A program made the translations under genes and the position numbers. From a virus (lineage: Duplodnaviria > Caudoviricetes), in the IMG/VR virus record IMGVR_UViG_3300022918_000112, positions 1 through 60,112 of that record: DNA of 60,112 nt. One strand, given 5' to 3'. Under the pieces are notes generated by a model that was not told the origin of the DNA, searched no databases, and was given only the letters and a program-made list of their open reading frames with translations. Of the stretch, positions 1-60,112 are shown one piece after another (position 1 is the first letter of the stretch; every line of letters begins with the position of its first letter).

Positions 1-7
1 GAGAGAG

Positions 8-292
8 TTGAGCCTGCTGCAAGATCAACTCAAGCAAACCAACGCTCGACAGGATCAGCTGCTGGAACAGGTCAACCGCATCGACAGCGAACGCACCCTC
101 CTCCAGGAACGCTTGCGCGCTGCCCTGCTGGAAAGCCAGTCACTGAAACAGAACGTCGACGAGCAGTCGCAAATAAACAAAGCGTTGGAAATTGAGTTGC
201 TCAAGACTCAGGCGAGCCTTGATGAGAGCGTGCGCCTGGCGGCCGTCATTGCGACAGCGCCAGACGCATCAGAGCCCAAAAAGGACGATTAA
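8..292 (+). CDS. 3' part of a host coiled-coil protein (runs in from before the window)
   Basis: Open frame from the window edge, heptad-rich Q/E/L sequence, stop overlaps the gor stop. Confidence 0.55.
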
Positions 293-1647
293 CCCGCGAC
301 CGGCGTGCGCATGGTGACGAACTCTTCGGCGGCAGTCGGGTGCACGCCGATGGTTTCATCGAAATCGCGCTTGGTGGCACCCGCTTTCAGGGCGATCGCC
401 AAGCCCTGCACAATTTCCCCCGCCTCCGGACCGACCATGTGACAACCCAGAACCTTGTCGGTCTTGGCGTCCACCACCAGCTTCATCAGGGTGCGCTCCT
501 GACATTCGGTCAGAGTCAGCTTCATTGGGCGGAAGCGGCTTTCGAAGATCACCACATCGTGACCGGCCTCCCGGGCCTCTTCCTCGGTGAAACCGACCGT
601 GCCGATGTTCGGCAAGCTGAATACCGCGGTCGGGATCATCTTGTAATCGACCGGGCGATACTGCTCAGGCTTGAACAAACGTCGCGCCACGGCCATGCCT
701 TCAGCGAGCGCTACCGGCGTCAATTGAACACGACCGATCACATCGCCAAGCGCCAGGATCGACGGTTCAGCCGTCTGATACTGCTCGTCGACCTCGACGA
801 AACCTTTCTTGTCGAGTTTGACTCCGGTGTTTTCCAGCCCAAGATTATCGAGCATCGGACGTCGACCGGTGGCGTAGAACACACAATCCGCTTCCAGCTC
901 ACGGCCATCCTTGAGAGTCACCTTCAGGCTGCCATCGGACTGCTTGTCGATACGTTCGATGTCAGCGTTGAATTGCAGGTCCATGCCGCGCTTCGTCAGC
1001 TCTTCCTGCAAGTGTTTGCGCACTGCACCGTCGAAGCCGCGCAGGAACAGCTCACCGCGATACAGCAACGTGGTGTCAGCGCCCAGACCGTGGAAGATCC
1101 CGGCGAATTCGACGGCGATGTAACCACCGCCTACCACCAGAACGCGCTTGGGCAGCTCTTTGAGGAAGAACGCCTGGTTGGAGCTAATCGCGTGTTCGTG
1201 ACCCGGAATCTCCGGGATCTGAGGCCATCCACCGGTAGCAATCAGGATGTTCTTGGCGGTGTGGTGCTCGCCATTGATCTCGACCGTGTTCGGGTCGACG
1301 ATTTTGGCGTGGCCTTCATGCAAAGTCACGCCGCTGTTAACCAGAAGGTTGCGATAGATACCGTTCAGTCGATTGATCTCGCGATCCTTGTTGGCGATCA
1401 GCGTCGCCCAATCGAACTTCGCTTCGCCCGGTGTCCAGCCAAAACCCGACGACTGCTCGAAGTCTTCGGCAAAATGCGCGCCGTAGACCAGCAGTTTCTT
1501 CGGCACACAGCCGACATTCACACAAGTGCCACCCAGGTAGCGGCTCTCGGCCACCGCCACTTTCGCGCCAAAACCGGCAGCAAAACGCGCAGCCCGCACA
1601 CCGCCGGAACCGGCGCCAATCACATAAAGGTCAAAATCGTAGGCCAT
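289..1647 (-). CDS. gor: Glutathione-disulfide reductase
   Basis: GAGSGG FAD motif, [13 protein letters not shown] redox disulfide, [13 protein letters not shown] motif, C-terminal HPTAAEE. Confidence 0.97.
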
Positions 1648-1729
1648 TTTCAATCTCCTCGGCAGTCCACAAGCATACCCGCAGGCATCCGTTGGGCAAG
1701 CGCTGCAAACGATATGGGGACGGAAAATG

Positions 1730-1754
1730 AAAAAGCCACCCGAAGGTGGCTTTT
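1730..1754. terminator. Intrinsic terminator downstream of galU
   Basis: AAAAGCCACC-CGAA-GGTGGCTTTT inverted repeat with A/T tails. Confidence 0.8.
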
Positions 1755-1777
1755 CAATACAAGTGGGTCAGAGGCTA

Positions 1778-2216
1778 TCAGTAAGCCTTGCCAGTCTTGT
1801 AGAAGTTCTCGAAGCAGAAGTTGGTGGCCTCGATGTAGCCTTCAGCGCCACCGCAGTCAAAACGCTGACCCTTGAACTTGTAGGCAATCACGCAACCGTT
1901 TTTCGCCTGCTTCATCAGGGCGTCGGTGATTTGAATCTCGCCGCCTTTGCCTGGCTCGGTTTGTTTGATCAGCTCGAAAATATCCGGCGTCAGGATGTAA
2001 CGACCGATGATCGCGAGGTTCGACGGTGCGTCTTCCGGGGCTGGTTTTTCGACCATGTTGCGAACGCGGTACAAATCATCAGCGATCAGCTCGCCGGCGA
2101 TCACGCCGTACTTGTTGGTTTCCATCGGATCCACTTCCTGGATCGCAACGATGGTGCAGCGATACTGCTCGTACAGCTTGACCATCTGGGTCAGGACGCC
2201 GTCGCCTTCGAGGTTG
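1778..2216. repeat. Direct repeat with 59674-60112 (galU 3' half)
   Basis: Colinear at offset 57896; about 10 mismatches counted by eye in 439 bp, all in 1778-2089; 2090-2216 identical to 59986-60112. Confidence 0.95.
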
Positions 2217-2617
2217 ACGCACAAGTCGTCCGCCAGCACTACCGCGAACGGTTCGTCACCGATCAGTGGGCGGCCAGTCAGGATCGCGTGCCCCAAGCCT
2301 TTCATTTCGGTCTGACGAGTGTAGGAGAACGAGCACTCGTCCAACAGTTTGCGGATACCGACCAGGTATTTTTCCTTGTCGGTGCCTTTGATCTGGTTTT
2401 CCAACTCGTAGCTGATGTCGAAGTGGTCTTCCAGAGCGCGTTTGCCGCGACCGGTGACGATGGAGATTTCGGTCAACCCAGCGTCCAGTGCTTCTTCGAC
2501 GCCGTACTGGATCAGTGGCTTGTTCACCACCGGCAACATTTCCTTGGGCATGGCCTTGGTCGCTGGGAGGAAGCGCGTGCCGTAACCGGCTGCTGGGAAC
2601 AGGCATTTCTTGATCAT
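1778..2617 (-). CDS. galU: UTP-glucose-1-phosphate uridylyltransferase, left copy
   Basis: PAAGYGTRFLPATKAMPKEMLP signature, VEKP motif, GEIQITDA. Confidence 0.97.
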   Translation of the reverse strand: MIKKCLFPAAGYGTRFLPATKAMPKEMLPVVNKPLIQYGVEEALDAGLTEISIVTGRGKRALEDHFDISYELENQIKGTDKEKYLVGIRKLLDECSFSYTRQTEMKGLGHAILTGRPLIGDEPFAVVLADDLCVNLEGDGVLTQMVKLYEQYRCTIVAIQEVDPMETNKYGVIAGELIADDLYRVRNMVEKPAPEDAPSNLAIIGRYILTPDIFELIKQTEPGKGGEIQITDALMKQAKNGCVIAYKFKGQRFDCGGAEGYIEATNFCFENFYKTGKAY

Positions 2618-2786
2618 GTGAGGCCTTGATTGGGTGATGCATCCATATTTTCGGCGCAGTCTAATCAGGCAGAAGACTTCTTACAACGCCCGACGCTGAC
2701 TAACTGACTGCCTTCATAGAAAAATATTGCCACCGATAGTTGCGAGGCAGCTTGTCACTATTAACAGTTTCCCCTCGCAAGAAGCT

Positions 2787-2881
2787 GCATCGAAGTGTGA
2801 TCTGCCCAAGTAGCCAATGATTTGGCAGATCACACCGCGATGCGGACGAAACCCCGGCTTATACCGGCCAATGCACTCATC
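2787..2881 (+). ncRNA. Structured leader module, copy A (long stem + CGATGCGGACGAAAC + short hairpin)
   Basis: 12-bp perfect stem 2795-2806/2824-2835; 15-nt core identical to 55259-55273. Confidence 0.55.
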
Positions 2882-2981
2882 AACTAACCCAGCGCGGAGG
2901 ATTGGCAGCCATGTAACCGATATCGAAAGCCCGCCAGAAGGCGGCACATGCGTCACGTAGGGAGGTCTTCGTGACGCCAAC

Positions 2982-3009
2982 AAAAGCCCGGTTCCGATCG
3001 GGCTTTTTT
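2982..3009 (+). terminator. Intrinsic terminator in the early leader
   Basis: AAAAGCCCG...CGGGCTTTTTT. Confidence 0.7.
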
Positions 3010-3024
3010 ACGCGTGCCTTTATC

Positions 3025-3080
3025 CGTCAGCACTCTCCCCTGCGCCCAACGGCAACCAGCAGGAGGCCCGAGTGCTGACG
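3025..3080 (+). promoter_or_regulatory. Nested hairpin element, copy A
   Basis: 11-bp outer stem; 19-nt core GCGCCCAACGGCAACCAGC shared with 55783-55830. Confidence 0.55.
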
Positions 3081-3109
3081 AATACACGCAACCCCATCGA
3101 GGAATCGCC

Positions 3110-3391
3110 ATGCACCAACTACTTCAACAGCGAGTCGACGGGGTTGCCGCCCTGCGTGCCCGCGCAAGCATCGCCACCGCCGCTTTCTACGCCTTGATTG
3201 GCAAGGATCAGCCCGTGCAAGAGATTCGCTACCAGGTTCAAACCAAGGGCAACGCCTATCACATCGTTGAGCGCTCCACCGGCCTGACCAAAGGGTTTCG
3301 CTGGACCTGGAAAGAAGCAATCAACTTGGCTCAGGTACTGGAAGCTCGCGCCGACGGCATCAAGCTCTCGCTGTCAGGGGTGCGGAAATGA
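3110..3391 (+). CDS. Phage early hypothetical protein
   Basis: GAGGA RBS, ATG 3110, ATGA-coupled to the next gene. Confidence 0.75.
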   Translation: MHQLLQQRVDGVAALRARASIATAAFYALIGKDQPVQEIRYQVQTKGNAYHIVERSTGLTKGFRWTWKEAINLAQVLEARADGIKLSLSGVRK

Positions 3392-3696
3392 TCGGAGTGC
3401 CAATGCCCGACCCGCGAGACTCGATCGTCGCGAACCTGAAACAGCAGCTGGAGCAATACTTTGGCGCAGGAAAACCGGTGCAGGAAATCGCACCGGGCGT
3501 CAGCGGTGAAAAGGCGGCCATGTTCGGCACCTCTCACAGCAACAAGCTGCGTGTCGAGCGGGACAAGATCGCGCCCAGGCTGAAGGAGCTAGCCGAGGCC
3601 GGCACACCCATTGCCAAGGCCGCGAAAGAGTGTGGCATGGAAGCTAAACGCGCGCGGCTCATCGCTCGGGAAAATGGCTTCAAGTTCACATCATGA
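3388..3696 (+). CDS. Phage early protein with C-terminal HTH-like segment
   Basis: Coupled ORF; TPIAKAAKECGMEAKRARLIA resembles an HTH. Confidence 0.7.
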   Translation: MIGVPMPDPRDSIVANLKQQLEQYFGAGKPVQEIAPGVSGEKAAMFGTSHSNKLRVERDKIAPRLKELAEAGTPIAKAAKECGMEAKRARLIARENGFKFTS

Positions 3697-3887
3697 AGCG
3701 CCTCAGCAACCAGGTGCGCCAGCGCCGACGACAGACATGGCTGGATCTACCGGCCCACGGAATTGAAGAGGCAGGCCATGGCCGAGGAACTGCAGGAGCC
3801 GACGGCGGAAGCCATCAAGCAGCGCAAGAAACGCGAGAAGAAAGCTGCAGACGACGCAACGAAGGGAGTCGGTCGCTTCAAGGTTGA
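3693..3887 (+). CDS. Small basic phage protein
   Basis: ATGA overlap with upstream gene; tail overlaps the next gene. Confidence 0.4.
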   Translation: MKRLSNQVRQRRRQTWLDLPAHGIEEAGHGRGTAGADGGSHQAAQETREESCRRRNEGSRSLQG

Positions 3888-4143
3888 GGTCGCCGGCGTG
3901 TTCATGCCCGACCTCAAGCGCCTGATGAAAGAACATGGCTTCAACAACCAGCAGGAGGTGTATCAGAACCTGCTGCGCAATGTGATCGCCGCCGACTTCG
4001 ATACCGCCGCCCAGATGCTGCGGAGTGTCACGACACCTTATGAACCTAGCGAGAAGGTGTTGCGACAATTGAGGGCAGCCGGGCTGCAGCACTTAGCGAA
4101 ATACCCCAGTGAACAAGATGACGAAATTGTTTACCCCGCATGA
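3778..4143 (+). CDS. Phage hypothetical protein
   Basis: GAGG RBS before ATG 3778, phage-like codon usage. Confidence 0.7.
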   Translation: MAEELQEPTAEAIKQRKKREKKAADDATKGVGRFKVEVAGVFMPDLKRLMKEHGFNNQQEVYQNLLRNVIAADFDTAAQMLRSVTTPYEPSEKVLRQLRAAGLQHLAKYPSEQDDEIVYPA

Positions 4144-4216
4144 CTATCGCGCAACTATTTTTACAGCCTACAAAGAACAACCAAACATAATTGACGCACC
4201 TCCCACATCAATATAA

Positions 4217-4861
4217 TTAGATATTTATCAATCTGCAAAAATTAGTTAGACCAATATCATTTATTATAACCGGCGAAATTGGATCACTAATGCGAGGCAC
4301 CCATATCGCGCGAACCTCAACTTGCATAGAGAATTTTGGCTCCTTAATAATTGCAGGATGCGCCCCCCAGTTCCGACCATTCCAAACTTCACTTCGCTCT
4401 TTATACTGAATCTTTTCGATTGTTAAAAGGCGGACAGGAAAATTAAAGTTCAATGTCTCGGTGAGGCGCTGATAAAATCCATTAACGTCAAATATTTCAA
4501 CGCAAGATTCAGCACCCTCAAATTGCCGCATCACGCGCCTCGAAAATTCAAATGAAGTGCAATGGATAAAGAAATCAGGCACATCAAAGGTCTGACACAA
4601 AGTAAAGTTTTCGACATGAGCGCCACGACCAATCTTGACACCGTTAAATTGCCTTAGTGCTTCTACATGAATACTTCCAGCATCTGAAGTATTTACAATT
4701 GGAATATGATGCTCAACGAACTTCGTACCTTCGGCTGCATCAAATATCCCTTCTTTATGTTCGGTTTTTCTGAAGTCATGCAAGGTGCCGATCCGTACAT
4801 TGCCTAGCGCCAAAAGCGCGTCGTTGTATTTAACAGCTGAATATCTGAAAACTGACGCCAT
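4217..4861 (-). CDS. AT-rich moron, DUF2971/ART-like hypothetical protein
   Basis: AAGGAG RBS; FRY...CTS...KxxxFxxQxExR pattern; opposite strand to the operon. Confidence 0.7.
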   Translation of the reverse strand: MASVFRYSAVKYNDALLALGNVRIGTLHDFRKTEHKEGIFDAAEGTKFVEHHIPIVNTSDAGSIHVEALRQFNGVKIGRGAHVENFTLCQTFDVPDFFIHCTSFEFSRRVMRQFEGAESCVEIFDVNGFYQRLTETLNFNFPVRLLTIEKIQYKERSEVWNGRNWGAHPAIIKEPKFSMQVEVRAIWVPRISDPISPVIINDIGLTNFCRLINI

Positions 4862-4965
4862 AAACGCTCCTTCCGGCTCCATGCCGGGCCGAACACAAAT
4901 ACCCCAACCCAAACCAAATAGCCACCACCGGTCACGGAGGGCGGCGCCTACCTGAGGTATTCGCA

Positions 4966-5973
4966 ATGCCCGTACTCCATAGCGTGATCCACAAGATCGA
5001 CAAAAAGCCCGATGGCCTCCCCGCCGTTCTGTTCCTCGGCGCTGCCGAGCAGGTCGAGAGCCAGGCTCGGGACGATCTAATGAGCCAGCTCAACGAAAGC
5101 TACAACGCCACCGCCGGCAAGGGCTGGGGTTTCTTCCACGCTGAATCTGGCGCGTACCCACTCAGCGGCTGGCTCGCCAAATACCTGGCTGGAGGCTCCG
5201 ACTTCCTCGACTTCAGCGTCACCGCCGTCGAGCATCTGACCAGGCTGATGGAAGAATCGAACCTGACCACCGGCGGGCACGCCCTCTTCTGTCAGTACCA
5301 GCAAGGCCTGACCCAATACCTGGCCATCGCCCTGGTGCAGGAAACGGAAGCGGTGACCATGACCGAAGAGCTGCACCTGATGACGGTCAAGCGCCTGGAC
5401 CTGGACCACATCCGCCTGGCCGCGCGCATCAACCTCAGCGAGTGGAAAAACAACCCACAGTCGCGTCAGTACATCTCGTACCTCAAGGGCAAGCAAGGCC
5501 GCAAGCTCAACGAGTACTTCCGCGATTTCATTGGCGCACAGGAAGGCGTTGACGGCCCGGGCGAAACCCGCACCCTGCTCAAGGCGTTCAGTGACTTCGT
5601 TGAAAGCGAAGATCTTGGCGAGGAGTCAGCCCGCGAGAAGACCAACACCTTGGTCAGCTACGCGATGGCCCAGGCCAAGCTCGGCGAACCGCTTACCCTC
5701 GACGAATTGTCCGAAGTGCTCGACGACGAACAGCCAAAAGCGTTTACCGATTTCATCCGCGACAAGGATTACGGCCTTTCGGCTTCGCTGCCGCCGGACA
5801 AAAAGACCTTGAACAAATTTCGGCGCTTCACCGGCCGAATCGATGGTCTGTCGATCAGCTTCGAGCAGCACCTGCTGGGCTCCAAAGTAGAGTTCGACGA
5901 AGTCGTCGGCACGCTGACGCTGCGCGGTCTGCCAACCCAGCTCACCGATCAACTCAAGCGCGCAAGCACCTGA
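4966..5973 (+). CDS. yejK: Nucleoid-associated protein NdpA/YejK family (phage copy)
   Basis: [10 protein letters not shown] start, [16 protein letters not shown] motifs, 335 aa. Confidence 0.9.
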
Positions 5974-5984
5974 GGTCGCCTAAC

Positions 5985-6170
5985 CTACTGAGCCGAAGGC
6001 TCAGCAAGTCGCTCAATCGCCTTCCTGTAGGTGGCAAGCTCAATGATCTGCCGCAAGCAGATTACGACTTCAAGCTTCTGCTTATCGTCGGGGATCCCTA
6101 TTCGCTTGAGCATCATTTGAGCGTCTTCCTCGATTGCCGCGAGTGCATCGATATCGCTTTGCAGTCTCAT
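5985..6170 (-). CDS. Small helical hypothetical protein
   Basis: GGAGG RBS, 61 aa. Confidence 0.6.
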   Translation of the reverse strand: MRLQSDIDALAAIEEDAQMMLKRIGIPDDKQKLEVVICLRQIIELATYRKAIERLAEPSAQ

Positions 6171-6184
6171 GTCGGCCTCCTACC

Positions 6185-6358
6185 TCAGCCCTTCTTGCCT
6201 GACGGAGCATTGCCTCTGTCGCCGCCCGATGGGTTCGGTGTTGTACTTGGCCAGTTACCACCTGGCCCTGGATGACTCGAAGGCCCGCGTGAACTGCCGG
6301 ATCCTTTGCTTGATCCACCTGAATTGCTTGAGCTTTTACCGCCTCCACTTTTGGACAT
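6185..6358 (-). CDS. Small Gly/Ser/Pro-rich disordered protein
   Basis: AAGGAG RBS before ATG 6358; 57 aa. Confidence 0.6.
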   Translation of the reverse strand: MSKSGGGKSSSNSGGSSKGSGSSRGPSSHPGPGGNWPSTTPNPSGGDRGNAPSGKKG

Positions 6359-6493
6359 GATGATCTCCTTGGTAACGGGAACAGCCCATTGAGAGTAGGT
6401 CATCACGGGCCCACTCATGGCCCACCTGTCCGAATACCCCACTTCAACGAATCACGCCAGCCGGTGAGGCAGGCGCCTGCCTGGAGATTGCCA

Positions 6494-6805
6494 ATGAGCA
6501 TCCCCGTGAACGCTTTGAAAGATGACGAGCTTTTGCACTATGCCGCGCTTGATCCGGGCGCCGCCGCTGAGCTGGCTCGACGATTCGTTGATGGCTCGAT
6601 TGATCCAGGGGCAGAAGTCGAGGGCCTGCGCGACGAGATCCGCATGAACGAAAGCTCTCTCGATGACCAGCATGAACAGATCGAGAACCTGTCGCTGTTT
6701 ATGTCACAGGCTGCCGAAGCCATACGCCGCGCTATGAACCCAGAAACTCCACCGAGCAAGGTTCATGACTTGCTCAAAACAGCACTCAACAAGCTGGAGC
6801 AATGA
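6494..6805 (+). CDS. Phage hypothetical protein
   Basis: GGAG RBS, ATG 6494. Confidence 0.7.
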   Translation: MSIPVNALKDDELLHYAALDPGAAAELARRFVDGSIDPGAEVEGLRDEIRMNESSLDDQHEQIENLSLFMSQAAEAIRRAMNPETPPSKVHDLLKTALNKLEQ

Positions 6806-6806
6806 C

Positions 6807-7169
6807 ATGAGTACTTTTGCCGTATTCGGAATGAATGAGCACTTCGCCCGCGAAGAGGCGAAGCGCAAGGTTCGCGACTTCAAGATCGAAAAGGGTCAGC
6901 GGATTGAACTCTCGATGAGTCAGTGGCTCCAGGCTGTCGAAGATCGCGTGGTCAAGATCATGGACGGCAAGCGGGTCGCCCAACTCAGCAGCATGTTCGA
7001 TGCCCCCCAGTACGCCGCCGATTATGCCGAGCGCATCCAGAAGCTGGGGCGGTGCCGCGACGTAATCATCAGGGCGAAGATCAGGCTGCCGCAGAAGGAC
7101 TTGAGGCGAAAGTCGCCGACCAAGCTTTCTTGGATGGACTACTCGCCAGAATCGATAGCTACCGCATAA
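6807..7169 (+). CDS. Phage hypothetical protein
   Basis: GGAG RBS, ATG 6807 directly after previous stop. Confidence 0.7.
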   Translation: MSTFAVFGMNEHFAREEAKRKVRDFKIEKGQRIELSMSQWLQAVEDRVVKIMDGKRVAQLSSMFDAPQYAADYAERIQKLGRCRDVIIRAKIRLPQKDLRRKSPTKLSWMDYSPESIATA

Positions 7170-7176
7170 TCCGCAC

Positions 7177-8169
7177 TTACTTATTGCGTTGAACACCCGA
7201 TTTTATCAAAGCGTCGTAAATCACTAAAATATCTTCATTATTCCCGTATGCCGTTCTATCCAAAAGTATTAAGTCGCTTTTATCCAGTAGCATCATCCAA
7301 TCCAAATTGTTAAAAATCGCAAACTCATCAACATACTTAATAAATCTACTACCGCGTTCACTCAAGCAATTATAAAACAAAATCACGAGTTCAAAATCAG
7401 ATAAAAATGAACGCGCCACCGTCCCAAATCTTTTCTTTTCCCCATGATCGCACTCCGAGGCGAAACGAAACACAGCATATAGGCTTCGAAAATACAAACT
7501 TAAGTCACCCTGATACTTTGCCCACATTTCGGAATATGCGTAATTCATCTTTCCATCGAGACTAGGAACGTTGTTAATATAGTTTCTCCGCAGGAAGTTT
7601 ACCCAGGTTTTAAAGCAGTCCCTCCCGACCATAGTCACCACGCCTTCTCTTTTAAGGTCAAACCCCTGTACAACGCTGTGCTGAAGCGTCAGCATATTGT
7701 AAAACTGCGACTCAATTTGCTGGTGCATCACCTGCTGCCTTGCTTCAGAAAGATCTTTTCTCTGCAAAAGCAAAGTTATGAGAACGCCTGAAAATGCCAG
7801 CCCAGAGAAAAGAGCATTGAGAGTGCCAAAACTGTCTCCAAAGGTCCCTTCGCGTATTTTTTCAGGGATAGAAATAAATGGTTCATTCCACAACAAAATA
7901 ATTACGAAGGCGCCGTAAGCCAAGACAACTAACGACAGAACAACTATCACCTTGCTATAACTACTAAATTTAATTTCAATTTTTTTAGTAACCTTATAAA
8001 ACACAAATAACCCCAACAACCAAAGTACAAACGCAAAACAATACACCCAAATATTTAACGTTGAAAAAGACCAAAGCCCAAATTGGTACATCACTTCAGA
8101 AATATTAGATTCCACCATTGCAACATTTGAATACTTTAAAGCCTGAGCATCAATGTCAAACCAACTCAT
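7177..8169 (-). CDS. Putative phage abortive infection protein (putAbiC-like, membrane-anchored)
   Basis: N-terminal TM helices, FGDSFGTLNALFSGLAF, QFYNML, GRDCF, YFRSLY, LSxxELxxLFYNCL motifs; very AT-rich. Confidence 0.8.
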   Translation of the reverse strand: MSWFDIDAQALKYSNVAMVESNISEVMYQFGLWSFSTLNIWVYCFAFVLWLLGLFVFYKVTKKIEIKFSSYSKVIVVLSLVVLAYGAFVIILLWNEPFISIPEKIREGTFGDSFGTLNALFSGLAFSGVLITLLLQRKDLSEARQQVMHQQIESQFYNMLTLQHSVVQGFDLKREGVVTMVGRDCFKTWVNFLRRNYINNVPSLDGKMNYAYSEMWAKYQGDLSLYFRSLYAVFRFASECDHGEKKRFGTVARSFLSDFELVILFYNCLSERGSRFIKYVDEFAIFNNLDWMMLLDKSDLILLDRTAYGNNEDILVIYDALIKSGVQRNK

Positions 8170-8396
8170 TTTTAGCTTCCAATTAGGAGGCAGGTGCTAC
8201 CACTGCCGACATGTAAATGACCACTATTACCTCCAATGATACCAATCTGCCAGCCCCCCCACCTCATGAAAATCATCGATATGAGAAGCACATGGCTAAA
8301 TACGGAAACGTCTGTAGCGGCATCGAGTCTTGGTCGGTGTAAGGGCTGTAGCATGAGCCTTCCCTTTTCAGAGAAGGCCCATCGTGTCAGCTCAGT

Positions 8397-8492
8397 TCAT
8401 CGGTCCTTGCCCTGGTCCCAAAGCTGCCTGAGTTCATTGATGAGTCGAAGGATGGCTATGACCAGCCAAACAAGATCTTTAAAGCGTTGCAT
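8397..8492 (-). CDS. 31-aa amphipathic peptide (absent from the ORF track)
   Basis: GAGGA RBS; MQRFKDLVWLVIAILRLINELRQLWDQGKDR; followed by a 13-bp hairpin at 8353-8382. Confidence 0.55.
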   Translation of the reverse strand: MQRFKDLVWLVIAILRLINELRQLWDQGKDR

Positions 8493-8592
8493 ATGCAGAT
8501 CCTCTAGTACTTGGAACTAGGGGATGCACAACACCAATTGATAAACCGCCCCACACTCAACCGCCCGGGCATGACCCGGCATAGGACGCCCC

Positions 8593-8871
8593 ATGCCCAC
8601 AGAAAACAAACCGGCCGATCCATTTGGCCCAATCGGTCGTACCTTCCACATTCATCTGAGCGTGCGCGGCGCGCTGCGGGACTTCAGCAAGCGCCAGCTC
8701 AAAGGCATGTTCCATTTTAAGGGTGGCCGAAAGTGCACCGCCGACGAGGCGAAGGATCATCTACTTGAGGCTTTGGCCAAAGGTAAAGAGGTTCTGCCTT
8801 TCGGGCCGCCGTGCGAAGGCTTCGACTTTGCAGGTAATGGTTGCCCTGGCCACGACACGGAGGCCGCATGA
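8593..8871 (+). CDS. Phage hypothetical protein
   Basis: AGGA RBS after a short hairpin; ends EAA with ATGA overlap. Confidence 0.7.
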   Translation: MPTENKPADPFGPIGRTFHIHLSVRGALRDFSKRQLKGMFHFKGGRKCTADEAKDHLLEALAKGKEVLPFGPPCEGFDFAGNGCPGHDTEAA

Positions 8872-8905
8872 AGCGCATCTACCTCAGCGGCCCGATGACC
8901 GGCCC
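8868..8905 (+). pseudogene. N-terminal stub of a DUF4406-like gene
   Basis: MKRIYLSGPMTG start, then abrupt switch to AT-rich unrelated sequence. Confidence 0.6.
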
Positions 8906-8962
8906 GCCAGAACACCACTGGAGATACGCCTCCCCAGACCAACGAACTCTACGCCAAAAATT

Positions 8963-9556
8963 TCACGTTTTAGGCTGTTTTAAAAGCCATGGAAATGTCT
9001 GTTCTAGACTACTAAATAGTTTTGCCTTCGTTTTACGGAGCTCGCGATAATAATCAAGGCAGCGCTGAGGAGGTTTTTCGCTATCTAATTGCGAGTCAAC
9101 CCCATCAATCAAAGTAGTGCCGGGGCCCATTCGGAGTGCCTTTTGTGCATTATTTATGAGCTCCACGTTATCTTTAGCTCCCTGCATCGAACATGCCCCG
9201 ATGGCTTTTTTAACCAGCACCCTTTCAGAATCGTCTAGCTCGGCGGGGTCGTTATCAAGATCGATTAGCTTTTGTAAAAAAGCTACCTGAGCTTTAGTCT
9301 CCTCAGAATTTAAAGCATGACTAGTGGAAAATGCGTCGCTTACGGATAGAAATGTAAAAACAATAGAAACTAAAGGAGGCAAGTAAGAGCGAGGCTCTGT
9401 CCAGTCTTCCCAAAACACTACAGACGCGGCAGCAGCTAGACCGGCAACAATAAATCCAGCAAACGCCCAATAATGTTCGCCATGAAATGCAACTCCTGCC
9501 AACACCACACCTATTACTAGCGAAATGAAGCCTACTACCAAGCGCCAACTTTCCAT
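8963..9556 (-). CDS. Membrane protein moron (3 N-terminal TM helices)
   Basis: Hydrophobic N-half, AT-rich, counter-oriented. Confidence 0.7.
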   Translation of the reverse strand: MESWRLVVGFISLVIGVVLAGVAFHGEHYWAFAGFIVAGLAAAASVVFWEDWTEPRSYLPPLVSIVFTFLSVSDAFSTSHALNSEETKAQVAFLQKLIDLDNDPAELDDSERVLVKKAIGACSMQGAKDNVELINNAQKALRMGPGTTLIDGVDSQLDSEKPPQRCLDYYRELRKTKAKLFSSLEQTFPWLLKQPKT

Positions 9557-9669
9557 TTATGCTGAACCTTCGTGAGTTTAAGGTTGCTCAGTATAATCAA
9601 TTAGTTAATTCCCCCCAACCAAGATCAATCATTTTCCTACCCAGCCGTTATAGCGGCAAGGACGAAGTC

Positions 9670-9996
9670 ATGCCTGAAGAAATCAAATTGATCCAACCGG
9701 CGACGGTTGTGCGCGACGAAATGGGTTCGTTTCAGCATCCCGATATGCCTGACTTCGACGAGGGCGACGGTGACAAGTGCAAAGCCTGGGTAGCGGAACA
9801 GGGTTTGAAGGTGGCGATGGTGAGCCTTGAGTACGCAGACGAAGCCGTTGCAGATCGCTACTTTGAAGCCGGCGATCCCGACTTCAGCTATTGGGAGCCT
9901 GATCGCCCTGAAGGTGAGGATTGGTTCTGCCTGGCGATTCACGACACCGACGACGGCCCTGTGTGCTGGTGGGCTCGCCGCGAGGTGACGCCATGA
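9670..9996 (+). CDS. Acidic phage hypothetical protein
   Basis: AAGGA RBS; WFCLAIHDTDDGPVCWW. Confidence 0.75.
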   Translation: MPEEIKLIQPATVVRDEMGSFQHPDMPDFDEGDGDKCKAWVAEQGLKVAMVSLEYADEAVADRYFEAGDPDFSYWEPDRPEGEDWFCLAIHDTDDGPVCWWARREVTP

Positions 9997-10229
9997 ACGA
10001 AGCACAGCAACTGATAGCAACGCTGGAAATGGAATCTGAAGAGCGAGCGGTCGCCGCTGAGAAGTTTGTCCGTGATACCGGTCGCGCTTCAATTTCAGCA
10101 CTGCAGCGAAACTTCCGGATCGGATACGGCAGTGCCTGCCGGCTGATGGATGAACTGGTAAAGCGGAAGGTCGTGTCGCAGATCGACCAAGAAGGCCGGC
10201 GCACGATACTTGAAAAGGTGACGCCATGA
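9993..10229 (+). CDS. Stand-alone FtsK gamma-domain (winged helix) protein
   Basis: ASISALQRNFRIGYGSACRLMDEL matches the FtsK-gamma pattern ASISxxQRxxRIGYNRAARLxxx. Confidence 0.8.
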   Translation: MNEAQQLIATLEMESEERAVAAEKFVRDTGRASISALQRNFRIGYGSACRLMDELVKRKVVSQIDQEGRRTILEKVTP

Positions 10230-10287
10230 TCCTGCTCACAGCGCCAGCCCTCCCCTGCATGGCCTGGCTCGTCTACTCGGGGCCGCG

Positions 10288-10602
10288 GTGATGAGAAGTG
10301 TTCGCCGATTCGTAGATGATCCATCAGCCGAATACGGTTTCCGCTCGGTGCCAGCGACCTATGAGGACGCCGAGATTATCACCGGCTTCCGACTGGATCG
10401 TCGCGTCAACTACTCGATCAGTGTCGAAGGGGAAGTTGAGCAGGAAAGCTGGTGCACCCTGGATTGCTCCGGATGCAGCTGTGGTTGCGAAGGTGGCTGC
10501 GGATGCGGGCCTTCCGCTGGATGCAGCGAGTGTGGGTACACCGGCAAACGACGGCATCACTTCGGCTTCCCGCCATCTCCGCCAGACCGCAAGAAACCCT
10601 AA
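10288..10602 (+). CDS. Cys-rich phage protein
   Basis: CSGC...GCSECGYTGK zinc-binding-like motif. Confidence 0.65.
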   Translation: MMRSVRRFVDDPSAEYGFRSVPATYEDAEIITGFRLDRRVNYSISVEGEVEQESWCTLDCSGCSCGCEGGCGCGPSAGCSECGYTGKRRHHFGFPPSPPDRKKP

Positions 10603-10653
10603 CCCCCTCTTCCACCTACCAGCCTGCCGGTGAACGGCGGGCGAGGAATTCCT

Positions 10654-10983
10654 ATGACCAAAGATCAGCTCCCATCGCTGGCAGCGGCTGTCGCACGCGC
10701 AATTGATGCCGGCAAGGCCGCCGCTGAGGCCGCGCCAGATGATGGCGGTAGCGCCAACCTCGACCGCGTTTACGTCTGCGTGGGCCTGCTCCGCGAAAGC
10801 ACCTTGGATAAGGCTGGCATTACAGGCTGGATGCAGGCGGCCACCACCTACCACTCCCGCGCGTTTCATCTCAGCGCCCCATTCGCTGGCCAAGGCAACC
10901 GGCGTTATGCCGGCGTGCAGGCCATGTACAAATCACTGAAGGCTGAAGGCGTCGAGTGTGGCGTCTGGTACCAGATGGATTAA
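10654..10983 (+). CDS. Phage hypothetical protein
   Basis: GAGGA RBS, ATG 10654. Confidence 0.7.
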   Translation: MTKDQLPSLAAAVARAIDAGKAAAEAAPDDGGSANLDRVYVCVGLLRESTLDKAGITGWMQAATTYHSRAFHLSAPFAGQGNRRYAGVQAMYKSLKAEGVECGVWYQMD

Positions 10984-11030
10984 CCACCCCTCCCCACCTT
11001 CTGCCGCCACGCGCGGCATGGAGCACCCCT

Positions 11031-11273
11031 ATGGAAAATGAAATTCTCTCGGACGAAGAGCTGGCAGACCTCACCGGCTACAAGGCCAGGGCCTACCAGC
11101 GACGCTGGCTGGTTGATCGCCAATGGGTTTTCGTCGAAAGCCGTGGCAAGCGGCCTCTAGTTGGCCGGATGTATGCCCGTATGAAACTGGGCATGATCTC
11201 CCCCGCCATCGCTGACCCCAACCCACCGCCGGCAGCTCCGGCATGGACGCCAGACTTCTCGCGAGTGAACTGA
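11031..11273 (+). CDS. Excisionase-like protein (DUF4224 type)
   Basis: LSDEELADLTGYK...QRRWL; immediately upstream of integrase. Confidence 0.8.
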   Translation: MENEILSDEELADLTGYKARAYQRRWLVDRQWVFVESRGKRPLVGRMYARMKLGMISPAIADPNPPPAAPAWTPDFSRVN

Positions 11274-11274
11274 T

Positions 11275-12324
11275 ATGCGACCCCGCAAGGCCGAAACACG
11301 TAATTTGCCGCCCCGGATGTACCAGTGGACGCGGCCACGGAAAAGTGGAAAGGACTGGATTGCCTATTACTACTTGGACATGACCGGCAAGGCGATCCCA
11401 TTGGGCAAAGACCTGGACCTCGCCAGGATCAAATGGGCAGAACTCGAAGCCAAGGAAAAACCTCTCGACCTGCGCACCATGAAGGGAATTTTTGACAGGT
11501 ACATCCGCGACATCGTGTCCAAGAAAGCGCCGCGCACCCAAAAGGACAATCTGTCGGAGATCAAGCAGCTGCGGCCGATGTTCGACAGCGCCCCCATTGA
11601 CTCGATCACCCCGGCCACGATTGCCGGGTACCGGGATGCACGGACGGCAAAGGTTCGGGCGAATCGTGAGATTGCCACCCTTTCCCACGTGTTCAACATT
11701 GCTCGGGAATGGGGGCTGACAACCAAAGAAAATCCCTGCCAAGGCGTTCGCAAAAACAAGGAAACGCCGCGGGACTATTACGCAAATGACGTGGTTTGGG
11801 ATGCTGTTTACAAGAAGGCAGCTCAAGAGCTGAAAGATGCGATGGACCTGGCCTATCTGACCGGGCAACGGCCGGCAGACGTGCTGATTATGCGGAAGGA
11901 TGATGCAGAAGGAGGATACCTGGGGGTGCTACAGAACAAGACGCACAAAAAGCTGCGGATTCAGATGACCGCCGGAGGCGAGGCAAACAGCCTAGGACGA
12001 TTGATCGCGGAAATAACGGCGCGCAATGCTCAGCACCTATCCAACTACCTGATTGTGAGTCGGCACGGTAAAAGGATGACCGCGACGATGCTGAGAAAGC
12101 GGTGGGACATTGCGCGCGAGAAAGCAAAGTTGGCCGCGATCGAGATCGGCGACGAGCTGCTGGCGACAAAAATCGGTGGATTCCAGTTCCGTGATATCAG
12201 GCCAAAAGCTGCTTCTGAAATCCTCGACATTGGGGAAGCGAGCTTGCTTCTGGGTCACACCAAAGGCGACATCACGGAACGCGTTTACCGCCGCATCGGC
12301 GCCATTGCCAAGCCGTCAAAATAG
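11275..12324 (+). CDS. int: Tyrosine integrase
   Basis: TGQR, QNKT, FRDIR, LLGH, VY catalytic residues; frame intact. Confidence 0.93.
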   Translation: MRPRKAETRNLPPRMYQWTRPRKSGKDWIAYYYLDMTGKAIPLGKDLDLARIKWAELEAKEKPLDLRTMKGIFDRYIRDIVSKKAPRTQKDNLSEIKQLRPMFDSAPIDSITPATIAGYRDARTAKVRANREIATLSHVFNIAREWGLTTKENPCQGVRKNKETPRDYYANDVVWDAVYKKAAQELKDAMDLAYLTGQRPADVLIMRKDDAEGGYLGVLQNKTHKKLRIQMTAGGEANSLGRLIAEITARNAQHLSNYLIVSRHGKRMTATMLRKRWDIAREKAKLAAIEIGDELLATKIGGFQFRDIRPKAASEILDIGEASLLLGHTKGDITERVYRRIGAIAKPSK

Positions 12325-12447
12325 CCCGAAAACCCGTTACAAAACTCAAACTCCGCCCCTTGTAGAATGCGGTTTACAGAGGTGCCGAAAAACAAAAGTA
12401 CTGTAACGAAAAACAGCTACGGGCCACGGTTTCAGCGGCTTTAAATA

Positions 12448-12508
12448 GCGGTCTTGAAAACCGTCGACTGTAACAGGTCCATGAGTTCGAATCCCATCGC
12501 CTCCGCCA
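12448..12508 (+). tRNA. 3' fragment of tRNA-Ser(UGA), att core; not a complete gene
   Basis: GCGGT-CTTGAAA-ACCGT anticodon arm, long variable arm, GTTCGAATC, ends GCCA; 5' acceptor strand and D arm absent. Confidence 0.85.
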
Positions 12509-12515
12509 TCTTTAT

Positions 12516-12551
12516 ACGACAAAGCCCTGATTTTTCAGGGCTTTGTCGTTT
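12516..12551 (+). terminator. Terminator after the tRNA fragment
   Basis: ACGACAAAGCCCTGA/TCAGGGCTTTGTCGT inverted repeat. Confidence 0.8.
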
Positions 12552-12712
12552 CTGGGGTTTGAGATTTCCGCCGGGATTTTTGAGGCGTTACAAAACTATT
12601 TGGTAACCGTTACAAAACTTTCCGGTTTTTCCCATCCTGCGGCGCCCTGCCGATCCTTAAATATCCTTCATGTAACGCGATGCTACGCTGTCCTCAAAAC
12701 CGAGGATTTGCG

Positions 12713-12922
12713 ATGCCACATTCAGACCTGCTCCCTTCCCTGCTATTCAAAATCAACGAAAACCAGCTCGCCCTTGAGGCCGCCATCCTGGAGCTTTCCA
12801 ACTGGGTCGAGGCCCGCGGCTCGGATGACGTCGCAGACAACGTGCGCGGCGCATTGGACACCATCGACAAGAACGAGGAGTTCATCAAGATGACGCTTGC
12901 GGTGATGATGACGCCGGAGTGA
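12713..12922 (+). CDS. Small helical protein typical of Pseudomonas prophage ends
   Basis: GAGGA RBS; MPHSDLLPSLLFKINENQLALEAAI. Confidence 0.75.
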   Translation: MPHSDLLPSLLFKINENQLALEAAILELSNWVEARGSDDVADNVRGALDTIDKNEEFIKMTLAVMMTPE

Positions 12923-12975
12923 GGTCCGGACTGATGTGCACTTTGGCCACAAACAACGCAAATGAGGATTTACAA

Positions 12976-13974
12976 TTAAATCGATGCGCGATCAATAATC
13001 TCACCATCAACGTTCTTGCGTATCAACTCGCCAGATGCGAACTCAGCAAGAAACGCTTCGTAAGGCGCATTGGGTATAGGGGCGTGGAATGGCATTTGGC
13101 CGCTTCGGGCATTAGCTGTCAATTCTCGAAGTGTTTCCGCGTGCCAGCACTTACCTAACGCTACTTCGCCCAGCCGCGTACTGCCGATTGTGCCCGAGTA
13201 CACTCCCAAGAATTTGAAACTTTTCACGGTTTCATGGGTAAGTGCTTGAGTATCAAGTCCCATCAGCGCATCCAGCGCACCAATGGTTCCGCCGAGCATT
13301 TGCTCGAACACCTCATTGTTCGCCTTATTTCCTGCACCAACCCGCTTGTCGTCTTGCGCGATCAGCACTGGCGCACCAGACATCCCGGCTCGGGACAACG
13401 AGTCAATAAGCAACACTCGTCCACCAAGCCGCAAGGCCGGTTCTGTTGCGATACTGCCTCTCTTCCAAACAGGTAGGTAGTAGGGTGCATCGTTGCCAAA
13501 GGTCCCAGTCATGTCCTCCCGGCTGAAGGGGTAGCCGAGAATGAACACATCCTTAGCCACCGTTTCATTGATATGCGTATCATTTTCAACTGAATGAATA
13601 TCTACAAACTCAAAGTGGTTTTCGAGAGTCATCGGCAAGGGATAAATCACGATGTCAACGTCCCCGCCTGCAGGATGTTCTTCCCACAACGGTTCCATCG
13701 CGGCGTTGTAAAGTGGAAGGGTTAGCTCAATCAGACTTTTACTTTTGCTTAACACCGTGACTTTGAGTAGGTGCGGTGGCGGATTTGATCCCATGACAGA
13801 CGGAGTAGCAGGGTCAAGGCCCGTGACAACGTGCCAGTTCGTCACCAACAACAATGACTGGCTAGCACGAATAAAGAAGCCCGTCGCATAAGAGCGTTGT
13901 ATGTGCTGACCTGTCTCAGGGTGAATAAAGTAGGTTTGTATGTAAGTAGTGGCGCGCGACAGCTGATGGATCAC
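12976..13974 (-). CDS. Trypsin-like serine protease moron
   Basis: ATGFF, TNWHV, DVDI, GYP, GMSGAPV triad motifs; GGAG RBS before GTG 13974. Confidence 0.8.
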   Translation of the reverse strand: MIHQLSRATTYIQTYFIHPETGQHIQRSYATGFFIRASQSLLLVTNWHVVTGLDPATPSVMGSNPPPHLLKVTVLSKSKSLIELTLPLYNAAMEPLWEEHPAGGDVDIVIYPLPMTLENHFEFVDIHSVENDTHINETVAKDVFILGYPFSREDMTGTFGNDAPYYLPVWKRGSIATEPALRLGGRVLLIDSLSRAGMSGAPVLIAQDDKRVGAGNKANNEVFEQMLGGTIGALDALMGLDTQALTHETVKSFKFLGVYSGTIGSTRLGEVALGKCWHAETLRELTANARSGQMPFHAPIPNAPYEAFLAEFASGELIRKNVDGEIIDRASI

Positions 13975-14072
13975 AATACACTCCAGATACAAAATATCGG
14001 CCGGTGCATAGATGATAGCGGTACTGCTGCAACAATCCTCGTCATTTCGTATCGACCTTGCCGCAGCTAAAT

Positions 14073-14552
14073 CTATCGATTCAGCTCCCTCACATAAGCT
14101 TGGCACGCCGCCAACGCGATCAGCCCTTGATCGCCTGCAACGGTGATTCCGATAATTCGTTGAGCATGCGCTGGGTCAAGTCGAGCGCGCGTTCCTCCAT
14201 GAACCACGCTGCTGGCGCCGGCACCGACTGGCACTGAACAGCCACTGGCTGGATCCGCAGCGTCGATGAGGACTGACAGCCGCAAATCAGAAGTGCCAAG
14301 GCGATCGCGCAGGAGAGCCTGGTCTTTTTGTGCATTGGTCATTTTCTCGAAGTGGGTTTTCTCGCTGGCCACGAGCCGTTGCTCGAGTGCGAGGCGCTTG
14401 TCCTGCTCGGCCTGCTGAGCGGTGGCGGCGGAAATGGTCAGTTGATTCAGGATGTCGGCGCAGCGTCAGTCCTGGAACTGCCAGGCGCTGCCGGCGCCAA
14501 GCATGATCATCGCCAGCTCGCCGACCGCCTTCCACGGAATTGCTACAGGCAT
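14073..14552 (-). pseudogene. Rz-like i-spanin with premature stop
   Basis: TM N-terminus then in-frame TGA at 14466-14468 (codon 29); the coiled coil and ACQAYV end continue in the same frame. Confidence 0.75.
14120..14335 (-). CDS. Rz1-like o-spanin lipoprotein nested in Rz
   Basis: Hydrophobic signal with Cys (LICGC), Pro-rich PAPAAWFM. Confidence 0.65.
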   Translation of the reverse strand: MHKKTRLSCAIALALLICGCQSSSTLRIQPVAVQCQSVPAPAAWFMEERALDLTQRMLNELSESPLQAIKG

Positions 14553-14702
14553 CACTTACCCTCTTGTGGTAGATGTTGAGTGATCTGACAACTATCGCAG
14601 TGGTGCGACGAAAATTGACGACGATATTTCGAATTGCAACATTTAGGTTGTATCCTTCCCTACGCCAAGAAGGGCTTGGTTTAGAAAAGTACGAGGCTTG
14701 TA

Positions 14703-15005
14703 ATGAGCATTAAAATGGATGCAGTAATCGCAGGGATCACTGGCGCGCTTAACAAAGCCGAATCCAACGACCGTGCTGAATTCGTGATCGGGAATACCGT
14801 GGTAACAATCGATCCACGCGGTATCAGCATTGTGCTCAACGAAAGCAATCTAGATCCGGTAGCACTGAGAATCCACCGCCCGGAAACTGACGTATCATGC
14901 TGGGGATACGTTCTTGCTCACGATCCGCGAAAACCCAAACGTGTACCTGCCGATATTGATCTGGGTGCGGAAAGTTTCAATGTAATCGGATGCTTGCGGA
15001 GATGA
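14703..15005 (+). CDS. Moron hypothetical protein
   Basis: GAGG RBS, counter-oriented between endolysin and Rz. Confidence 0.6.
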   Translation: MSIKMDAVIAGITGALNKAESNDRAEFVIGNTVVTIDPRGISIVLNESNLDPVALRIHRPETDVSCWGYVLAHDPRKPKRVPADIDLGAESFNVIGCLRR

Positions 15006-15032
15006 AATCAAGTCCAGATTTTCACAGCATGG

Positions 15033-15455
15033 TCACGGAACATCCCTGAAGAAGACGTGACCACCAAGCCTGAGCGTTCGCGTGGCATTAACAGACCAGC
15101 CCGGCGCCTTGATGCTGGTCGCGTAGTAATGCGTAGCGCCGCCGGTGGGGTCTGGTACCTTTCCGTCGATCATCTGGTCAGCGGCAATACGCGCCTGCGC
15201 CAGCTCGCGGAACGGGATCTGTTTCACACCGATCAGGAACTGATAGTTCGGGTCGTTCTTGTTCCAGCAGCTAAACTGGTACGGCTTTTGGCAGACGCCG
15301 GCATAGCCTTCGCCCCACCACGATCTGGCCTTGCCGTCGTTCATACGGTTGCGGATCGTCCAGGCTACGGCGATCTGGCCGGCCAACGATTCGCCGCGGG
15401 CTTCACCCCACAGTGTGCGCGCGAGGATGTCGCGGTCTTGTTCAGTGACGGTCAT
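15033..15455 (-). CDS. Endolysin, SleB-like cell wall hydrolase
   Basis: LARTLWGEARGE, YQFSCWN, GATHYY, GGHVFF. Confidence 0.88.
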   Translation of the reverse strand: MTVTEQDRDILARTLWGEARGESLAGQIAVAWTIRNRMNDGKARSWWGEGYAGVCQKPYQFSCWNKNDPNYQFLIGVKQIPFRELAQARIAADQMIDGKVPDPTGGATHYYATSIKAPGWSVNATRTLRLGGHVFFRDVP

Positions 15456-15516
15456 ACTTTTCTCCAGGCAAAAAAATCCCGCTCGATGGCGGGTTGCGTT
15501 GTGCTGCAGTGGCGCG

Positions 15517-15882
15517 TCAGATCAGGTCGACGGCCACAGTTTGGGGGTCTGCCACGATTACCGGCACCACTGGCTCAACTGGCCAAACCGGCGCGGCGTA
15601 CCAGGTCGGTTGCACGGTGACCTTGCCCAGTGCGAACTTGTAGGTTTTCCAGGCTTTGAGATTGATCAGCAGCGCGGCCTGCTCTGCCTCATCTTTCTCG
15701 GTCGCTTCGCCAACTTCGATGCCGAACCCGATCGTGTCTATGCGCTCCTGGATACGGGCAATCTGCGCGAGCGCTTTTATGTTCCTGCCTGACAACTCAG
15801 CTTTGGCTGCAGCCAGTTGAGCTGCTTGGCCAGCAGCGTCTTTCATGGCTTTGGTGATCAGCTGGGACCAATCGATGTTCAT
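15517..15882 (-). CDS. Tail fibre assembly/chaperone-like protein
   Basis: IDWSQLIT start, AWKTYKFAL...WPVEP; position after tail fibre. Confidence 0.75.
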   Translation of the reverse strand: MNIDWSQLITKAMKDAAGQAAQLAAAKAELSGRNIKALAQIARIQERIDTIGFGIEVGEATEKDEAEQAALLINLKAWKTYKFALGKVTVQPTWYAAPVWPVEPVVPVIVADPQTVAVDLI

Positions 15883-16214
15883 GCGTCAGATCTCCCTTCC
15901 TGCGATACCACTGGTTGCGGCAAAGACTGCGGCAAGGCCACTGTGCCGTCGGGAACACTCATTAGAGGCTCAGGAAACGCCTGTTCTTGGCTGAAGTTGG
16001 CGGGTATTGGCAGGATGAGCGTTAGGGTTAAATCGCCATTAACATTGTCGACGCTCTCAAAAAACCATTTGGATGCTATTGCGCCAGCCGGGAGAGTGTC
16101 GCCGTCCACCATGCGAGAGAAGTCGAAGTCTTCACCGTTTACGGTTAAAGCACTGCCATTCTTGATTACGCTCAGAGTTTCTTCGAGCCGAACCGGGTAA
16201 AGATTAATATCCAT
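15879..16214 (-). CDS. Tail fibre-associated protein
   Basis: GGAGG RBS, ATG 16214; NGEDFDFS...GDTLP. Confidence 0.7.
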   Translation of the reverse strand: MDINLYPVRLEETLSVIKNGSALTVNGEDFDFSRMVDGDTLPAGAIASKWFFESVDNVNGDLTLTLILPIPANFSQEQAFPEPLMSVPDGTVALPQSLPQPVVSQEGRSDA

Positions 16215-17128
16215 TAGTACCACCTCCCAATGGCAGATATGTTTATGAAGCAGCCTTGTGTGGTAGTCCCTGAAGCCACGCCACGCCAACTGCCGGCACT
16301 TGTGGCGCTGGTGCCGAGTGCGTTTGCTGCCCACATTGTCCAGGCAGTTCCTGGAACAATTCCGATTGCGGAAACAATCGGGTTCTCCACAAAGGGAACA
16401 GGCCAATCCCCCGCGCTAAATTGGCCGGTTATGAAGACACCGTTGTTGACATTACTAATCGAGTCCGTGCTTATTACTTTTCGGCAGATCATTGTCCCGT
16501 CCGCCCATTTAGTCCAACTCCCCGCAGCGCTTGCACCACGTTCAACGACAGCTCCAGTCGGCACGCCACCAGTCTGCGAAACCGCCCCAACGATATTGGA
16601 CTTTCCGTAAGCGCCTGCTGCTTGTAGTACGGCCAGCAGTGCAGCCGTTGTACCAACGCCCGTCCCACCCTGCACGACGCTGAGCGCTGTCGTTAATCCA
16701 GAGAGCGAGGTGATGTCGCTGTTCGGGCCGGACTTGGCGGCGCCAAGACCCGAGCGCGCACCAGCTTGGTCAGTCCCACCCGTACCTCCCTTGATCACTG
16801 GCAATACATCGTAGTTACCGGTGGAGCCAAGCCCGGCCATTTTCTGGCCGTAAGTATTCACCCAGTCCCGCACCTGATCAGCCAAGCCTTTTTGGTAACC
16901 CTGAACCGGTGTTACTGCGTAAGTCGCACCAACGACTGTTGGCCCCAGATACGGCGGGATGATAGAGATCACCGTATCGCTTGCGACGTTCCCAAGCTCG
17001 TATTGGCGACCATCTGGGCCGATGAAGGCATCGCCGATCCGGGTGTTTGCTGCAAAAGCGGTATTAACACCGGTCACGGTGCTCGAATTTTGGGTGACAG
17101 AAACCGTTCCCAACCTGTGCCAGGGCAT
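16214..17128 (-). CDS. Side tail fibre protein
   Basis: GTVSVT N-terminus, KGGTG repeats, SDITSLSGL, WTKWADGTMIC...AIGRW C-terminal domain. Confidence 0.85.
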   Translation of the reverse strand: MPWHRLGTVSVTQNSSTVTGVNTAFAANTRIGDAFIGPDGRQYELGNVASDTVISIIPPYLGPTVVGATYAVTPVQGYQKGLADQVRDWVNTYGQKMAGLGSTGNYDVLPVIKGGTGGTDQAGARSGLGAAKSGPNSDITSLSGLTTALSVVQGGTGVGTTAALLAVLQAAGAYGKSNIVGAVSQTGGVPTGAVVERGASAAGSWTKWADGTMICRKVISTDSISNVNNGVFITGQFSAGDWPVPFVENPIVSAIGIVPGTAWTMWAANALGTSATSAGSWRGVASGTTTQGCFINISAIGRWY

Positions 17129-17167
17129 TGAGTATCTCCAGAATAAATAGGTGCGAAGCGGAAGAAG

Positions 17168-17827
17168 TCAGGCCAGTAATTTGGCACAGAGGAATGGGCG
17201 GTGACCTTGGTCAGTCCAGGCAGTTGTTGCGAGGCTGTACATCATGATCCGGCCGTTGGCGTAATCGACGCCCAATGCGCAACCGCCACCCGTCGCATCG
17301 TTATGGCAGTTCATGGCGAACGGGTTCAGGGATACGTACTCTCCCACACCAAGCACCTTGTTAATCCCCCAGAAGTACCGGCGGCCGACGGTCAGCTGCT
17401 CGGTACCGAGGTACGTCCAGTTGCCTGCGGCGAAGGTCACGATCACCGCAGGTGCGCCACTGTCGTAAACAAGTGTCGCGTTCTGGTCCCACAACCGCAG
17501 GCCATAGGCGGCCGTGCCCATGGACGCCCAGGCGGCGGCGAAATACTGGCCGCTTAACGTGGCGTAGACGTTGGATGCCTTCATGGTGAACCCGGTCCAG
17601 TTCCCCGGCCCGCCGGTGAACCACACCGATATCGGCACCTGGATCGTTCCCTGATCCGGGCGAATAAACACTAGAGGTGGGTCCTGGCTTGTGATTGCTC
17701 TGGCAAACACCCCGGACGCATTGGTAGTCCCCGAATACGTCCCCTTGGTAAGCATGCAAAGTCTGGGGGCCTCGGCGTCAATCTGAACAAATGCATTGTC
17801 ATTGATGCTCTGAAACCCAAAGCTCAT
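17168..17827 (-). CDS. Tail tip accessory protein
   Basis: MSFG start, YGLRLWD motif, synteny after J. Confidence 0.7.
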   Translation of the reverse strand: MSFGFQSINDNAFVQIDAEAPRLCMLTKGTYSGTTNASGVFARAITSQDPPLVFIRPDQGTIQVPISVWFTGGPGNWTGFTMKASNVYATLSGQYFAAAWASMGTAAYGLRLWDQNATLVYDSGAPAVIVTFAAGNWTYLGTEQLTVGRRYFWGINKVLGVGEYVSLNPFAMNCHNDATGGGCALGVDYANGRIMMYSLATTAWTDQGHRPFLCAKLLA

Positions 17828-18180
17828 GTCGAGTACCTTATCGCGTAGCCCTTGGCGACAACCACTGAGCCAATAGTGGAAGCGCTTGCAGACGGATTTT
17901 TTCTCAGGACGACGACCTGCCCCATCGAAGTGGTGACGAACGGATAGGACTTTTGGTTTCCGGTCCCGTCTGTCTCTGCTGATTGCACGTCCTGTGCCCT
18001 GGTCGGAATGATCATGAACACGCAGTTGGCCGGGTTGAAGCCCGGAATGTTCAGCGTGTAGCTGGGCGTGACTCCGCTGAAGTCGATCACGCCCTGCCAG
18101 ATCACTTGGTAGGTGAAGCTATTGGTGTCCATGGATAGGCCACCGTTTGAATCAAAAACACGCAGGCCAAATGAAGCCAT
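17824..18180 (-). CDS. Tail tip accessory protein
   Basis: FGLRVFD start, directly after J. Confidence 0.7.
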   Translation of the reverse strand: MASFGLRVFDSNGGLSMDTNSFTYQVIWQGVIDFSGVTPSYTLNIPGFNPANCVFMIIPTRAQDVQSAETDGTGNQKSYPFVTTSMGQVVVLRKNPSASASTIGSVVVAKGYAIRYST

Positions 18181-18183
18181 GGT

Positions 18184-21100
18184 TCACCCCAGATAGCCGA
18201 GCCGGACACGCAACACGTTGTTCGCGTCGTAGACCGAGACGTTCAGCGAGTTGATCACCAGCCGCCCCTGTCCGGGGACGATGCCGTTGATTTCAAGCGT
18301 TCCGTCTTTATTGAGAATCCAGCCTTGCTGGCCGGCGATGTAGTTGGTCGAGCTGATGTAGCTGCCGATCTTGGCGTTGGTGATGGTGCCGTCCTGGATG
18401 AAAGTCGAACCCAAGAAAACCTGACCACCCTGCACCGCAAACGGAACCGAGATGGCCCCGCCGGCGATGGTGTTAACAATGGCGAACCGATCCGCGCTGA
18501 CCAGGAACTGACTTTGCAGACCGGCGCCAGTGTTCTCGATGCCCAAGCCGATGCCGGCGGCCACGTACTGCCCGCCTGCCGTGACTTGCATCTTCACCGA
18601 CCACATGGTGTTCAGCTTGCCGGCGGTATCGGCATAGGCCGTCGATGTTTGCTGAATCGCGGCGGTGTTTTGTCCCACCGAAACATTCAACTGATCAATC
18701 TTCGTGGCCGTTGCTGACTCGCTGGTGGCGACCACCTGTTCCAGTTCGGTGATGTTCGCCGCGTTCTCGCCGATGGCGGCGTCGAAGGTAGTGATCCGCT
18801 GCGCCATCGCTTCGTTTTCAGAGGTGCGAACCTTTGATTCCGAAGCGATCGCGGCGGTGCTGGTCCAGCCCTTCAGCGCATCTGCCAGATCCCCCTCGCC
18901 ATTGTCGTCGCGAGATGATGCCCGCAACGCTTGGAAGGCTGTCGCCTGTGCAGTGACCACGCCGTCGAGCTCGGTGATCTCGGCAGTGTTGGTCGCGACC
19001 TGTTGCGCCAGGCCATTTGCTGTCTCGACAGTCTGGCCAACATCCAGCCAGTAGTTATCATTCGGTGGCGGGGTATCGAGCGGCACCGCGCCAGTCGCCT
19101 GATAGATGCGCTTGCCGACCACTACCAGATCGAATTCAACGTAGGTGGTTTCTGGGTCGTAACCCTTGAGGCCGTCCAGCGCATCGATCTGAGCCTGAAG
19201 ACCGGGGATCTTCTCGATCTCGTCCAGCAGGTCTTGGCCGAGCTCCGTCTCGGTGATCTGCCCGGCGATCATCTCAAGGATGTCTGCTGCGTTTGCGCTG
19301 GACTGACCCTGCACGCCCATGCCGATCGGATACCACGGACCGATATTGCCTATCCGATCGATCAGCCGGGCCCAAAAGTAAAAGGTCACGCCGGCACGCA
19401 GCCCCAGCATCGAATGGTCGCTTTGCGGGTACGCCAAGTCTGTCAGCTTGGTTGCAGTCTCAAGGCTGGTCGTTGGCCCATACCAGACTTCAGTCCGCTG
19501 GGTGTCTTCGGCCCCAGCCGGGAATCCCCACTTCAGGTAAATGCCGAACAGCAGCGGTGCGGCCGTCAGGAACGACACCGCCGGCGGCAGACCTTCCTTC
19601 CCCTTGAGGTTGGTCAGGATCGAGTTGCGCCAGATCGACGAGATATCGAAGGCACTCACCGCGCGGACGCGGGCCACATAGGCGCCAGCGTAGATGCCCA
19701 CCACGTCGACACTGGTCATCCCTGTACGCTGCAGCTTGATCCAGTTGCCGCTGTCCTTGCGCCACTCCACGTCGTAGCCGACTGCGCCAGCAACCGCCGG
19801 CCAGGTGATGGTCATGGTGGCGACGGCAATGCCCTGGGATACAACCGAGTTTGACGTAACGGTCACACTGGCCGGCGCCGGAACGACGGTGATCGGAATC
19901 ACGCTGATCGGCCGCTCTTCCAGGCGGGCGCCGGTGTCTATGTAGGCGAACTTGCTTGGGTCGTACTGCAGCGCACTGATCTCGAAGTCGCCTTCCGCAG
20001 TGCGCTTGGTCCGCAACACGCGATAGAGCGGGATCGCCAGATCATCGGCGTCCAATGCCCATTGCAACTGTGGCAGTGGTGCTTCGCTGTAGTTGGTGGT
20101 CACGGTCACGGCGCGACCGTTCACACTTTGCACAGTTCGACCTTCAGCCCGCCCACCTGGCAGGTTGATGATCAATCGATCGCCAGCCTTGGCTTGGGTG
20201 TCACGGTCCAAAGTAATGTTGCGCCCCAGTACTGCCGAGATACGTCCGCCTACCTCGCGTCCAGCCAGCAGCGAATCGGCCACAGGGATGATATGCCCAG
20301 GAAGCGGGATCACCCCCTCCATGCCAGTCTTGAACGACACGGTGCGGTCCTGATTGTTGCTCAGGATCGCCCACTTACCGCGGCGCTGGGCTTCCGACGC
20401 GCGGGTGCAGCCAATGGCACTCAGCTCGATAGGCTTGTCGCCCATGCGGCGCTGAAGATCCAGATCGGCAAACGGGATGACGTCGGTGTCGTAGTTGTTT
20501 GCCGGGTTGTCGTAGCTGACCAGGGCCCGAGTGTACCGAGTCTTGGCCGAGGCGCTGCCGTAGGAGAACTTGCCGTCGATGACGTTGGCGCGGGTGAAGA
20601 CATAGTCGAAGTCCTGCGCGCGCGGCATGTCCGCTTGCATCACTAATTGGCCCTGAGCCCAGTAGGTCATGCCCCGGTAAATGCCGGAAATGTCGCGCAG
20701 CAGAGACCAGGCATCAGCCTTGCCTTGCAGGTTCATGTCGCAGAGGAAGCGAGGCTCTACACCGCCGAGGCCATTCGGCACCAGCTGGTCGCAGTACTGC
20801 GCAATCCGGTAGAGCTCCCACTTGTCGACCATGAACGACTTGATGCGCTTGCCCAAGCCGAAACGGTCTTCAGTGCAAATGCCGTAAGTGATCCAAGCCG
20901 GATTATTGGTCCAGGCCTGCTTCATGGAACCGTCCCAAGTCCCGGTGTAGGTCCGGGCGATCGGGTCGTAGTTGCTCGGAACCTGCCACCTGCGCGCACG
21001 GCACTTCACGGTGACGGCTGGAATGTTGGTGAACTGCTCGGCATCGAACTCAATGTAAAGTAGCGCGGTATTCGGGTAGCGCAGCTTGGCGTCGATCACC

Positions 21101-21747
21101 TCGGTGTAACCGGCGATCAGCATGGTGTCGGCGATCTTGTTGCTGTTCTGGTTTGGCGTCAGGCGGCGGACGCGGATCTGCCAGCCAGTAGTCGCATCGG
21201 GCAGGTTGATCCGTGGCGAACGCTCATACCGCGTGGTGGTCTTGCCATCCACAGCGTCGACCAGCACCTGCTGATAGGCGCCGCCGTCGGTGGCCACATC
21301 AATGGCGTAATCAATACGATAGCCACCAATGTTGCCTTCATCGTCTTGGCGTTGCAGCGCAGGCCAAGCGAGGCGCACCCGAACGGCTGAAAGCTGAATG
21401 TTGCTGATCGATCGCACCCAAGGCGAATCGCTGCGCAGCTCTACGTTGAGCGTGGTTTCGTTTTCGACCGATGGAATACCAGGGATATAGGTTTGGTCGA
21501 CGGAACCCGAGCGCCAGTCCCACTTCACATTAGGGAAGTTGTAGTTGCCGCTCGCGTCCCGGATCGGGGTGTTGTCAAGGAAAATGTCGTAATCGGTTGG
21601 GACTTCGTCGAACTCACCCTCGCCCACGGCGATAAGCAGCTTGGCCAGGTTGGTCGAGCGCAGGCTATCGCTGGCCTCGGTCGGTGATTTTGGTTTGCTC
21701 TCCCCGCCCTTCGCGCCGTGGATGTCGATCTTCTGTGCTGCGCCCAT
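18184..21747 (-). CDS. Central tail fibre / host specificity protein (lambda J-like)
   Basis: 1187 aa; GEGE, YPNTA, WTNNPAW, FnIII-like region, DGTITNAKIG. Confidence 0.93.
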   Translation of the reverse strand: MGAAQKIDIHGAKGGESKPKSPTEASDSLRSTNLAKLLIAVGEGEFDEVPTDYDIFLDNTPIRDASGNYNFPNVKWDWRSGSVDQTYIPGIPSVENETTLNVELRSDSPWVRSISNIQLSAVRVRLAWPALQRQDDEGNIGGYRIDYAIDVATDGGAYQQVLVDAVDGKTTTRYERSPRINLPDATTGWQIRVRRLTPNQNSNKIADTMLIAGYTEVIDAKLRYPNTALLYIEFDAEQFTNIPAVTVKCRARRWQVPSNYDPIARTYTGTWDGSMKQAWTNNPAWITYGICTEDRFGLGKRIKSFMVDKWELYRIAQYCDQLVPNGLGGVEPRFLCDMNLQGKADAWSLLRDISGIYRGMTYWAQGQLVMQADMPRAQDFDYVFTRANVIDGKFSYGSASAKTRYTRALVSYDNPANNYDTDVIPFADLDLQRRMGDKPIELSAIGCTRASEAQRRGKWAILSNNQDRTVSFKTGMEGVIPLPGHIIPVADSLLAGREVGGRISAVLGRNITLDRDTQAKAGDRLIINLPGGRAEGRTVQSVNGRAVTVTTNYSEAPLPQLQWALDADDLAIPLYRVLRTKRTAEGDFEISALQYDPSKFAYIDTGARLEERPISVIPITVVPAPASVTVTSNSVVSQGIAVATMTITWPAVAGAVGYDVEWRKDSGNWIKLQRTGMTSVDVVGIYAGAYVARVRAVSAFDISSIWRNSILTNLKGKEGLPPAVSFLTAAPLLFGIYLKWGFPAGAEDTQRTEVWYGPTTSLETATKLTDLAYPQSDHSMLGLRAGVTFYFWARLIDRIGNIGPWYPIGMGVQGQSSANAADILEMIAGQITETELGQDLLDEIEKIPGLQAQIDALDGLKGYDPETTYVEFDLVVVGKRIYQATGAVPLDTPPPNDNYWLDVGQTVETANGLAQQVATNTAEITELDGVVTAQATAFQALRASSRDDNGEGDLADALKGWTSTAAIASESKVRTSENEAMAQRITTFDAAIGENAANITELEQVVATSESATATKIDQLNVSVGQNTAAIQQTSTAYADTAGKLNTMWSVKMQVTAGGQYVAAGIGLGIENTGAGLQSQFLVSADRFAIVNTIAGGAISVPFAVQGGQVFLGSTFIQDGTITNAKIGSYISSTNYIAGQQGWILNKDGTLEINGIVPGQGRLVINSLNVSVYDANNVLRVRLGYLG

Positions 21748-21804
21748 GCTTTCCTCCAGGCGAAAAAAAACCGCCTCATGGGCGGCCTGCTTGTTGCGTG
21801 CGGT

Positions 21805-22413
21805 TTACGCTTTGTCTTCGGCGAGGATCGATGCGGAAATGATCATGCCGCCCCATCGGCGGTCGCCGATGCAGATCGGTACTGGGTTGCCGCTGGCTGT
21901 TGTGTTTTTGGCGGAGCCGAAGGCATACGACGGCGAGTTCTCAGGGGATGCGCTTTGCGACAAGCCGCCCTGCTGCGGGCTGAGCATCTGGATCACACCA
22001 CCAGCAACACTGGCCGTGCCGGCCGCGTACAAAAAAGGGGATGCCGCTGCGAATGGTGTGAACGACAGCACGTAAGCGGCGGCAATCATTACCGTGCCAA
22101 TAATCGTCTGTAACCCCCCGGCGCGTTTGCTACCCCCAATCACCGGCACAATGCGAATTTCTCTGGTACCGCCGAGATCAAATCCACCTATACCGACGTT
22201 CTTACGGTTGCGAAAGATCGCGAACTTCAATCCAAGACGCTCAAGGCGCTTTATTTCTTCGGCGAATCCCTCGATCGTTGCGTTTAGCGCGCGGAACACC
22301 TCCCCAGCAGAACCTCCATCCAGGAGATATGGCCTGCGGCGGAAGAACATTTTAGCAAGCGAACCTGAAAGCATTACCGTCGTTGTCGGGGTGTAAGTGA
22401 TAGCTGAGCACAT
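21805..22413 (-). CDS. Tail assembly protein I
   Basis: IRIVPVIGGSK, GGVIQMLSPQ, GNPVPICIG. Confidence 0.9.
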   Translation of the reverse strand: MCSAITYTPTTTVMLSGSLAKMFFRRRPYLLDGGSAGEVFRALNATIEGFAEEIKRLERLGLKFAIFRNRKNVGIGGFDLGGTREIRIVPVIGGSKRAGGLQTIIGTVMIAAAYVLSFTPFAAASPFLYAAGTASVAGGVIQMLSPQQGGLSQSASPENSPSYAFGSAKNTTASGNPVPICIGDRRWGGMIISASILAEDKA

Positions 22414-22456
22414 GCCATTCTCCGGACAATAAAAAACCGCCCGGAGGCGGTCATGT

Positions 22457-22879
22457 TCAAAGCGTTGTGGGAAGAATGTCTATCTGCCCATCACCGCCGG
22501 TGAAAACTCTGTATTTCTTCACTGCACCATCTTTGACGGTGGCCTCTCGCTCTACCCGATCAGCGCCCATCGAGCAGATTCCGGACCCCGTATAAGCAGC
22601 CCCCACTGATACAGCGCCAGGTGGAAGATAGAACGAACCTTTTTGCCCCGCATCAAGCCGAGCAACCTGTCTACCTTCAATAAATACAGCCATTGAGCAC
22701 AAGCTACCCGTATGGCCCGAGTCCCGGATTACTTGGAGCACTCCGAACGATCCTGATGGCTTCTGCTGGTAGGCAGTCAACTGGCTTGCCGGCGCCTGCT
22801 TTGCTTCGCTCGACGGCGTGGGGGATGTCGCGCACCCCGCCAACAACGCAACAGCCAACGCCCCTACGAATAATTTCAT
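22457..22879 (-). CDS. Lipoprotein moron 1
   Basis: LLAGC lipobox, ATG 22879. Confidence 0.8.
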   Translation of the reverse strand: MKLFVGALAVALLAGCATSPTPSSEAKQAPASQLTAYQQKPSGSFGVLQVIRDSGHTGSLCSMAVFIEGRQVARLDAGQKGSFYLPPGAVSVGAAYTGSGICSMGADRVEREATVKDGAVKKYRVFTGGDGQIDILPTTL

Positions 22880-23034
22880 GCAGGTCACTCCTGTGGAAAG
22901 CGGGCAATGTAGCATCGAGCGACTCGATCAAAAAATCTGCTCGAGCTGAGGGCCGCACCTTCTACGGATCTACGCTTTCAGCGATTCGCCTTACGTCACT
23001 GATCAGGTGCCCGAAGGGGGCCAGGAACTCACGT

Positions 23035-23454
23035 TTATTGGTACTCGACATAGGGGCCGAGGACTAACCCTGTCATGTCAGAACTCACCCGGTAAATCAC
23101 CTCTTTATTAGCTTGAGCGGTAGCGGCAACCGTTCTAATAGCTGGCCCTGCACACAGCCCACTACCCGGTCCTGCACCAATATTTAGCGAGCCTGGTTCG
23201 ACAAAAAACGATGCTTTCTCGCCAGAACCAAGTTTTGCCGCTCTCTTGCCATCTACATAGATGACAAAGTCGCAGGCTGACGAATTAACCCCGCCATCCC
23301 TCACCACCGTGACCGTCCCGTAAGCACCCTCAGGTCTTGATTGGAAGGCGTAAATTTCGTCACTTGGAGCCTGCACGGCTTCGTTCACAGATATCGGATT
23401 AGAAGAACATCCCGCCAACAGCATTACAGCCACCGCCCCAATCAAAATCCGCAT
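23035..23454 (-). CDS. Lipoprotein moron 2 (paralog of 22457-22879)
   Basis: LLAGC lipobox; shared EAxQAP, VxRDxG, C, GxKxSF, GxC. Confidence 0.8.
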   Translation of the reverse strand: MRILIGAVAVMLLAGCSSNPISVNEAVQAPSDEIYAFQSRPEGAYGTVTVVRDGGVNSSACDFVIYVDGKRAAKLGSGEKASFFVEPGSLNIGAGPGSGLCAGPAIRTVAATAQANKEVIYRVSSDMTGLVLGPYVEYQ

Positions 23455-23528
23455 GATTCTTCCTCGTCCTGAAAGGTGGTGACTGTATCACCGAGATTGC
23501 ACGACGCTGTGGCTTTACCAAGATTGGC

Positions 23529-24212
23529 TCACAGTTGGTTATCGGAAACCTCGATCCGAACGTCGGTGACAGCACGATAGCGCCATACCTTTAGTGATGC
23601 GTTGTCACCCGGGGTCATGCGGCCAATGATGGCTGTAACCTCAGGAGGACTATTCACCGGAGTGCCTGCAATCTCCAAAATGATATCGCCAGGCAGAAGC
23701 CCCATTTTCTCTGAATCGACTCCTGCCTCCGGACCAAAAACCAAGACGCCCTTTTCAGACGGTAAACCGAAGTTTTTTACAACTGCCGGTGTGACCGGAC
23801 TTATATGCGCCCCTAAACGTCCAACAGAAACCGGTTTGGCAGCCGGAGCCGGCACCGTTGCGGAAGGAATCGGACTTGGGCTAGAGCTTGGAACAATATG
23901 CGGCGCTGGTGGAGCGCTCGTTGCAACCCCTGCATTGGTAGCGACTGTTCCGGTACACCCTCGCTGAGTAACTACCTGACTAATCACTTGCCGGATTTTC
24001 TCCGTTCTGGGTGTTGGGTACTGCTCGTAGCTGGTTTGAGTAATTAATAATGAATTGCAGTCCATAGCTTCGTAAGTTGCCGGAGACTCGGTTTTTCGAT
24101 GATATTCAGCGTATTTTGCCTTTTCCTCGGCACTCATCGGAAGGAATATACAGCTCACCAGCAGTGGGGTTACTGCAACCATTAATGTAACGAGCTTGAT
24201 CGACATAGCCAT
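23529..24212 (-). CDS. Lipoprotein with C-terminal HtrA-like PDZ domain
   Basis: LLVSC lipobox, Pro-rich linker, GRLGAHI...GLLPGDIILEIAG...LKVWR. Confidence 0.75.
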   Translation of the reverse strand: MAMSIKLVTLMVAVTPLLVSCIFLPMSAEEKAKYAEYHRKTESPATYEAMDCNSLLITQTSYEQYPTPRTEKIRQVISQVVTQRGCTGTVATNAGVATSAPPAPHIVPSSSPSPIPSATVPAPAAKPVSVGRLGAHISPVTPAVVKNFGLPSEKGVLVFGPEAGVDSEKMGLLPGDIILEIAGTPVNSPPEVTAIIGRMTPGDNASLKVWRYRAVTDVRIEVSDNQL

Positions 24213-24354
24213 CCCTGCTGCTGGTGATTTTCAATTGGGAACTGAACGCTACTGTTTTGCCCCAAGCGTGTCCATTCTGTTATTCAGCCTGTACGAATCC
24301 CCAGTAACGCCCTGTCACCCTCCGTAGTAGCCTCCTGCCTCCACGCAATGGATT

Positions 24355-24407
24355 TCCCAGTTCTTTGCCTGCAAGCCCAAGGACTGGGATTGCGCCAATT
24401 TCGGCGC
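24355..24407 (+). promoter_or_regulatory. Tandem hairpin leader upstream of a moron
   Basis: 11-bp stem 24355-24389 and 5-bp stem 24392-24407 just before GGAGG. Confidence 0.5.
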
Positions 24408-24428
24408 GGATAGGACCTAGGAGGTCAC

Positions 24429-25010
24429 GTGAGTAATGACGAATTTGTACAGCGCCCTGCATTTACAATCGACTGGGCGCGCCAGTTTGACTCTGGCCCT
24501 TCAGACGCTCACCTTCACGCCATAGGTCAATTCATCGCGAATTACTCTGCTATCGAATGGAAGATATCGGAACTGTTCGCGTTTTTCCTTGAGAAACCGA
24601 TTGCTGAAGCACAGCGCATTAGCGTCGAAACAAACATGTCTATGGCTGCAATGATCAGGTATTCCAAATCAAAGCTCTCAGATCTAGGCGCATTGGAAAC
24701 GGCAACCGACTTGCGTGCGTCCATCGAGGCTTTTGAGCTCGTATCTCCTCTTCGCCATAAAATTGTCCATTGGCAATGGGGCCTGAATGAAGGATCTACG
24801 GCGACTCAGACCGATCTCATCAAGCCAAAAAGCCCAGCAAAGGCTAACGCCGAATTGACGCTCGAGCACTTGCGAGAGCGCTGCCTATATCTTGCAAGGA
24901 TTTTCCGTGCCGTCCACTTTGGGATTGAGGTTATTTCCGGGGTGAAGACCCGAAAGGGAATTCAGTCAGAGCACACAGAAACATCGCCTGAAAAGCTCTT
25001 TCGACCGTGA
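24429..25010 (+). CDS. HEPN-like helical protein
   Basis: GGAGG RBS; IGQFIANYSAIE and RHKIVH (Rx4H). Confidence 0.7.
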   Translation: MSNDEFVQRPAFTIDWARQFDSGPSDAHLHAIGQFIANYSAIEWKISELFAFFLEKPIAEAQRISVETNMSMAAMIRYSKSKLSDLGALETATDLRASIEAFELVSPLRHKIVHWQWGLNEGSTATQTDLIKPKSPAKANAELTLEHLRERCLYLARIFRAVHFGIEVISGVKTRKGIQSEHTETSPEKLFRP

Positions 25011-25128
25011 GGCGCGATAGCGGGCGCTCATCAGTCTCTTCAAGTACCTCGAGCCCGGCCTCAATCATTGCGGTTGAAACCGGAATATCCTCCGGCAGCA
25101 TCCGTTGTTGAGCTACAGAATTAGACAC
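24931..25128 (-). CDS. Small phage protein
   Basis: GGAG RBS; TAMIEAG motif; convergent overlap with the HEPN-like gene. Confidence 0.5.
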   Translation of the reverse strand: MSNSVAQQRMLPEDIPVSTAMIEAGLEVLEETDERPLSRLTVERAFQAMFLCALTEFPFGSSPRK

Positions 25129-25152
25129 GACTGCTCCCGCGACCCTGCCGCA

Positions 25153-25917
25153 TCATGTGGTTGGTTGTACATCTTTGTGCCTGAGGATCAGGCGTGTTCG
25201 GTCCAGCCAGGGGCCGCCAAAGACGATGATTTCGCTCGGGCGTCCATACAGGTGGTGCAGCAGGAACGGGCCCGGGCCGAAGGTGGCCGAATCCTCACCA
25301 GGCAACGCGGGATCAGAGCCGAGAAATATCCCAGCGTGATTTGGGTAAACCGTCCGCCCTACTTCCATCACGACCATGTCGCCGCGCTTCGGCTGGTCGA
25401 CCTTGTAGAAGCCGGCAGCCTCATAGTTTGCTTCGTACAGACTGGTGTTTTCCTTGCTCTCCCACCAGCCGTCCGCACGCTTGAAGGCTTCGAACTCTAG
25501 CCCCCACTCGCGCTTGTACCAATCGGCGCAGACCTGCCAACAGTCCCACGCTCCATGCACAAATGGGCGCTTTAGCAAAGGGACATCACCAGCCGGCAAC
25601 ACAGTCCGCAGGTCGCCCTCTGGCCAGCTGAGGATATGCCACGGCATCGCGGTCGCTTCGCACATGGCGAGATCGCGCGGCGAAGGCCGACTCGTGGCGT
25701 CCGGATGCGAGTGAACAATGCCGATCACCTCGCCGATGTCTTCCGCCGCGGCGTATTCCTCCGGATCAATCCGAAACTCTTCGTTCGGCTCAGTCGAGAT
25801 ATTCCGGCACGGGTAATACTGCTGCTTGCGGCCAATGCCCAGCAGCACACCGCAGCACTCTTTCGGGTACTCGGCGGCCGCATGAGCCTGAATCGCTTTC
25901 AAGATGTGCTTGCGCAT
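25153..25917 (-). CDS. Tail assembly protein K (JAB + NlpC/P60)
   Basis: ECCG, HSHP...SxxD, DCW, NHAGI, LHH. Confidence 0.92.
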   Translation of the reverse strand: MRKHILKAIQAHAAAEYPKECCGVLLGIGRKQQYYPCRNISTEPNEEFRIDPEEYAAAEDIGEVIGIVHSHPDATSRPSPRDLAMCEATAMPWHILSWPEGDLRTVLPAGDVPLLKRPFVHGAWDCWQVCADWYKREWGLEFEAFKRADGWWESKENTSLYEANYEAAGFYKVDQPKRGDMVVMEVGRTVYPNHAGIFLGSDPALPGEDSATFGPGPFLLHHLYGRPSEIIVFGGPWLDRTRLILRHKDVQPTT

Positions 25918-25919
25918 GG

Positions 25920-26669
25920 TCAGCTCCGGGCGATCAGTGAAACAGCAGGGAATCCACCAAACGGCAGCGGGTTGCCTTCACCGAAGCGCGGGATGCAGCC
26001 CCGGCCCAGCGTTGCATCGCACTCGTCCAATTCCGGGTTATCAGTGACAACCCCGTCCTTCGTAACGTACGGCCCGGTGTAGCCGCAGCTCGGGCCACGG
26101 TAGCCGCCGGTGAGGCACCAGTGACACAAGGTGGTCGCCTGTCGGCCAACGGATTCGCCGCCCACGTCGCCCGGGCTGGCCAACTCCCAGCTGACCGTCT
26201 CCCCGTCCTCGTTCGTTTTCTGGTCGATGTACCAGACCTCGATCGTCTCTTGGGTAGGATCAGCGTGTGGGTTTCCGGCGGGGAAGTTCTGCGCATCCAG
26301 GTACGTGCCCAGTGTGTGGCGCATGGTCAGCTTGAACTCGAGCAGATCGTCGAACGCCAGACATAGCGCGGTGATTCGCCCGTTGACGTTGCCGACTGAA
26401 AGCGACGGCCGTACCGCTGTGCCGTCGCCGTTAGCCTCGATGCCGTCGATCTGCATCGGCCAGGCCCCGTACTCGTTGCCCTGCCACCAAATGGCCTTGG
26501 CCGGCAACAGCTCCGCATCGCCACCGGCGGCAATGATCTCCGCCGGCGTATGCGGGATGGCGTGCCCATGGAAGCGCAGAATATCCGCACCATAATCCGT
26601 ACCGTCCAATTCAAAGAGCAGCACTTCGCTGCCAGGCTCTAGGACCTGGATGTCACTGATCAGCGGCAT
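25920..26669 (-). CDS. Minor tail protein L
   Basis: LFELDG, CHW...YRGPSCGY, FGGFP. Confidence 0.92.
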   Translation of the reverse strand: MPLISDIQVLEPGSEVLLFELDGTDYGADILRFHGHAIPHTPAEIIAAGGDAELLPAKAIWWQGNEYGAWPMQIDGIEANGDGTAVRPSLSVGNVNGRITALCLAFDDLLEFKLTMRHTLGTYLDAQNFPAGNPHADPTQETIEVWYIDQKTNEDGETVSWELASPGDVGGESVGRQATTLCHWCLTGGYRGPSCGYTGPYVTKDGVVTDNPELDECDATLGRGCIPRFGEGNPLPFGGFPAVSLIARS

Positions 26670-26678
26670 GGGTGTTCC

Positions 26679-27017
26679 TTATGGCTGGAAAGCACGGTTA
26701 AAGGTAGCCGTGAGTTTGAATACACCGCCGCCCACAGGAGTAGGGACGGGATTTTTGCAGGTGAAAAGTCCGAGCTGGCCGAGCGGTGTTGTCCAGACGA
26801 AAGCCTTGGCTCCGGCGTGCCGATCGAGGAACGCCATGATTTCCAGAACTTTGACCTCTGGGCCGCTGTAGGTAACCGGGTAAGCGTCAACTTTGTTGTT
26901 CGGCCCGTCGCCGGACTCCTGTTTGTAGCCGTCACCAAACTGCGCGGTGCGCACCCGATAGGTAATCTCGGGTGAGTCGCCGTGCTGCGTTGGCCAAATG
27001 AACGTCTCGATCGCCAT
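26679..27017 (-). CDS. Minor tail protein M
   Basis: QFGDGYKQ, FLDRHAGAKAFVW. Confidence 0.9.
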   Translation of the reverse strand: MAIETFIWPTQHGDSPEITYRVRTAQFGDGYKQESGDGPNNKVDAYPVTYSGPEVKVLEIMAFLDRHAGAKAFVWTTPLGQLGLFTCKNPVPTPVGGGVFKLTATFNRAFQP

Positions 27018-30000
27018 CAGGCCCTCCCGTTAACGTTGCGAAAACTGACACCGCCAGCGCGCCAAGACTCAGCCACGGCTCTCTCTGCCGCCACCTTCAT
27101 CTGTGTTTGAAGGTTCTGCTGAAGCGCTTGCTGATCGATCTGCATGCCTTCCGAGCTGCGATCTGGAATCGCTACGGTGACCGGTGCGTAGATGCTGATG
27201 TTTGATCCGCTGCTGTCACCGCTCAGCGCACGCACGCCGAGATGACCGCCGGCTGTCCGGGTCAGCGGCATGATCGCCTCCGGCCCGGCCTCGCCCATCA
27301 GTCCTGCGCCCTTGGCGAACGGGAAGATGGTCGGAGAGCTGACCACGCTGTTCGAGTAGGCGCTCAGGCCTGGCGTATCGAAGACGTTGCCCTTGGCGCT
27401 GGCCACCGGCGTAAAGCCTGAAAGGTCGCCGCTGTAGCCTGTCTGAGTAGATCCCGCCGAAGCGGCGGTACCGCTGCCAGTGAAATAACTGGTGGCGGCC
27501 CCGACCAAGCTACCCAGCAACGCCGAACTGGCCTGCCGAGTAGCTATGCGCGCCATGTCTGCAATGATCGACTTCGCGAAATCGCCGAACGAAGCCTTCC
27601 CAGTCATGGCGAAGTTGACGATCGCGTCTTCCATCGAGCTGAAGGCGTTGCTGAACAAGCTTTTCGTCTGTCCGGCAACATCCCGCGCCGACTCCAGGTA
27701 GTTCTGCCACGCCGACGATGCGCCGGCGCTCCAGTCGCCCTGGGCAGCGGTCATCTCGTCGTAGTTGGATTGCACGGTGTCGTGCAGATCCTGCTGGGTG
27801 GTTTTCAGCGCGGCTAGCTTCTGGGTGTACTCGTCAAGGCTCATGCCTCGAGAGCCGTCGCCGTACTGGTTGGCCAGTTCAAGGCTCTGCTGATTGAAGC
27901 GGTCATCGATACCGTTCTGCTGATCCGTCAGCCCGCGCTGGCGATCACCCTGGCCAAGGCCTGAAGCTGCGCGCATACCCTGCTGCCGAAGTGTCTCGAC
28001 CTGTTGCTGCAGTGCGCTGGTGTACGTGTTGACAGCCAGAGTCTGCTTGCGCAGGCGACCTTCTTCGTTGGTGGCGATGATCGACAGTTCGCTGTCGCTA
28101 TCCTGCTGCGCCTTGACCATGGCGCTGCGGGCATCGGCGATCTTCTGATCGATCTGGATGACCTGCGCCGCGGTTGTGCCCTTTTTTGCCTTGGCCGCTT
28201 CGAGTGCATCGATTTCCGACTGGTAACTCTGGGCAACTTCTTCGGCTTGCTGCTTCAGCAGGCTGACACGTTGCTCGGTGAAGCTGGCCTGAGAGATCAC
28301 CCCGGCCCGCTGCGATGCTTCGAGCTCCTTGTCCGCGTTTTTGTAGTAGGCCAGGGTTTCGGCCAGTGCGTTCTTCGCGCTGTTGAAGCCGGTGGTGTCG
28401 ACGCTACCGGCCGGAGCCTTCGGATCCTTGAACTTGTCGTTGAGGTTCGCCATGTTCTTGGCGACTGCAGCCGGATCAAGTCGGGCGTCGTTCGGGTTGG
28501 TCTTGCGGATATCATCAAGGCTTTTATTGTAATCCTTGATCGCCTCGGCGCGCTTCTGCTCGTTGGTCAGCGAAGACTTGGTGATCGCGTCCACTTTGGA
28601 CATCGCCACGACTGCGCTTTGCTGTGCCTTCGCCTGTTCGCCGTCGTACTTGGCAATGTCAGCTTCAGCGGCCTTCTGGTCCTCCAGCATATTCAGCCGG
28701 TTGCGGTAGAGGTCGATCATTTCCTGCTTGTTTTGAAACAGGCCAACATCCCCAGACTCTGCCCGGGCCAGATCACGCTGAGCCTGCTCAATGTCGGAGC
28801 CGATGTTGCTGCGACCGATGTTTTTCAGGTTGTCAGCCGCACGCGCAACAGCGTTGTAACCCTTCTCCCAAAAGCTTAGGTTTTCAAGGATTCTCGGCGT
28901 GCGCTCGTTGATGGCGTCCGCGTATTGCTCGGTCGCCAGCTTCACAGCACCTGCGTGGTCGCCCTGCTCCTCCAGTGCTGCGATCTGCGAATAAACCGAG
29001 GCGGTCAGGTAGTGGTACTGCTCGTTTAGTGCGGCAGATGCCTTCACCGGATCGTCGGCAAGCTTCGAGAACTCGGCGACGGTTTCGCTGACGGCCTTAC
29101 CCGTCGCTTCCTGCATGGAAACGGCGGCCTGGGTGACGCCAGTGAAACTCTCGCCCGCGATCTTGCCGTTGCCAGCCAGCAGTGCGAGAACAGCAGCAGC
29201 TTGGCCAGTGGTGCCCACGGTCGCGCTGACCTGCCGGGCCATTTCGCCCAACTGCCCGGACGATACACCGGCGACGTTGCCAGTGAGGACCAAGCCCTTG
29301 TTGTATGCGTCCTGCTCCTCGCTGCCTTTGTAATAGGCAACGGCCAGTGCGCCGACGGCGGCAGTGGCCAGTGCGATCGGCGCGAGGATGGCAAGCAAAC
29401 CAGCAGCTGATGAACCTGCACCTGCGCCCAGTTGAGCTACGGCGCGCACGCCGCTACCCCAATCACCGGACGACAATGCGTTGCCGAGCTGAACGACGTT
29501 TTCCTGCGCCTGGCGGGAGCCGAGCTTCAGCCGGTCGAAACCGGTGGCGGTTTTCTCCAGCGCCGCATAGTTGCCGTCGATCTTGCTCAAGGCCGCGTTG
29601 TACTGGTCCTGGCTGATCCGGCCTGCGTCGAGGTGCTTGCCCAACTGCTCGACTTGGGTGTCGAGCTTGCCCATGGCTGCGCGTGCCGGGTCGATTGCTC
29701 CAAGCAGGCTGTTCAGGGCCTTCTGCTCATCCAGCGTCGACTTGGCCAGGGCCACCTGCTGCTTATCGAGCTGCGCGGTGATCTTGGTGAACTCGGCCTC
29801 GCCATAAGCGCCAGTCTTGGTGAGTTTCGCCAGGCTCTCGCGCTGCTTTGCCAGTTCCTGCGTGGTGGTCGCGCCTTTCGACAACGACTTCTCCAGCGCT
29901 TCCATCTCTTTCATCAGGCCAACGGCGGATTGCTCTGCACGCTCGCCGGACTTGGTCAGCTTGTCGAGATCGGTCGCAGCCTGGGCAGCATCAGCGGAGT

Positions 30001-30031
30001 CGACCTTGATGCCGAGTTCTGCAATGTTCAT
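27017..30031 (-). CDS. Tail tape measure protein
   Basis: 1004 aa Ala-rich helical; DPVKAS, MGEAGPEAIMPL. Confidence 0.93.
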   Translation of the reverse strand: MNIAELGIKVDSADAAQAATDLDKLTKSGERAEQSAVGLMKEMEALEKSLSKGATTTQELAKQRESLAKLTKTGAYGEAEFTKITAQLDKQQVALAKSTLDEQKALNSLLGAIDPARAAMGKLDTQVEQLGKHLDAGRISQDQYNAALSKIDGNYAALEKTATGFDRLKLGSRQAQENVVQLGNALSSGDWGSGVRAVAQLGAGAGSSAAGLLAILAPIALATAAVGALAVAYYKGSEEQDAYNKGLVLTGNVAGVSSGQLGEMARQVSATVGTTGQAAAVLALLAGNGKIAGESFTGVTQAAVSMQEATGKAVSETVAEFSKLADDPVKASAALNEQYHYLTASVYSQIAALEEQGDHAGAVKLATEQYADAINERTPRILENLSFWEKGYNAVARAADNLKNIGRSNIGSDIEQAQRDLARAESGDVGLFQNKQEMIDLYRNRLNMLEDQKAAEADIAKYDGEQAKAQQSAVVAMSKVDAITKSSLTNEQKRAEAIKDYNKSLDDIRKTNPNDARLDPAAVAKNMANLNDKFKDPKAPAGSVDTTGFNSAKNALAETLAYYKNADKELEASQRAGVISQASFTEQRVSLLKQQAEEVAQSYQSEIDALEAAKAKKGTTAAQVIQIDQKIADARSAMVKAQQDSDSELSIIATNEEGRLRKQTLAVNTYTSALQQQVETLRQQGMRAASGLGQGDRQRGLTDQQNGIDDRFNQQSLELANQYGDGSRGMSLDEYTQKLAALKTTQQDLHDTVQSNYDEMTAAQGDWSAGASSAWQNYLESARDVAGQTKSLFSNAFSSMEDAIVNFAMTGKASFGDFAKSIIADMARIATRQASSALLGSLVGAATSYFTGSGTAASAGSTQTGYSGDLSGFTPVASAKGNVFDTPGLSAYSNSVVSSPTIFPFAKGAGLMGEAGPEAIMPLTRTAGGHLGVRALSGDSSGSNISIYAPVTVAIPDRSSEGMQIDQQALQQNLQTQMKVAAERAVAESWRAGGVSFRNVNGRA

Positions 30032-30058
30032 CGACGCACCTTGAATAAGTGCCCGTCT

Positions 30059-30388
30059 TCACGGGCTGTTGTCACGGGCTTGGGCCATGACCGCGATGGC
30101 TTCCGATTCCATTACGCGGATGTCCTGAAACACACCTGGGCGATCCCTCGCCGAAACACCGACGAGCCTCATCACGTTCGGAAGGACGCCATAATCGAGT
30201 CCAGTTGCGCCGCATGCGCCTGTGCGCCACTGAGTCCCCATCGAATCCATGACGAGGAAGGCCTTCCAGTTGTCCGGCCAAACTTCGAAGGTTTCGTCGT
30301 AGTCCTCTGGCGAGAAGCCGAACATCGCCATTTGCTCGGCGTCGCCGTCGGCCTCATAGAGCGCGCGGGCAGCGGCGGTCAGTTTCCC
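30059..30388 (-). CDS. Tail chaperone T segment, reached by -1 frameshift from G
   Basis: GGGAAAC slippery site at 30382-30388; -1 frame is open (KLTAAARALYE...) into TQWR...GLDY. Confidence 0.8.
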   Translation of the reverse strand, partial: GKLTAAARALYEADGDAEQMAMFGFSPEDYDETFEVWPDNWKAFLVMDSMGTQWRTGACGATGLDYGVLPNVMRLVGVSARDRPGVFQDIRVMESEAIAVMAQARDNSP

Positions 30389-30762
30389 AGACGGGCCTTG
30401 CCGAAGGCTTCGCTGTAGGCCTTCACCACGGCATCTGAAACACCGACGCAGCTCTTCACCAGGGCTGTGATCGACTCATCGTTGAGCTTTTCGCCGAAGC
30501 CCCACGAAATAACCAAATCCCTGATCTGATCGACACCTTGCTCGACTTCAGCCGCAGTGATTTCCGCGAGTGCTGGTTCAGTTCCTTTGAAGCGCTCCCC
30601 GAGCTCTTCCGCTTTTGCCTTCCAGGCATCGAACAGCTCAGCCAGTGCCGTGCGATCACGATACTTGAAGGTGAACGGCACCATTGCCGGCCTGTCGCCA
30701 ACCTGCGGGATGGCCACATCGACGGTGAACGTCGGCTTTGGCGCAATCGAAAACTTTGCCAT
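30379..30762 (-). CDS. Tail assembly chaperone G
   Basis: PTF...FTFKYR, ends ARLGN. Confidence 0.85.
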   Translation of the reverse strand: MAKFSIAPKPTFTVDVAIPQVGDRPAMVPFTFKYRDRTALAELFDAWKAKAEELGERFKGTEPALAEITAAEVEQGVDQIRDLVISWGFGEKLNDESITALVKSCVGVSDAVVKAYSEAFGKARLGN

Positions 30763-30771
30763 GTGGACCCC

Positions 30772-31419
30772 TTAGGCGTTGTAGCGAGTTGGGCGGGAGG
30801 CGAACGACAGCGTGATGGTCCGCGTCATGATGTTGTTGCGGCTCAGCGTCGGGGTCGCGGTGATCGACACGTACGTGTAGTAGTAAATGGTCGCGCCGCC
30901 CGGTAGGTTTGCACGGACCAGACGCGGCTCTTTATCTTCGTCCGCAGCCTCGACAATCGCGACGTACGCCTGAGCCGGATCATCAGCAACCGGCAGCGTC
31001 ATGCTGCTGGCCGACTTGGTGGTGGGCAGTTGACGGTCATCATCGTCTTCGAGGAAGCCGTACGTGAGGAACTGCTGCTCGCCGCCGTTGGCAGCTGGCT
31101 CAGTGATTTGCGCGATCTGCGTCCAGCCAGAAGCGGCCCGGACAGTGCCTGCACCAGAGCCAGCCGGGTAACTCTTCACGCTGCTTGTATCCACGCCTTC
31201 AGCCGCGAAGTCGGCCACATCGGAATCAATCACTCGCGCAGGACGGCCGTTCAGCTTCGCCCACGCCGAATCAATGACGACCACGTCGCCATTGGCCAGG
31301 CCGTGCGCGGCAGCGGTCAGCACTGCGGGCTTGGCGTTACTGATTGCAGTGAAAGGTTTCGCGAGGCTCAGCGTGGACGCGATCTCGAACGTGGTGCCGT
31401 TGGGAATCTTGACACTCAT
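30772..31419 (-). CDS. Major tail tube protein
   Basis: IPNG start, ISNAKPAV, GGEQQF; GAGGA RBS. Confidence 0.85.
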   Translation of the reverse strand: MSVKIPNGTTFEIASTLSLAKPFTAISNAKPAVLTAAAHGLANGDVVVIDSAWAKLNGRPARVIDSDVADFAAEGVDTSSVKSYPAGSGAGTVRAASGWTQIAQITEPAANGGEQQFLTYGFLEDDDDRQLPTTKSASSMTLPVADDPAQAYVAIVEAADEDKEPRLVRANLPGGATIYYYTYVSITATPTLSRNNIMTRTITLSFASRPTRYNA

Positions 31420-31489
31420 GGGTTTTCCTCTTTGCAGAAATGACAAAACCCGCTCAATGGCGGGTTCTGGGTTTGCCCAACGGGCTAAT

Positions 31490-31906
31490 TCAGTTGGTGT
31501 CGGCTCGGTACAAGAACGAAACCGGCACCGTATAGGTGGTGTCGTCTGGAATGCCGGGACCGGGATCGACCGGTGTCATAGTCATAACGGTCAATGCGCC
31601 CTTCGTGTTCCGCTCGTACAGGGGGAACAGCGCGGCGATCTGATCAGCCAGCGCACCGGCTGCACCGCGGTACTTGCCCGATGGCGTGACGATGCTGACC
31701 TGAAACACGCCGGTGTACAGCTTGTGGTCACCGCCAAGCGTGTTGCTCGCGGTGTCCGCTGGCAGCGTGAACGCCTTCAGGTAGGAGGCGCCGTCGACGG
31801 GCGTGAAAGCCTCGTTCTCGACGACGACCTTCAGCGGTACCGGCAAGGCTTTCGCCCAGTTGATCAGCTTGGCCTCGTAGATTGAGGCAATGATGTTGTG
31901 ACTCAT
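31490..31906 (-). CDS. Tail terminator-like protein
   Basis: GVFQVSIV...G.G; synteny before tube protein. Confidence 0.75.
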   Translation of the reverse strand: MSHNIIASIYEAKLINWAKALPVPLKVVVENEAFTPVDGASYLKAFTLPADTASNTLGGDHKLYTGVFQVSIVTPSGKYRGAAGALADQIAALFPLYERNTKGALTVMTMTPVDPGPGIPDDTTYTVPVSFLYRADTN

Positions 31907-32499
31907 ATCTGGTTGTTCCTGATGGCCTCTTGCACGATCTGCTGGAAGCGGGCCACGGTGATGCGGACCATGCCGCCGGGTGCCTGGGTCGAATGCCCGA
32001 ATTCCAGCGGGATGGCGTACGGTAGGTTGTTGATGAGGTAGGCAGTTTGTCCGGCGGTGAAGTCGCTGACAGCCGAAACCAGTGCAGCGATTGTTGCTTG
32101 CCCACCTGGATCAACCTCGTCAAAGGTCACGTTTTCCACTACATCGATCGAGAGGTGCCAGTTGGCCCGGAACCGGCCGCCGACATAGCCTTCAGGGGCA
32201 ACGATATCCATGCCGTCGTTCAGCTTGCGACCCGGCTTGAGGCGACCCGCTTTCGTCAGGTTGGCTGGATCGCTGCGTAGAGCACTGTTGTGCTCGTCCA
32301 CGGCCTTGTTGTACTGATGGGCCACAGTGTTCTGCGCCCAGATCTCAGGGTTGCCCACCGGTGACATCCGGATGACGCTGCTACCGACCTCGATGATGAT
32401 CTCGCGCAGACTGGCGTCGATGGCTTCCGTGGCTTGGGCCGCAAACTCGGCAAGGCTCAGCGCGAAACTGCCGGATTGGCCGGCGCGATTGTTTGCCAT
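31903..32499 (-). CDS. HK97 gp10-like tail completion protein
   Basis: SPV, GRFRANW, NNLPYAIPLEFGHSTQAPGGMV. Confidence 0.85.
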   Translation of the reverse strand: MANNRAGQSGSFALSLAEFAAQATEAIDASLREIIIEVGSSVIRMSPVGNPEIWAQNTVAHQYNKAVDEHNSALRSDPANLTKAGRLKPGRKLNDGMDIVAPEGYVGGRFRANWHLSIDVVENVTFDEVDPGGQATIAALVSAVSDFTAGQTAYLINNLPYAIPLEFGHSTQAPGGMVRITVARFQQIVQEAIRNNQI

Positions 32500-32501
32500 C
32501 T

Positions 32502-32891
32502 TCAAACCCTCAACTGGACTGTCCAGGTAGCGCCGACCGGGTCCTGGCTGACGTTCAAAGCGCGCTTACCGCCGATGACATCGCCTATTTCTGGAACTGC
32601 AAGAATTGCTGTCGAAGCACCCAAAAACGTGATGAACAGCTCGTTCTGGAGTACCAGAAGCTTTTCGTCAGTTGTCTGGATCAGCGAGCCGTCGATTTCC
32701 TTGGCCAGGTAGCTGCCGAACACTCCACGGCCGCCGTAGGTGATGGTCACTTCGGGCGCTGTGCCAGTGTCGGGGTCGTATTCACCCGCCACCTTCCGAA
32801 TGCCAGCTACCGGCTTTACGGCATCTGCCAAACCATCAGGATCGTCGAAAGCCTCGACCATCTCAGCCTGAATCTCGTCGCGCATGCCCAT
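32502..32891 (-). CDS. Head-closure / head-tail protein
   Basis: GEYDPDTG, IDGSLI, DPVGATW; synteny. Confidence 0.7.
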   Translation of the reverse strand: MGMRDEIQAEMVEAFDDPDGLADAVKPVAGIRKVAGEYDPDTGTAPEVTITYGGRGVFGSYLAKEIDGSLIQTTDEKLLVLQNELFITFLGASTAILAVPEIGDVIGGKRALNVSQDPVGATWTVQLRV

Positions 32892-32893
32892 GA

Positions 32894-33271
32894 TCAGATC
32901 CTCTTGAGCATCATGACGCCGGAGCGCTTGGTCCAGGGCACCAGCAATGCCAAGGCGAAGTTCTCGCCGGCAGACAGGTCCTTTGACCCGGCCGCATAGG
33001 TCTTGCTCGTCGAGGTGCCAGATTGAGCGGATACCGTCTTGCTGAGGACTTCCTTCTGGGTGGCCTTGTACAGATTGCCCGCTGCCGCCTCGTTGGCGAC
33101 TTGGGCGCCGGCTGTTTTGATCTCAGCCGGAACCGGATCGGGAACAACCCGCTTAATCTTGGCCGTGAGCCAGGCATTCGCCATGCTCACAGCAAGGACC
33201 GGATCACCGGTGCCCGCCCAGCCAGGACCCAGCAGGGTGTCAACGTCGGCAACAGTGATGAAGTCGGTCAT
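32894..33271 (-). CDS. Head-tail adaptor (DnaT-like family)
   Basis: FITVADVD, VPAEIKTA; synteny. Confidence 0.7.
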   Translation of the reverse strand: MTDFITVADVDTLLGPGWAGTGDPVLAVSMANAWLTAKIKRVVPDPVPAEIKTAGAQVANEAAAGNLYKATQKEVLSKTVSAQSGTSTSKTYAAGSKDLSAGENFALALLVPWTKRSGVMMLKRI

Positions 33272-33281
33272 GTGCTTGTCC

Positions 33282-33716
33282 TTATTCCTTTGGCACCAGG
33301 GCCTGAAGGTCTTCTTTCAATGCGGAGGCATCGAACGCGATGCCCTTGCCGGTCAGCCACTCTTTCAGGTCGGCGACCTTCATTTTCAGCGGGTCGGTTT
33401 CGGGGTTGGCCTGGCCCTTTATGGCTTCCGCAATTTCTTCCGGCGTGCTGCGGGAGACATAGCCTTGCGGCGGGTAGTTGGCTGCCTGATAACCAGCGTC
33501 CATAAACTCGGCGACTGTTGGGCCGTCTTCACGCAACGACGGAGTCTTACCGTCGGTGACGATGATGCCAGCGCGCTTGTAGGCTTCAATGATGTTGGGC
33601 TTGTCGCCGTCCACCATCACTTCCTTTGCCGAACTGATGACCCCGAAGAACTCATTGAGTAGGCGATAGCAAACCTCAGGCTCGTTGCCCGGCTTGTCGG
33701 TGTAGATAACCTTCAT
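33282..33716 (-). CDS. Head accessory protein with C-terminal HeH/LEM-like motif
   Basis: DGPTVAEF; MKVADLKEWL...KEDLQAL. Confidence 0.7.
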   Translation of the reverse strand: MKVIYTDKPGNEPEVCYRLLNEFFGVISSAKEVMVDGDKPNIIEAYKRAGIIVTDGKTPSLREDGPTVAEFMDAGYQAANYPPQGYVSRSTPEEIAEAIKGQANPETDPLKMKVADLKEWLTGKGIAFDASALKEDLQALVPKE

Positions 33717-33767
33717 GATTCTCTCCGTGTCGACTGGGGCGCCGCGAAGCGCCCCGCCGAGGTTGGC

Positions 33768-34745
33768 TTACGGGGTGGCGGTGCCGCTGATTACGGCAGC
33801 GAAAGGAACCTGCTTGCGGTCGAAGACACGTTCCCAGTTTGCCGCTGCGGCGTACTGCGCGGCAGTCGGGCTGAGGTTCTGATTGGTGCTGCCCTTCCAG
33901 CTGAAGCCGGCTGGTTGCAGGATGAGCGTCTTCCGCTCCCACAGCACCTCCGCACCGCCGCCGTTACCGCCGGAAGCTTTGCGCTCCAGCTCGACAGGCA
34001 CGGTTGGATTGCCTTCACCGTAGCCGAAAGCGCCTTGACCGAAGAAGACTGACAGGTAGCGACCAGGGCCGTAGACGAGGCTGTCGTCCATGAACACCGG
34101 CTTGCCGAGATAGGTAGCCAGGATGATCTTGCCGTCGGAGTCGCGCAGGTACTCAATGAGATCCTGCTTGACCATCTGGTTCATCACAACCGAGTGCACG
34201 CCAATAGCAGCAAACACATCAGCAGCATCACCCGAAGTGAAAGCAGCATCTTGGAACGCGCCGGCGCTGATGGTCGCGCCCGCATCGACAACCATGTCAC
34301 CGGCATCATTCAAGATGTTCGAAGCGATCACGCCACGGGCTGCACCGAGCAGGTAACGCTGCCAACGGCGAGTCCAGTAGGTACCGAAGCGGTTGCGGAT
34401 GTGCTGCATCGGTTCGGAGTTGGCGAGCTCCGAGGTCAAATCCGCTACGCCGTAACCTTTGTTGAGGTACAAAGTGCGGGCACGCATGCTGCCTTGCTCG
34501 GCCTTGCCAACTTCACCCAGGTCATCCGGGTTGTCGTTGGAGATGTTCGGTTCTTCGTCAGCGTCCAGGTCCTGCCAGTAGCTGATTTCCGAAGTGCCCT
34601 GGCCGTTCTGCGCAATGGCATCAAGCTCGGGGGATTTGGTGATGATGCCCGACTCAAAGACAGCGGTCTTTTCCGGGGAGTTGACCGGCGCCAGAGCGCC
34701 GTAGTAATCGGCGACGAAGATGTCTGCCAGCTGGGTAGTTGCCAT
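33768..34745 (-). CDS. Major capsid protein
   Basis: 325 aa after scaffold; VFESGI, VHSVV, VFMDD, NWERV. Confidence 0.88.
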   Translation of the reverse strand: MATTQLADIFVADYYGALAPVNSPEKTAVFESGIITKSPELDAIAQNGQGTSEISYWQDLDADEEPNISNDNPDDLGEVGKAEQGSMRARTLYLNKGYGVADLTSELANSEPMQHIRNRFGTYWTRRWQRYLLGAARGVIASNILNDAGDMVVDAGATISAGAFQDAAFTSGDAADVFAAIGVHSVVMNQMVKQDLIEYLRDSDGKIILATYLGKPVFMDDSLVYGPGRYLSVFFGQGAFGYGEGNPTVPVELERKASGGNGGGAEVLWERKTLILQPAGFSWKGSTNQNLSPTAAQYAAAANWERVFDRKQVPFAAVISGTATP

Positions 34746-34748
34746 GGA

Positions 34749-35480
34749 TTAGGTTCCTTTGGTGGCCAAGAGTTTTTTGAACTGCTCGGGGTTGTCACGG
34801 GCAAGCGCAGCGCGCTCGGTTTCCGTGTACTCACCCCACTTCTTCGTGGCCTTGCCACCTTGATCGCCGGTCTGACCGGCACCCTGAGCCCTTGGCCACA
34901 GGTGTGTTGCTGTTTCGCGCAGCGATTCCGCCCATTCGAGCGGCGTCAGCGGGGTTTTCCCGTCCTTCCCGTAAACGACCTCGCCGTCAGTGGCAATCGC
35001 CTCGCCGTCTTCACTTAGTTTGAAAGTACCCCGGGCGCGCAGGATAATGTCCTCGGCAGCCTCGGGGAGCGCGCCGGCCTTGATGGCAGCGGCGCGAATG
35101 GAGTCGGCCAGTACCTTGTCGCTGTACTTGGCAGCGAAGGCCTCGGCCTTGTCGGCTCGGGTCTTCTCGGCGGCCAGCTTGGTGTCGTAGTCCGTGCGCA
35201 GGCGCTCGGTACGCTTGGTGATGACCTCGTCGAGCTTGCCCTCAGCCAGCAACCGAGTTTCCTCGTCCTGGCCAACCTTGTTCAGTAGGCCCTTGACGGC
35301 CTCGATGTCCAATCCTTCGAACTGGGTTTTGAAACCATCCAATTCGGTCTTGGTGGTTCTGAGCGAGCCAAGCAGCTCGGTATTTTTGTTCTTGAGGCCC
35401 AGCGTTGCGGCTTCAACTGCTGCCGCGATCGCGGTTTTTACCGCCGGGTCTTCAAGATCAATCTGGTTTTCGTCTGCCAC
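34749..35480 (-). CDS. Capsid scaffolding protein
   Basis: GLKNKNTELL coiled coil, HLWP..GAG; GTG 35480. Confidence 0.8.
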   Translation of the reverse strand: MADENQIDLEDPAVKTAIAAAVEAATLGLKNKNTELLGSLRTTKTELDGFKTQFEGLDIEAVKGLLNKVGQDEETRLLAEGKLDEVITKRTERLRTDYDTKLAAEKTRADKAEAFAAKYSDKVLADSIRAAAIKAGALPEAAEDIILRARGTFKLSEDGEAIATDGEVVYGKDGKTPLTPLEWAESLRETATHLWPRAQGAGQTGDQGGKATKKWGEYTETERAALARDNPEQFKKLLATKGT

Positions 35481-35599
35481 TTGGTGCACCCCTTGGGTTT
35501 GGTCGGCCCGCTTTGCAGGCATAAAAAAACCCCGGCATGGCCGAGGTCAGTTGTTGATAGTGTCTAATGTTTTTTCCATACGTTGCTGCTTGCGAAACT

Positions 35600-36373
35600 T
35601 CAATCGGCTGGAGTTTCACCATCGGGCGCACTACAGAGATTCCTGTATTGCTGAAACTCTTTTCTGAGAGATTCTCTATCCCTACTCCATACCTCTCGCT
35701 GTTCAGCTTCAATCAGAGAAAAGAAAGAACGCATTAACTCAGGGGGCAGTGGGTGTCTAAGATCAGCGTGTGCAGTCCTAAGCAGCAAGCAAGCATGGCG
35801 CTCTCCGCATAATTTCAATTCAGAAAAATACTTTTCAGCTGCTTGCGGGTTGTACCGATCTAACACGACGTTCCGCTTAGCCAATTCAGCTGTAGATAAC
35901 TCAACCAATACTAGGGCTAATCGCCGATATTCGCCCCTTTTCACATCGACTAAAGTTGATACGTCCCCCCTATCCAGCTTCGTAGGAAACGAAAAGCCCA
36001 ACCTTGGAAAGCTCGAGAGCTCATATCGCTGTTTTTCATCAAATAAAATTGACGCAGAAAGAACGGTAGAGGGAATTATCCCATCCGAAACTATTTGTAT
36101 TTTAAAAAACCATTCCCCCTGCTCAAGTAGTATGCGGCATCGGGCTCTCTCTTTTTCCTGCTGTCTGTGAAATTGAATGAGTGCAAAGCCCACTGCAAGC
36201 AATGCGCCTAAACCAGACACCCACCCTCCCAGCATGGAGAGGACAGGTACAGTCTCGGTAATAAAGTTGCTGTGATTATTTCCCAGTCCAAATGACAAGC
36301 CTAACAAAAAGGCAAGCCCGAACATTGCGACTAGCGCAACGAGCCAAAGCATCCAACGCAGCAATCTAAACAT
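35600..36373 (-). CDS. Membrane-anchored moron protein
   Basis: Two N-terminal TM segments, AT-rich, inside the head operon. Confidence 0.7.
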   Translation of the reverse strand: MFRLLRWMLWLVALVAMFGLAFLLGLSFGLGNNHSNFITETVPVLSMLGGWVSGLGALLAVGFALIQFHRQQEKERARCRILLEQGEWFFKIQIVSDGIIPSTVLSASILFDEKQRYELSSFPRLGFSFPTKLDRGDVSTLVDVKRGEYRRLALVLVELSTAELAKRNVVLDRYNPQAAEKYFSELKLCGERHACLLLRTAHADLRHPLPPELMRSFFSLIEAEQREVWSRDRESLRKEFQQYRNLCSAPDGETPAD

Positions 36374-36376
36374 CAG

Positions 36377-36868
36377 CTATTCCTTAGCCACTAAGTGCAA
36401 GCCGCGCATTTTAAGGTAATCCGCAAACTGCGTCCTACTCGGCGCGTATGGCGGCGGGCGCATTCGAAGTCCTGGTGTATCGCGATTCAGTCGCGACCGC
36501 CGGCCGTTTGGCTCAGTGCAGTACGTCGGCTCTTCGATCTGGAATCCCTGGTCGTCAGCGTGAAGCTCGACGGCTAGCCGCACTTGGCCCCACTCAATCT
36601 CAAAGGGCACGAACGTCTCGGACAGCGTCTGGTACTCGATCTTGCAGTCACGCCGGGGCCAAGCCATTCCCTGCTCGGGATTGGCCTTGCGGCCCTTCCA
36701 CTGGCGGGCGTTGATGTCTGCCGCAGCGCGTAGCAGCAGCGCGACCTGATCCTCGGTCACTTCAGGTATCCGAAAACCATAATAGTCGCGGTAGAAGATC
36801 AGCTTCTCCAACGGCACGAAGCTGTTGGCTCCCGGCCTGCCCTGCCCGTCTTCGACAATGATCTGCAT
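36377..36868 (-). CDS. DnaT-like family protein (second, divergent copy)
   Basis: IIVEDGQG..GANSFV, WKG..Q.MAWPR. Confidence 0.7.
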   Translation of the reverse strand: MQIIVEDGQGRPGANSFVPLEKLIFYRDYYGFRIPEVTEDQVALLLRAAADINARQWKGRKANPEQGMAWPRRDCKIEYQTLSETFVPFEIEWGQVRLAVELHADDQGFQIEEPTYCTEPNGRRSRLNRDTPGLRMRPPPYAPSRTQFADYLKMRGLHLVAKE

Positions 36869-36876
36869 CGGTCATC

Positions 36877-37989
36877 TCAACCTGGTGGAGCCCCGAGTGT
36901 AACGCCTGCCCGGGTGAACATGTCAGGCTCAATGGCCTTCAGTTCGGCCAGGGTCAGCGGCTTGAACTTCTTGTCGAGCTGCAACATGGCGAACTTCTCA
37001 GGCGTCAGGCCACCGTCGCGGAACAACTTGCCCCGCACCGGCCCGAGAGCATGGTCCTGGAAACGCGCCGGCTGCGTTGCCAGCCATTCGTAATAATTCA
37101 GACCGGCGTCGACCTGCCCGGCCCCGTTGTCGCCAATCGATGCCCGCGTGGCGTCTTTCGCGAACAACTCCGAAAGCCTGGTAGTCGGGACGGTCGTCGA
37201 TCGGCAGTTGATGTGCGCCGGCGGCAATGGCCCCTTGCCCAGGTCGAAGCGCATTCCGTCCAGGCCCTTGCATTGCTGTGAAGTCTTTCGGTCGAGCGTC
37301 GACACCCAGCGATAGCCCAGCACGACGTCGCTGTTCGCCTTTAGCGTTTTCATGCGTGCCGTTGTGGCCACATGCTGAATCGCCGTCTGCACCACTGATG
37401 CCGCATTGCGGTTGCTCACCGCGAGAATGCCGTCGGTGAAGTTCTGCGCTGCGGTGCCGCGCACGGCTTGGATGATCTGGGCGTTCGTCTGGCCCTGGCC
37501 GAAGCCCAGCCGTATCGTGTTTGTCACCCTCATGGTTTCGGTTCTGGTCCAACCACTGAGAAAACTCTTCAGCAGTTTGCCGCCGTCCAACCCTTTGACC
37601 TGAAGCGGATACGAGAACACCGCGGCGCGGATCACTGCGTTGGCCGGGATCACTGCGTCAATCGACATCGCATGGCTGAGGCTGTTGGCCTCGAAGGTGG
37701 ACTCATACAGCGCGATGTCCACCAGATCTGTTTGCACCACATCACCGAAGGCCTTGTAGATCTCCAGTAGCTTGCCGTCGACCCTCGCAAGGAACTGCTC
37801 AAGGCGATCACGGCTGTAGGTCGTCAACTCCTTACGGGTCAGTTGCTCCCGCACCAGAGTGTCGATCTGGCGCAGGTACTTCTCGAACTTCTTGACCTCG
37901 CCGGCCTTAAGCCGCTCGATCATCACTGAGTGACGGGTCGTCTGCTCCAGCAGCTGGCTGTCGGCCTGTTCCTGGTTTGCTGTTGGCAT
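36877..37989 (-). CDS. Minor head protein (Mu gpF / SPP1 gp7-like)
   Basis: WVSTLDRKTSQQC, PPAHINCRST. Confidence 0.88.
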   Translation of the reverse strand: MPTANQEQADSQLLEQTTRHSVMIERLKAGEVKKFEKYLRQIDTLVREQLTRKELTTYSRDRLEQFLARVDGKLLEIYKAFGDVVQTDLVDIALYESTFEANSLSHAMSIDAVIPANAVIRAAVFSYPLQVKGLDGGKLLKSFLSGWTRTETMRVTNTIRLGFGQGQTNAQIIQAVRGTAAQNFTDGILAVSNRNAASVVQTAIQHVATTARMKTLKANSDVVLGYRWVSTLDRKTSQQCKGLDGMRFDLGKGPLPPAHINCRSTTVPTTRLSELFAKDATRASIGDNGAGQVDAGLNYYEWLATQPARFQDHALGPVRGKLFRDGGLTPEKFAMLQLDKKFKPLTLAELKAIEPDMFTRAGVTLGAPPG

Positions 37990-39367
37990 CTTCTTTGTCC
38001 AGGTTGAGGCCGGCCGATTCGCGCTCGTCGCTGATCAGTTCGGCTTCTTCGTCGTAGAGGCGTTCCGGTAGTTTCCCGGTCGTGAGGTACTGCCAGTAGG
38101 TGTCGGCGCTGATGGTGCCGGCCATGACGCTCTTCTGAAGCTCGCCCAGTACCTGAGGGTCGACCTGTGGAATCACGAACTCAGGGTTGACCTTGAACGT
38201 CACCTGCTTCGGGTCGTAACCCTTCCATTCAGCGGCGTACCGCAACGCCTGCTCTACCGCCTCAGCCACCGTAATGACAATGCTGTGCAGAGTGGCATGC
38301 TGATCGTTCTGGCGCGTCTTGCGCGCCTCCCCCGACTCAGTGCCGCCAACGTCCATCACCTTGGCGCCAGCCTCAACAGCGGCGTTGCGCTGGTCATCCA
38401 TGGCCTTGCGGACGGCTTCAATGCCAGCGCCTTGGAATTCCAAATAGCCACACTTGCCGAGCGGCCCGAGATCCCAGGCGGCAGACGGACCGGTAACACT
38501 GAGTTCCACCGTCTCATCCATGCCCGACACCCACGGTTGCGGGTGGCTGGTCTGGTGCAGAGCGGTGAAGTAGTCAGCGCTGAGCTGGTAGGACTTCAAC
38601 GCGGCCCGGGCCATCGTTAGCAGCGGCACTTCGTCGACGTCTGGTGAATTGTCCGTCGAGCCGCAGTAGATGACCGGCAGAAACTCTAGGCCTCGCACCA
38701 GGCGATTGTCGGTGCCGGTTGTGCCGAGCGGCTTCAAATCCTCAATGACCTCTCCGTTTTCACCCAGCACCTCGCTGTGACACACGCTGCCGATCATCTT
38801 GAAGACCCGGTAAACCATCTTGCAGTCGTGGTCGAACTCATCCTCTTTGTCGTCTCGAAACTCAATGAATACGGCTAGCACCAGGTCTTGTCGGCCGCCT
38901 TGACTGCCGACCTTCCAGTTGATGGCGTTGCGGGTGGCATAGGTCGAGAAATACGGCTCGCCTGCATCGTCGATGTTCACCACCAGCGGCACCCGGCCAT
39001 GGGAAATGGCCTGGCGCACCATTCGGAAGAACAACTGCTTTAGGCCGAAGCCGTCCGAAGTAGCATTGTCTTCCAGCCCTTTCAGACCAGACGGCAATGC
39101 GATTTCAGGAATCAGCCGGGTCACCAGACCCATCATCGACCGCAGCGAGTCGCGCACCCAGTGCTCGTACTGAGCGCGGTTTGTATAGTTCTGATACAGG
39201 TATTTGTTGCCAGTTGCGTCGAGCTTTTCAGCCTCCACCATGCCGCTGGGCTTCGGCAGATTCCGACCGTTGCGCTTGATGGCGCCCTCACCTTCGAGCG
39301 CGTCGTCCATCATTTCCCATTCGGCGATGTGCGCGTCGAAGTCGGGGTTTGTCGATTGCACTGGCAT
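37907..39367 (-). CDS. Portal protein (DUF4055 type)
   Basis: 486 aa directly after terminase; INW, YQLSADY, ESGEA. Confidence 0.85.
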   Translation of the reverse strand: MPVQSTNPDFDAHIAEWEMMDDALEGEGAIKRNGRNLPKPSGMVEAEKLDATGNKYLYQNYTNRAQYEHWVRDSLRSMMGLVTRLIPEIALPSGLKGLEDNATSDGFGLKQLFFRMVRQAISHGRVPLVVNIDDAGEPYFSTYATRNAINWKVGSQGGRQDLVLAVFIEFRDDKEDEFDHDCKMVYRVFKMIGSVCHSEVLGENGEVIEDLKPLGTTGTDNRLVRGLEFLPVIYCGSTDNSPDVDEVPLLTMARAALKSYQLSADYFTALHQTSHPQPWVSGMDETVELSVTGPSAAWDLGPLGKCGYLEFQGAGIEAVRKAMDDQRNAAVEAGAKVMDVGGTESGEARKTRQNDQHATLHSIVITVAEAVEQALRYAAEWKGYDPKQVTFKVNPEFVIPQVDPQVLGELQKSVMAGTISADTYWQYLTTGKLPERLYDEEAELISDERESAGLNLDKEDANSKPGTGRQPAAGADDPSLSDDRAA

Positions 39368-40857
39368 CAGGCCAATCCTCCAATACGGCGGACACCGCCT
39401 GTGCGTTTGCGCCTACCCATCGACACAGCGAAGTAGCGGAATGCGTCCGCGCCGTGAGATGACCAGTCGTGTAAGGGTTTGTCTTTCCAGCAGCCGCGCT
39501 TGTCGTCCCACTCTTTGCGGTAGTTCTCCAGGCAGGAAATACCCAGTTCGCATTTCGACTCATCAAAGGCGCATGCCGGAAGGATCTCCCGAACCTGCTC
39601 AATGCCCTCGTCGATGCCGAGCTTTGGAACCACGCTGAACTTGAGGCTGTATTTCTGCCCATCAATCTCGTAGCCCTCTCGGGCCAGCTCGCGGCGAGTC
39701 TTGCCGTCGCTGCCGAACTCTCGGTTGTCGATGTCGTGCGGCCCCCAGTGATCGCCATACGTGTATTTGCGGTCCTTGAGCACCTTCATGTAGTGCCGAA
39801 GGCCCTCACCGCTATTCTCGTAGAAGTCGATGACGTGGTATTCCTCGCCAACGATCCGGACAAACCAGATGGCCGTGGAGTCGCCGACACCAATGTCCCA
39901 AATTGTATGGACCGGTAGATGGCTGTTGTCTGGTAGTGGGCCGATGCGCTGAGCCGCGTAGAGCTTGGTGAACTGCTTGGCGTAATAAGCGCCTTCGATC
40001 GACTGCTGGAAGGCTTCGGTCGGCAGAGATGGGTATTCCCGCTTCATGTCGTCGCCGAGCGTCTTCTCCTTGGCCGCGTACCAGGCGCGCTGGCCGTCGT
40101 TCGTGACGATGCCGTGTTTGGCGTGCAACTCGTTGAAATAATCGGACAGGCGCTGCGGGATGACCACGTCGGTAGGGTCAAGCGAGTAGGCCTTGTTCTT
40201 CCACCAACTGAAAAAGAAGAACTTCCAATCCAGCAAGCCAAGAGGTACGCCGGCCAGTTGTTGGCGCTCAGCACTCTGCGAGTAATCGAAGAAGTAGCCG
40301 GCCCGGCCTTCCGCCGTTGATTCAATCGTGACGAAACAGTCGGTGGCCACGGCCTCGAAGGCGCCAGTGACAATCTCGCGGGCCTTGTGGGGAAACTTGG
40401 CGCAGATCTTCCCGAACTCGGACACATGCAGGTAGCGCAGCGTGCCACCCCGGAAGGACGTGGAGACGTAGAGCGAACCGCCTTTACTGAACACCAGCTC
40501 GCCGGCAGCATCGTTGCTCGCTGGGTTGGCAGCGCGGATCTCCGCCGGCAGATTGTCGTAGGCGTACTTCACCTTCTCGCGGAACAAGCGCTTTGCATCG
40601 TTCAGGGTGTGAGCGATCAACGCGCACTTGGCCGACTCGAACAGAGCCGCGTCCAGCTGGATGATGCAACACTCGGTTGTGAATCCGAGCTGCCGAGCCT
40701 TCAGGATGATGTTGCGAGTGTGCATCCCATCGAAGTACTCGATCTGCTCGTCCGTCATCCGGAAGCGGACCTTTTTGCCCTGCTTGTCCGTGATGAAGTA
40801 GAGGTTATTCAGGCGCCAACGCTTGTCCCGGAGCAGCTTCAAGTGCTCGGGCTTCAT
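39367..40857 (-). CDS. Terminase large subunit
   Basis: LKARQLGFTT Walker A variant, ESTAEG, WDIG, HGADAFRY. Confidence 0.93.
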   Translation of the reverse strand: MKPEHLKLLRDKRWRLNNLYFITDKQGKKVRFRMTDEQIEYFDGMHTRNIILKARQLGFTTECCIIQLDAALFESAKCALIAHTLNDAKRLFREKVKYAYDNLPAEIRAANPASNDAAGELVFSKGGSLYVSTSFRGGTLRYLHVSEFGKICAKFPHKAREIVTGAFEAVATDCFVTIESTAEGRAGYFFDYSQSAERQQLAGVPLGLLDWKFFFFSWWKNKAYSLDPTDVVIPQRLSDYFNELHAKHGIVTNDGQRAWYAAKEKTLGDDMKREYPSLPTEAFQQSIEGAYYAKQFTKLYAAQRIGPLPDNSHLPVHTIWDIGVGDSTAIWFVRIVGEEYHVIDFYENSGEGLRHYMKVLKDRKYTYGDHWGPHDIDNREFGSDGKTRRELAREGYEIDGQKYSLKFSVVPKLGIDEGIEQVREILPACAFDESKCELGISCLENYRKEWDDKRGCWKDKPLHDWSSHGADAFRYFAVSMGRRKRTGGVRRIGGLA

Positions 40858-40858
40858 G

Positions 40859-41467
40859 TCAGGCTTCCTTCGATAGATCGTCCATCAGTTTCGATAGCTC
40901 GTCGGCGTCGTTGCCGCCAGTCTTGGTGTCGAGGTCGTAGGCTTGGCGCTCCAGGGAGATCAGGGTCTTTAGCGTCTCGGCCATTTCCTTCATCGTTTTG
41001 GAGCGGCCAGGTAGATCAATAATCTTCTGGTACAGGTCGTTGCGCTTGTCCTGACCGTTGTCGTCTTCGGAGCGCATCAGCTCGCCCAACTCTTCGAACA
41101 GGTGACGGTTGTCTGTTAGCCCTTCGAGCTCATCCAGCAGTTTGTTCGTGAGGCGTCGGCCGCGTGAAATGTCGCCACGGTGAGCCATGCGGATGTTCGC
41201 AATGACTTCGGCGTTTACCTCGATGATCTCTCTTTCGGTATCCGCCTGTTTGCTGGATACCTCAGTGGATACCGTGCGTTTGGATACCAGCGCATCGGCC
41301 TTGGCTTGGATCTTCGCCTTGAGGTTTCGCTCCCAACCATCCCGCTTGGCGCGCTTGTTGATGGCGCCGTGGGTAATGCCTTGCGTCGATGCGATCTCTC
41401 GGATTGAAAGCAACCCGGCCCGGTAGGCGCGTTCGATTGCCTCCCAGTCGGGTTGCTTCGTTGTCAT
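40859..41467 (-). CDS. Terminase small subunit
   Basis: DWEAIERAYRAG HTH, AINKRAKRDGW; upstream of TerL. Confidence 0.85.
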   Translation of the reverse strand: MTTKQPDWEAIERAYRAGLLSIREIASTQGITHGAINKRAKRDGWERNLKAKIQAKADALVSKRTVSTEVSSKQADTEREIIEVNAEVIANIRMAHRGDISRGRRLTNKLLDELEGLTDNRHLFEELGELMRSEDDNGQDKRNDLYQKIIDLPGRSKTMKEMAETLKTLISLERQAYDLDTKTGGNDADELSKLMDDLSKEA

Positions 41468-41484
41468 TCAAAATCTCCACCCAC

Positions 41485-41510
41485 AAAAAACCCAGCAGGA
41501 AAGCTGGGTT
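41485..41510 (-). terminator. Terminator after the two-gene moron
   Basis: AACCCAGC/GCTGGGTT stem with T6 tail on the minus strand. Confidence 0.7.
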
Positions 41511-41531
41511 CAGTTTGATGCCTCTACGTTA

Positions 41532-41807
41532 TTAATTCAGTTGGTAGTAGGTGATAACCACAGCCACGATTACTGTTATCACACCGCCGATTGTTGCCTT
41601 AATGGTGTTTTCGACAATCCAAAAACGAACTTTCGAACTCAATTTCTCTGGTCCTTCTGGCGCCATGCCGACTGGTTTCGGGTTTCCTGCATGGCAGTTC
41701 TCAGCTTCCACGCGTTTTAGGCGCTCTCCTTTCATCAAAGCATCTGCTGTTGTTGTGCAGTTTTTCGCCTTGATGTCCTCAGAGTCCTTGAAATCAAACA
41801 TCGCCAT
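41532..41807 (-). CDS. Small protein: two beta-helix-like rungs plus C-terminal TM helix
   Basis: AGGAG RBS; TIGGVITVIVAVVITYY TM. Confidence 0.7.
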   Translation of the reverse strand: MAMFDFKDSEDIKAKNCTTTADALMKGERLKRVEAENCHAGNPKPVGMAPEGPEKLSSKVRFWIVENTIKATIGGVITVIVAVVITYYQLN

Positions 41808-42054
41808 GAACTGCTCTCCTTACCAGGACCGCGAGTGGAGTAGGACGACTAATCCAGCCTCGATCGTCATGCACCAGATTTGTCATCTGCAGCCCCTTAA
41901 CTCGCGCGCCTTTAACAGCCGTACGTGTCTCGAAATTAGCATCTATCAGATTTATACTTTCGGAGTCTGAGATATCAAACCCAACTTCCATCCCCTTCGC
42001 GCTTGGACCAGTGAAAGTTAGATTTTTACAGTTGCGAATCATAAAACCAGCCAT
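41794..42054 (-). CDS. Small protein with three ~22-aa beta-helix-like rungs
   Basis: GAGG RBS; GFMIRNCKNLTF / GFDISDSESINL / AVKGARVKGLQM periodicity. Confidence 0.65.
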   Translation of the reverse strand: MAGFMIRNCKNLTFTGPSAKGMEVGFDISDSESINLIDANFETRTAVKGARVKGLQMTNLVHDDRGWISRPTPLAVLVRRAVHGDV

Positions 42055-42143
42055 CACGATCGCCCTCGTTGGTGATGGCATAAAGATAGCATCTCCACCA
42101 ACGTCCGATAGAAATCTCCCAGATTCGCGAAACGTGTCGCGGA

Positions 42144-42641
42144 CTACTTGATGTTCTGGGCGGCCGTATATGCCGCCTCACACGCAAAGCCAGCTATTCG
42201 ACTTCGGTCAAGCGCCTCTGCCAGGCTTCCCGCTCTTTCGTCAGCGCTTCTACGCAGGTCGGCGAGCAGAACGGTAAGGTCGGCTCTTGCCTTGCCTCCG
42301 CTGGCAACCTCGGCAGTACAGGACTTTCGCCCGGCAATGAGGTCGGTGATTTGCTGCTGCAAGCTGCGAGCCCGGCTATCAGCAATAGCAACGGTAGCCG
42401 TAACATGTTCAGTCTTGGCTTTCGCATCGTCGGAGACTCGGTTGATGTCATCAGTGATTTGGCGTTGCAGGCGCAGTGTGTTGCCGAGTGAAGTCACCCG
42501 AGCATTGGCCATGTCGAGCTCGGCCACCACGAGTGCGCGCTCAGCCTTCACGCCATCCAGCCGCCACGAGAGGTAGCTGATGGATGCCAGCGCAGCCAGG
42601 GCGAACCACAACCACATCGGAACCATCCGAAGAAGAGTCAC
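42144..42641 (-). CDS. Rz-like i-spanin
   Basis: N-terminal TM, coiled coil, RIAGFACEAAY end. Confidence 0.8.
   Translation of the reverse strand: MTLLRMVPMWLWFALAALASISYLSWRLDGVKAERALVVAELDMANARVTSLGNTLRLQRQITDDINRVSDDAKAKTEHVTATVAIADSRARSLQQQITDLIAGRKSCTAEVASGGKARADLTVLLADLRRSADERAGSLAEALDRSRIAGFACEAAYTAAQNIK
42194..42451 (-). CDS. Rz1-like o-spanin nested in Rz
   Basis: LLLLIAGLAAC lipobox, Pro-rich, C-terminal CSPTC; true start probably ~42427. Confidence 0.7.
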   Translation of the reverse strand: MTSTESPTMRKPRLNMLRLPLLLLIAGLAACSSKSPTSLPGESPVLPRLPAEARQEPTLPFCSPTCVEALTKEREAWQRRLTEVE

Positions 42642-42982
42642 GGGGTCTTTCTCTCTGATGCCTTGCCGACATTGTCGCAGGTCATGCAGTGCTCACAGTT
42701 CAGCGTTCGGCAGAGCCATGCTTTCACCGGCTGCCAGTACGTGACCATGAAGATGTGGCGGGCGCCGGCAAAAGCCAGAGACACATGCAACGTCAGCCCT
42801 GCTGTGGTCGGGCCGAAGAAGATGTTCTGACTCCGAACCATCACCACAAAACCGCTGATGGCGATCGTCGAGTAGATCAGCTTGCCGAGGATGCCGTCCC
42901 TCACCTTCCCGCTCAGTACACACCAGGTTGCCCACAACGAAATCAGGCCTACCGCGATGGAGTTGATCAGTTCGTAATTCAT
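42638..42982 (-). CDS. Holin-associated membrane protein
   Basis: Three TM segments, coupled to the holin. Confidence 0.65.
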   Translation of the reverse strand: MNYELINSIAVGLISLWATWCVLSGKVRDGILGKLIYSTIAISGFVVMVRSQNIFFGPTTAGLTLHVSLAFAGARHIFMVTYWQPVKAWLCRTLNCEHCMTCDNVGKASERKTP

Positions 42983-43308
42983 GGTGGATTGCCTCCCCCG
43001 AACCGCTGGCGGATAAGCGCCCAGAGGTCAGCGGCTTTGATGGCTCGGTTGATTGCCAGCAGAAGCGAGCCTCCGAAGGTCCCCAACAGAAAACCGATCC
43101 CGGCAACGATGCTCGGCTCGGTCACGTTCAGGTAGGCGCTCACCATGCCGGTCAGGTACAGGGCGCAGACAATACCGGTGAACAGGAATTTTCCCCAGGC
43201 ACGCCAATCGGTCAGGTCTTCCTTGTGCCACCAGCTGGCGACGATCGCCCCAATAAGGCCAGCGATAACCCACTCGATTCTGTCGAGCAGGCGATGCAAT
43301 AGATCCAT
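42979..43308 (-). CDS. Holin
   Basis: Three TM segments, GGAG RBS, first gene of the lysis block. Confidence 0.75.
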   Translation of the reverse strand: MDLLHRLLDRIEWVIAGLIGAIVASWWHKEDLTDWRAWGKFLFTGIVCALYLTGMVSAYLNVTEPSIVAGIGFLLGTFGGSLLLAINRAIKAADLWALIRQRFGGGNPP

Positions 43309-43430
43309 GCGCTCGACTCCGTGGGGCATGTTTGAAATAGGCCAGCCCCAGCAGCACTCCCAGCTCAGAGCGATGGGTGTGGTGGAGCCGAAAACGAAAA
43401 AGCCCCGCACGATAGCGAGGCCTTGAAATT

Positions 43431-43630
43431 GGTGTGAGGGTCTTTCCCCTCCTGTCTGCCGAAGACCTTCTCTGCGTCGACGCCCTATTGCATCGATCTC
43501 GCAGATTCAGTCTCGCGCCACCCCGGAGCATGTACGGCCAGGGTTCGCGGGCTGCCGGTGTTTTCTCGTGTCACTGCACTTGCCGGCGTATCAGTGTCCA
43601 GGCCTTCCCGAAGGCTGCCCTGGCTACAGA
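43431..43630 (-). ncRNA. Candidate multi-hairpin RNA in the late leader
   Basis: Five consecutive hairpins with G-U pairs favouring the minus strand, between two terminator-like repeats. Confidence 0.45.
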
Positions 43631-43685
43631 TGAAATTGAGGCAATAAAAACCCGGCGCTTGGCCGGGTCTAAAAAGTATGAGAAC

Positions 43686-44066
43686 TCAAGATTCTAGTTG
43701 ATGCAAAATTCTACGGATCTCTCCAGCATCAATCGTGGCCTGCATTGACTCGAAGAGTAAGACCACGTTGGAGCCTTGTAGCACATCGTAAAGCTCATCT
43801 CCGAACTCAGTTCTCCGTACCGCCCCAAGACTGCCAACGCCACGATTGGGATTTGAGGCCTTCTCAATCAGGCCAACGAACTCCATTTGCTCTGCCAGCT
43901 GTTCCGCCCAAGGACGAACATCTTCCGTTGACGGAAGGTCGCTTTCTCCAAGACTCTCGAGATGTCTGCGGTATGCAGACCCCACGAGTGACGGAGCAAA
44001 GGATTGCCCCTCATTGGCGGAGGCCAGAATTCGTTTAACCAGCTCCCACATCTCCATGCACATCAC
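43686..44066 (-). CDS. Moron, DUF2513-like winged-helix protein
   Basis: WELVKRIL...VGLIE...RTEFGDELYD; terminators on both sides. Confidence 0.6.
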   Translation of the reverse strand: MMCMEMWELVKRILASANEGQSFAPSLVGSAYRRHLESLGESDLPSTEDVRPWAEQLAEQMEFVGLIEKASNPNRGVGSLGAVRRTEFGDELYDVLQGSNVVLLFESMQATIDAGEIRRILHQLES

Positions 44067-44209
44067 TCCCTTGAAATTAGGATGACTGTGCCATGACTGC
44101 AGAAAATAAAAAACCCGGCTCGATGGCCGGGTTCAGGTGTTCGTGTGCGTGTTGCGTGAATTGCGCACTATGGGAAAAGTACGCGCAATTCCCCGTCATG
44201 TCAATATGT

Positions 44210-44887
44210 TTATGCCGCCTCTTCTTCCTTTTCCGCGTGAATGACCTGCCATACCGGCTGCTGCGCCTGAATATCCACTTCCTTGATGACTTCTTTCAGG
44301 GATTCCCATAGGTCGAGCCAGTCGCGCGTCCAGTTTTTCGGATCAATCGTCACGCCGAAGAAGGTCTTCATCTCGGCGGCGACCCGAGCCGGCCCCCACT
44401 CAGCCGCCCCGACCACTTCCCCTTTGTACGATTGCAGCGCCAAAGTCACCAAGTACTGCGCCTTCACGCGCTTGGCCGAAGTGAGGTCTGGCAACTTGGC
44501 ATGGGCGGTGATCAGCAGCACAGCATTCATGACGTGGCGCATGGTCATCGCCGGGTGGTACAGGTAGTGCCCGAACTGTTGTACCTGGAACGGCAGCGTG
44601 TCGATGGCGCGCAAGACCTTGCCGATGGTTGCCAGGTGCGCGGCGCGGGCGGTAGATCGGCCAATAGGTGTGCGGCGAGTCTCGCTGATACTGATCTTCT
44701 GCCGAACGATCTGGATGCGTTCTTCCTTGTCATCGCCCAAGGCTGCAAACACGGCTTCGTGGCGGCGCATTCGGCTGCCCTTCTGTACCGGCGCCGACTC
44801 CGCCTTCTCAATCGCCACAGCGCTGATCGACGCGTTCGATTCGTGCTGCGACTCAGTCCATACCTGCCTTGCGTTGATCAGCTTCAT
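44210..44887 (-). CDS. Putative late regulator / Q-like antiterminator
   Basis: Position after ninG and before lysis genes; KLINARQVW start. Confidence 0.65.
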   Translation of the reverse strand: MKLINARQVWTESQHESNASISAVAIEKAESAPVQKGSRMRRHEAVFAALGDDKEERIQIVRQKISISETRRTPIGRSTARAAHLATIGKVLRAIDTLPFQVQQFGHYLYHPAMTMRHVMNAVLLITAHAKLPDLTSAKRVKAQYLVTLALQSYKGEVVGAAEWGPARVAAEMKTFFGVTIDPKNWTRDWLDLWESLKEVIKEVDIQAQQPVWQVIHAEKEEEAA

Positions 44888-45459
44888 GCTGCTTCCCTCT
44901 TCAGTTCTTTGGTCTTCGCCAGGTAATCGGCCTTGATGGTTTTCAGGTCTTCAATGGTGTAGCGCTTCGGGTCGTGTGGCCCCTCCAACCAATCCACCTT
45001 GTCGGCGCCGATGCGCTTCACCAGCTCGATGCGGTAATTCACGATGTCGCCGGACTTGTGCGTGTTGCAGGGCGAGCATTGCCGGTGGCAGTTCAGCGGT
45101 TCGAATCGCAGTGCCGGATTACTCCCTACAGTCCGGTAATGCCCGGCGTCGTACTTGCCCTGGTGGTGTCGGCCGCAGCTGATGCACGGCAGAGCCGCGT
45201 CACGCTCACGAACCCAGGCGTTGAATGCGGTCTGAGCCTCTTTCATGTACTGCCCTTTCGGCTTGATCCGCTCTTTAGCTGCGCGGATCTCCTTGCGGCC
45301 TATATCGGCCAACGATTTGCGCGCTTTCTCTTCGTTTACGTGCTTGATGGCCAGTCCGCACTTAGGGCTGCACACGGCCTGACCCAGGCGCTGCGGCGGG
45401 AAGCTGATGCCGCACGCCGGGTTCTTGCAGGTTTTCGGCTTGGGTTGCTTGGCGATCAT
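44884..45459 (-). CDS. ninG: NinG/Rap recombination endonuclease
   Basis: CSPKC, CISCG, YDAGHYRTVG, LRFEPLNCHRQC. Confidence 0.9.
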   Translation of the reverse strand: MIAKQPKPKTCKNPACGISFPPQRLGQAVCSPKCGLAIKHVNEEKARKSLADIGRKEIRAAKERIKPKGQYMKEAQTAFNAWVRERDAALPCISCGRHHQGKYDAGHYRTVGSNPALRFEPLNCHRQCSPCNTHKSGDIVNYRIELVKRIGADKVDWLEGPHDPKRYTIEDLKTIKADYLAKTKELKREAA

Positions 45460-45926
45460 GCAGCCTCCTTGCTGAGCAGATCGGTGAACACCACGCCCTG
45501 GCCGGTGAAGAACGCGGCGATGCGGTCGGTGTACTGAATGCCCTGGGCGCGATTGAACAGGCTGGTCACCGGGAATCCGTCAGGGCCGAACAGCTTGCAC
45601 TCACCCATCATGGCCAGCTTCTCTTCGTAGGGCAGATGGCGCATGACCCGGTACCAAGCAGCCTGGAATCCTGAATCCTCGTTCAGCAGGATCTGCACAC
45701 CGAAGTGCAGCTTGCAGTAGCGCCGAGCATCGGCCGCATCGCCGATCTGGGTCATCTCAGCGATGCGCTTGTACATCCCAAACCACAGCGAGTTCTGATC
45801 AAGCGTGCGGTCCTTGCCCGGGCGCAGGGAGACCACGACGAACTTCTTGTCGCGGTACATGGTGGTCAGGCAGGTGATGGCCTCGGAGAGCTTGGCCTGG
45901 CTGTTGACGCTGATCTTGTCGGTCAT
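45456..45926 (-). CDS. NinB-like protein
   Basis: RTLDQNSLW motif; adjacent to ninG. Confidence 0.7.
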   Translation of the reverse strand: MTDKISVNSQAKLSEAITCLTTMYRDKKFVVVSLRPGKDRTLDQNSLWFGMYKRIAEMTQIGDAADARRYCKLHFGVQILLNEDSGFQAAWYRVMRHLPYEEKLAMMGECKLFGPDGFPVTSLFNRAQGIQYTDRIAAFFTGQGVVFTDLLSKEAA

Positions 45927-45928
45927 GA

Positions 45929-46735
45929 TCAAAACCCCTCCTTGCCGCGCTGTGATTCCCACTCGAACGGAATGACGATCACCCCGCCCTCCCGCAGACG
46001 ATCCGCACACCGCTCGCCGATCGCGGCCGGCAATGCCTTGGCATCCAGGTTGGAAACGATCACCGTCGGACGCTGCTCCTCGTACCGGCCGTTGATGATT
46101 GCGAACAGCGTGGTCAGCTCGAAGTCGCTGGGCTTTTCCTTGCTGACGCCGATCTCATCAAGGATCAGCAGTGATGGGCTGACGAGGCTCGACAGGATCT
46201 GGCTTTCGCTCTGTTCGCTGGTCCGGTCGTAGGTGGCGCGGATCGTTTGCAAGACCGAGCCGACAGTGCGGTACACGGCGGTGGCGCTCGATCTGGCCAT
46301 GATCTCGTTGGCGATCGCCACGGACAGGTGCGTTTTGCCCGTTCCCGGTTTCCCCAACAGCAACAGACAGCGGCCCGACTCGGCGATCTGAGAGAACTCA
46401 GCTGCGTACCTACGGCAGGTGTTCAGCGCCTTGTGCTGCTCGGCGGTGGTGGCCACGTAGCCTTCGAAGGTTTTGCCAGCGAAGCGCTTCGGGATCAGCG
46501 CCGAGCCAAGCTTGCGCTCCATGGCCATGCGGAGCATCAGCGCCTTGCTCTGGCGCTCAGACTCTTCCGTCGCTTCCTGGGCGATTCGTGAGCACTCAGG
46601 GCAACCGGTCTTCAGCTCGCGGCCGATGACCGAGAAGATCTTCTGCTCGAACTCGCCGTGGGTATCACAGTCGGCGGGCTGGATGCGAGTTCCTGGCGGA
46701 AGCTCGGGGGTCGCTTGTACTGGTTCAGAACGCAT
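45929..46735 (-). CDS. DnaC/IstB-like helicase loader ATPase
   Basis: GKPGTGKTHL, LLILDEIG, SNL, DRL. Confidence 0.9.
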   Translation of the reverse strand: MRSEPVQATPELPPGTRIQPADCDTHGEFEQKIFSVIGRELKTGCPECSRIAQEATEESERQSKALMLRMAMERKLGSALIPKRFAGKTFEGYVATTAEQHKALNTCRRYAAEFSQIAESGRCLLLLGKPGTGKTHLSVAIANEIMARSSATAVYRTVGSVLQTIRATYDRTSEQSESQILSSLVSPSLLILDEIGVSKEKPSDFELTTLFAIINGRYEEQRPTVIVSNLDAKALPAAIGERCADRLREGGVIVIPFEWESQRGKEGF

Positions 46736-47588
46736 AGCTACCGTCCTCCCGTTGGATCAGTCCGTCGGTGTAGTTGCGGTCAGCGAAGCCGGTGTGACGG
46801 GACTGAACGACCGGTGCCGGGGCCGACTCGGCCATGCGCTTGATCACCCAGGACGCCTTGAATCCCTGCCACCCAGAAGTCAGCGCCTCGGTGATCGCGT
46901 CGGCGGCGGTTATCCCGGCTTCGACGCACTTGGCCAGCTCAGCGTTGACGGTTGACCAGACGGTGGCAGTGACGGCGGCGCGCTTGGCCTTGCGTTGGGT
47001 TAGCCAGTCGGCCAGCAGTTGCTCAGGGACGTTGTGCGGGTTGTCGGCCAGCAGCTGAGTCATGCCGAACGGAGCCTTGCGATCAGGCTTCGGTTGTTCC
47101 GGTTGCTCTTGGGGCGGATTAATCTCTTCCGAAGGAAGAGTTAATAGGGGTTCTTTCTTTGTATAAAGAAGGCAAGTTGCCGTTTTGGTCTCACTCGCAT
47201 CAGGTCTCAGTGAGACGATTTGGGCTGAGTGAGACGTTTTGGTCTCAGTGAGACAGTCAGGTTTTTCCTCATAGAAGGACCACTCGCGAATAGGGGAAAT
47301 CCCGATATCACCCCGGCTTCCCCCTACCCGGAAAATGATTCGACGCTCAAGGAGATGACTGATCGCTTTCGACGTGACGTCTCGGCGCATGTTGGTCTGC
47401 TTGCCGATATCGTCGGCGGTCAGGCGCTTGGTTTCGAGTTGATAGCCGATGGTCTGCCGTGCAATGGCCATGAGAACGCGCAGTTCGCGCGCTGGCAGGT
47501 CAACCGTAGCCAAAGCCTCCATCAGGCTGTTGTCCATACGGGTGAATCCCCTGCTGCTGTTCAGCTGGATGATGTTGTCGGGGGTCAT
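46725..47588 (-). CDS. Replication initiator (lambda O-like)
   Basis: GFTRMDNSLMEAL, AIARQTIGY; internal iterons. Confidence 0.88.
   Translation of the reverse strand: MTPDNIIQLNSSRGFTRMDNSLMEALATVDLPARELRVLMAIARQTIGYQLETKRLTADDIGKQTNMRRDVTSKAISHLLERRIIFRVGGSRGDIGISPIREWSFYEEKPDCLTETKTSHSAQIVSLRPDASETKTATCLLYTKKEPLLTLPSEEINPPQEQPEQPKPDRKAPFGMTQLLADNPHNVPEQLLADWLTQRKAKRAAVTATVWSTVNAELAKCVEAGITAADAITEALTSGWQGFKASWVIKRMAESAPAPVVQSRHTGFADRNYTDGLIQREDGSYAF
47135..47254. repeat. Phage replication origin iterons
   Basis: GGTCTCAGTGAGAC at 47203 and 47241, half-sites at 47187 and 47227, adjacent AT-rich tract. Confidence 0.75.
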
Positions 47589-47695
47589 TGCTTGACTCCC
47601 TGAGAACGAGATTTGAGGCGCGACACGTTTTCGGAATTAACAAAACGTGTCGCAACATGGTTCGGGGTATTGCTTGAATTGGGCTGGCTCTGCAT
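47585..47695 (-). CDS. 36-aa leader-like ORF coupled to O
   Basis: GAGAG RBS, ATGA overlap with O, internal 12-bp inverted repeat 47620-47653. Confidence 0.5.
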   Translation of the reverse strand: MQSQPNSSNTPNHVATRFVNSENVSRLKSRSQGVKQ

Positions 47696-47759
47696 AATTG
47701 GTGCTCTCTAGTTTCGCGAATCAGCCGACCTTCTCCGTCGGCTTTTTTGTGTCTGAAAT

Positions 47760-48182
47760 TCAGGCAGCCTTCAGCGACTCGCGCAGCACGTGCAGCGCGT
47801 CGATGGCTTCCTGAATGGCTTTGTCGCCCTGGGCTTTTTCGTGCTGGCTGATGTGGTTGTCAGAAGCGGCGTCGAAGATCAGCCGACCCACGTCGCCGCA
47901 TTCGGCGGTCAGATGGCACAGCGCGACCATCAGCGGTTTCGCTGCCGGGCGCTCACGCTCCACCAGGTCAAACCCGAACTCGTTGGCCAGGGCCGCCAGC
48001 GGACCTTTGTCACCGGTGTGCAGCAAGATCCCGTACAGATGCTCAATGGTCAGGTGGTGAGCGTCGTTGTCCGGGTTTGCGCGCTGGAGCAGGCTCACAT
48101 GCGGAACACCCATCTTGGCGCTCAGCGATTTAGCTTCGTTGTCCTTGACCGCGTCGTGGCAGGCCCGCAGGAACTTGTCCAT
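47760..48182 (-). CDS. Phage regulatory CII-family protein
   Basis: LLQRANPDNDAHHLT, ECGDV, ISQHE. Confidence 0.8.
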   Translation of the reverse strand: MDKFLRACHDAVKDNEAKSLSAKMGVPHVSLLQRANPDNDAHHLTIEHLYGILLHTGDKGPLAALANEFGFDLVERERPAAKPLMVALCHLTAECGDVGRLIFDAASDNHISQHEKAQGDKAIQEAIDALHVLRESLKAA

Positions 48183-48369
48183 TCGTAAAACCTCGTTTCT
48201 GTTTCCGTGGTGGCGTAATGCCAACAAGGCGATCATTCGTTCATCAACTGATCAGGGACGAATCCATGACCTTCTCTTCTTCCAGTCCCGAACCAGGGAC
48301 CAGCGCCAATCTTGAAAGCTGTTACCGACCTAACATTCCCGCTTTGCGGTCCCTAATAAGGGCTGTGAA

Positions 48370-48561
48370 TCACCGCTTTGGAGGAAAGGCGACTACGTTG
48401 CTATTGGGTAAGGCGCTGTCGCAGATCGCTTTCTTGAGCCCTGGCATGGCCAGTCGCAAAAGCTCGGAGGCCAAAGCATCCGGGGTGATTCCGATCTCCG
48501 ACGCCCATCGCGCCAGTTCTTCTGTTGCGCCCTTCCTGAGTTCAACCACTGCACTGGGCAT
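48370..48561 (-). CDS. Small putative DNA-binding protein
   Basis: GAGGGG RBS; RHH-like; NVVAFP tail. Confidence 0.55.
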   Translation of the reverse strand: MPSAVVELRKGATEELARWASEIGITPDALASELLRLAMPGLKKAICDSALPNSNVVAFPPKR

Positions 48562-48582
48562 GAAACCCCCTCTATGGCCTTC

Positions 48583-48786
48583 TCAGGCGCGTCTTTTCTC
48601 CAGCTCAAACGGAAGCTCTCCGAGCGTTCGCTTGACCTCAAGCGCGGCCTCGATGATTTCTCGGCTAAGCACGCTGTGTTGCAACTTCATGTCGCGAGCA
48701 ACGTCCTTCAGTTCCTGAAAGACTTCATCATCGAGGCGCACCTTCACCTGGTGCTCGTGTCGGTGCGTTTTATCGTCGTAAGCCAT
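48583..48786 (-). CDS. Small RHH-like regulator
   Basis: VKVRLDD strand followed by two helices. Confidence 0.65.
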   Translation of the reverse strand: MAYDDKTHRHEHQVKVRLDDEVFQELKDVARDMKLQHSVLSREIIEAALEVKRTLGELPFELEKRRA

Positions 48787-48821
48787 AGGTTCACTTCCGC
48801 TTTCGGTGTGACTGGGCAGGG

Positions 48822-49037
48822 TTAGGCGGCGGTTTTACGAGTTGGCTGATGGCGAGAACAGAGCTCGCGAGCGGTGATTTCACCGCCTGTAAGCTCCTCC
48901 GCCTTGAATGCCTTCTCTGCGCTCATCAAGCAAATGCCAGACACCCAGTACGAAACCGCAGCTTGAGATACGCCGAGAGCCAGAGCTGTTTTGGTTTGCC
49001 CGCCGAAGTGGTCGACGAGCCTTTCGATGGGGGTCAT
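48822..49037 (-). CDS. cro: Cro-like repressor
   Basis: GGQTKTALALGVSQAAVSYW HTH; divergent from cI. Confidence 0.88.
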   Translation of the reverse strand: MTPIERLVDHFGGQTKTALALGVSQAAVSYWVSGICLMSAEKAFKAEELTGGEITARELCSRHQPTRKTAA

Positions 49038-49052
49038 TTGAGACTCCTCCTG

Positions 49053-49113
49053 ATAAGCCTGCTTATATCCTAAGTAGAAGGACACTTATTTGCAAGCCGA
49101 TAAGGGAACTTAT
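49053..49113. promoter_or_regulatory. OR-like operators (three ATAAG-N4-CTTAT sites)
   Basis: 49053-49066, 49076-49089 (1 mismatch), 49100-49113. Confidence 0.8.
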
Positions 49114-49125
49114 AAATTCCAGCGG

Positions 49126-49782
49126 ATGAGCACACTCGCCGAAAGAATCAAATCCGCACGAATTCACGCCAAGCTGACGCAGAAGGCTCTCGCTCTTAAG
49201 GCGGGGGTTGAGCAGCCGGTGATCTCGCAGTTGGAAACTGGAAAGAACCTACAAAGCGCGCACCTGCCGAAAATTGCGCATGCGTGCGGCGTGAGCGCCA
49301 TTTGGCTATCCGAGAATATTGGTCAGATGATCAATTCAGCGGCGGCCGAGTCGAACGTGGGCGAATCCCGTCAGCCCGTTGAGTCCTACCGCTACCCGGT
49401 AATCAGCTGGGTAGCCGCCGGCGCCTGGGCTGAGGCCGTGGAGCCCTACCCGGCCGGCTTCTCGGATCGCTATGAGTTTTCCGAGTACGACTCAAAAGGT
49501 GCCGCGTTTTGGCTTGAGGTCAAAGGCGACTCGATGACTTCACCGGTTGGGCAAAGCATTACCGAAGGGACTCTAATTCTGGTAGACACGGAAGCAGAGG
49601 CTGCTCCCGGGAAGCTAGTTATCGCCAAGCTGCCGGATAGCAACGAAGCGACCTTCAAGAAGCTGGTAAATGACGGCGGCAAGCTATTCCTGAAGCCGTT
49701 AAACCCGTCATGGCGAATTGAGCCTTTCACCGAAGACTGCCGAATCGTAGGGGTTGTGGTTCGGGCGCTTCAGAAGTTTTAA
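49126..49782 (+). CDS. cI: CI-like repressor (HTH + S24 autopeptidase)
   Basis: N-terminal HTH, VAAG cleavage site, GDSM, TFKKL. Confidence 0.93.
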   Translation: MSTLAERIKSARIHAKLTQKALALKAGVEQPVISQLETGKNLQSAHLPKIAHACGVSAIWLSENIGQMINSAAAESNVGESRQPVESYRYPVISWVAAGAWAEAVEPYPAGFSDRYEFSEYDSKGAAFWLEVKGDSMTSPVGQSITEGTLILVDTEAEAAPGKLVIAKLPDSNEATFKKLVNDGGKLFLKPLNPSWRIEPFTEDCRIVGVVVRALQKF

Positions 49783-50057
49783 ATAGACGGCTAGGTGAGC
49801 CGATCCATGGGGGTATTCGTGTGCATGCACATCTTTATGGGTAAGAAACGCAGTGAAATCTGTCTCGCCCGGCATGCTGAAGGCGGAAAGGATAGTGCAA
49901 GGCAAGGCTGAGTGGATGCTGTAGCGCGGGCCTACAAATGCACGCCTACAACGTTTAAAGGTTAACGCCGTTAACTGTTCTCCGGAGAACCATTAAAGGT
50001 ACGGCGGATCACCCTGAGTACGGGAATCCCTGCCGATCTGGAACGAGGGCTGACGGC

Positions 50058-50246
50058 ATGGCGCACTCACTTCAATACCAGATAACCGAATCAGTTCGCG
50101 TCGTTGAGATCGAGATTGGGAAACTGCTCGATTTGGCAGCAATGCTGAAAGACGATGGAAACGATGCCCTGGCGACGGCTGTCTCGAACCAGGCGAATAA
50201 GCTGCTTGAGGCTGCTGTAGCGCTGAGAATCGCGATGGCAGGCTGA
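50058..50246 (+). CDS. Small helical-hairpin protein
   Basis: GAGGG RBS, amphipathic helices. Confidence 0.65.
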   Translation: MAHSLQYQITESVRVVEIEIGKLLDLAAMLKDDGNDALATAVSNQANKLLEAAVALRIAMAG

Positions 50247-50403
50247 CTGCTTATGCTGCCGGATCGTCGGCGTTGTGGTTTGGGTACTTCAGAAGTTTTA
50301 AGCCAGCAAATCACGATCCTGAATTACGTGTTTTGGCGCGAAGAGTGATTGCGCACAGAGCCGATGAAAACCGCCCCCTTGAAAACGAAGGAAAGGAACT
50401 CCG

Positions 50404-50715
50404 ATGAAAAAGCTAATGGTCACAGGGTTGCTCGCGTTGATCGCCGTTGCGATTTACACGCAAATTACGCTCTTCGTGGTCCCTCCCATCGGGGCCGTTC
50501 CGGAAGGGCGTACAGTCGTCATGCTAAGGCTCAATAAGACCAATTTCATCGATAGCCCTGATGCCATGTGCGACCGTATGCAGGGTGGAGTCAGCTTGCT
50601 GTGCAGAGGAATGACCATGGCCGCTGTCGTAGAAAAAACCAAAATCATCGCAAGGCTTCCCTACTCGGACTGGCTCTATCTTCAGTCTACGGATGGAAAG
50701 CGATTCAACCGCTGA
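50404..50715 (+). CDS. Small exported or membrane-anchored protein
   Basis: AAGGA RBS, MKK + hydrophobic segment, Cys pair. Confidence 0.7.
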   Translation: MKKLMVTGLLALIAVAIYTQITLFVVPPIGAVPEGRTVVMLRLNKTNFIDSPDAMCDRMQGGVSLLCRGMTMAAVVEKTKIIARLPYSDWLYLQSTDGKRFNR

Positions 50716-50753
50716 GTCATTCTCTTATGTCGACGATGTGATGGGAGGCTTCC

Positions 50754-50987
50754 ATGGGACTCAATAAACCAGAGCAAGACCTGAAGCGAGACCTCCAGGG
50801 TGTCGCCTCTGATTTGAAGTGGTCAGCGGTGGAGCTAAAGCGTATTGCTGAGCGACTCAGCCTGGCCGGCAATGAGATCGATGCCCAGGCCATCCATCAC
50901 CTGATCACTATTTTCAAGGCTGGCGAAGCAAGACTTAATGCTCGATCGGTGGAAATATCCGCCACAAATCCTGAGTCGATAGCCTGA
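50754..50987 (+). CDS. Small helical-hairpin protein (paralog array)
   Basis: GGAGG RBS; LNKPEQDLKRDL...LKWS. Confidence 0.7.
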   Translation: MGLNKPEQDLKRDLQGVASDLKWSAVELKRIAERLSLAGNEIDAQAIHHLITIFKAGEARLNARSVEISATNPESIA

Positions 50988-50994
50988 GGTCAGC

Positions 50995-51222
50995 ATGTCC
51001 CTCACCAAGCCCAGCCAAGAGCTGCGCCGCGAACTCAAGGCCCTAGGGCTTGATATCGAGCAAGCTGCAGACGAAGTGCTCAGAATCACCAAGGACTGCC
51101 GTGATGTCGAGGTGGCAGCCGTCCTGAAGCTGATTGCGAAGCTCTACGAGGATGCGGATCGGGTTGCGGCGCTGGCGGATGAGGTGAAGGCTGGGAAGAT
51201 TTTGCGCGGGAAGCCTGAGTAG
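50995..51222 (+). CDS. Small helical-hairpin protein (paralog array)
   Basis: GAGG RBS; LTKPSQELRREL...ADEVKAGKILRGKPE. Confidence 0.7.
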   Translation: MSLTKPSQELRRELKALGLDIEQAADEVLRITKDCRDVEVAAVLKLIAKLYEDADRVAALADEVKAGKILRGKPE

Positions 51223-51269
51223 ATGGGGCGACCAACTCGAAATTAACATTCAAATTCAAAGGGATTTAC

Positions 51270-51509
51270 ATGAGCATTTCAACGGAAAGTCAGCAGTTAC
51301 ACGACGCACTCATATCAGCGGCATTCCTCCTCAAGTGGTCCAGCGCCGATGTTCTCAGCAAGGCACATGGGCGGTCTGAAGCAGGAAAACAGGCCGAAGC
51401 AGATGCCCTGCTGAAGATCGTCGGCAATTACCAAGAGTCTGAGTCGCACCTTTTGGGATTTGCTGACGAGGTGAAGGCGGGAAAGATTGTGCGAGGGAAG
51501 GCTGAGTAG
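51270..51509 (+). CDS. Small helical-hairpin protein (paralog array)
   Basis: LKWS...ADEVKAGKIVRGKAE. Confidence 0.7.
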   Translation: MSISTESQQLHDALISAAFLLKWSSADVLSKAHGRSEAGKQAEADALLKIVGNYQESESHLLGFADEVKAGKIVRGKAE

Positions 51510-51642
51510 TTGATGCAGGCCGGAGATGTGATAGAGCGTCGAAGCCGCTTGTTAACGCACATTTCCACTTGCCCGAATCGGAAGGCAGCCCTATGTCAAT
51601 GCTGCAAGTAAAAAAATATTTGAATTGACTGCGCAAGGAGGC

Positions 51643-52113
51643 ATGGTGCCTATTCCCATACTAGACAATCGAGGCTTGCTCCCTGTCGGGGTTCACGCTT
51701 GTAAATTCAGTGATATCGAACAAGCTTTTCTCAATAGCCAGTACAGGGTGGAGCTTTACGAAAACGTAAAGTCATTCATAGACGGCCCACTGAGAAACGT
51801 GGCGGACGGGCTGCAGTTGTTTCTCGGAGGAAGCTTTTTTTCAGATAAGCTTCACCCCGCAGATATCGAAGCCACCGTATATCTACCCTGCTATCCGGTT
51901 GACCGATTTCAGAATGTCATGGGGCTGTTCGCGCAACATGACTACTATAAACAACAGAATCTTGTAGACTTTTACCCCTCCATCCAGATGCCTGGACAGA
52001 ATGATTTTGTTCAATTTTTCCAGTACGTCGGCCCTACCACTGCATCAGTAAAAGGCCTGGATGAGAAAGCAGGACGCGGAGTTTTGGAGGTGATCGAATG
52101 GGAACTTGGGTAG
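51643..52113 (+). CDS. Minimal nucleotidyltransferase-like protein (DUF6932-like)
   Basis: GLLPVGVH start; GGSF..K..P.DIE pol-beta-like motif; AGGAGG RBS. Confidence 0.7.
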   Translation: MVPIPILDNRGLLPVGVHACKFSDIEQAFLNSQYRVELYENVKSFIDGPLRNVADGLQLFLGGSFFSDKLHPADIEATVYLPCYPVDRFQNVMGLFAQHDYYKQQNLVDFYPSIQMPGQNDFVQFFQYVGPTTASVKGLDEKAGRGVLEVIEWELG

Positions 52114-53063
52114 AACAAGTGAATGGTCGCGCGAGTGTTTTACTCGATCAGATGGTTGCCTGGCGCACGGCTCAAGCCGAAACAAAGGTTGATATTTCTC
52201 ATGCCATTGACGGCCTAATGAAGAAAATTGAAAACCTCTATGCCAATGAGCTTCCTCTTGCTCGGATCATCGATGTTTCTGACCTCGTCTTGCATGCTGA
52301 AGGCCCTTCAGCTGCCACATCTACGCCAGGCCTTCATGCGTTTAACTGGCTATGCGGTTCAGCAGAAAAGCAGATTCGAACGCTAGCAAGATCGATCTTC
52401 GATCTGTCAGACCTCGACTCGAAACGATTCTCTAAAAAGCTCGACTTGCGTTTCTCAGGGTTTGCGCCTGGGAGTATTTATGCTGGCTTCTCAATATCCG
52501 AGATAGCTCCTATTCTCGGTAGTGACGAACCAGAAATCGTATACGAAACCTTGAGGTCGGCAGTGCGGATGCTTCCGACAATTCCTGAGTTCATTGGCAA
52601 TGAGACTTTAAGTTTCGGCATTTCTGAATTGATGCCAGATCCAGCGATGCGTGACGCTAGCCTGGAGGCAGTTTTTAGGCTCTCTCCAACCGGGCGTGCA
52701 GGAATCCATACAATCGACATTTCTTCACCAGATGCAGGAGAAAGCGCGCTTACCTCGAAGGAACGCATCGTGCTAAAAGAGGCTTTGCTAAAGCCTATCT
52801 CTCGGAAGAAAAGCTTCGGTAGATTTGTCGGAGAGGTCCGAGTGATTGATATGGACTCTGGCAGGTTTCAGCTTCGAAACATTTCGGACGTAGGCTCCTT
52901 GAGGTGCGTAATGCCAGAGGCGCCAGGCGAGTTATGGAAGAAAATTCTCGGCAGTCAGGTTTGCGTTGAAGGTGAGTACGAAATGGATCAAAGCGGGAGG
53001 CCGAGATTGATGTTTGCTAGTCACATTTCCCCTTCCGAAAAACCACTACAGCACGAGTTTTAA
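52098..53063 (+). CDS. Hypothetical partner protein, beta-rich C-terminus
   Basis: GGAGG RBS, 16-nt overlap with the NTase-like gene. Confidence 0.75.
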   Translation: MGTWVEQVNGRASVLLDQMVAWRTAQAETKVDISHAIDGLMKKIENLYANELPLARIIDVSDLVLHAEGPSAATSTPGLHAFNWLCGSAEKQIRTLARSIFDLSDLDSKRFSKKLDLRFSGFAPGSIYAGFSISEIAPILGSDEPEIVYETLRSAVRMLPTIPEFIGNETLSFGISELMPDPAMRDASLEAVFRLSPTGRAGIHTIDISSPDAGESALTSKERIVLKEALLKPISRKKSFGRFVGEVRVIDMDSGRFQLRNISDVGSLRCVMPEAPGELWKKILGSQVCVEGEYEMDQSGRPRLMFASHISPSEKPLQHEF

Positions 53064-53206
53064 GCTGAAGCTTGATCCAGCGCCGAGTCTTTTCGTATCT
53101 GCCTGTCATGCCTTCGTCACACCTACCAAGCACAATGCAGTCAGCCAAAGGGATTTGGCCACGTGCATAAAGAGCCCGGCCTAGCGCCGGGCTTTTTCGT
53201 TCTACC

Positions 53207-53428
53207 CTACCCTGGCCCGCCCATGCACTCTGCGGTGCTGGCAAGCAATGCCCCCGCCTGCTGGACAAGCTTTATCCACTCGTCGCTGGTGATAAGGTCG
53301 GCGCGTTCCATAGCGTCAGCCCGCCTCAACAGACCGAAGTACTTAACCTCTGCGTCCATTTGGCTTCCGGCCAGTGTGAATAGCTTGCGCCAAGCTGTCA
53401 TGGCCAGTCTTCGCTGTGCCTCTCTCAT
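53207..53428 (-). CDS. Small helical hypothetical protein
   Basis: LLRRADAMERADLITSDEW; terminators on both sides. Confidence 0.6.
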   Translation of the reverse strand: MREAQRRLAMTAWRKLFTLAGSQMDAEVKYFGLLRRADAMERADLITSDEWIKLVQQAGALLASTAECMGGPG

Positions 53429-53646
53429 TGGAGCCCTTAGTGGTGATCTATGGGTCAGGTTACAGGGCCGTTCAGTATGATGGCACTCTGGGCGACCAAT
53501 GGTGGCCGTGCGCCATGAACGAATAAAAGAATCTGAATAGAGCCCGCCAAGCGCGGGCTTTTTTGTGCCTGGAGAAAAGCTCGCAAGCCCCCGGCTACCG
53601 AAACAAATAGGCCAATGTTTCTTGCCAAAATATGGCAGGAACAATA

Positions 53647-53662
53647 CTGTACATGCATACAG
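53647..53662. promoter_or_regulatory. LexA (SOS) box
   Basis: CTGTACATGCATACAG = CTGT-N8-ACAG, 20 bp upstream of ATG 53683. Confidence 0.85.
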
Positions 53663-53682
53663 TTATAGCAAGGAGCTTTTCC

Positions 53683-53934
53683 ATGTCAAAAATCGCGTCA
53701 CCCGCTTCGCATGCCAGAGACTCATATGAATTGGTTGGTCGGCGCATCCAGCGTCTGATAGCCGCGCCAGGCGTTCAGAAGATCCAAGTTGTCACCGTCG
53801 CCCGCAACGATGATGAAAGCCCAGAGGCTTGGCGTCAGGTAATCCAAGACATCGAAGAAACGAGCGGCGTGCGCATTGAGCACCTGGACGGCGGCGCCGT
53901 CAGGATCGGATGGCGACAGTACTGCGAAGCGTGA
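53683..53934 (+). CDS. DUF1654-like protein
   Basis: SYELVGRRIQRLI..P..QK, W.QVI..I.ET.G; AAGGAG RBS. Confidence 0.8.
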   Translation: MSKIASPASHARDSYELVGRRIQRLIAAPGVQKIQVVTVARNDDESPEAWRQVIQDIEETSGVRIEHLDGGAVRIGWRQYCEA

Positions 53935-53980
53935 AAGGACCCGCCTACGAGCGGGTTTTTTATCGCCTCCGTTAAAATAT

Positions 53981-54022
53981 ATAAGCACGCTTATTGACGA
54001 ATAAAATAGGTGTGCTTATATT
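53981..54022 (+). promoter_or_regulatory. OL-like operators and pL-like promoter
   Basis: ATAAG-N4-CTTAT at 53981 and a variant at 54006; TTGACG-17-TATATT. Confidence 0.8.
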
Positions 54023-54082
54023 TCAATCCATCGCAACCCAGTCCCCACATCGGGACCAGCTGCGAAGGGTCGAGAGATCCGC

Positions 54083-54094
54083 CGCTCTTTAACA
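54083..54094 (+). promoter_or_regulatory. boxA antitermination element
   Basis: CGCTCTTTAACA consensus about 55 nt into the pL transcript. Confidence 0.8.
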
Positions 54095-54368
54095 GCTCAG
54101 GATCCTCGCCATCGACTACCCCGGGTTTCAGCCGGTAAGAGCGAGCAATAAATAGTTGATGCCACGCCAGCTCTGGAACTGGCCGTGCCTTCCACATGAA
54201 TGCACGCGAAACCACGCAAGCCAGCCGTACCAGCACCGAACACGAAATGTGCGACGACGGCCAGAGATATGAATCCGGCGATGCGCGTGGTGGAGAAAAC
54301 AGATTTCACTGGCTGGCCTTGGCGACAGGGCCAGACGGGAAATCAACCGATCAAGCACGGAGCATCAA

Positions 54369-55133
54369 ATGAGCGAGCAAACCCTTCAAGCGCTTCTGGC
54401 CGAGCGCGTCACTGCTTTTGCACACAGCGACAAGCCAGTCGAAATTATCGACGAGCACGTCAAAAAGATGTTCACCAGCGTGATCGACAACTGCTTCGGC
54501 CGTTACGGTGACATGGGCAAGCAGGTCGAGGAAGCTATCAAGGCCGCGCTGCCAGCCAATCTGACCGAAATCTTCGAGCTGACCCGATACAACGCGATGA
54601 TCGCAGCCGCGCTCAAGGAAAAGTGGGAAAACAGCGGCGTCGAGGCTGACATGGTGCGACTGGCGCAACAGCAGATCGACGAAGTGCTTAACAAAGACGC
54701 AATGCCTGAAGTGATCAGTCTGCAGGCCCTGATGGAAGCCTTCGTCGAGGACCACAAAGAGTCTGCCGCCGAGGACCACTGGGAGCATCCAGATATTCGC
54801 TTCCAGCCATCCGACTACGGCGGCCTGCATATCTACTTCGACAAGAAACCCAAAGATCACAGTGTTTCGAGCTACTCAAGAAGCTCTGAGCGCAGCGAGT
54901 ACATGCTCGACAACGCCATCCACATCAGCTTCGATCGCAACGGCAAGGATCGGGACGAGAAGGGTCGCGAGGTAGGCACGGTGTACTCCGCCAAAATCGA
55001 TGGCGAGAAGATCAGCCAGACCCTGCGATTCCGTACTCCATTCGAGAAGATGGTCGCTGCGCTCTACTTCGGCAACTCCAAGATCATCGTCGACTGCGAT
55101 GAGGATGAGTTCAGCTACGGCATTTACGACTGA
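54369..55133 (+). CDS. Phage early hypothetical protein
   Basis: GGAG RBS, first long ORF of the pL operon. Confidence 0.8.
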   Translation: MSEQTLQALLAERVTAFAHSDKPVEIIDEHVKKMFTSVIDNCFGRYGDMGKQVEEAIKAALPANLTEIFELTRYNAMIAAALKEKWENSGVEADMVRLAQQQIDEVLNKDAMPEVISLQALMEAFVEDHKESAAEDHWEHPDIRFQPSDYGGLHIYFDKKPKDHSVSSYSRSSERSEYMLDNAIHISFDRNGKDRDEKGREVGTVYSAKIDGEKISQTLRFRTPFEKMVAALYFGNSKIIVDCDEDEFSYGIYD

Positions 55134-55187
55134 ACAACCAGCGCCACGACAGCCTGTCGTTAACTGCCCGATCCTCTCCACGAGAGC

Positions 55188-55300
55188 GCATCGGTAGTCG
55201 CTGTCTGGAAGAACCACGGGCCTCCGCTTGCGGGCATGGCAAGGGCGGCAGCGACTACCGATGCGGACGAAACTGCGGCCTATAACCGCCCACCTGCATC
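55188..55300 (+). ncRNA. Structured leader module, copy B
   Basis: 18-bp stem 55188-55205/55247-55264 plus the shared 15-nt core and short hairpin. Confidence 0.55.
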
Positions 55301-55380
55301 AAATCCCAGAATCGGTTGTTATCGAGCGCTGGCGAACTGAACACGGCCGTGGAACTCGGCGCCGTAGACGTGACCGGCAA

Positions 55381-55534
55381 GCAGATGAATGCGCAGTGCT
55401 GATGCGCATAGGGCTCGGGCCTTGTTGGGATACCTCACGGGATTACAGGGGTGAGGATCGAAGCCGGTCATGCGGAACAGTGACATGACGAACTCAGTAC
55501 TTCATGCCGGGATCAGCTCCGGCCATCTGCACCA
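55381..55534 (+). ncRNA. tRNA-like RNA with complementary loops and ACCA end
   Basis: 7-bp acceptor-like stem, 7-bp arm, 5-bp T-like arm, GCTGAT/ATCAGC complementarity. Confidence 0.5.
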
Positions 55535-55782
55535 CCAACTGCCAGAGCGCACCGCCGCAGTTGAAACCCTGCACGGAGGATTTGCAGCCATGCACCAGTA
55601 AGCAATCGCTGCTGAGCAGCAGTGTTCCCAGCCACTAAAGAGCCGGGCGCTTGGGCCGACGAGAGAATATCGGTTCCGGAGAGCGCGCTTTGTCAGCGCC
55701 CCGCAGCGGGTATATCCCACAGGATCTGCTGATGACATCAGCGCCGGACAAGTAACCGGCCACCCTCCCGACACCACCCGCA

Positions 55783-55830
55783 TGCACTCCCCTCCGCGCC
55801 CAACGGCAACCAGCGGAACGGATGAGTGCA
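55783..55830 (+). promoter_or_regulatory. Nested hairpin element, copy B
   Basis: TGCACTC/GAGTGCA outer stem, TCCGC/GCGGA inner stem, same 19-nt core as 3025-3080. Confidence 0.55.
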
Positions 55831-55873
55831 GCCGAGTTTTGTTGGATCAACACCCGCCACTCTGGAGGCGACC

Positions 55874-56122
55874 ATGGCAACCAGCTATGCAGACGGTGCG
55901 CAGGCCCGAGAGTGGGACAGGCGCTACGACGCTTGGGGGCGCGAGAAGAAATCGAAACCCAACGAGTTCCACGACTACGAGGCTGCCGAGCAGATGCGCA
56001 CTCAGGCGCTGGCTGATCGTGCTGCCCGCGCAATCGAAGAGCGCAAAAGCCTGAAGCGGCGCATTGGCCTGGCCATGGCGCAAATGGAAGAGGTCTGTCC
56101 GCCAAGAGGAGGCGCAGCGTGA
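55874..56122 (+). CDS. Phage early hypothetical protein
   Basis: GGAGG RBS, ATG 55874. Confidence 0.75.
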   Translation: MATSYADGAQAREWDRRYDAWGREKKSKPNEFHDYEAAEQMRTQALADRAARAIEERKSLKRRIGLAMAQMEEVCPPRGGAA

Positions 56123-56352
56123 GCATTGAACAACGCGACCACCAGACGGCAGTTACCTGGATCGAAGGCGAGATCGACAACATGATCCGCGATTTGGGCC
56201 AGCCAAACGCCAGCTCGGCGGCGACATCGGCTATCACTTTGGCCTACCTGCTGCGCGTCATCGACGACGGCGAGCAGCGTCACTACAGGGCGCGCATCGA
56301 CCAGATCTACGCCACCTATAACGAATCGATCCGGCAAGGAGCTGCAGCATGA
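56119..56352 (+). CDS. Phage early hypothetical protein
   Basis: GTGA coupling, GGAGG RBS. Confidence 0.7.
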   Translation: MSIEQRDHQTAVTWIEGEIDNMIRDLGQPNASSAATSAITLAYLLRVIDDGEQRHYRARIDQIYATYNESIRQGAAA

Positions 56353-56543
56353 CGACCGCACCAGTTAAATCACTAATCGACGAGCAGCTCGACGAGATCG
56401 AATCGAAGCTGATCCTGCTGGGTTTCGGCCTACCGTTCAACGAGGTGATTGGCAAGTCACGCGAAGCTTTGGTCGCCAGCCTACCGCGCCATCTGGCCGC
56501 AACCATGAAAGGCGGCCGGATCGCGGTAAGGGTTCGGCCATGA
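56349..56543 (+). CDS. Phage early hypothetical protein
   Basis: ATGA coupling; VKSLIDEQL. Confidence 0.7.
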   Translation: MTTAPVKSLIDEQLDEIESKLILLGFGLPFNEVIGKSREALVASLPRHLAATMKGGRIAVRVRP

Positions 56544-56656
56544 CTTCCTATCAGCGCGCAAAGCGCTTTTGGTTCTGGCGCGGCTCAGCCATCGCCCTGC
56601 TCTTCTTCACCGCCTGGATGCTGGCAAGCGCCTACTCCGGCCAGCTCACTCAATAA
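56540..56656 (+). CDS. 38-aa single-TM peptide
   Basis: ATGA coupling; MTSYQRAKRFWFWRGSAIALLFFTAWMLASAYSGQLTQ. Confidence 0.55.
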   Translation: MTSYQRAKRFWFWRGSAIALLFFTAWMLASAYSGQLTQ

Positions 56657-56698
56657 CCCACACCTTCAAAGCTGCGTACCGCGCCGCAAGGAACTGTC

Positions 56699-57826
56699 AT
56701 GTCCGCAAATACTAAACAAGCGCTCGCACAAGAATCGCTCGAAATGAGCGAAAGCGACGATGTGCAAAAATCTGTAGTCCCTGCGGTAGCCGTCACCGAC
56801 ATCGCCGAATATCGGCCGCACGAAGAACAGATCGTTCGCCTGGAAACCACTTACGCGAAGCTGGTCGTTGACTGCTCGACCAGCGAAGGCTTGGCGAATG
56901 CGAAGGAAGTTCGCGTCGATATCCGCGACGTGCGTTATGCCCTGGCGAACACCACCAAGACCGCGCTCGCTCCCTACCAGCAGAAAGTCAAAGATGCCCA
57001 AGCTCGCGTCAATCAGGTCAAGGAGTTCGGCGAGGCGCTGAAGGATCGAGTCTTGGCAATCGAGGCGCCTGTTGACGAAGCAATCAAGGCCGAAGAAAAA
57101 CGCGTAGCTGATGCCAAAGCCGAGCGCGAGCGTGTCGAGGCTGAACGTGTCGAAGCCATCCGGGCAAAGATTACCCGCTTCAGCTCTGTCGCTGCCGCAT
57201 ATGCAAGCCGTAGCGCCGCCGATATCGCCGACATCCTGCAAGGCGTCAAGGTGTCGGTGATCCTGCCCGAAGAGTATGCCGAGTTCGAAGCTGAAGGCAC
57301 CATCGCTCGCGACAACGCTATTGAGCAACTGGAGACGCTACACAAGTCGGCCGTTGAACGAGAAGAGGCTGCCGCCAAGCTGCTGGCCCAGCAGAAAGAA
57401 CTCGACGAGCTGCGCGAAAAGCAACGCATCGCCGACGCGGAAGCTGAGGAACTGCGAAAGCAGCGAGCCGAAGAAGACCGCCTGCGGCTGAAGAAGCAGC
57501 AGGACGAACTGGACCAGCAGCGCCGCGACATGGAAGCCCAGCAACGCCAACAGCGCGAACGCGACGCGCAGTATCAGCGCGACCAGGAAGAACTGGTCCG
57601 TCTGCGCGCCCAGGCCGCCGCGCCAGCTCCAGTCACCCCGGTGGCTGCGCCAGTGGTCGCAGAGAAGGTCGAAGTCGTGCCCATCGGCGCACATGCGGCC
57701 GCTGCTCAATCCGACGACGTGACTACGACCGCCCCATCGGTTGACGACATTGTCGAGGTTGTCGCCCTGGGTTTCGACGTGGACCTCGACACTGCTCGCG
57801 CCTGGCTTCAAGCCATCCGCTTCTAA
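56699..57826 (+). CDS. Long coiled-coil phage protein
   Basis: E/Q/R/A-rich heptads, upstream of the recombinase. Confidence 0.8.
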   Translation: MSANTKQALAQESLEMSESDDVQKSVVPAVAVTDIAEYRPHEEQIVRLETTYAKLVVDCSTSEGLANAKEVRVDIRDVRYALANTTKTALAPYQQKVKDAQARVNQVKEFGEALKDRVLAIEAPVDEAIKAEEKRVADAKAERERVEAERVEAIRAKITRFSSVAAAYASRSAADIADILQGVKVSVILPEEYAEFEAEGTIARDNAIEQLETLHKSAVEREEAAAKLLAQQKELDELREKQRIADAEAEELRKQRAEEDRLRLKKQQDELDQQRRDMEAQQRQQRERDAQYQRDQEELVRLRAQAAAPAPVTPVAAPVVAEKVEVVPIGAHAAAAQSDDVTTTAPSVDDIVEVVALGFDVDLDTARAWLQAIRF

Positions 57827-57879
57827 CCACCCTTTCCATCTAAAGGCCGAACCACTCCTTGTCGGCCACGGAGAGCGCA

Positions 57880-58869
57880 ATGACTGATTCAGACACCCAA
57901 GCACCAACCGGCCTCGCCACGTACCACGATCCATCCCACAACGCGGCGGCGCTCATTCTCGACCCAGGCACCATGAAGTCGATGAGCGACCTTGCTCTGA
58001 TGATGTCGAAGGGCGCGACAACAGTCCCCAAGCATCTGAAGGGCAATCAAGCCGACTGCATGGCGGTAGTGCTACAAGCAATGCAGTGGCAGATGAACCC
58101 TTTCGCTGTCGCGCAGAAGACGTTCATCGTCAACGGCGGTGCATTGAGCTATGAGGCGCAGCTCGTCAACGCAGTGATCACCGCCAAGGCACCGGTCAAG
58201 GGTCGCTTGAACTTCGAGTGGTTCGGCAGCTGGGAAAACGTCATCGGGAAGATGCGTGAAGTTACCAGCAAAACCAAGAAGGACGAGGACACTGGCGAGT
58301 TCAAAAAGTACCGTGTTCCCGGCTGGAGCTTTGACGATGAGAAGGGTCTCGGGATTAAAGTTTGGGCAACCTTCAAAGGCGAAGACGAGCCACGCGTTCT
58401 GGAGCTACTGCTCACCCAGGTCCGCACGCGGAACTCTACGCTTTGGGCGGAAGACCCCAAGCAGCAGATTGCATACCTGGTGACCAAAAAATGGGCTCGA
58501 CTCTTCTGCCCTGACGTCATCCTCGGCGTCTATACACCCGATGAGTTCGAAGACTCGTACGGCGGCGAAATCGATATCACCCCTGCGAAGCAGGCTTCAA
58601 ACACCGCTGCCGCTGCTGGTGTGTCGTTCGGCCCGAAATCCCCATCGCCGGAAATCGACGGAGTATTCGCAGACCTTCTGGTCGTCGCGAAGCGGCAGGA
58701 CATCGAAGCCTATGCGACAGCCTGGGCAGGTCTCAAGCCTAAGCAGCGCGCAGCGATCGGCCTGGAATGCCACGAAGCACTCAAGAACATGGCTGCAACC
58801 GTTGATGGCGACTTTACCGAAATGACCGGCAATAACGACGGCCTGTCTCAGGCCGAGGAAGCGGCGTAG
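57880..58869 (+). CDS. RecT-family ssDNA annealing protein
   Basis: VPKHL.G..ADC, MNPFAVAQKT, YEAQLVNAVI, ILGVYTPDE. Confidence 0.85.
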   Translation: MTDSDTQAPTGLATYHDPSHNAAALILDPGTMKSMSDLALMMSKGATTVPKHLKGNQADCMAVVLQAMQWQMNPFAVAQKTFIVNGGALSYEAQLVNAVITAKAPVKGRLNFEWFGSWENVIGKMREVTSKTKKDEDTGEFKKYRVPGWSFDDEKGLGIKVWATFKGEDEPRVLELLLTQVRTRNSTLWAEDPKQQIAYLVTKKWARLFCPDVILGVYTPDEFEDSYGGEIDITPAKQASNTAAAAGVSFGPKSPSPEIDGVFADLLVVAKRQDIEAYATAWAGLKPKQRAAIGLECHEALKNMAATVDGDFTEMTGNNDGLSQAEEAA

Positions 58870-59531
58870 TGAGAACGGAACTTCAGGGCACTGAAAAGTG
58901 GCATGCAGACCGATCTGGCCGTGTGACAGCCAGCCGGTTTAAAGACGTGATGGCCTGGGGCAAGCCTGACAAAAATGGGAAGCGCGAGCCTATGGGTGCG
59001 CGCACCTCATACATGCGCGAACTGTGCTTCGAGCGACTGGCAAAGAAGTCCAAGCACAACGTCAGCAGTGCTTCCATGAAGTGGGGTCACACCGAAGAAC
59101 AGAAGGCTCAGGACGCCTACGAGATGCTGACCGGCAACATCGTCATACCGTCAGAGTTCATCGTCCACCCGAAGTACGACTGGCTCGGCTGCTCGCCAGA
59201 CGGCCTGATCAACGATGACGGGGGCACCGAGTCGAAGTGCCCCTTCAATGAGGCGATTCACGTCAGGACATGGCTCGAAGGCATGCCCGAGGAACACATG
59301 CCGCAGGTCCAGGGCTGCTTGTTCGTAACGGGGCGGAAATGGTGGGACTTTCTGTCGTTCGATTCTCGCCAGGATGAGGAGTGTCAGCTCTACATCGAGA
59401 CGATTCACCGCGACGAAGACTACATCGCCAACCTGCACAAAGAGCTGGTCCAGTTCAACCTGGAACTGAATCGCATGGTTGATGAGGTCGCGGACAAAGC
59501 TCGCGCGCAAGCCTATCGGTTAGGCGCGTGA
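58869..59531 (+). CDS. YqaJ / lambda-exonuclease family protein
   Basis: QGTEKW..R.G.VTAS, CSPDGL, ESKCP, QVQG. Confidence 0.9.
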   Translation: MRTELQGTEKWHADRSGRVTASRFKDVMAWGKPDKNGKREPMGARTSYMRELCFERLAKKSKHNVSSASMKWGHTEEQKAQDAYEMLTGNIVIPSEFIVHPKYDWLGCSPDGLINDDGGTESKCPFNEAIHVRTWLEGMPEEHMPQVQGCLFVTGRKWWDFLSFDSRQDEECQLYIETIHRDEDYIANLHKELVQFNLELNRMVDEVADKARAQAYRLGA

Positions 59532-59621
59532 TAGTGAACAGGTTCGATATCCTCAAGCCAACGCTGGTCTCCGCCAAGGGTACCGACAGGCAATCGAAGC
59601 GCTCCTACGCTGAACGCACAT

Positions 59622-59650
59622 AAAAAAAGCCACCTGCGTAGGTGGCTTTT
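59622..59650. terminator. Terminator homologous to the galU terminator at 1730
   Basis: AAAAGCCACC-TGCGTA-GGTGGCTTTT; same stem, different loop. Confidence 0.8.
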
Positions 59651-59673
59651 CAATACAAGAAGCTCAGGTTCTA

Positions 59674-60112
59674 TCAGTAGGCCTTGCCAGTCTTGTAGAA
59701 GTGTTCGAAGCAGAAGTTGGTGGCCTCGATGTAGCCTTCAGCGCCACCGCAGTCAAAACGCTGGCCCTTGAACTTGTAGGCAATCACGCAACCGTTTTTC
59801 GCCTGCTTCATCAGGGCGTCGGTGATTTGAATCTCACCGCCTTTGCCTGGCTCGGTTTGTTTGATCAGCTCGAAAATATCCGGCGTCAGGATGTAACGGC
59901 CGATGATCGCCAGGTTCGACGGGGCATCTTCCGGGGCTGGTTTTTCGACCATGTTGCGAACGCGGTACAAATCATCAGCGATCAACTCGCCGGCGATCAC
60001 GCCGTACTTGTTGGTTTCCATCGGATCCACTTCCTGGATCGCAACGATGGTGCAGCGATACTGCTCGTACAGCTTGACCATCTGGGTCAGGACGCCGTCG
60101 CCTTCGAGGTTG
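59674..60112 (-). CDS. galU: galU, right copy (3' part; continues beyond the window)
   Basis: Protein identical to the left copy over the visible part except N->H near the C-terminus. Confidence 0.95.
   Translation of the reverse strand, partial: NLEGDGVLTQMVKLYEQYRCTIVAIQEVDPMETNKYGVIAGELIADDLYRVRNMVEKPAPEDAPSNLAIIGRYILTPDIFELIKQTEPGKGGEIQITDALMKQAKNGCVIAYKFKGQRFDCGGAEGYIEATNFCFEHFYKTGKAY

Follow-up and report, generated by a model that had tools for sequence, protein, structure and literature searches.

The window analysed here, a stretch of 60,112 nucleotides, is a lone metagenome contig filed as a virus record. It combines 2.1 kb of host DNA at its left end with 57.9 kb of contiguous phage DNA (Table 1). 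Over positions 1-2741, it matches a Pseudomonas chromosome (L001) with 93.5% identity. Its right end falls within a second galU copy, the 5' part of which, together with anything beyond it, is absent from the record.

Table 1. Features of the window, with strand and supporting evidence.
Feature	Position	Strand	Evidence or remark
gor, glutathione-disulfide reductase	289-1653	-	NF004776, 675.6 bits; host tail
galU 3' flank and terminator, host-type	1728-1777	-	96% to L001, 82% to right-hand copy
galU, left full-length copy, hybrid in the contig	1778-2617	-	TIGR01099, 399.5 bits
Segment common to host-type and phage-type galU (at most 201 bp)	2090-2290	.	repeat and allele tables
Phage-type galU 5' end and 124 bp upstream, strongly diverged	2525-2741	-	identity to L001
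Phage early-left region past galU	2742-10893	+	PHROG-only genes; colinear with related phages downstream of exo
NA37 nucleoid-associated protein	4966-5973	+	early-left region
putAbiC-like gene	7177-8169	-	early-left region
DUF4224 protein, probably excisionase	10956-11273	+	PF13986, E = 1e-10
Tyrosine integrase	11275-12324	+	PF00589, E = 5.4e-10, and Int_N
attP core: 3' 60 nt of tRNA-Ser(UGA) and terminator, uninterrupted	12449-12558	+	
Trypsin-like peptidase	12976-14106		ORF
Late and replication genes	15033-47588	-	
Endolysin	15033-15455	-	
Tail J	18184-21747	-	
Tape measure	27017-30031	-	
Major head	33768-34745	-	
Portal	37907-39367	-	
TerL	39367-40857	-	
TerS	40859-41467	-	
DnaC-like	45929-46735	-	
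O-like	46725-47588	-	
Immunity region	47760-49782	.	
cII-like	47760-48236	-	
cI-like repressor	49090-49782	+	
RecT	57859-58869	+	
YqaJ exonuclease	58869-59531	+	
Phage-type galU 3' flank and 3' 438 nt of CDS, right copy	59624-60112	-	truncated by contig end
Closing 127-mer	59986-60112		within right galU copy

The phage part carries the module set of a lambdoid temperate siphovirus, i.e., cI/cII, O/P-like replication, RecT/exo, xis/int/attP, terminase, portal, head, tape measure, J-like tail and endolysin. The integrase is the PF00589 gene, which is preceded by the DUF4224 xis-like gene and lies beside a tRNA-Ser(UGA) core, as in tyrosine-integrase phages with a tRNA attachment site; the open reading frame that had been taken for int in a first layout encodes the trypsin-like peptidase instead. 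The attP matches the 3' end and terminator of tRNA-Ser(UGA) of a related Pseudomonas genome (G001) at 106 of 111 positions, with the 60 tRNA bases exact, while ARAGORN called no whole tRNA in the window. The preliminary description had placed int and attP internally, with phage genes on both sides, and this is indeed their position.

The gene order is colinear with that of related viral contigs, and when the early regions were compared with GenBank phages by megablast, the matches were patchy, at 75-80% only (PseuP_222 and PseuP_224). In the eight related viral loci listed, recT-exo is continuous with same-strand blocks matching window positions 3680-12561, and therefore the early operon is really split in the window, galU standing beyond the end of exo, as had been proposed. 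Homology to all 80 related loci stops near 59541, and neither galU nor gor occurs in any of the 80. It should be mentioned that the integrase and attP stand between the two blocks of phage genes, and we have thus also considered two side-by-side elements, namely an island at 2742-~12560 with its own integrase and a phage at 12560-59531, in place of a single 57.9-kb phage. However, recT-exo ... xis-int-attP is the lambda order, and in the related viral contigs recT-exo is followed directly by NA37, xis-int and attP, contiguous and on one strand, with an exo-to-int distance of 8.2-9.0 kb that equals that of the window less galU. The two-element reading is contradicted by this gene order, and we give it hardly any credence. 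What remains is a complete temperate Pseudomonas phage of lambdoid type, in which an intact galU lies in antisense orientation, with exo on one side and the early genes on the other.

The two galU copies form a direct repeat (1741-2216 and 59637-60112) with an offset of 57,896, and the comparison of the sequences agrees with the first description of the locus in this respect. The coding part at 1778-2089 differs between the copies at ten sites (1784, 1807, 1808, 1868, 1940, 2003, 2015, 2027, 2030 and 2089), and the 3' flank at 1741-1777 at seven more. As also reported before, the last mismatch (2089/59985) is followed by identical bases, exactly 127 of them, up to the contig end, such that 59986-60112 is an exact repeat of 2090-2216. 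The ten nucleotide differences lead to one amino-acid change, which indicates that the phage galU is under purifying selection. With 399.5 bits, the left copy lies above the TIGR01099 equivalog cut-off of 326.8 bits, which applies to the whole protein, and encodes a full GalU; the right, partial copy aligns to profile positions 136-261.

The identity of the left copy to the closest chromosome, L001, is 0.97 at 1690-2524, drops at ~2525 to 0.90 (2525-2617), and falls to 0.75 upstream of the gene (2618-2741), where private differences occupy 24 of 124 positions in the window vs 1-3 of 122 in L001-L006. According to the alleles in sequencing runs X1 and X11 and to the site table, the left copy is of the host type as far as 2200 or beyond and has turned to the phage type by 2291; in the contig, it is thus a host/phage hybrid. 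The preliminary description had proposed two hybrid galU genes; the left one is supported in this way, and the right one is absent from the record. The phage galU, which has 96-97% nucleotide identity to the local host gene and is mosaic with it, is probably functional and derived from a host; it has a terminator of its own, and its upstream region is diverged. Second galU-like loci without an adjoining gor (G262, G315 and G017) have chromosomal-looking neighbours and are not clearly nearer to the phage-type flanks.

In icd-type attachment (phage 21, e14), an integrase-mediated insertion, the phage brings a substitute for the 3' end of its target gene, which is thereby duplicated, and the window is reminiscent of this in that the 3' part of a housekeeping gene adjoins phage DNA at the right end, with scattered differences mainly in the 3' part of the copies. 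A lambda-dgal-type specialised transducing genome from aberrant excision was considered beside it. The anatomy contradicts both. In the former case, the gor-side copy should be a 3' fragment, but it is full length and includes 124 bp upstream; moreover, the integrase is not adjacent but lies ~9 kb inside, and the attP is a tRNA-Ser fragment elsewhere rather than galU. In the latter case, host DNA should abut att and replace phage genes, but ~9.5 kb, including int, xis and early genes, separate galU from attP, and in G001 galU and tRNA-Ser are on different contigs (C20 and C66). The arrangement of a specialised transducing genome is therefore not the one found, and an origin by either route is most improbable.

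The right end of the contig deserves particular attention. The 127 identical bases had been read as a map of the crossover between phage and chromosome, which is not borne out, because a single crossover swaps the flanks without making the two copies identical. An exact terminal repeat that begins directly past a mismatch is, on the other hand, what a circular path closed by k-mer overlap produces, and an assembly vertex yields 127 by construction. The largest k in SPAdes and metaSPAdes is 127. The terminal identity is accordingly the signature of a k = 127 assembly-graph vertex.

We consider it most likely that the window represents a rho-shaped walk through the de Bruijn graph of a metagenome assembly, made of a phage circle and a host tail. 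The cycle (2090-59985, 57,896 bp) would be the complete lambdoid phage in circular or concatemeric form, with an intact attP and with its galU lying antisense within the operon that runs from recT-exo to xis-int. A low-coverage piece of a co-occurring Pseudomonas chromosome would make up the tail (1-2089), comprising gor and the 3' part of the chromosomal galU. The phage and host alleles of galU have an identical stretch of at most 201 bp in common, through which the assembler could have entered the phage cycle from the host tail, made one turn and stopped at the 127-mer of its entry. The differences at 2291, 2296 and 2404 are few and widely spaced, and the host exit branch may have been lost by collapse onto the deeper phage allele at k of at most 99, and at k = 127 through coverage that was probably too thin. 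No 127-mer links 2089 to 2291, because 203 bp separate them. Behind this reading stand, as observations, the anatomy of the window, its 127 terminal bases, its origin from a metagenome, the difference in depth and the host allele found elsewhere without the phage.

The depths were taken from Logan contigs (k = 31), for each of which a single mean 31-mer value is given that sums over strains and is not a copy number. The best match to the record is a leaf-litter metagenome run (X1, 0.95 of sampled words), its probable source. Here, zero-difference contigs cover 2495-20000 at depths of 13.4-23.8, and the first of them (2495-4901, depth 20.1) bridges position 2741, joining the galU 5' end to phage DNA. 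The window-type host tail has a depth of ~6-8 as obtained by subtraction at five groups of sites (6.01 at 1265; 10.5 minus 3.41 at 160-241; 52.8 minus 46.7 at 994; 11.4 minus 3.25 at 1324; 51.9 minus 43.7 at 1345), such that the phage is ~3 times deeper than the tail, both being approximate contig means. The preliminary description had itself named a phage depth above that of the chromosome as evidence against its prophage, which is what X1 displays. The X1 contigs at 1868, 2291 and 2296 do not have the letters of the window, and therefore this run may not be the sole source of the record, or variants may have been dropped.

A second sample (X11) is identical to the window at 83-489 (depth 11.3) and 1985-2200 (depth 13.4) and has its A1868 (~13). 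The phage bins of this sample are at 0-2, except for three at 10.2-11.4 that correspond to conserved or tRNA sequence. The window's C2291 is nearly absent (~2.5 of 33.7), and A2296 (0 of 31.7) and A2404 (0 of 102.5) are absent. In X11, the host alleles of the window thus occur together with native 5' galU alleles, and the phage is lacking. Uncovered parts in X2, X4 and X11 were not counted as absence, save for the X11 phage bins, which the allele counts support. Loose-end consensus strings of the run contigs, when compared with the stored loci, gave galU of other strains or no match and do not inform on the right-hand host flank.

It is important to discuss here the alternative put forward in the preliminary description, i.e., a Campbell-type integration in which the phage circle recombined with the chromosomal galU within 2090-2290, via RecA or RecT/YqaJ, in at least part of the host population. 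The product would be gor-galU(H3'/P5')-phage-galU(P3'/H5')-host, and free or replicating phage copies would account for the additional depth. The left copy has the exact hybrid make-up predicted by this scenario, and the join between host tail and phage spans a repeat short enough for phasing by read pairs; if the assembler used read pairs, its choice to pass from the host tail into the phage is evidence for real hybrid molecules. The RecT and YqaJ genes of the phage adjoin galU, and Rad52-like phage recombinases are described as RecA-independent and tolerant of divergence (PMC3945230), which would favor such an exchange. The phage allele also diverges from that of the host at its two edges but is near-identical to it in the middle, a pattern in keeping with earlier exchange between phage and host. 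A real recombinant or a partly integrated population would give the same graph and the same contig, with about equal likelihoods, and the verdict therefore rests on priors and depth.

Both of these argue against integration. An integrated prophage should have host DNA on both sides, but none is seen to the right of the right galU copy, where the contig halts on the 127-mer, and in X1 the depth difference implies that most phage genomes are unjoined to the tail. In X11, these host alleles are found where the phage is not, and with native 5' alleles. The integrase route should moreover dominate, given that attP is intact and that the nearest genome has an attB-like tRNA-Ser. Neither junction was found elsewhere: the exact patterns of the exo/galU 3' junction and of the galU-upstream/phage junction each gave 0 matches in viral contigs and 0 in metagenome contigs (searches from which the record itself may have been excluded), and among the matches listed from 401 Pseudomonas genomes, each covers the galU part (query 245-421) or the exo part (1-162) and none spans the two. 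A spanning match is unlikely among the 378 weaker ones, because it would outscore the best match. Literature searches, with supplements outside their scope, returned nothing on point for integrase-independent or homologous prophage integration or for phage-encoded galU in Pseudomonas, and general papers only for assembly chimeras.

We therefore find it unlikely, at roughly one chance in eight expressed loosely, that such an insertion took place in the phage circle and chromosome represented here, and just as doubtful the wider scenario in which the phage sits in galU by homology (RecA or RecT/YqaJ) in part of a leaf-litter Pseudomonas population, repeated insertion and excision having homogenised the centre of the allele. 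If this were the case, galU, the main LPS-linked phage-resistance locus of Pseudomonas, would be both cargo and an integrase-independent second attachment site. Of the original proposal, the galU-carrying phage circle is upheld by the galU 5'/phage junction, which lies on a single zero-difference contig of phage depth, and by a second phage with galU (L174, below), whereas the integrated state is not, and the evidence does not carry the claim of a natural integrase-independent lysogeny. Most likely, the record is a free circular Pseudomonas phage with its own galU that the assembler joined, by way of this common gene, to a short piece of host chromosome.

An unrelated viral contig (L174) also has galU antisense amid phage early genes, 3.4 kb from a CI-like repressor, and its product scores 398.1 bits to TIGR01099. 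The carriage of intact galU by temperate Pseudomonas phages as cargo of the early-left operon, here in two unrelated lineages, is thus a real, modest finding. The mosaic of the phage galU and the allele of the local host suggests that exchange between the two is still going on at this gene. According to PMC9603268, loss of galU in P. aeruginosa removes the LPS receptor and leads to phage resistance.

As to known systems, the carried gene resembles phage morons and auxiliary metabolic genes in that it is an intact gene for a sugar-nucleotide enzyme, comes with a terminator of its own and is inserted in antisense orientation into an early region that is non-essential. UTP-glucose-1-phosphate uridylyltransferases are annotated in Bacillus phage SP-15, Listeria phage LIS04 and Acinetobacter phages, but these are <60% identical to the GalU of the window, and none of the 26 records belongs to a Pseudomonas phage. 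Lambda gal/bio transducing phages, P1 via IS1, and phi3T thyP3 demonstrate that a phage can enter the chromosome by homology with the host DNA that it carries. Like these, the present phage is temperate and has ~1 kb that is 97-100% identical to a chromosomal gene, and homology with RecA or RecT could give a Campbell-type insertion with hybrid copies. Unlike in these, galU is not beside att and has displaced nothing; to judge by the depth, most genomes are free, and integration is not demonstrated.

The closest parallel is provided by the circular phage and plasmid contigs of de Bruijn assemblers, the ends of which repeat a k-mer, giving a terminal overlap of k bases. In the same manner, the last 127 bases of the window are an earlier 127-mer of itself, and the 57,896-bp interval is a plausible complete lambdoid genome with all modules present. 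The difference is that the partner of the repeat lies at 2090 and not at base 1, with a 2.1-kb host tail hanging on the cycle, and because of this, standard terminal-repeat checks would overlook that the path is circular and would take the record for a prophage flanked by host DNA. The record shows that a phage carrying a host gene can pass as such a prophage in viral catalogues, and mis-joins of this kind would be caught by checking whether the terminal k-mer has a partner inside the contig.

The window carries galU on both sides of the phage as a direct repeat (1741-2216 = 59637-60112, offset 57,896), just as the preliminary description had it; the left copy encodes a full GalU and the right copy is partial. 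Homology to the Pseudomonas chromosome covers the window from 1 to ~2741, the top match being a chromosomal galU locus (L001, 93.5% over 2741 bases). The two copies differ at 10 sites within the coding sequence (1778-2089), which give a single amino-acid change, and at 7 further sites within 1741-1777.

The window is a single contig of 60,112 bases in a virus record, and of the public runs a leaf-litter metagenome (X1) matches its positions 1-10000 best, sharing 0.95 of the 31-mers sampled, against at most 0.25 for every other matching run. It is therefore a short-read metagenome assembly contig and not a finished chromosome. The last mismatch between the galU copies lies at 2089/59985, from where exactly 127 identical bases follow, and there the contig stops. 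The largest k of SPAdes and metaSPAdes is 127, and an assembly-graph edge that reaches a junction vertex terminates with the k-mer of that vertex. The 127 identical bases running to the contig end therefore identify the contig as a rho-shaped walk, with a tail at 1-2089, a cycle at 2090-59985 (57,896 bp), and a final return to the entry vertex. This run of identical bases, previously taken as the trace of a crossover, arises by construction and does not map one, because a single crossover swaps the flanks and leaves the copies as different as their parents on either side.

The read evidence consists of Logan contigs (k=31), whose depths are contig means and approximate according to the caveats of the tool. 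In X1, a zero-difference contig at 2495-4901 (depth 20.1) spans the galU/phage junction at 2741, and such contigs continue to 20000 at depths of 13.4-23.8, with no break except within the att core, a stretch that host tRNA genes share. The galU cargo is thus real, because its 5′ end continues into phage DNA on a contig as deep as the phage. In the host tail (1-2089), alleles of the window type are much thinner, at 6.0 at position 1265 and ~6-8 by subtraction at 160-241, 994, 1324, and 1345, other Pseudomonas strains reaching 43-47 at 994 and 1345. At 1868, 2291, and 2296 the X1 contigs have only letters other than those of the window, which are therefore minority variants dropped from the contigs. 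A second sample of leaf litter (X11), which may stem from the same campaign, has window 83-489 and 1985-2200 without any difference at depth 11-13 and A1868 at ~13, with phage bins near zero, while the window's C2291 makes up ~2.5 of 33.7, A2296 0 of 31.7, and A2404 0 of 102.5. It follows from the X1 depths and X11 alleles that the host strain occurs phage-free with its native galU, that the left copy keeps host-type alleles at least as far as 2200 and has phage-type ones beginning no later than 2291, and that phage depth in X1 is, by approximate contig means, ~3 times host-tail depth.

Most probably, the assembly graph linked a free circular phage to a piece of host DNA. In the account we propose, which draws on general SPAdes behavior and assumed 150-nt reads, the 3′ differences, being <77 bases apart, would keep the host 3′ path separate at k ≥77, and this path would persist as a blind-ended tail leading into the vertex. 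The 5′ differences (2291/2296, 2404, ~2525), 107-120 bases apart, would form bubbles at k ≤99, to be popped in favor of the phage allele, the deeper of the two. At k=127, the strain's ~9x base coverage would leave only ~1.4x k-mer coverage over ~260 positions, because of which the host exit branch would almost surely break and be clipped. Tail and cycle would remain, the observed contig being the only possible walk. A real Campbell-type recombinant in part of the population would yield the identical graph, so the contig alone does not discriminate and the verdict rests on other grounds. These make such a recombinant unlikely: the phage is several-fold deeper than the host tail (above), X11 contains the host free of phage, attP is intact and the nearest genome offers an attB-like site, the host tail is short (2.1 kb vs 57.9 kb), and homologous insertion has a low prior while the integrase route is open. 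Attachment of the icd or dgal type is very improbable, and two adjacent elements equally so. Of the prophage originally proposed to have inserted through galU homology, the galU-bearing circle is supported and the integration is not.

Pfam and PHROG scans of the window give a complete lambdoid layout, listed below. The attP core (12449-12558) is the last 60 nt of tRNA-Ser(UGA), exact, followed by the tRNA terminator, and agrees at 106/111 positions with the genome of L001.

Features of the window, and divergence of its galU by region
Feature	Position	Strand	Remark
gor, adjoining left galU	289-1653		
galU, left copy, complete	1778-2617	-	TIGR01099, 399.5 bits (cut-off 326.8)
NA37 nucleoid-associated protein	4966-5973	+	
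DUF4224 xis-like protein	10956-11273	+	
Tyrosine integrase	11275-12324	+	
Trypsin-like peptidase	12976-14106	-	PF13365; phrog_7688
Endolysin	15033-15455	-	
J-like tail protein	18184-21747	-	
Tape measure	27017-30031	-	
Major head protein	33768-34745	-	
Portal	37907-39367	-	
TerL	39367-40857	-	
TerS	40859-41467	-	
DnaC-like	45929-46735	-	
O-like	46725-47588	-	
cII-like	47760-48236	-	
cI-like repressor	49090-49782	+	
RecT	57859-58869	+	
YqaJ exonuclease	58869-59531	+	
galU, right copy, truncated by contig end	from 59624		92 bases past exonuclease stop (59531)
Left galU vs L001	1690-2524		identity 0.96-0.97 in each sub-region
Left galU vs L001	2525-2617		identity 0.90
Left galU vs L001	2618-2741 (124 bp upstream)		identity 0.75
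Phage vs host allele	3′ flank		18% different
Phage vs host allele	next 312 bp		3.2% different
Phage vs host allele	next 201 bp or less		identical
Phage vs host allele (L001 stand-in)	2291-2524		≥3 sites different
Phage vs host allele (L001 stand-in)	2525-2617 (CDS 5′ end)		~10% different
Phage vs host allele (L001 stand-in)	2618-2741 (upstream)		~25% different

The peptidase ORF, rejected as an integrase candidate, directly adjoins attP at the late-region end, a typical moron position. Two antisense early-region genes have low GC3, 7177-8169 (-, 0.43; putAbiC abortive-infection domain, PF16872, E = 2.2e-15) and 4217-4966 (-, 0.40), and are probably prophage-borne defense cargo. A 46-nt direct repeat (49737-49782 / 50256-50301, 87% identity, spacing 519 bp) lies just past the cI-like gene.

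Among 80 related viral loci collected using the window exonuclease, the exo tail is matched in 80/80, and galU or gor in 0/80. In the best 8 of these, same-strand blocks matching window 3680-12561 come after recT-exo, the sole exception being one displaced block in locus L146, and the exo-to-int distance is 8.2-9.0 kb; the halves of the window's early operon therefore adjoin in the normal genome of the group. Read as a circle, the window phage carries galU as an extra ~1.1 kb insert, which separates exo from the early genes and is antisense to them. A 52-nt element just past this insert (3030-3081) recurs ~3.7 kb upstream of exo (55784-55835, 79% identity), with a weaker copy at 27294-27345, and in 28/80 related loci nothing but this element matches 2742-3400, where it lies at the equivalent of 55784. 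It could be a motif for regulation or recombination marking the edge of the inserted block.

Divergence between the phage and host alleles, with L001 standing in for the unseen 5′ part of the latter, is lowest centrally (table), and upstream 24 of 124 sites in the left copy are private differences, vs 1-3 in 122 for the chromosomal loci L001-L006. We infer from these alignments that the phage galU is an old cargo gene, its center renewed through recombination with alleles of the host. RecT-type recombinases are RecA-independent and divergence-tolerant (PMC3945230).

Neither window junction was found elsewhere among viral contigs, metagenome contigs, and 401 Pseudomonas genomes, which include four flagged as unpublished (G374, G371, G152, G100) on which no result depends. 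Some Pseudomonas genomes have galU without adjacent gor (L171, G262:C23; L172, G315:C1; L173, G017:C13), in neighborhoods that look chromosomal, and the 3′ flanks of these copies match the window right copy 14-23 nt beyond ordinary chromosomal copies. Two galU 3′ matches each occur in G262, G315, and G384.

GalU supplies UDP-glucose for the LPS core. In P. aeruginosa, loss of galU gives phage resistance and its resupply restores sensitivity (PMC9603268). One may speculate that a prophage-borne galU buffers or restores LPS synthesis in lysogens. The gene also supplies ~1 kb of homology for chromosomal exchange. A GalU-like gene occurs in 26 GenBank phage records, every one at <60% identity and none from a Pseudomonas phage; several of these records lack annotation, are short, and could be pieces of host DNA. 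An unrelated IMG/VR viral contig of 54,258 bases (L174) encodes a full GalU at 8001-8837 (398.1 bits), with host homology limited to the coding sequence (91.6% to host locus L007). Its galU lies antisense amid phage early genes (early-left operon), with a CI-like repressor 3.4 kb away, a DnaB-like helicase close by, and PHROG matches for 8/10 neighboring ORFs; this contig is a second temperate Pseudomonas phage with an intact galU.
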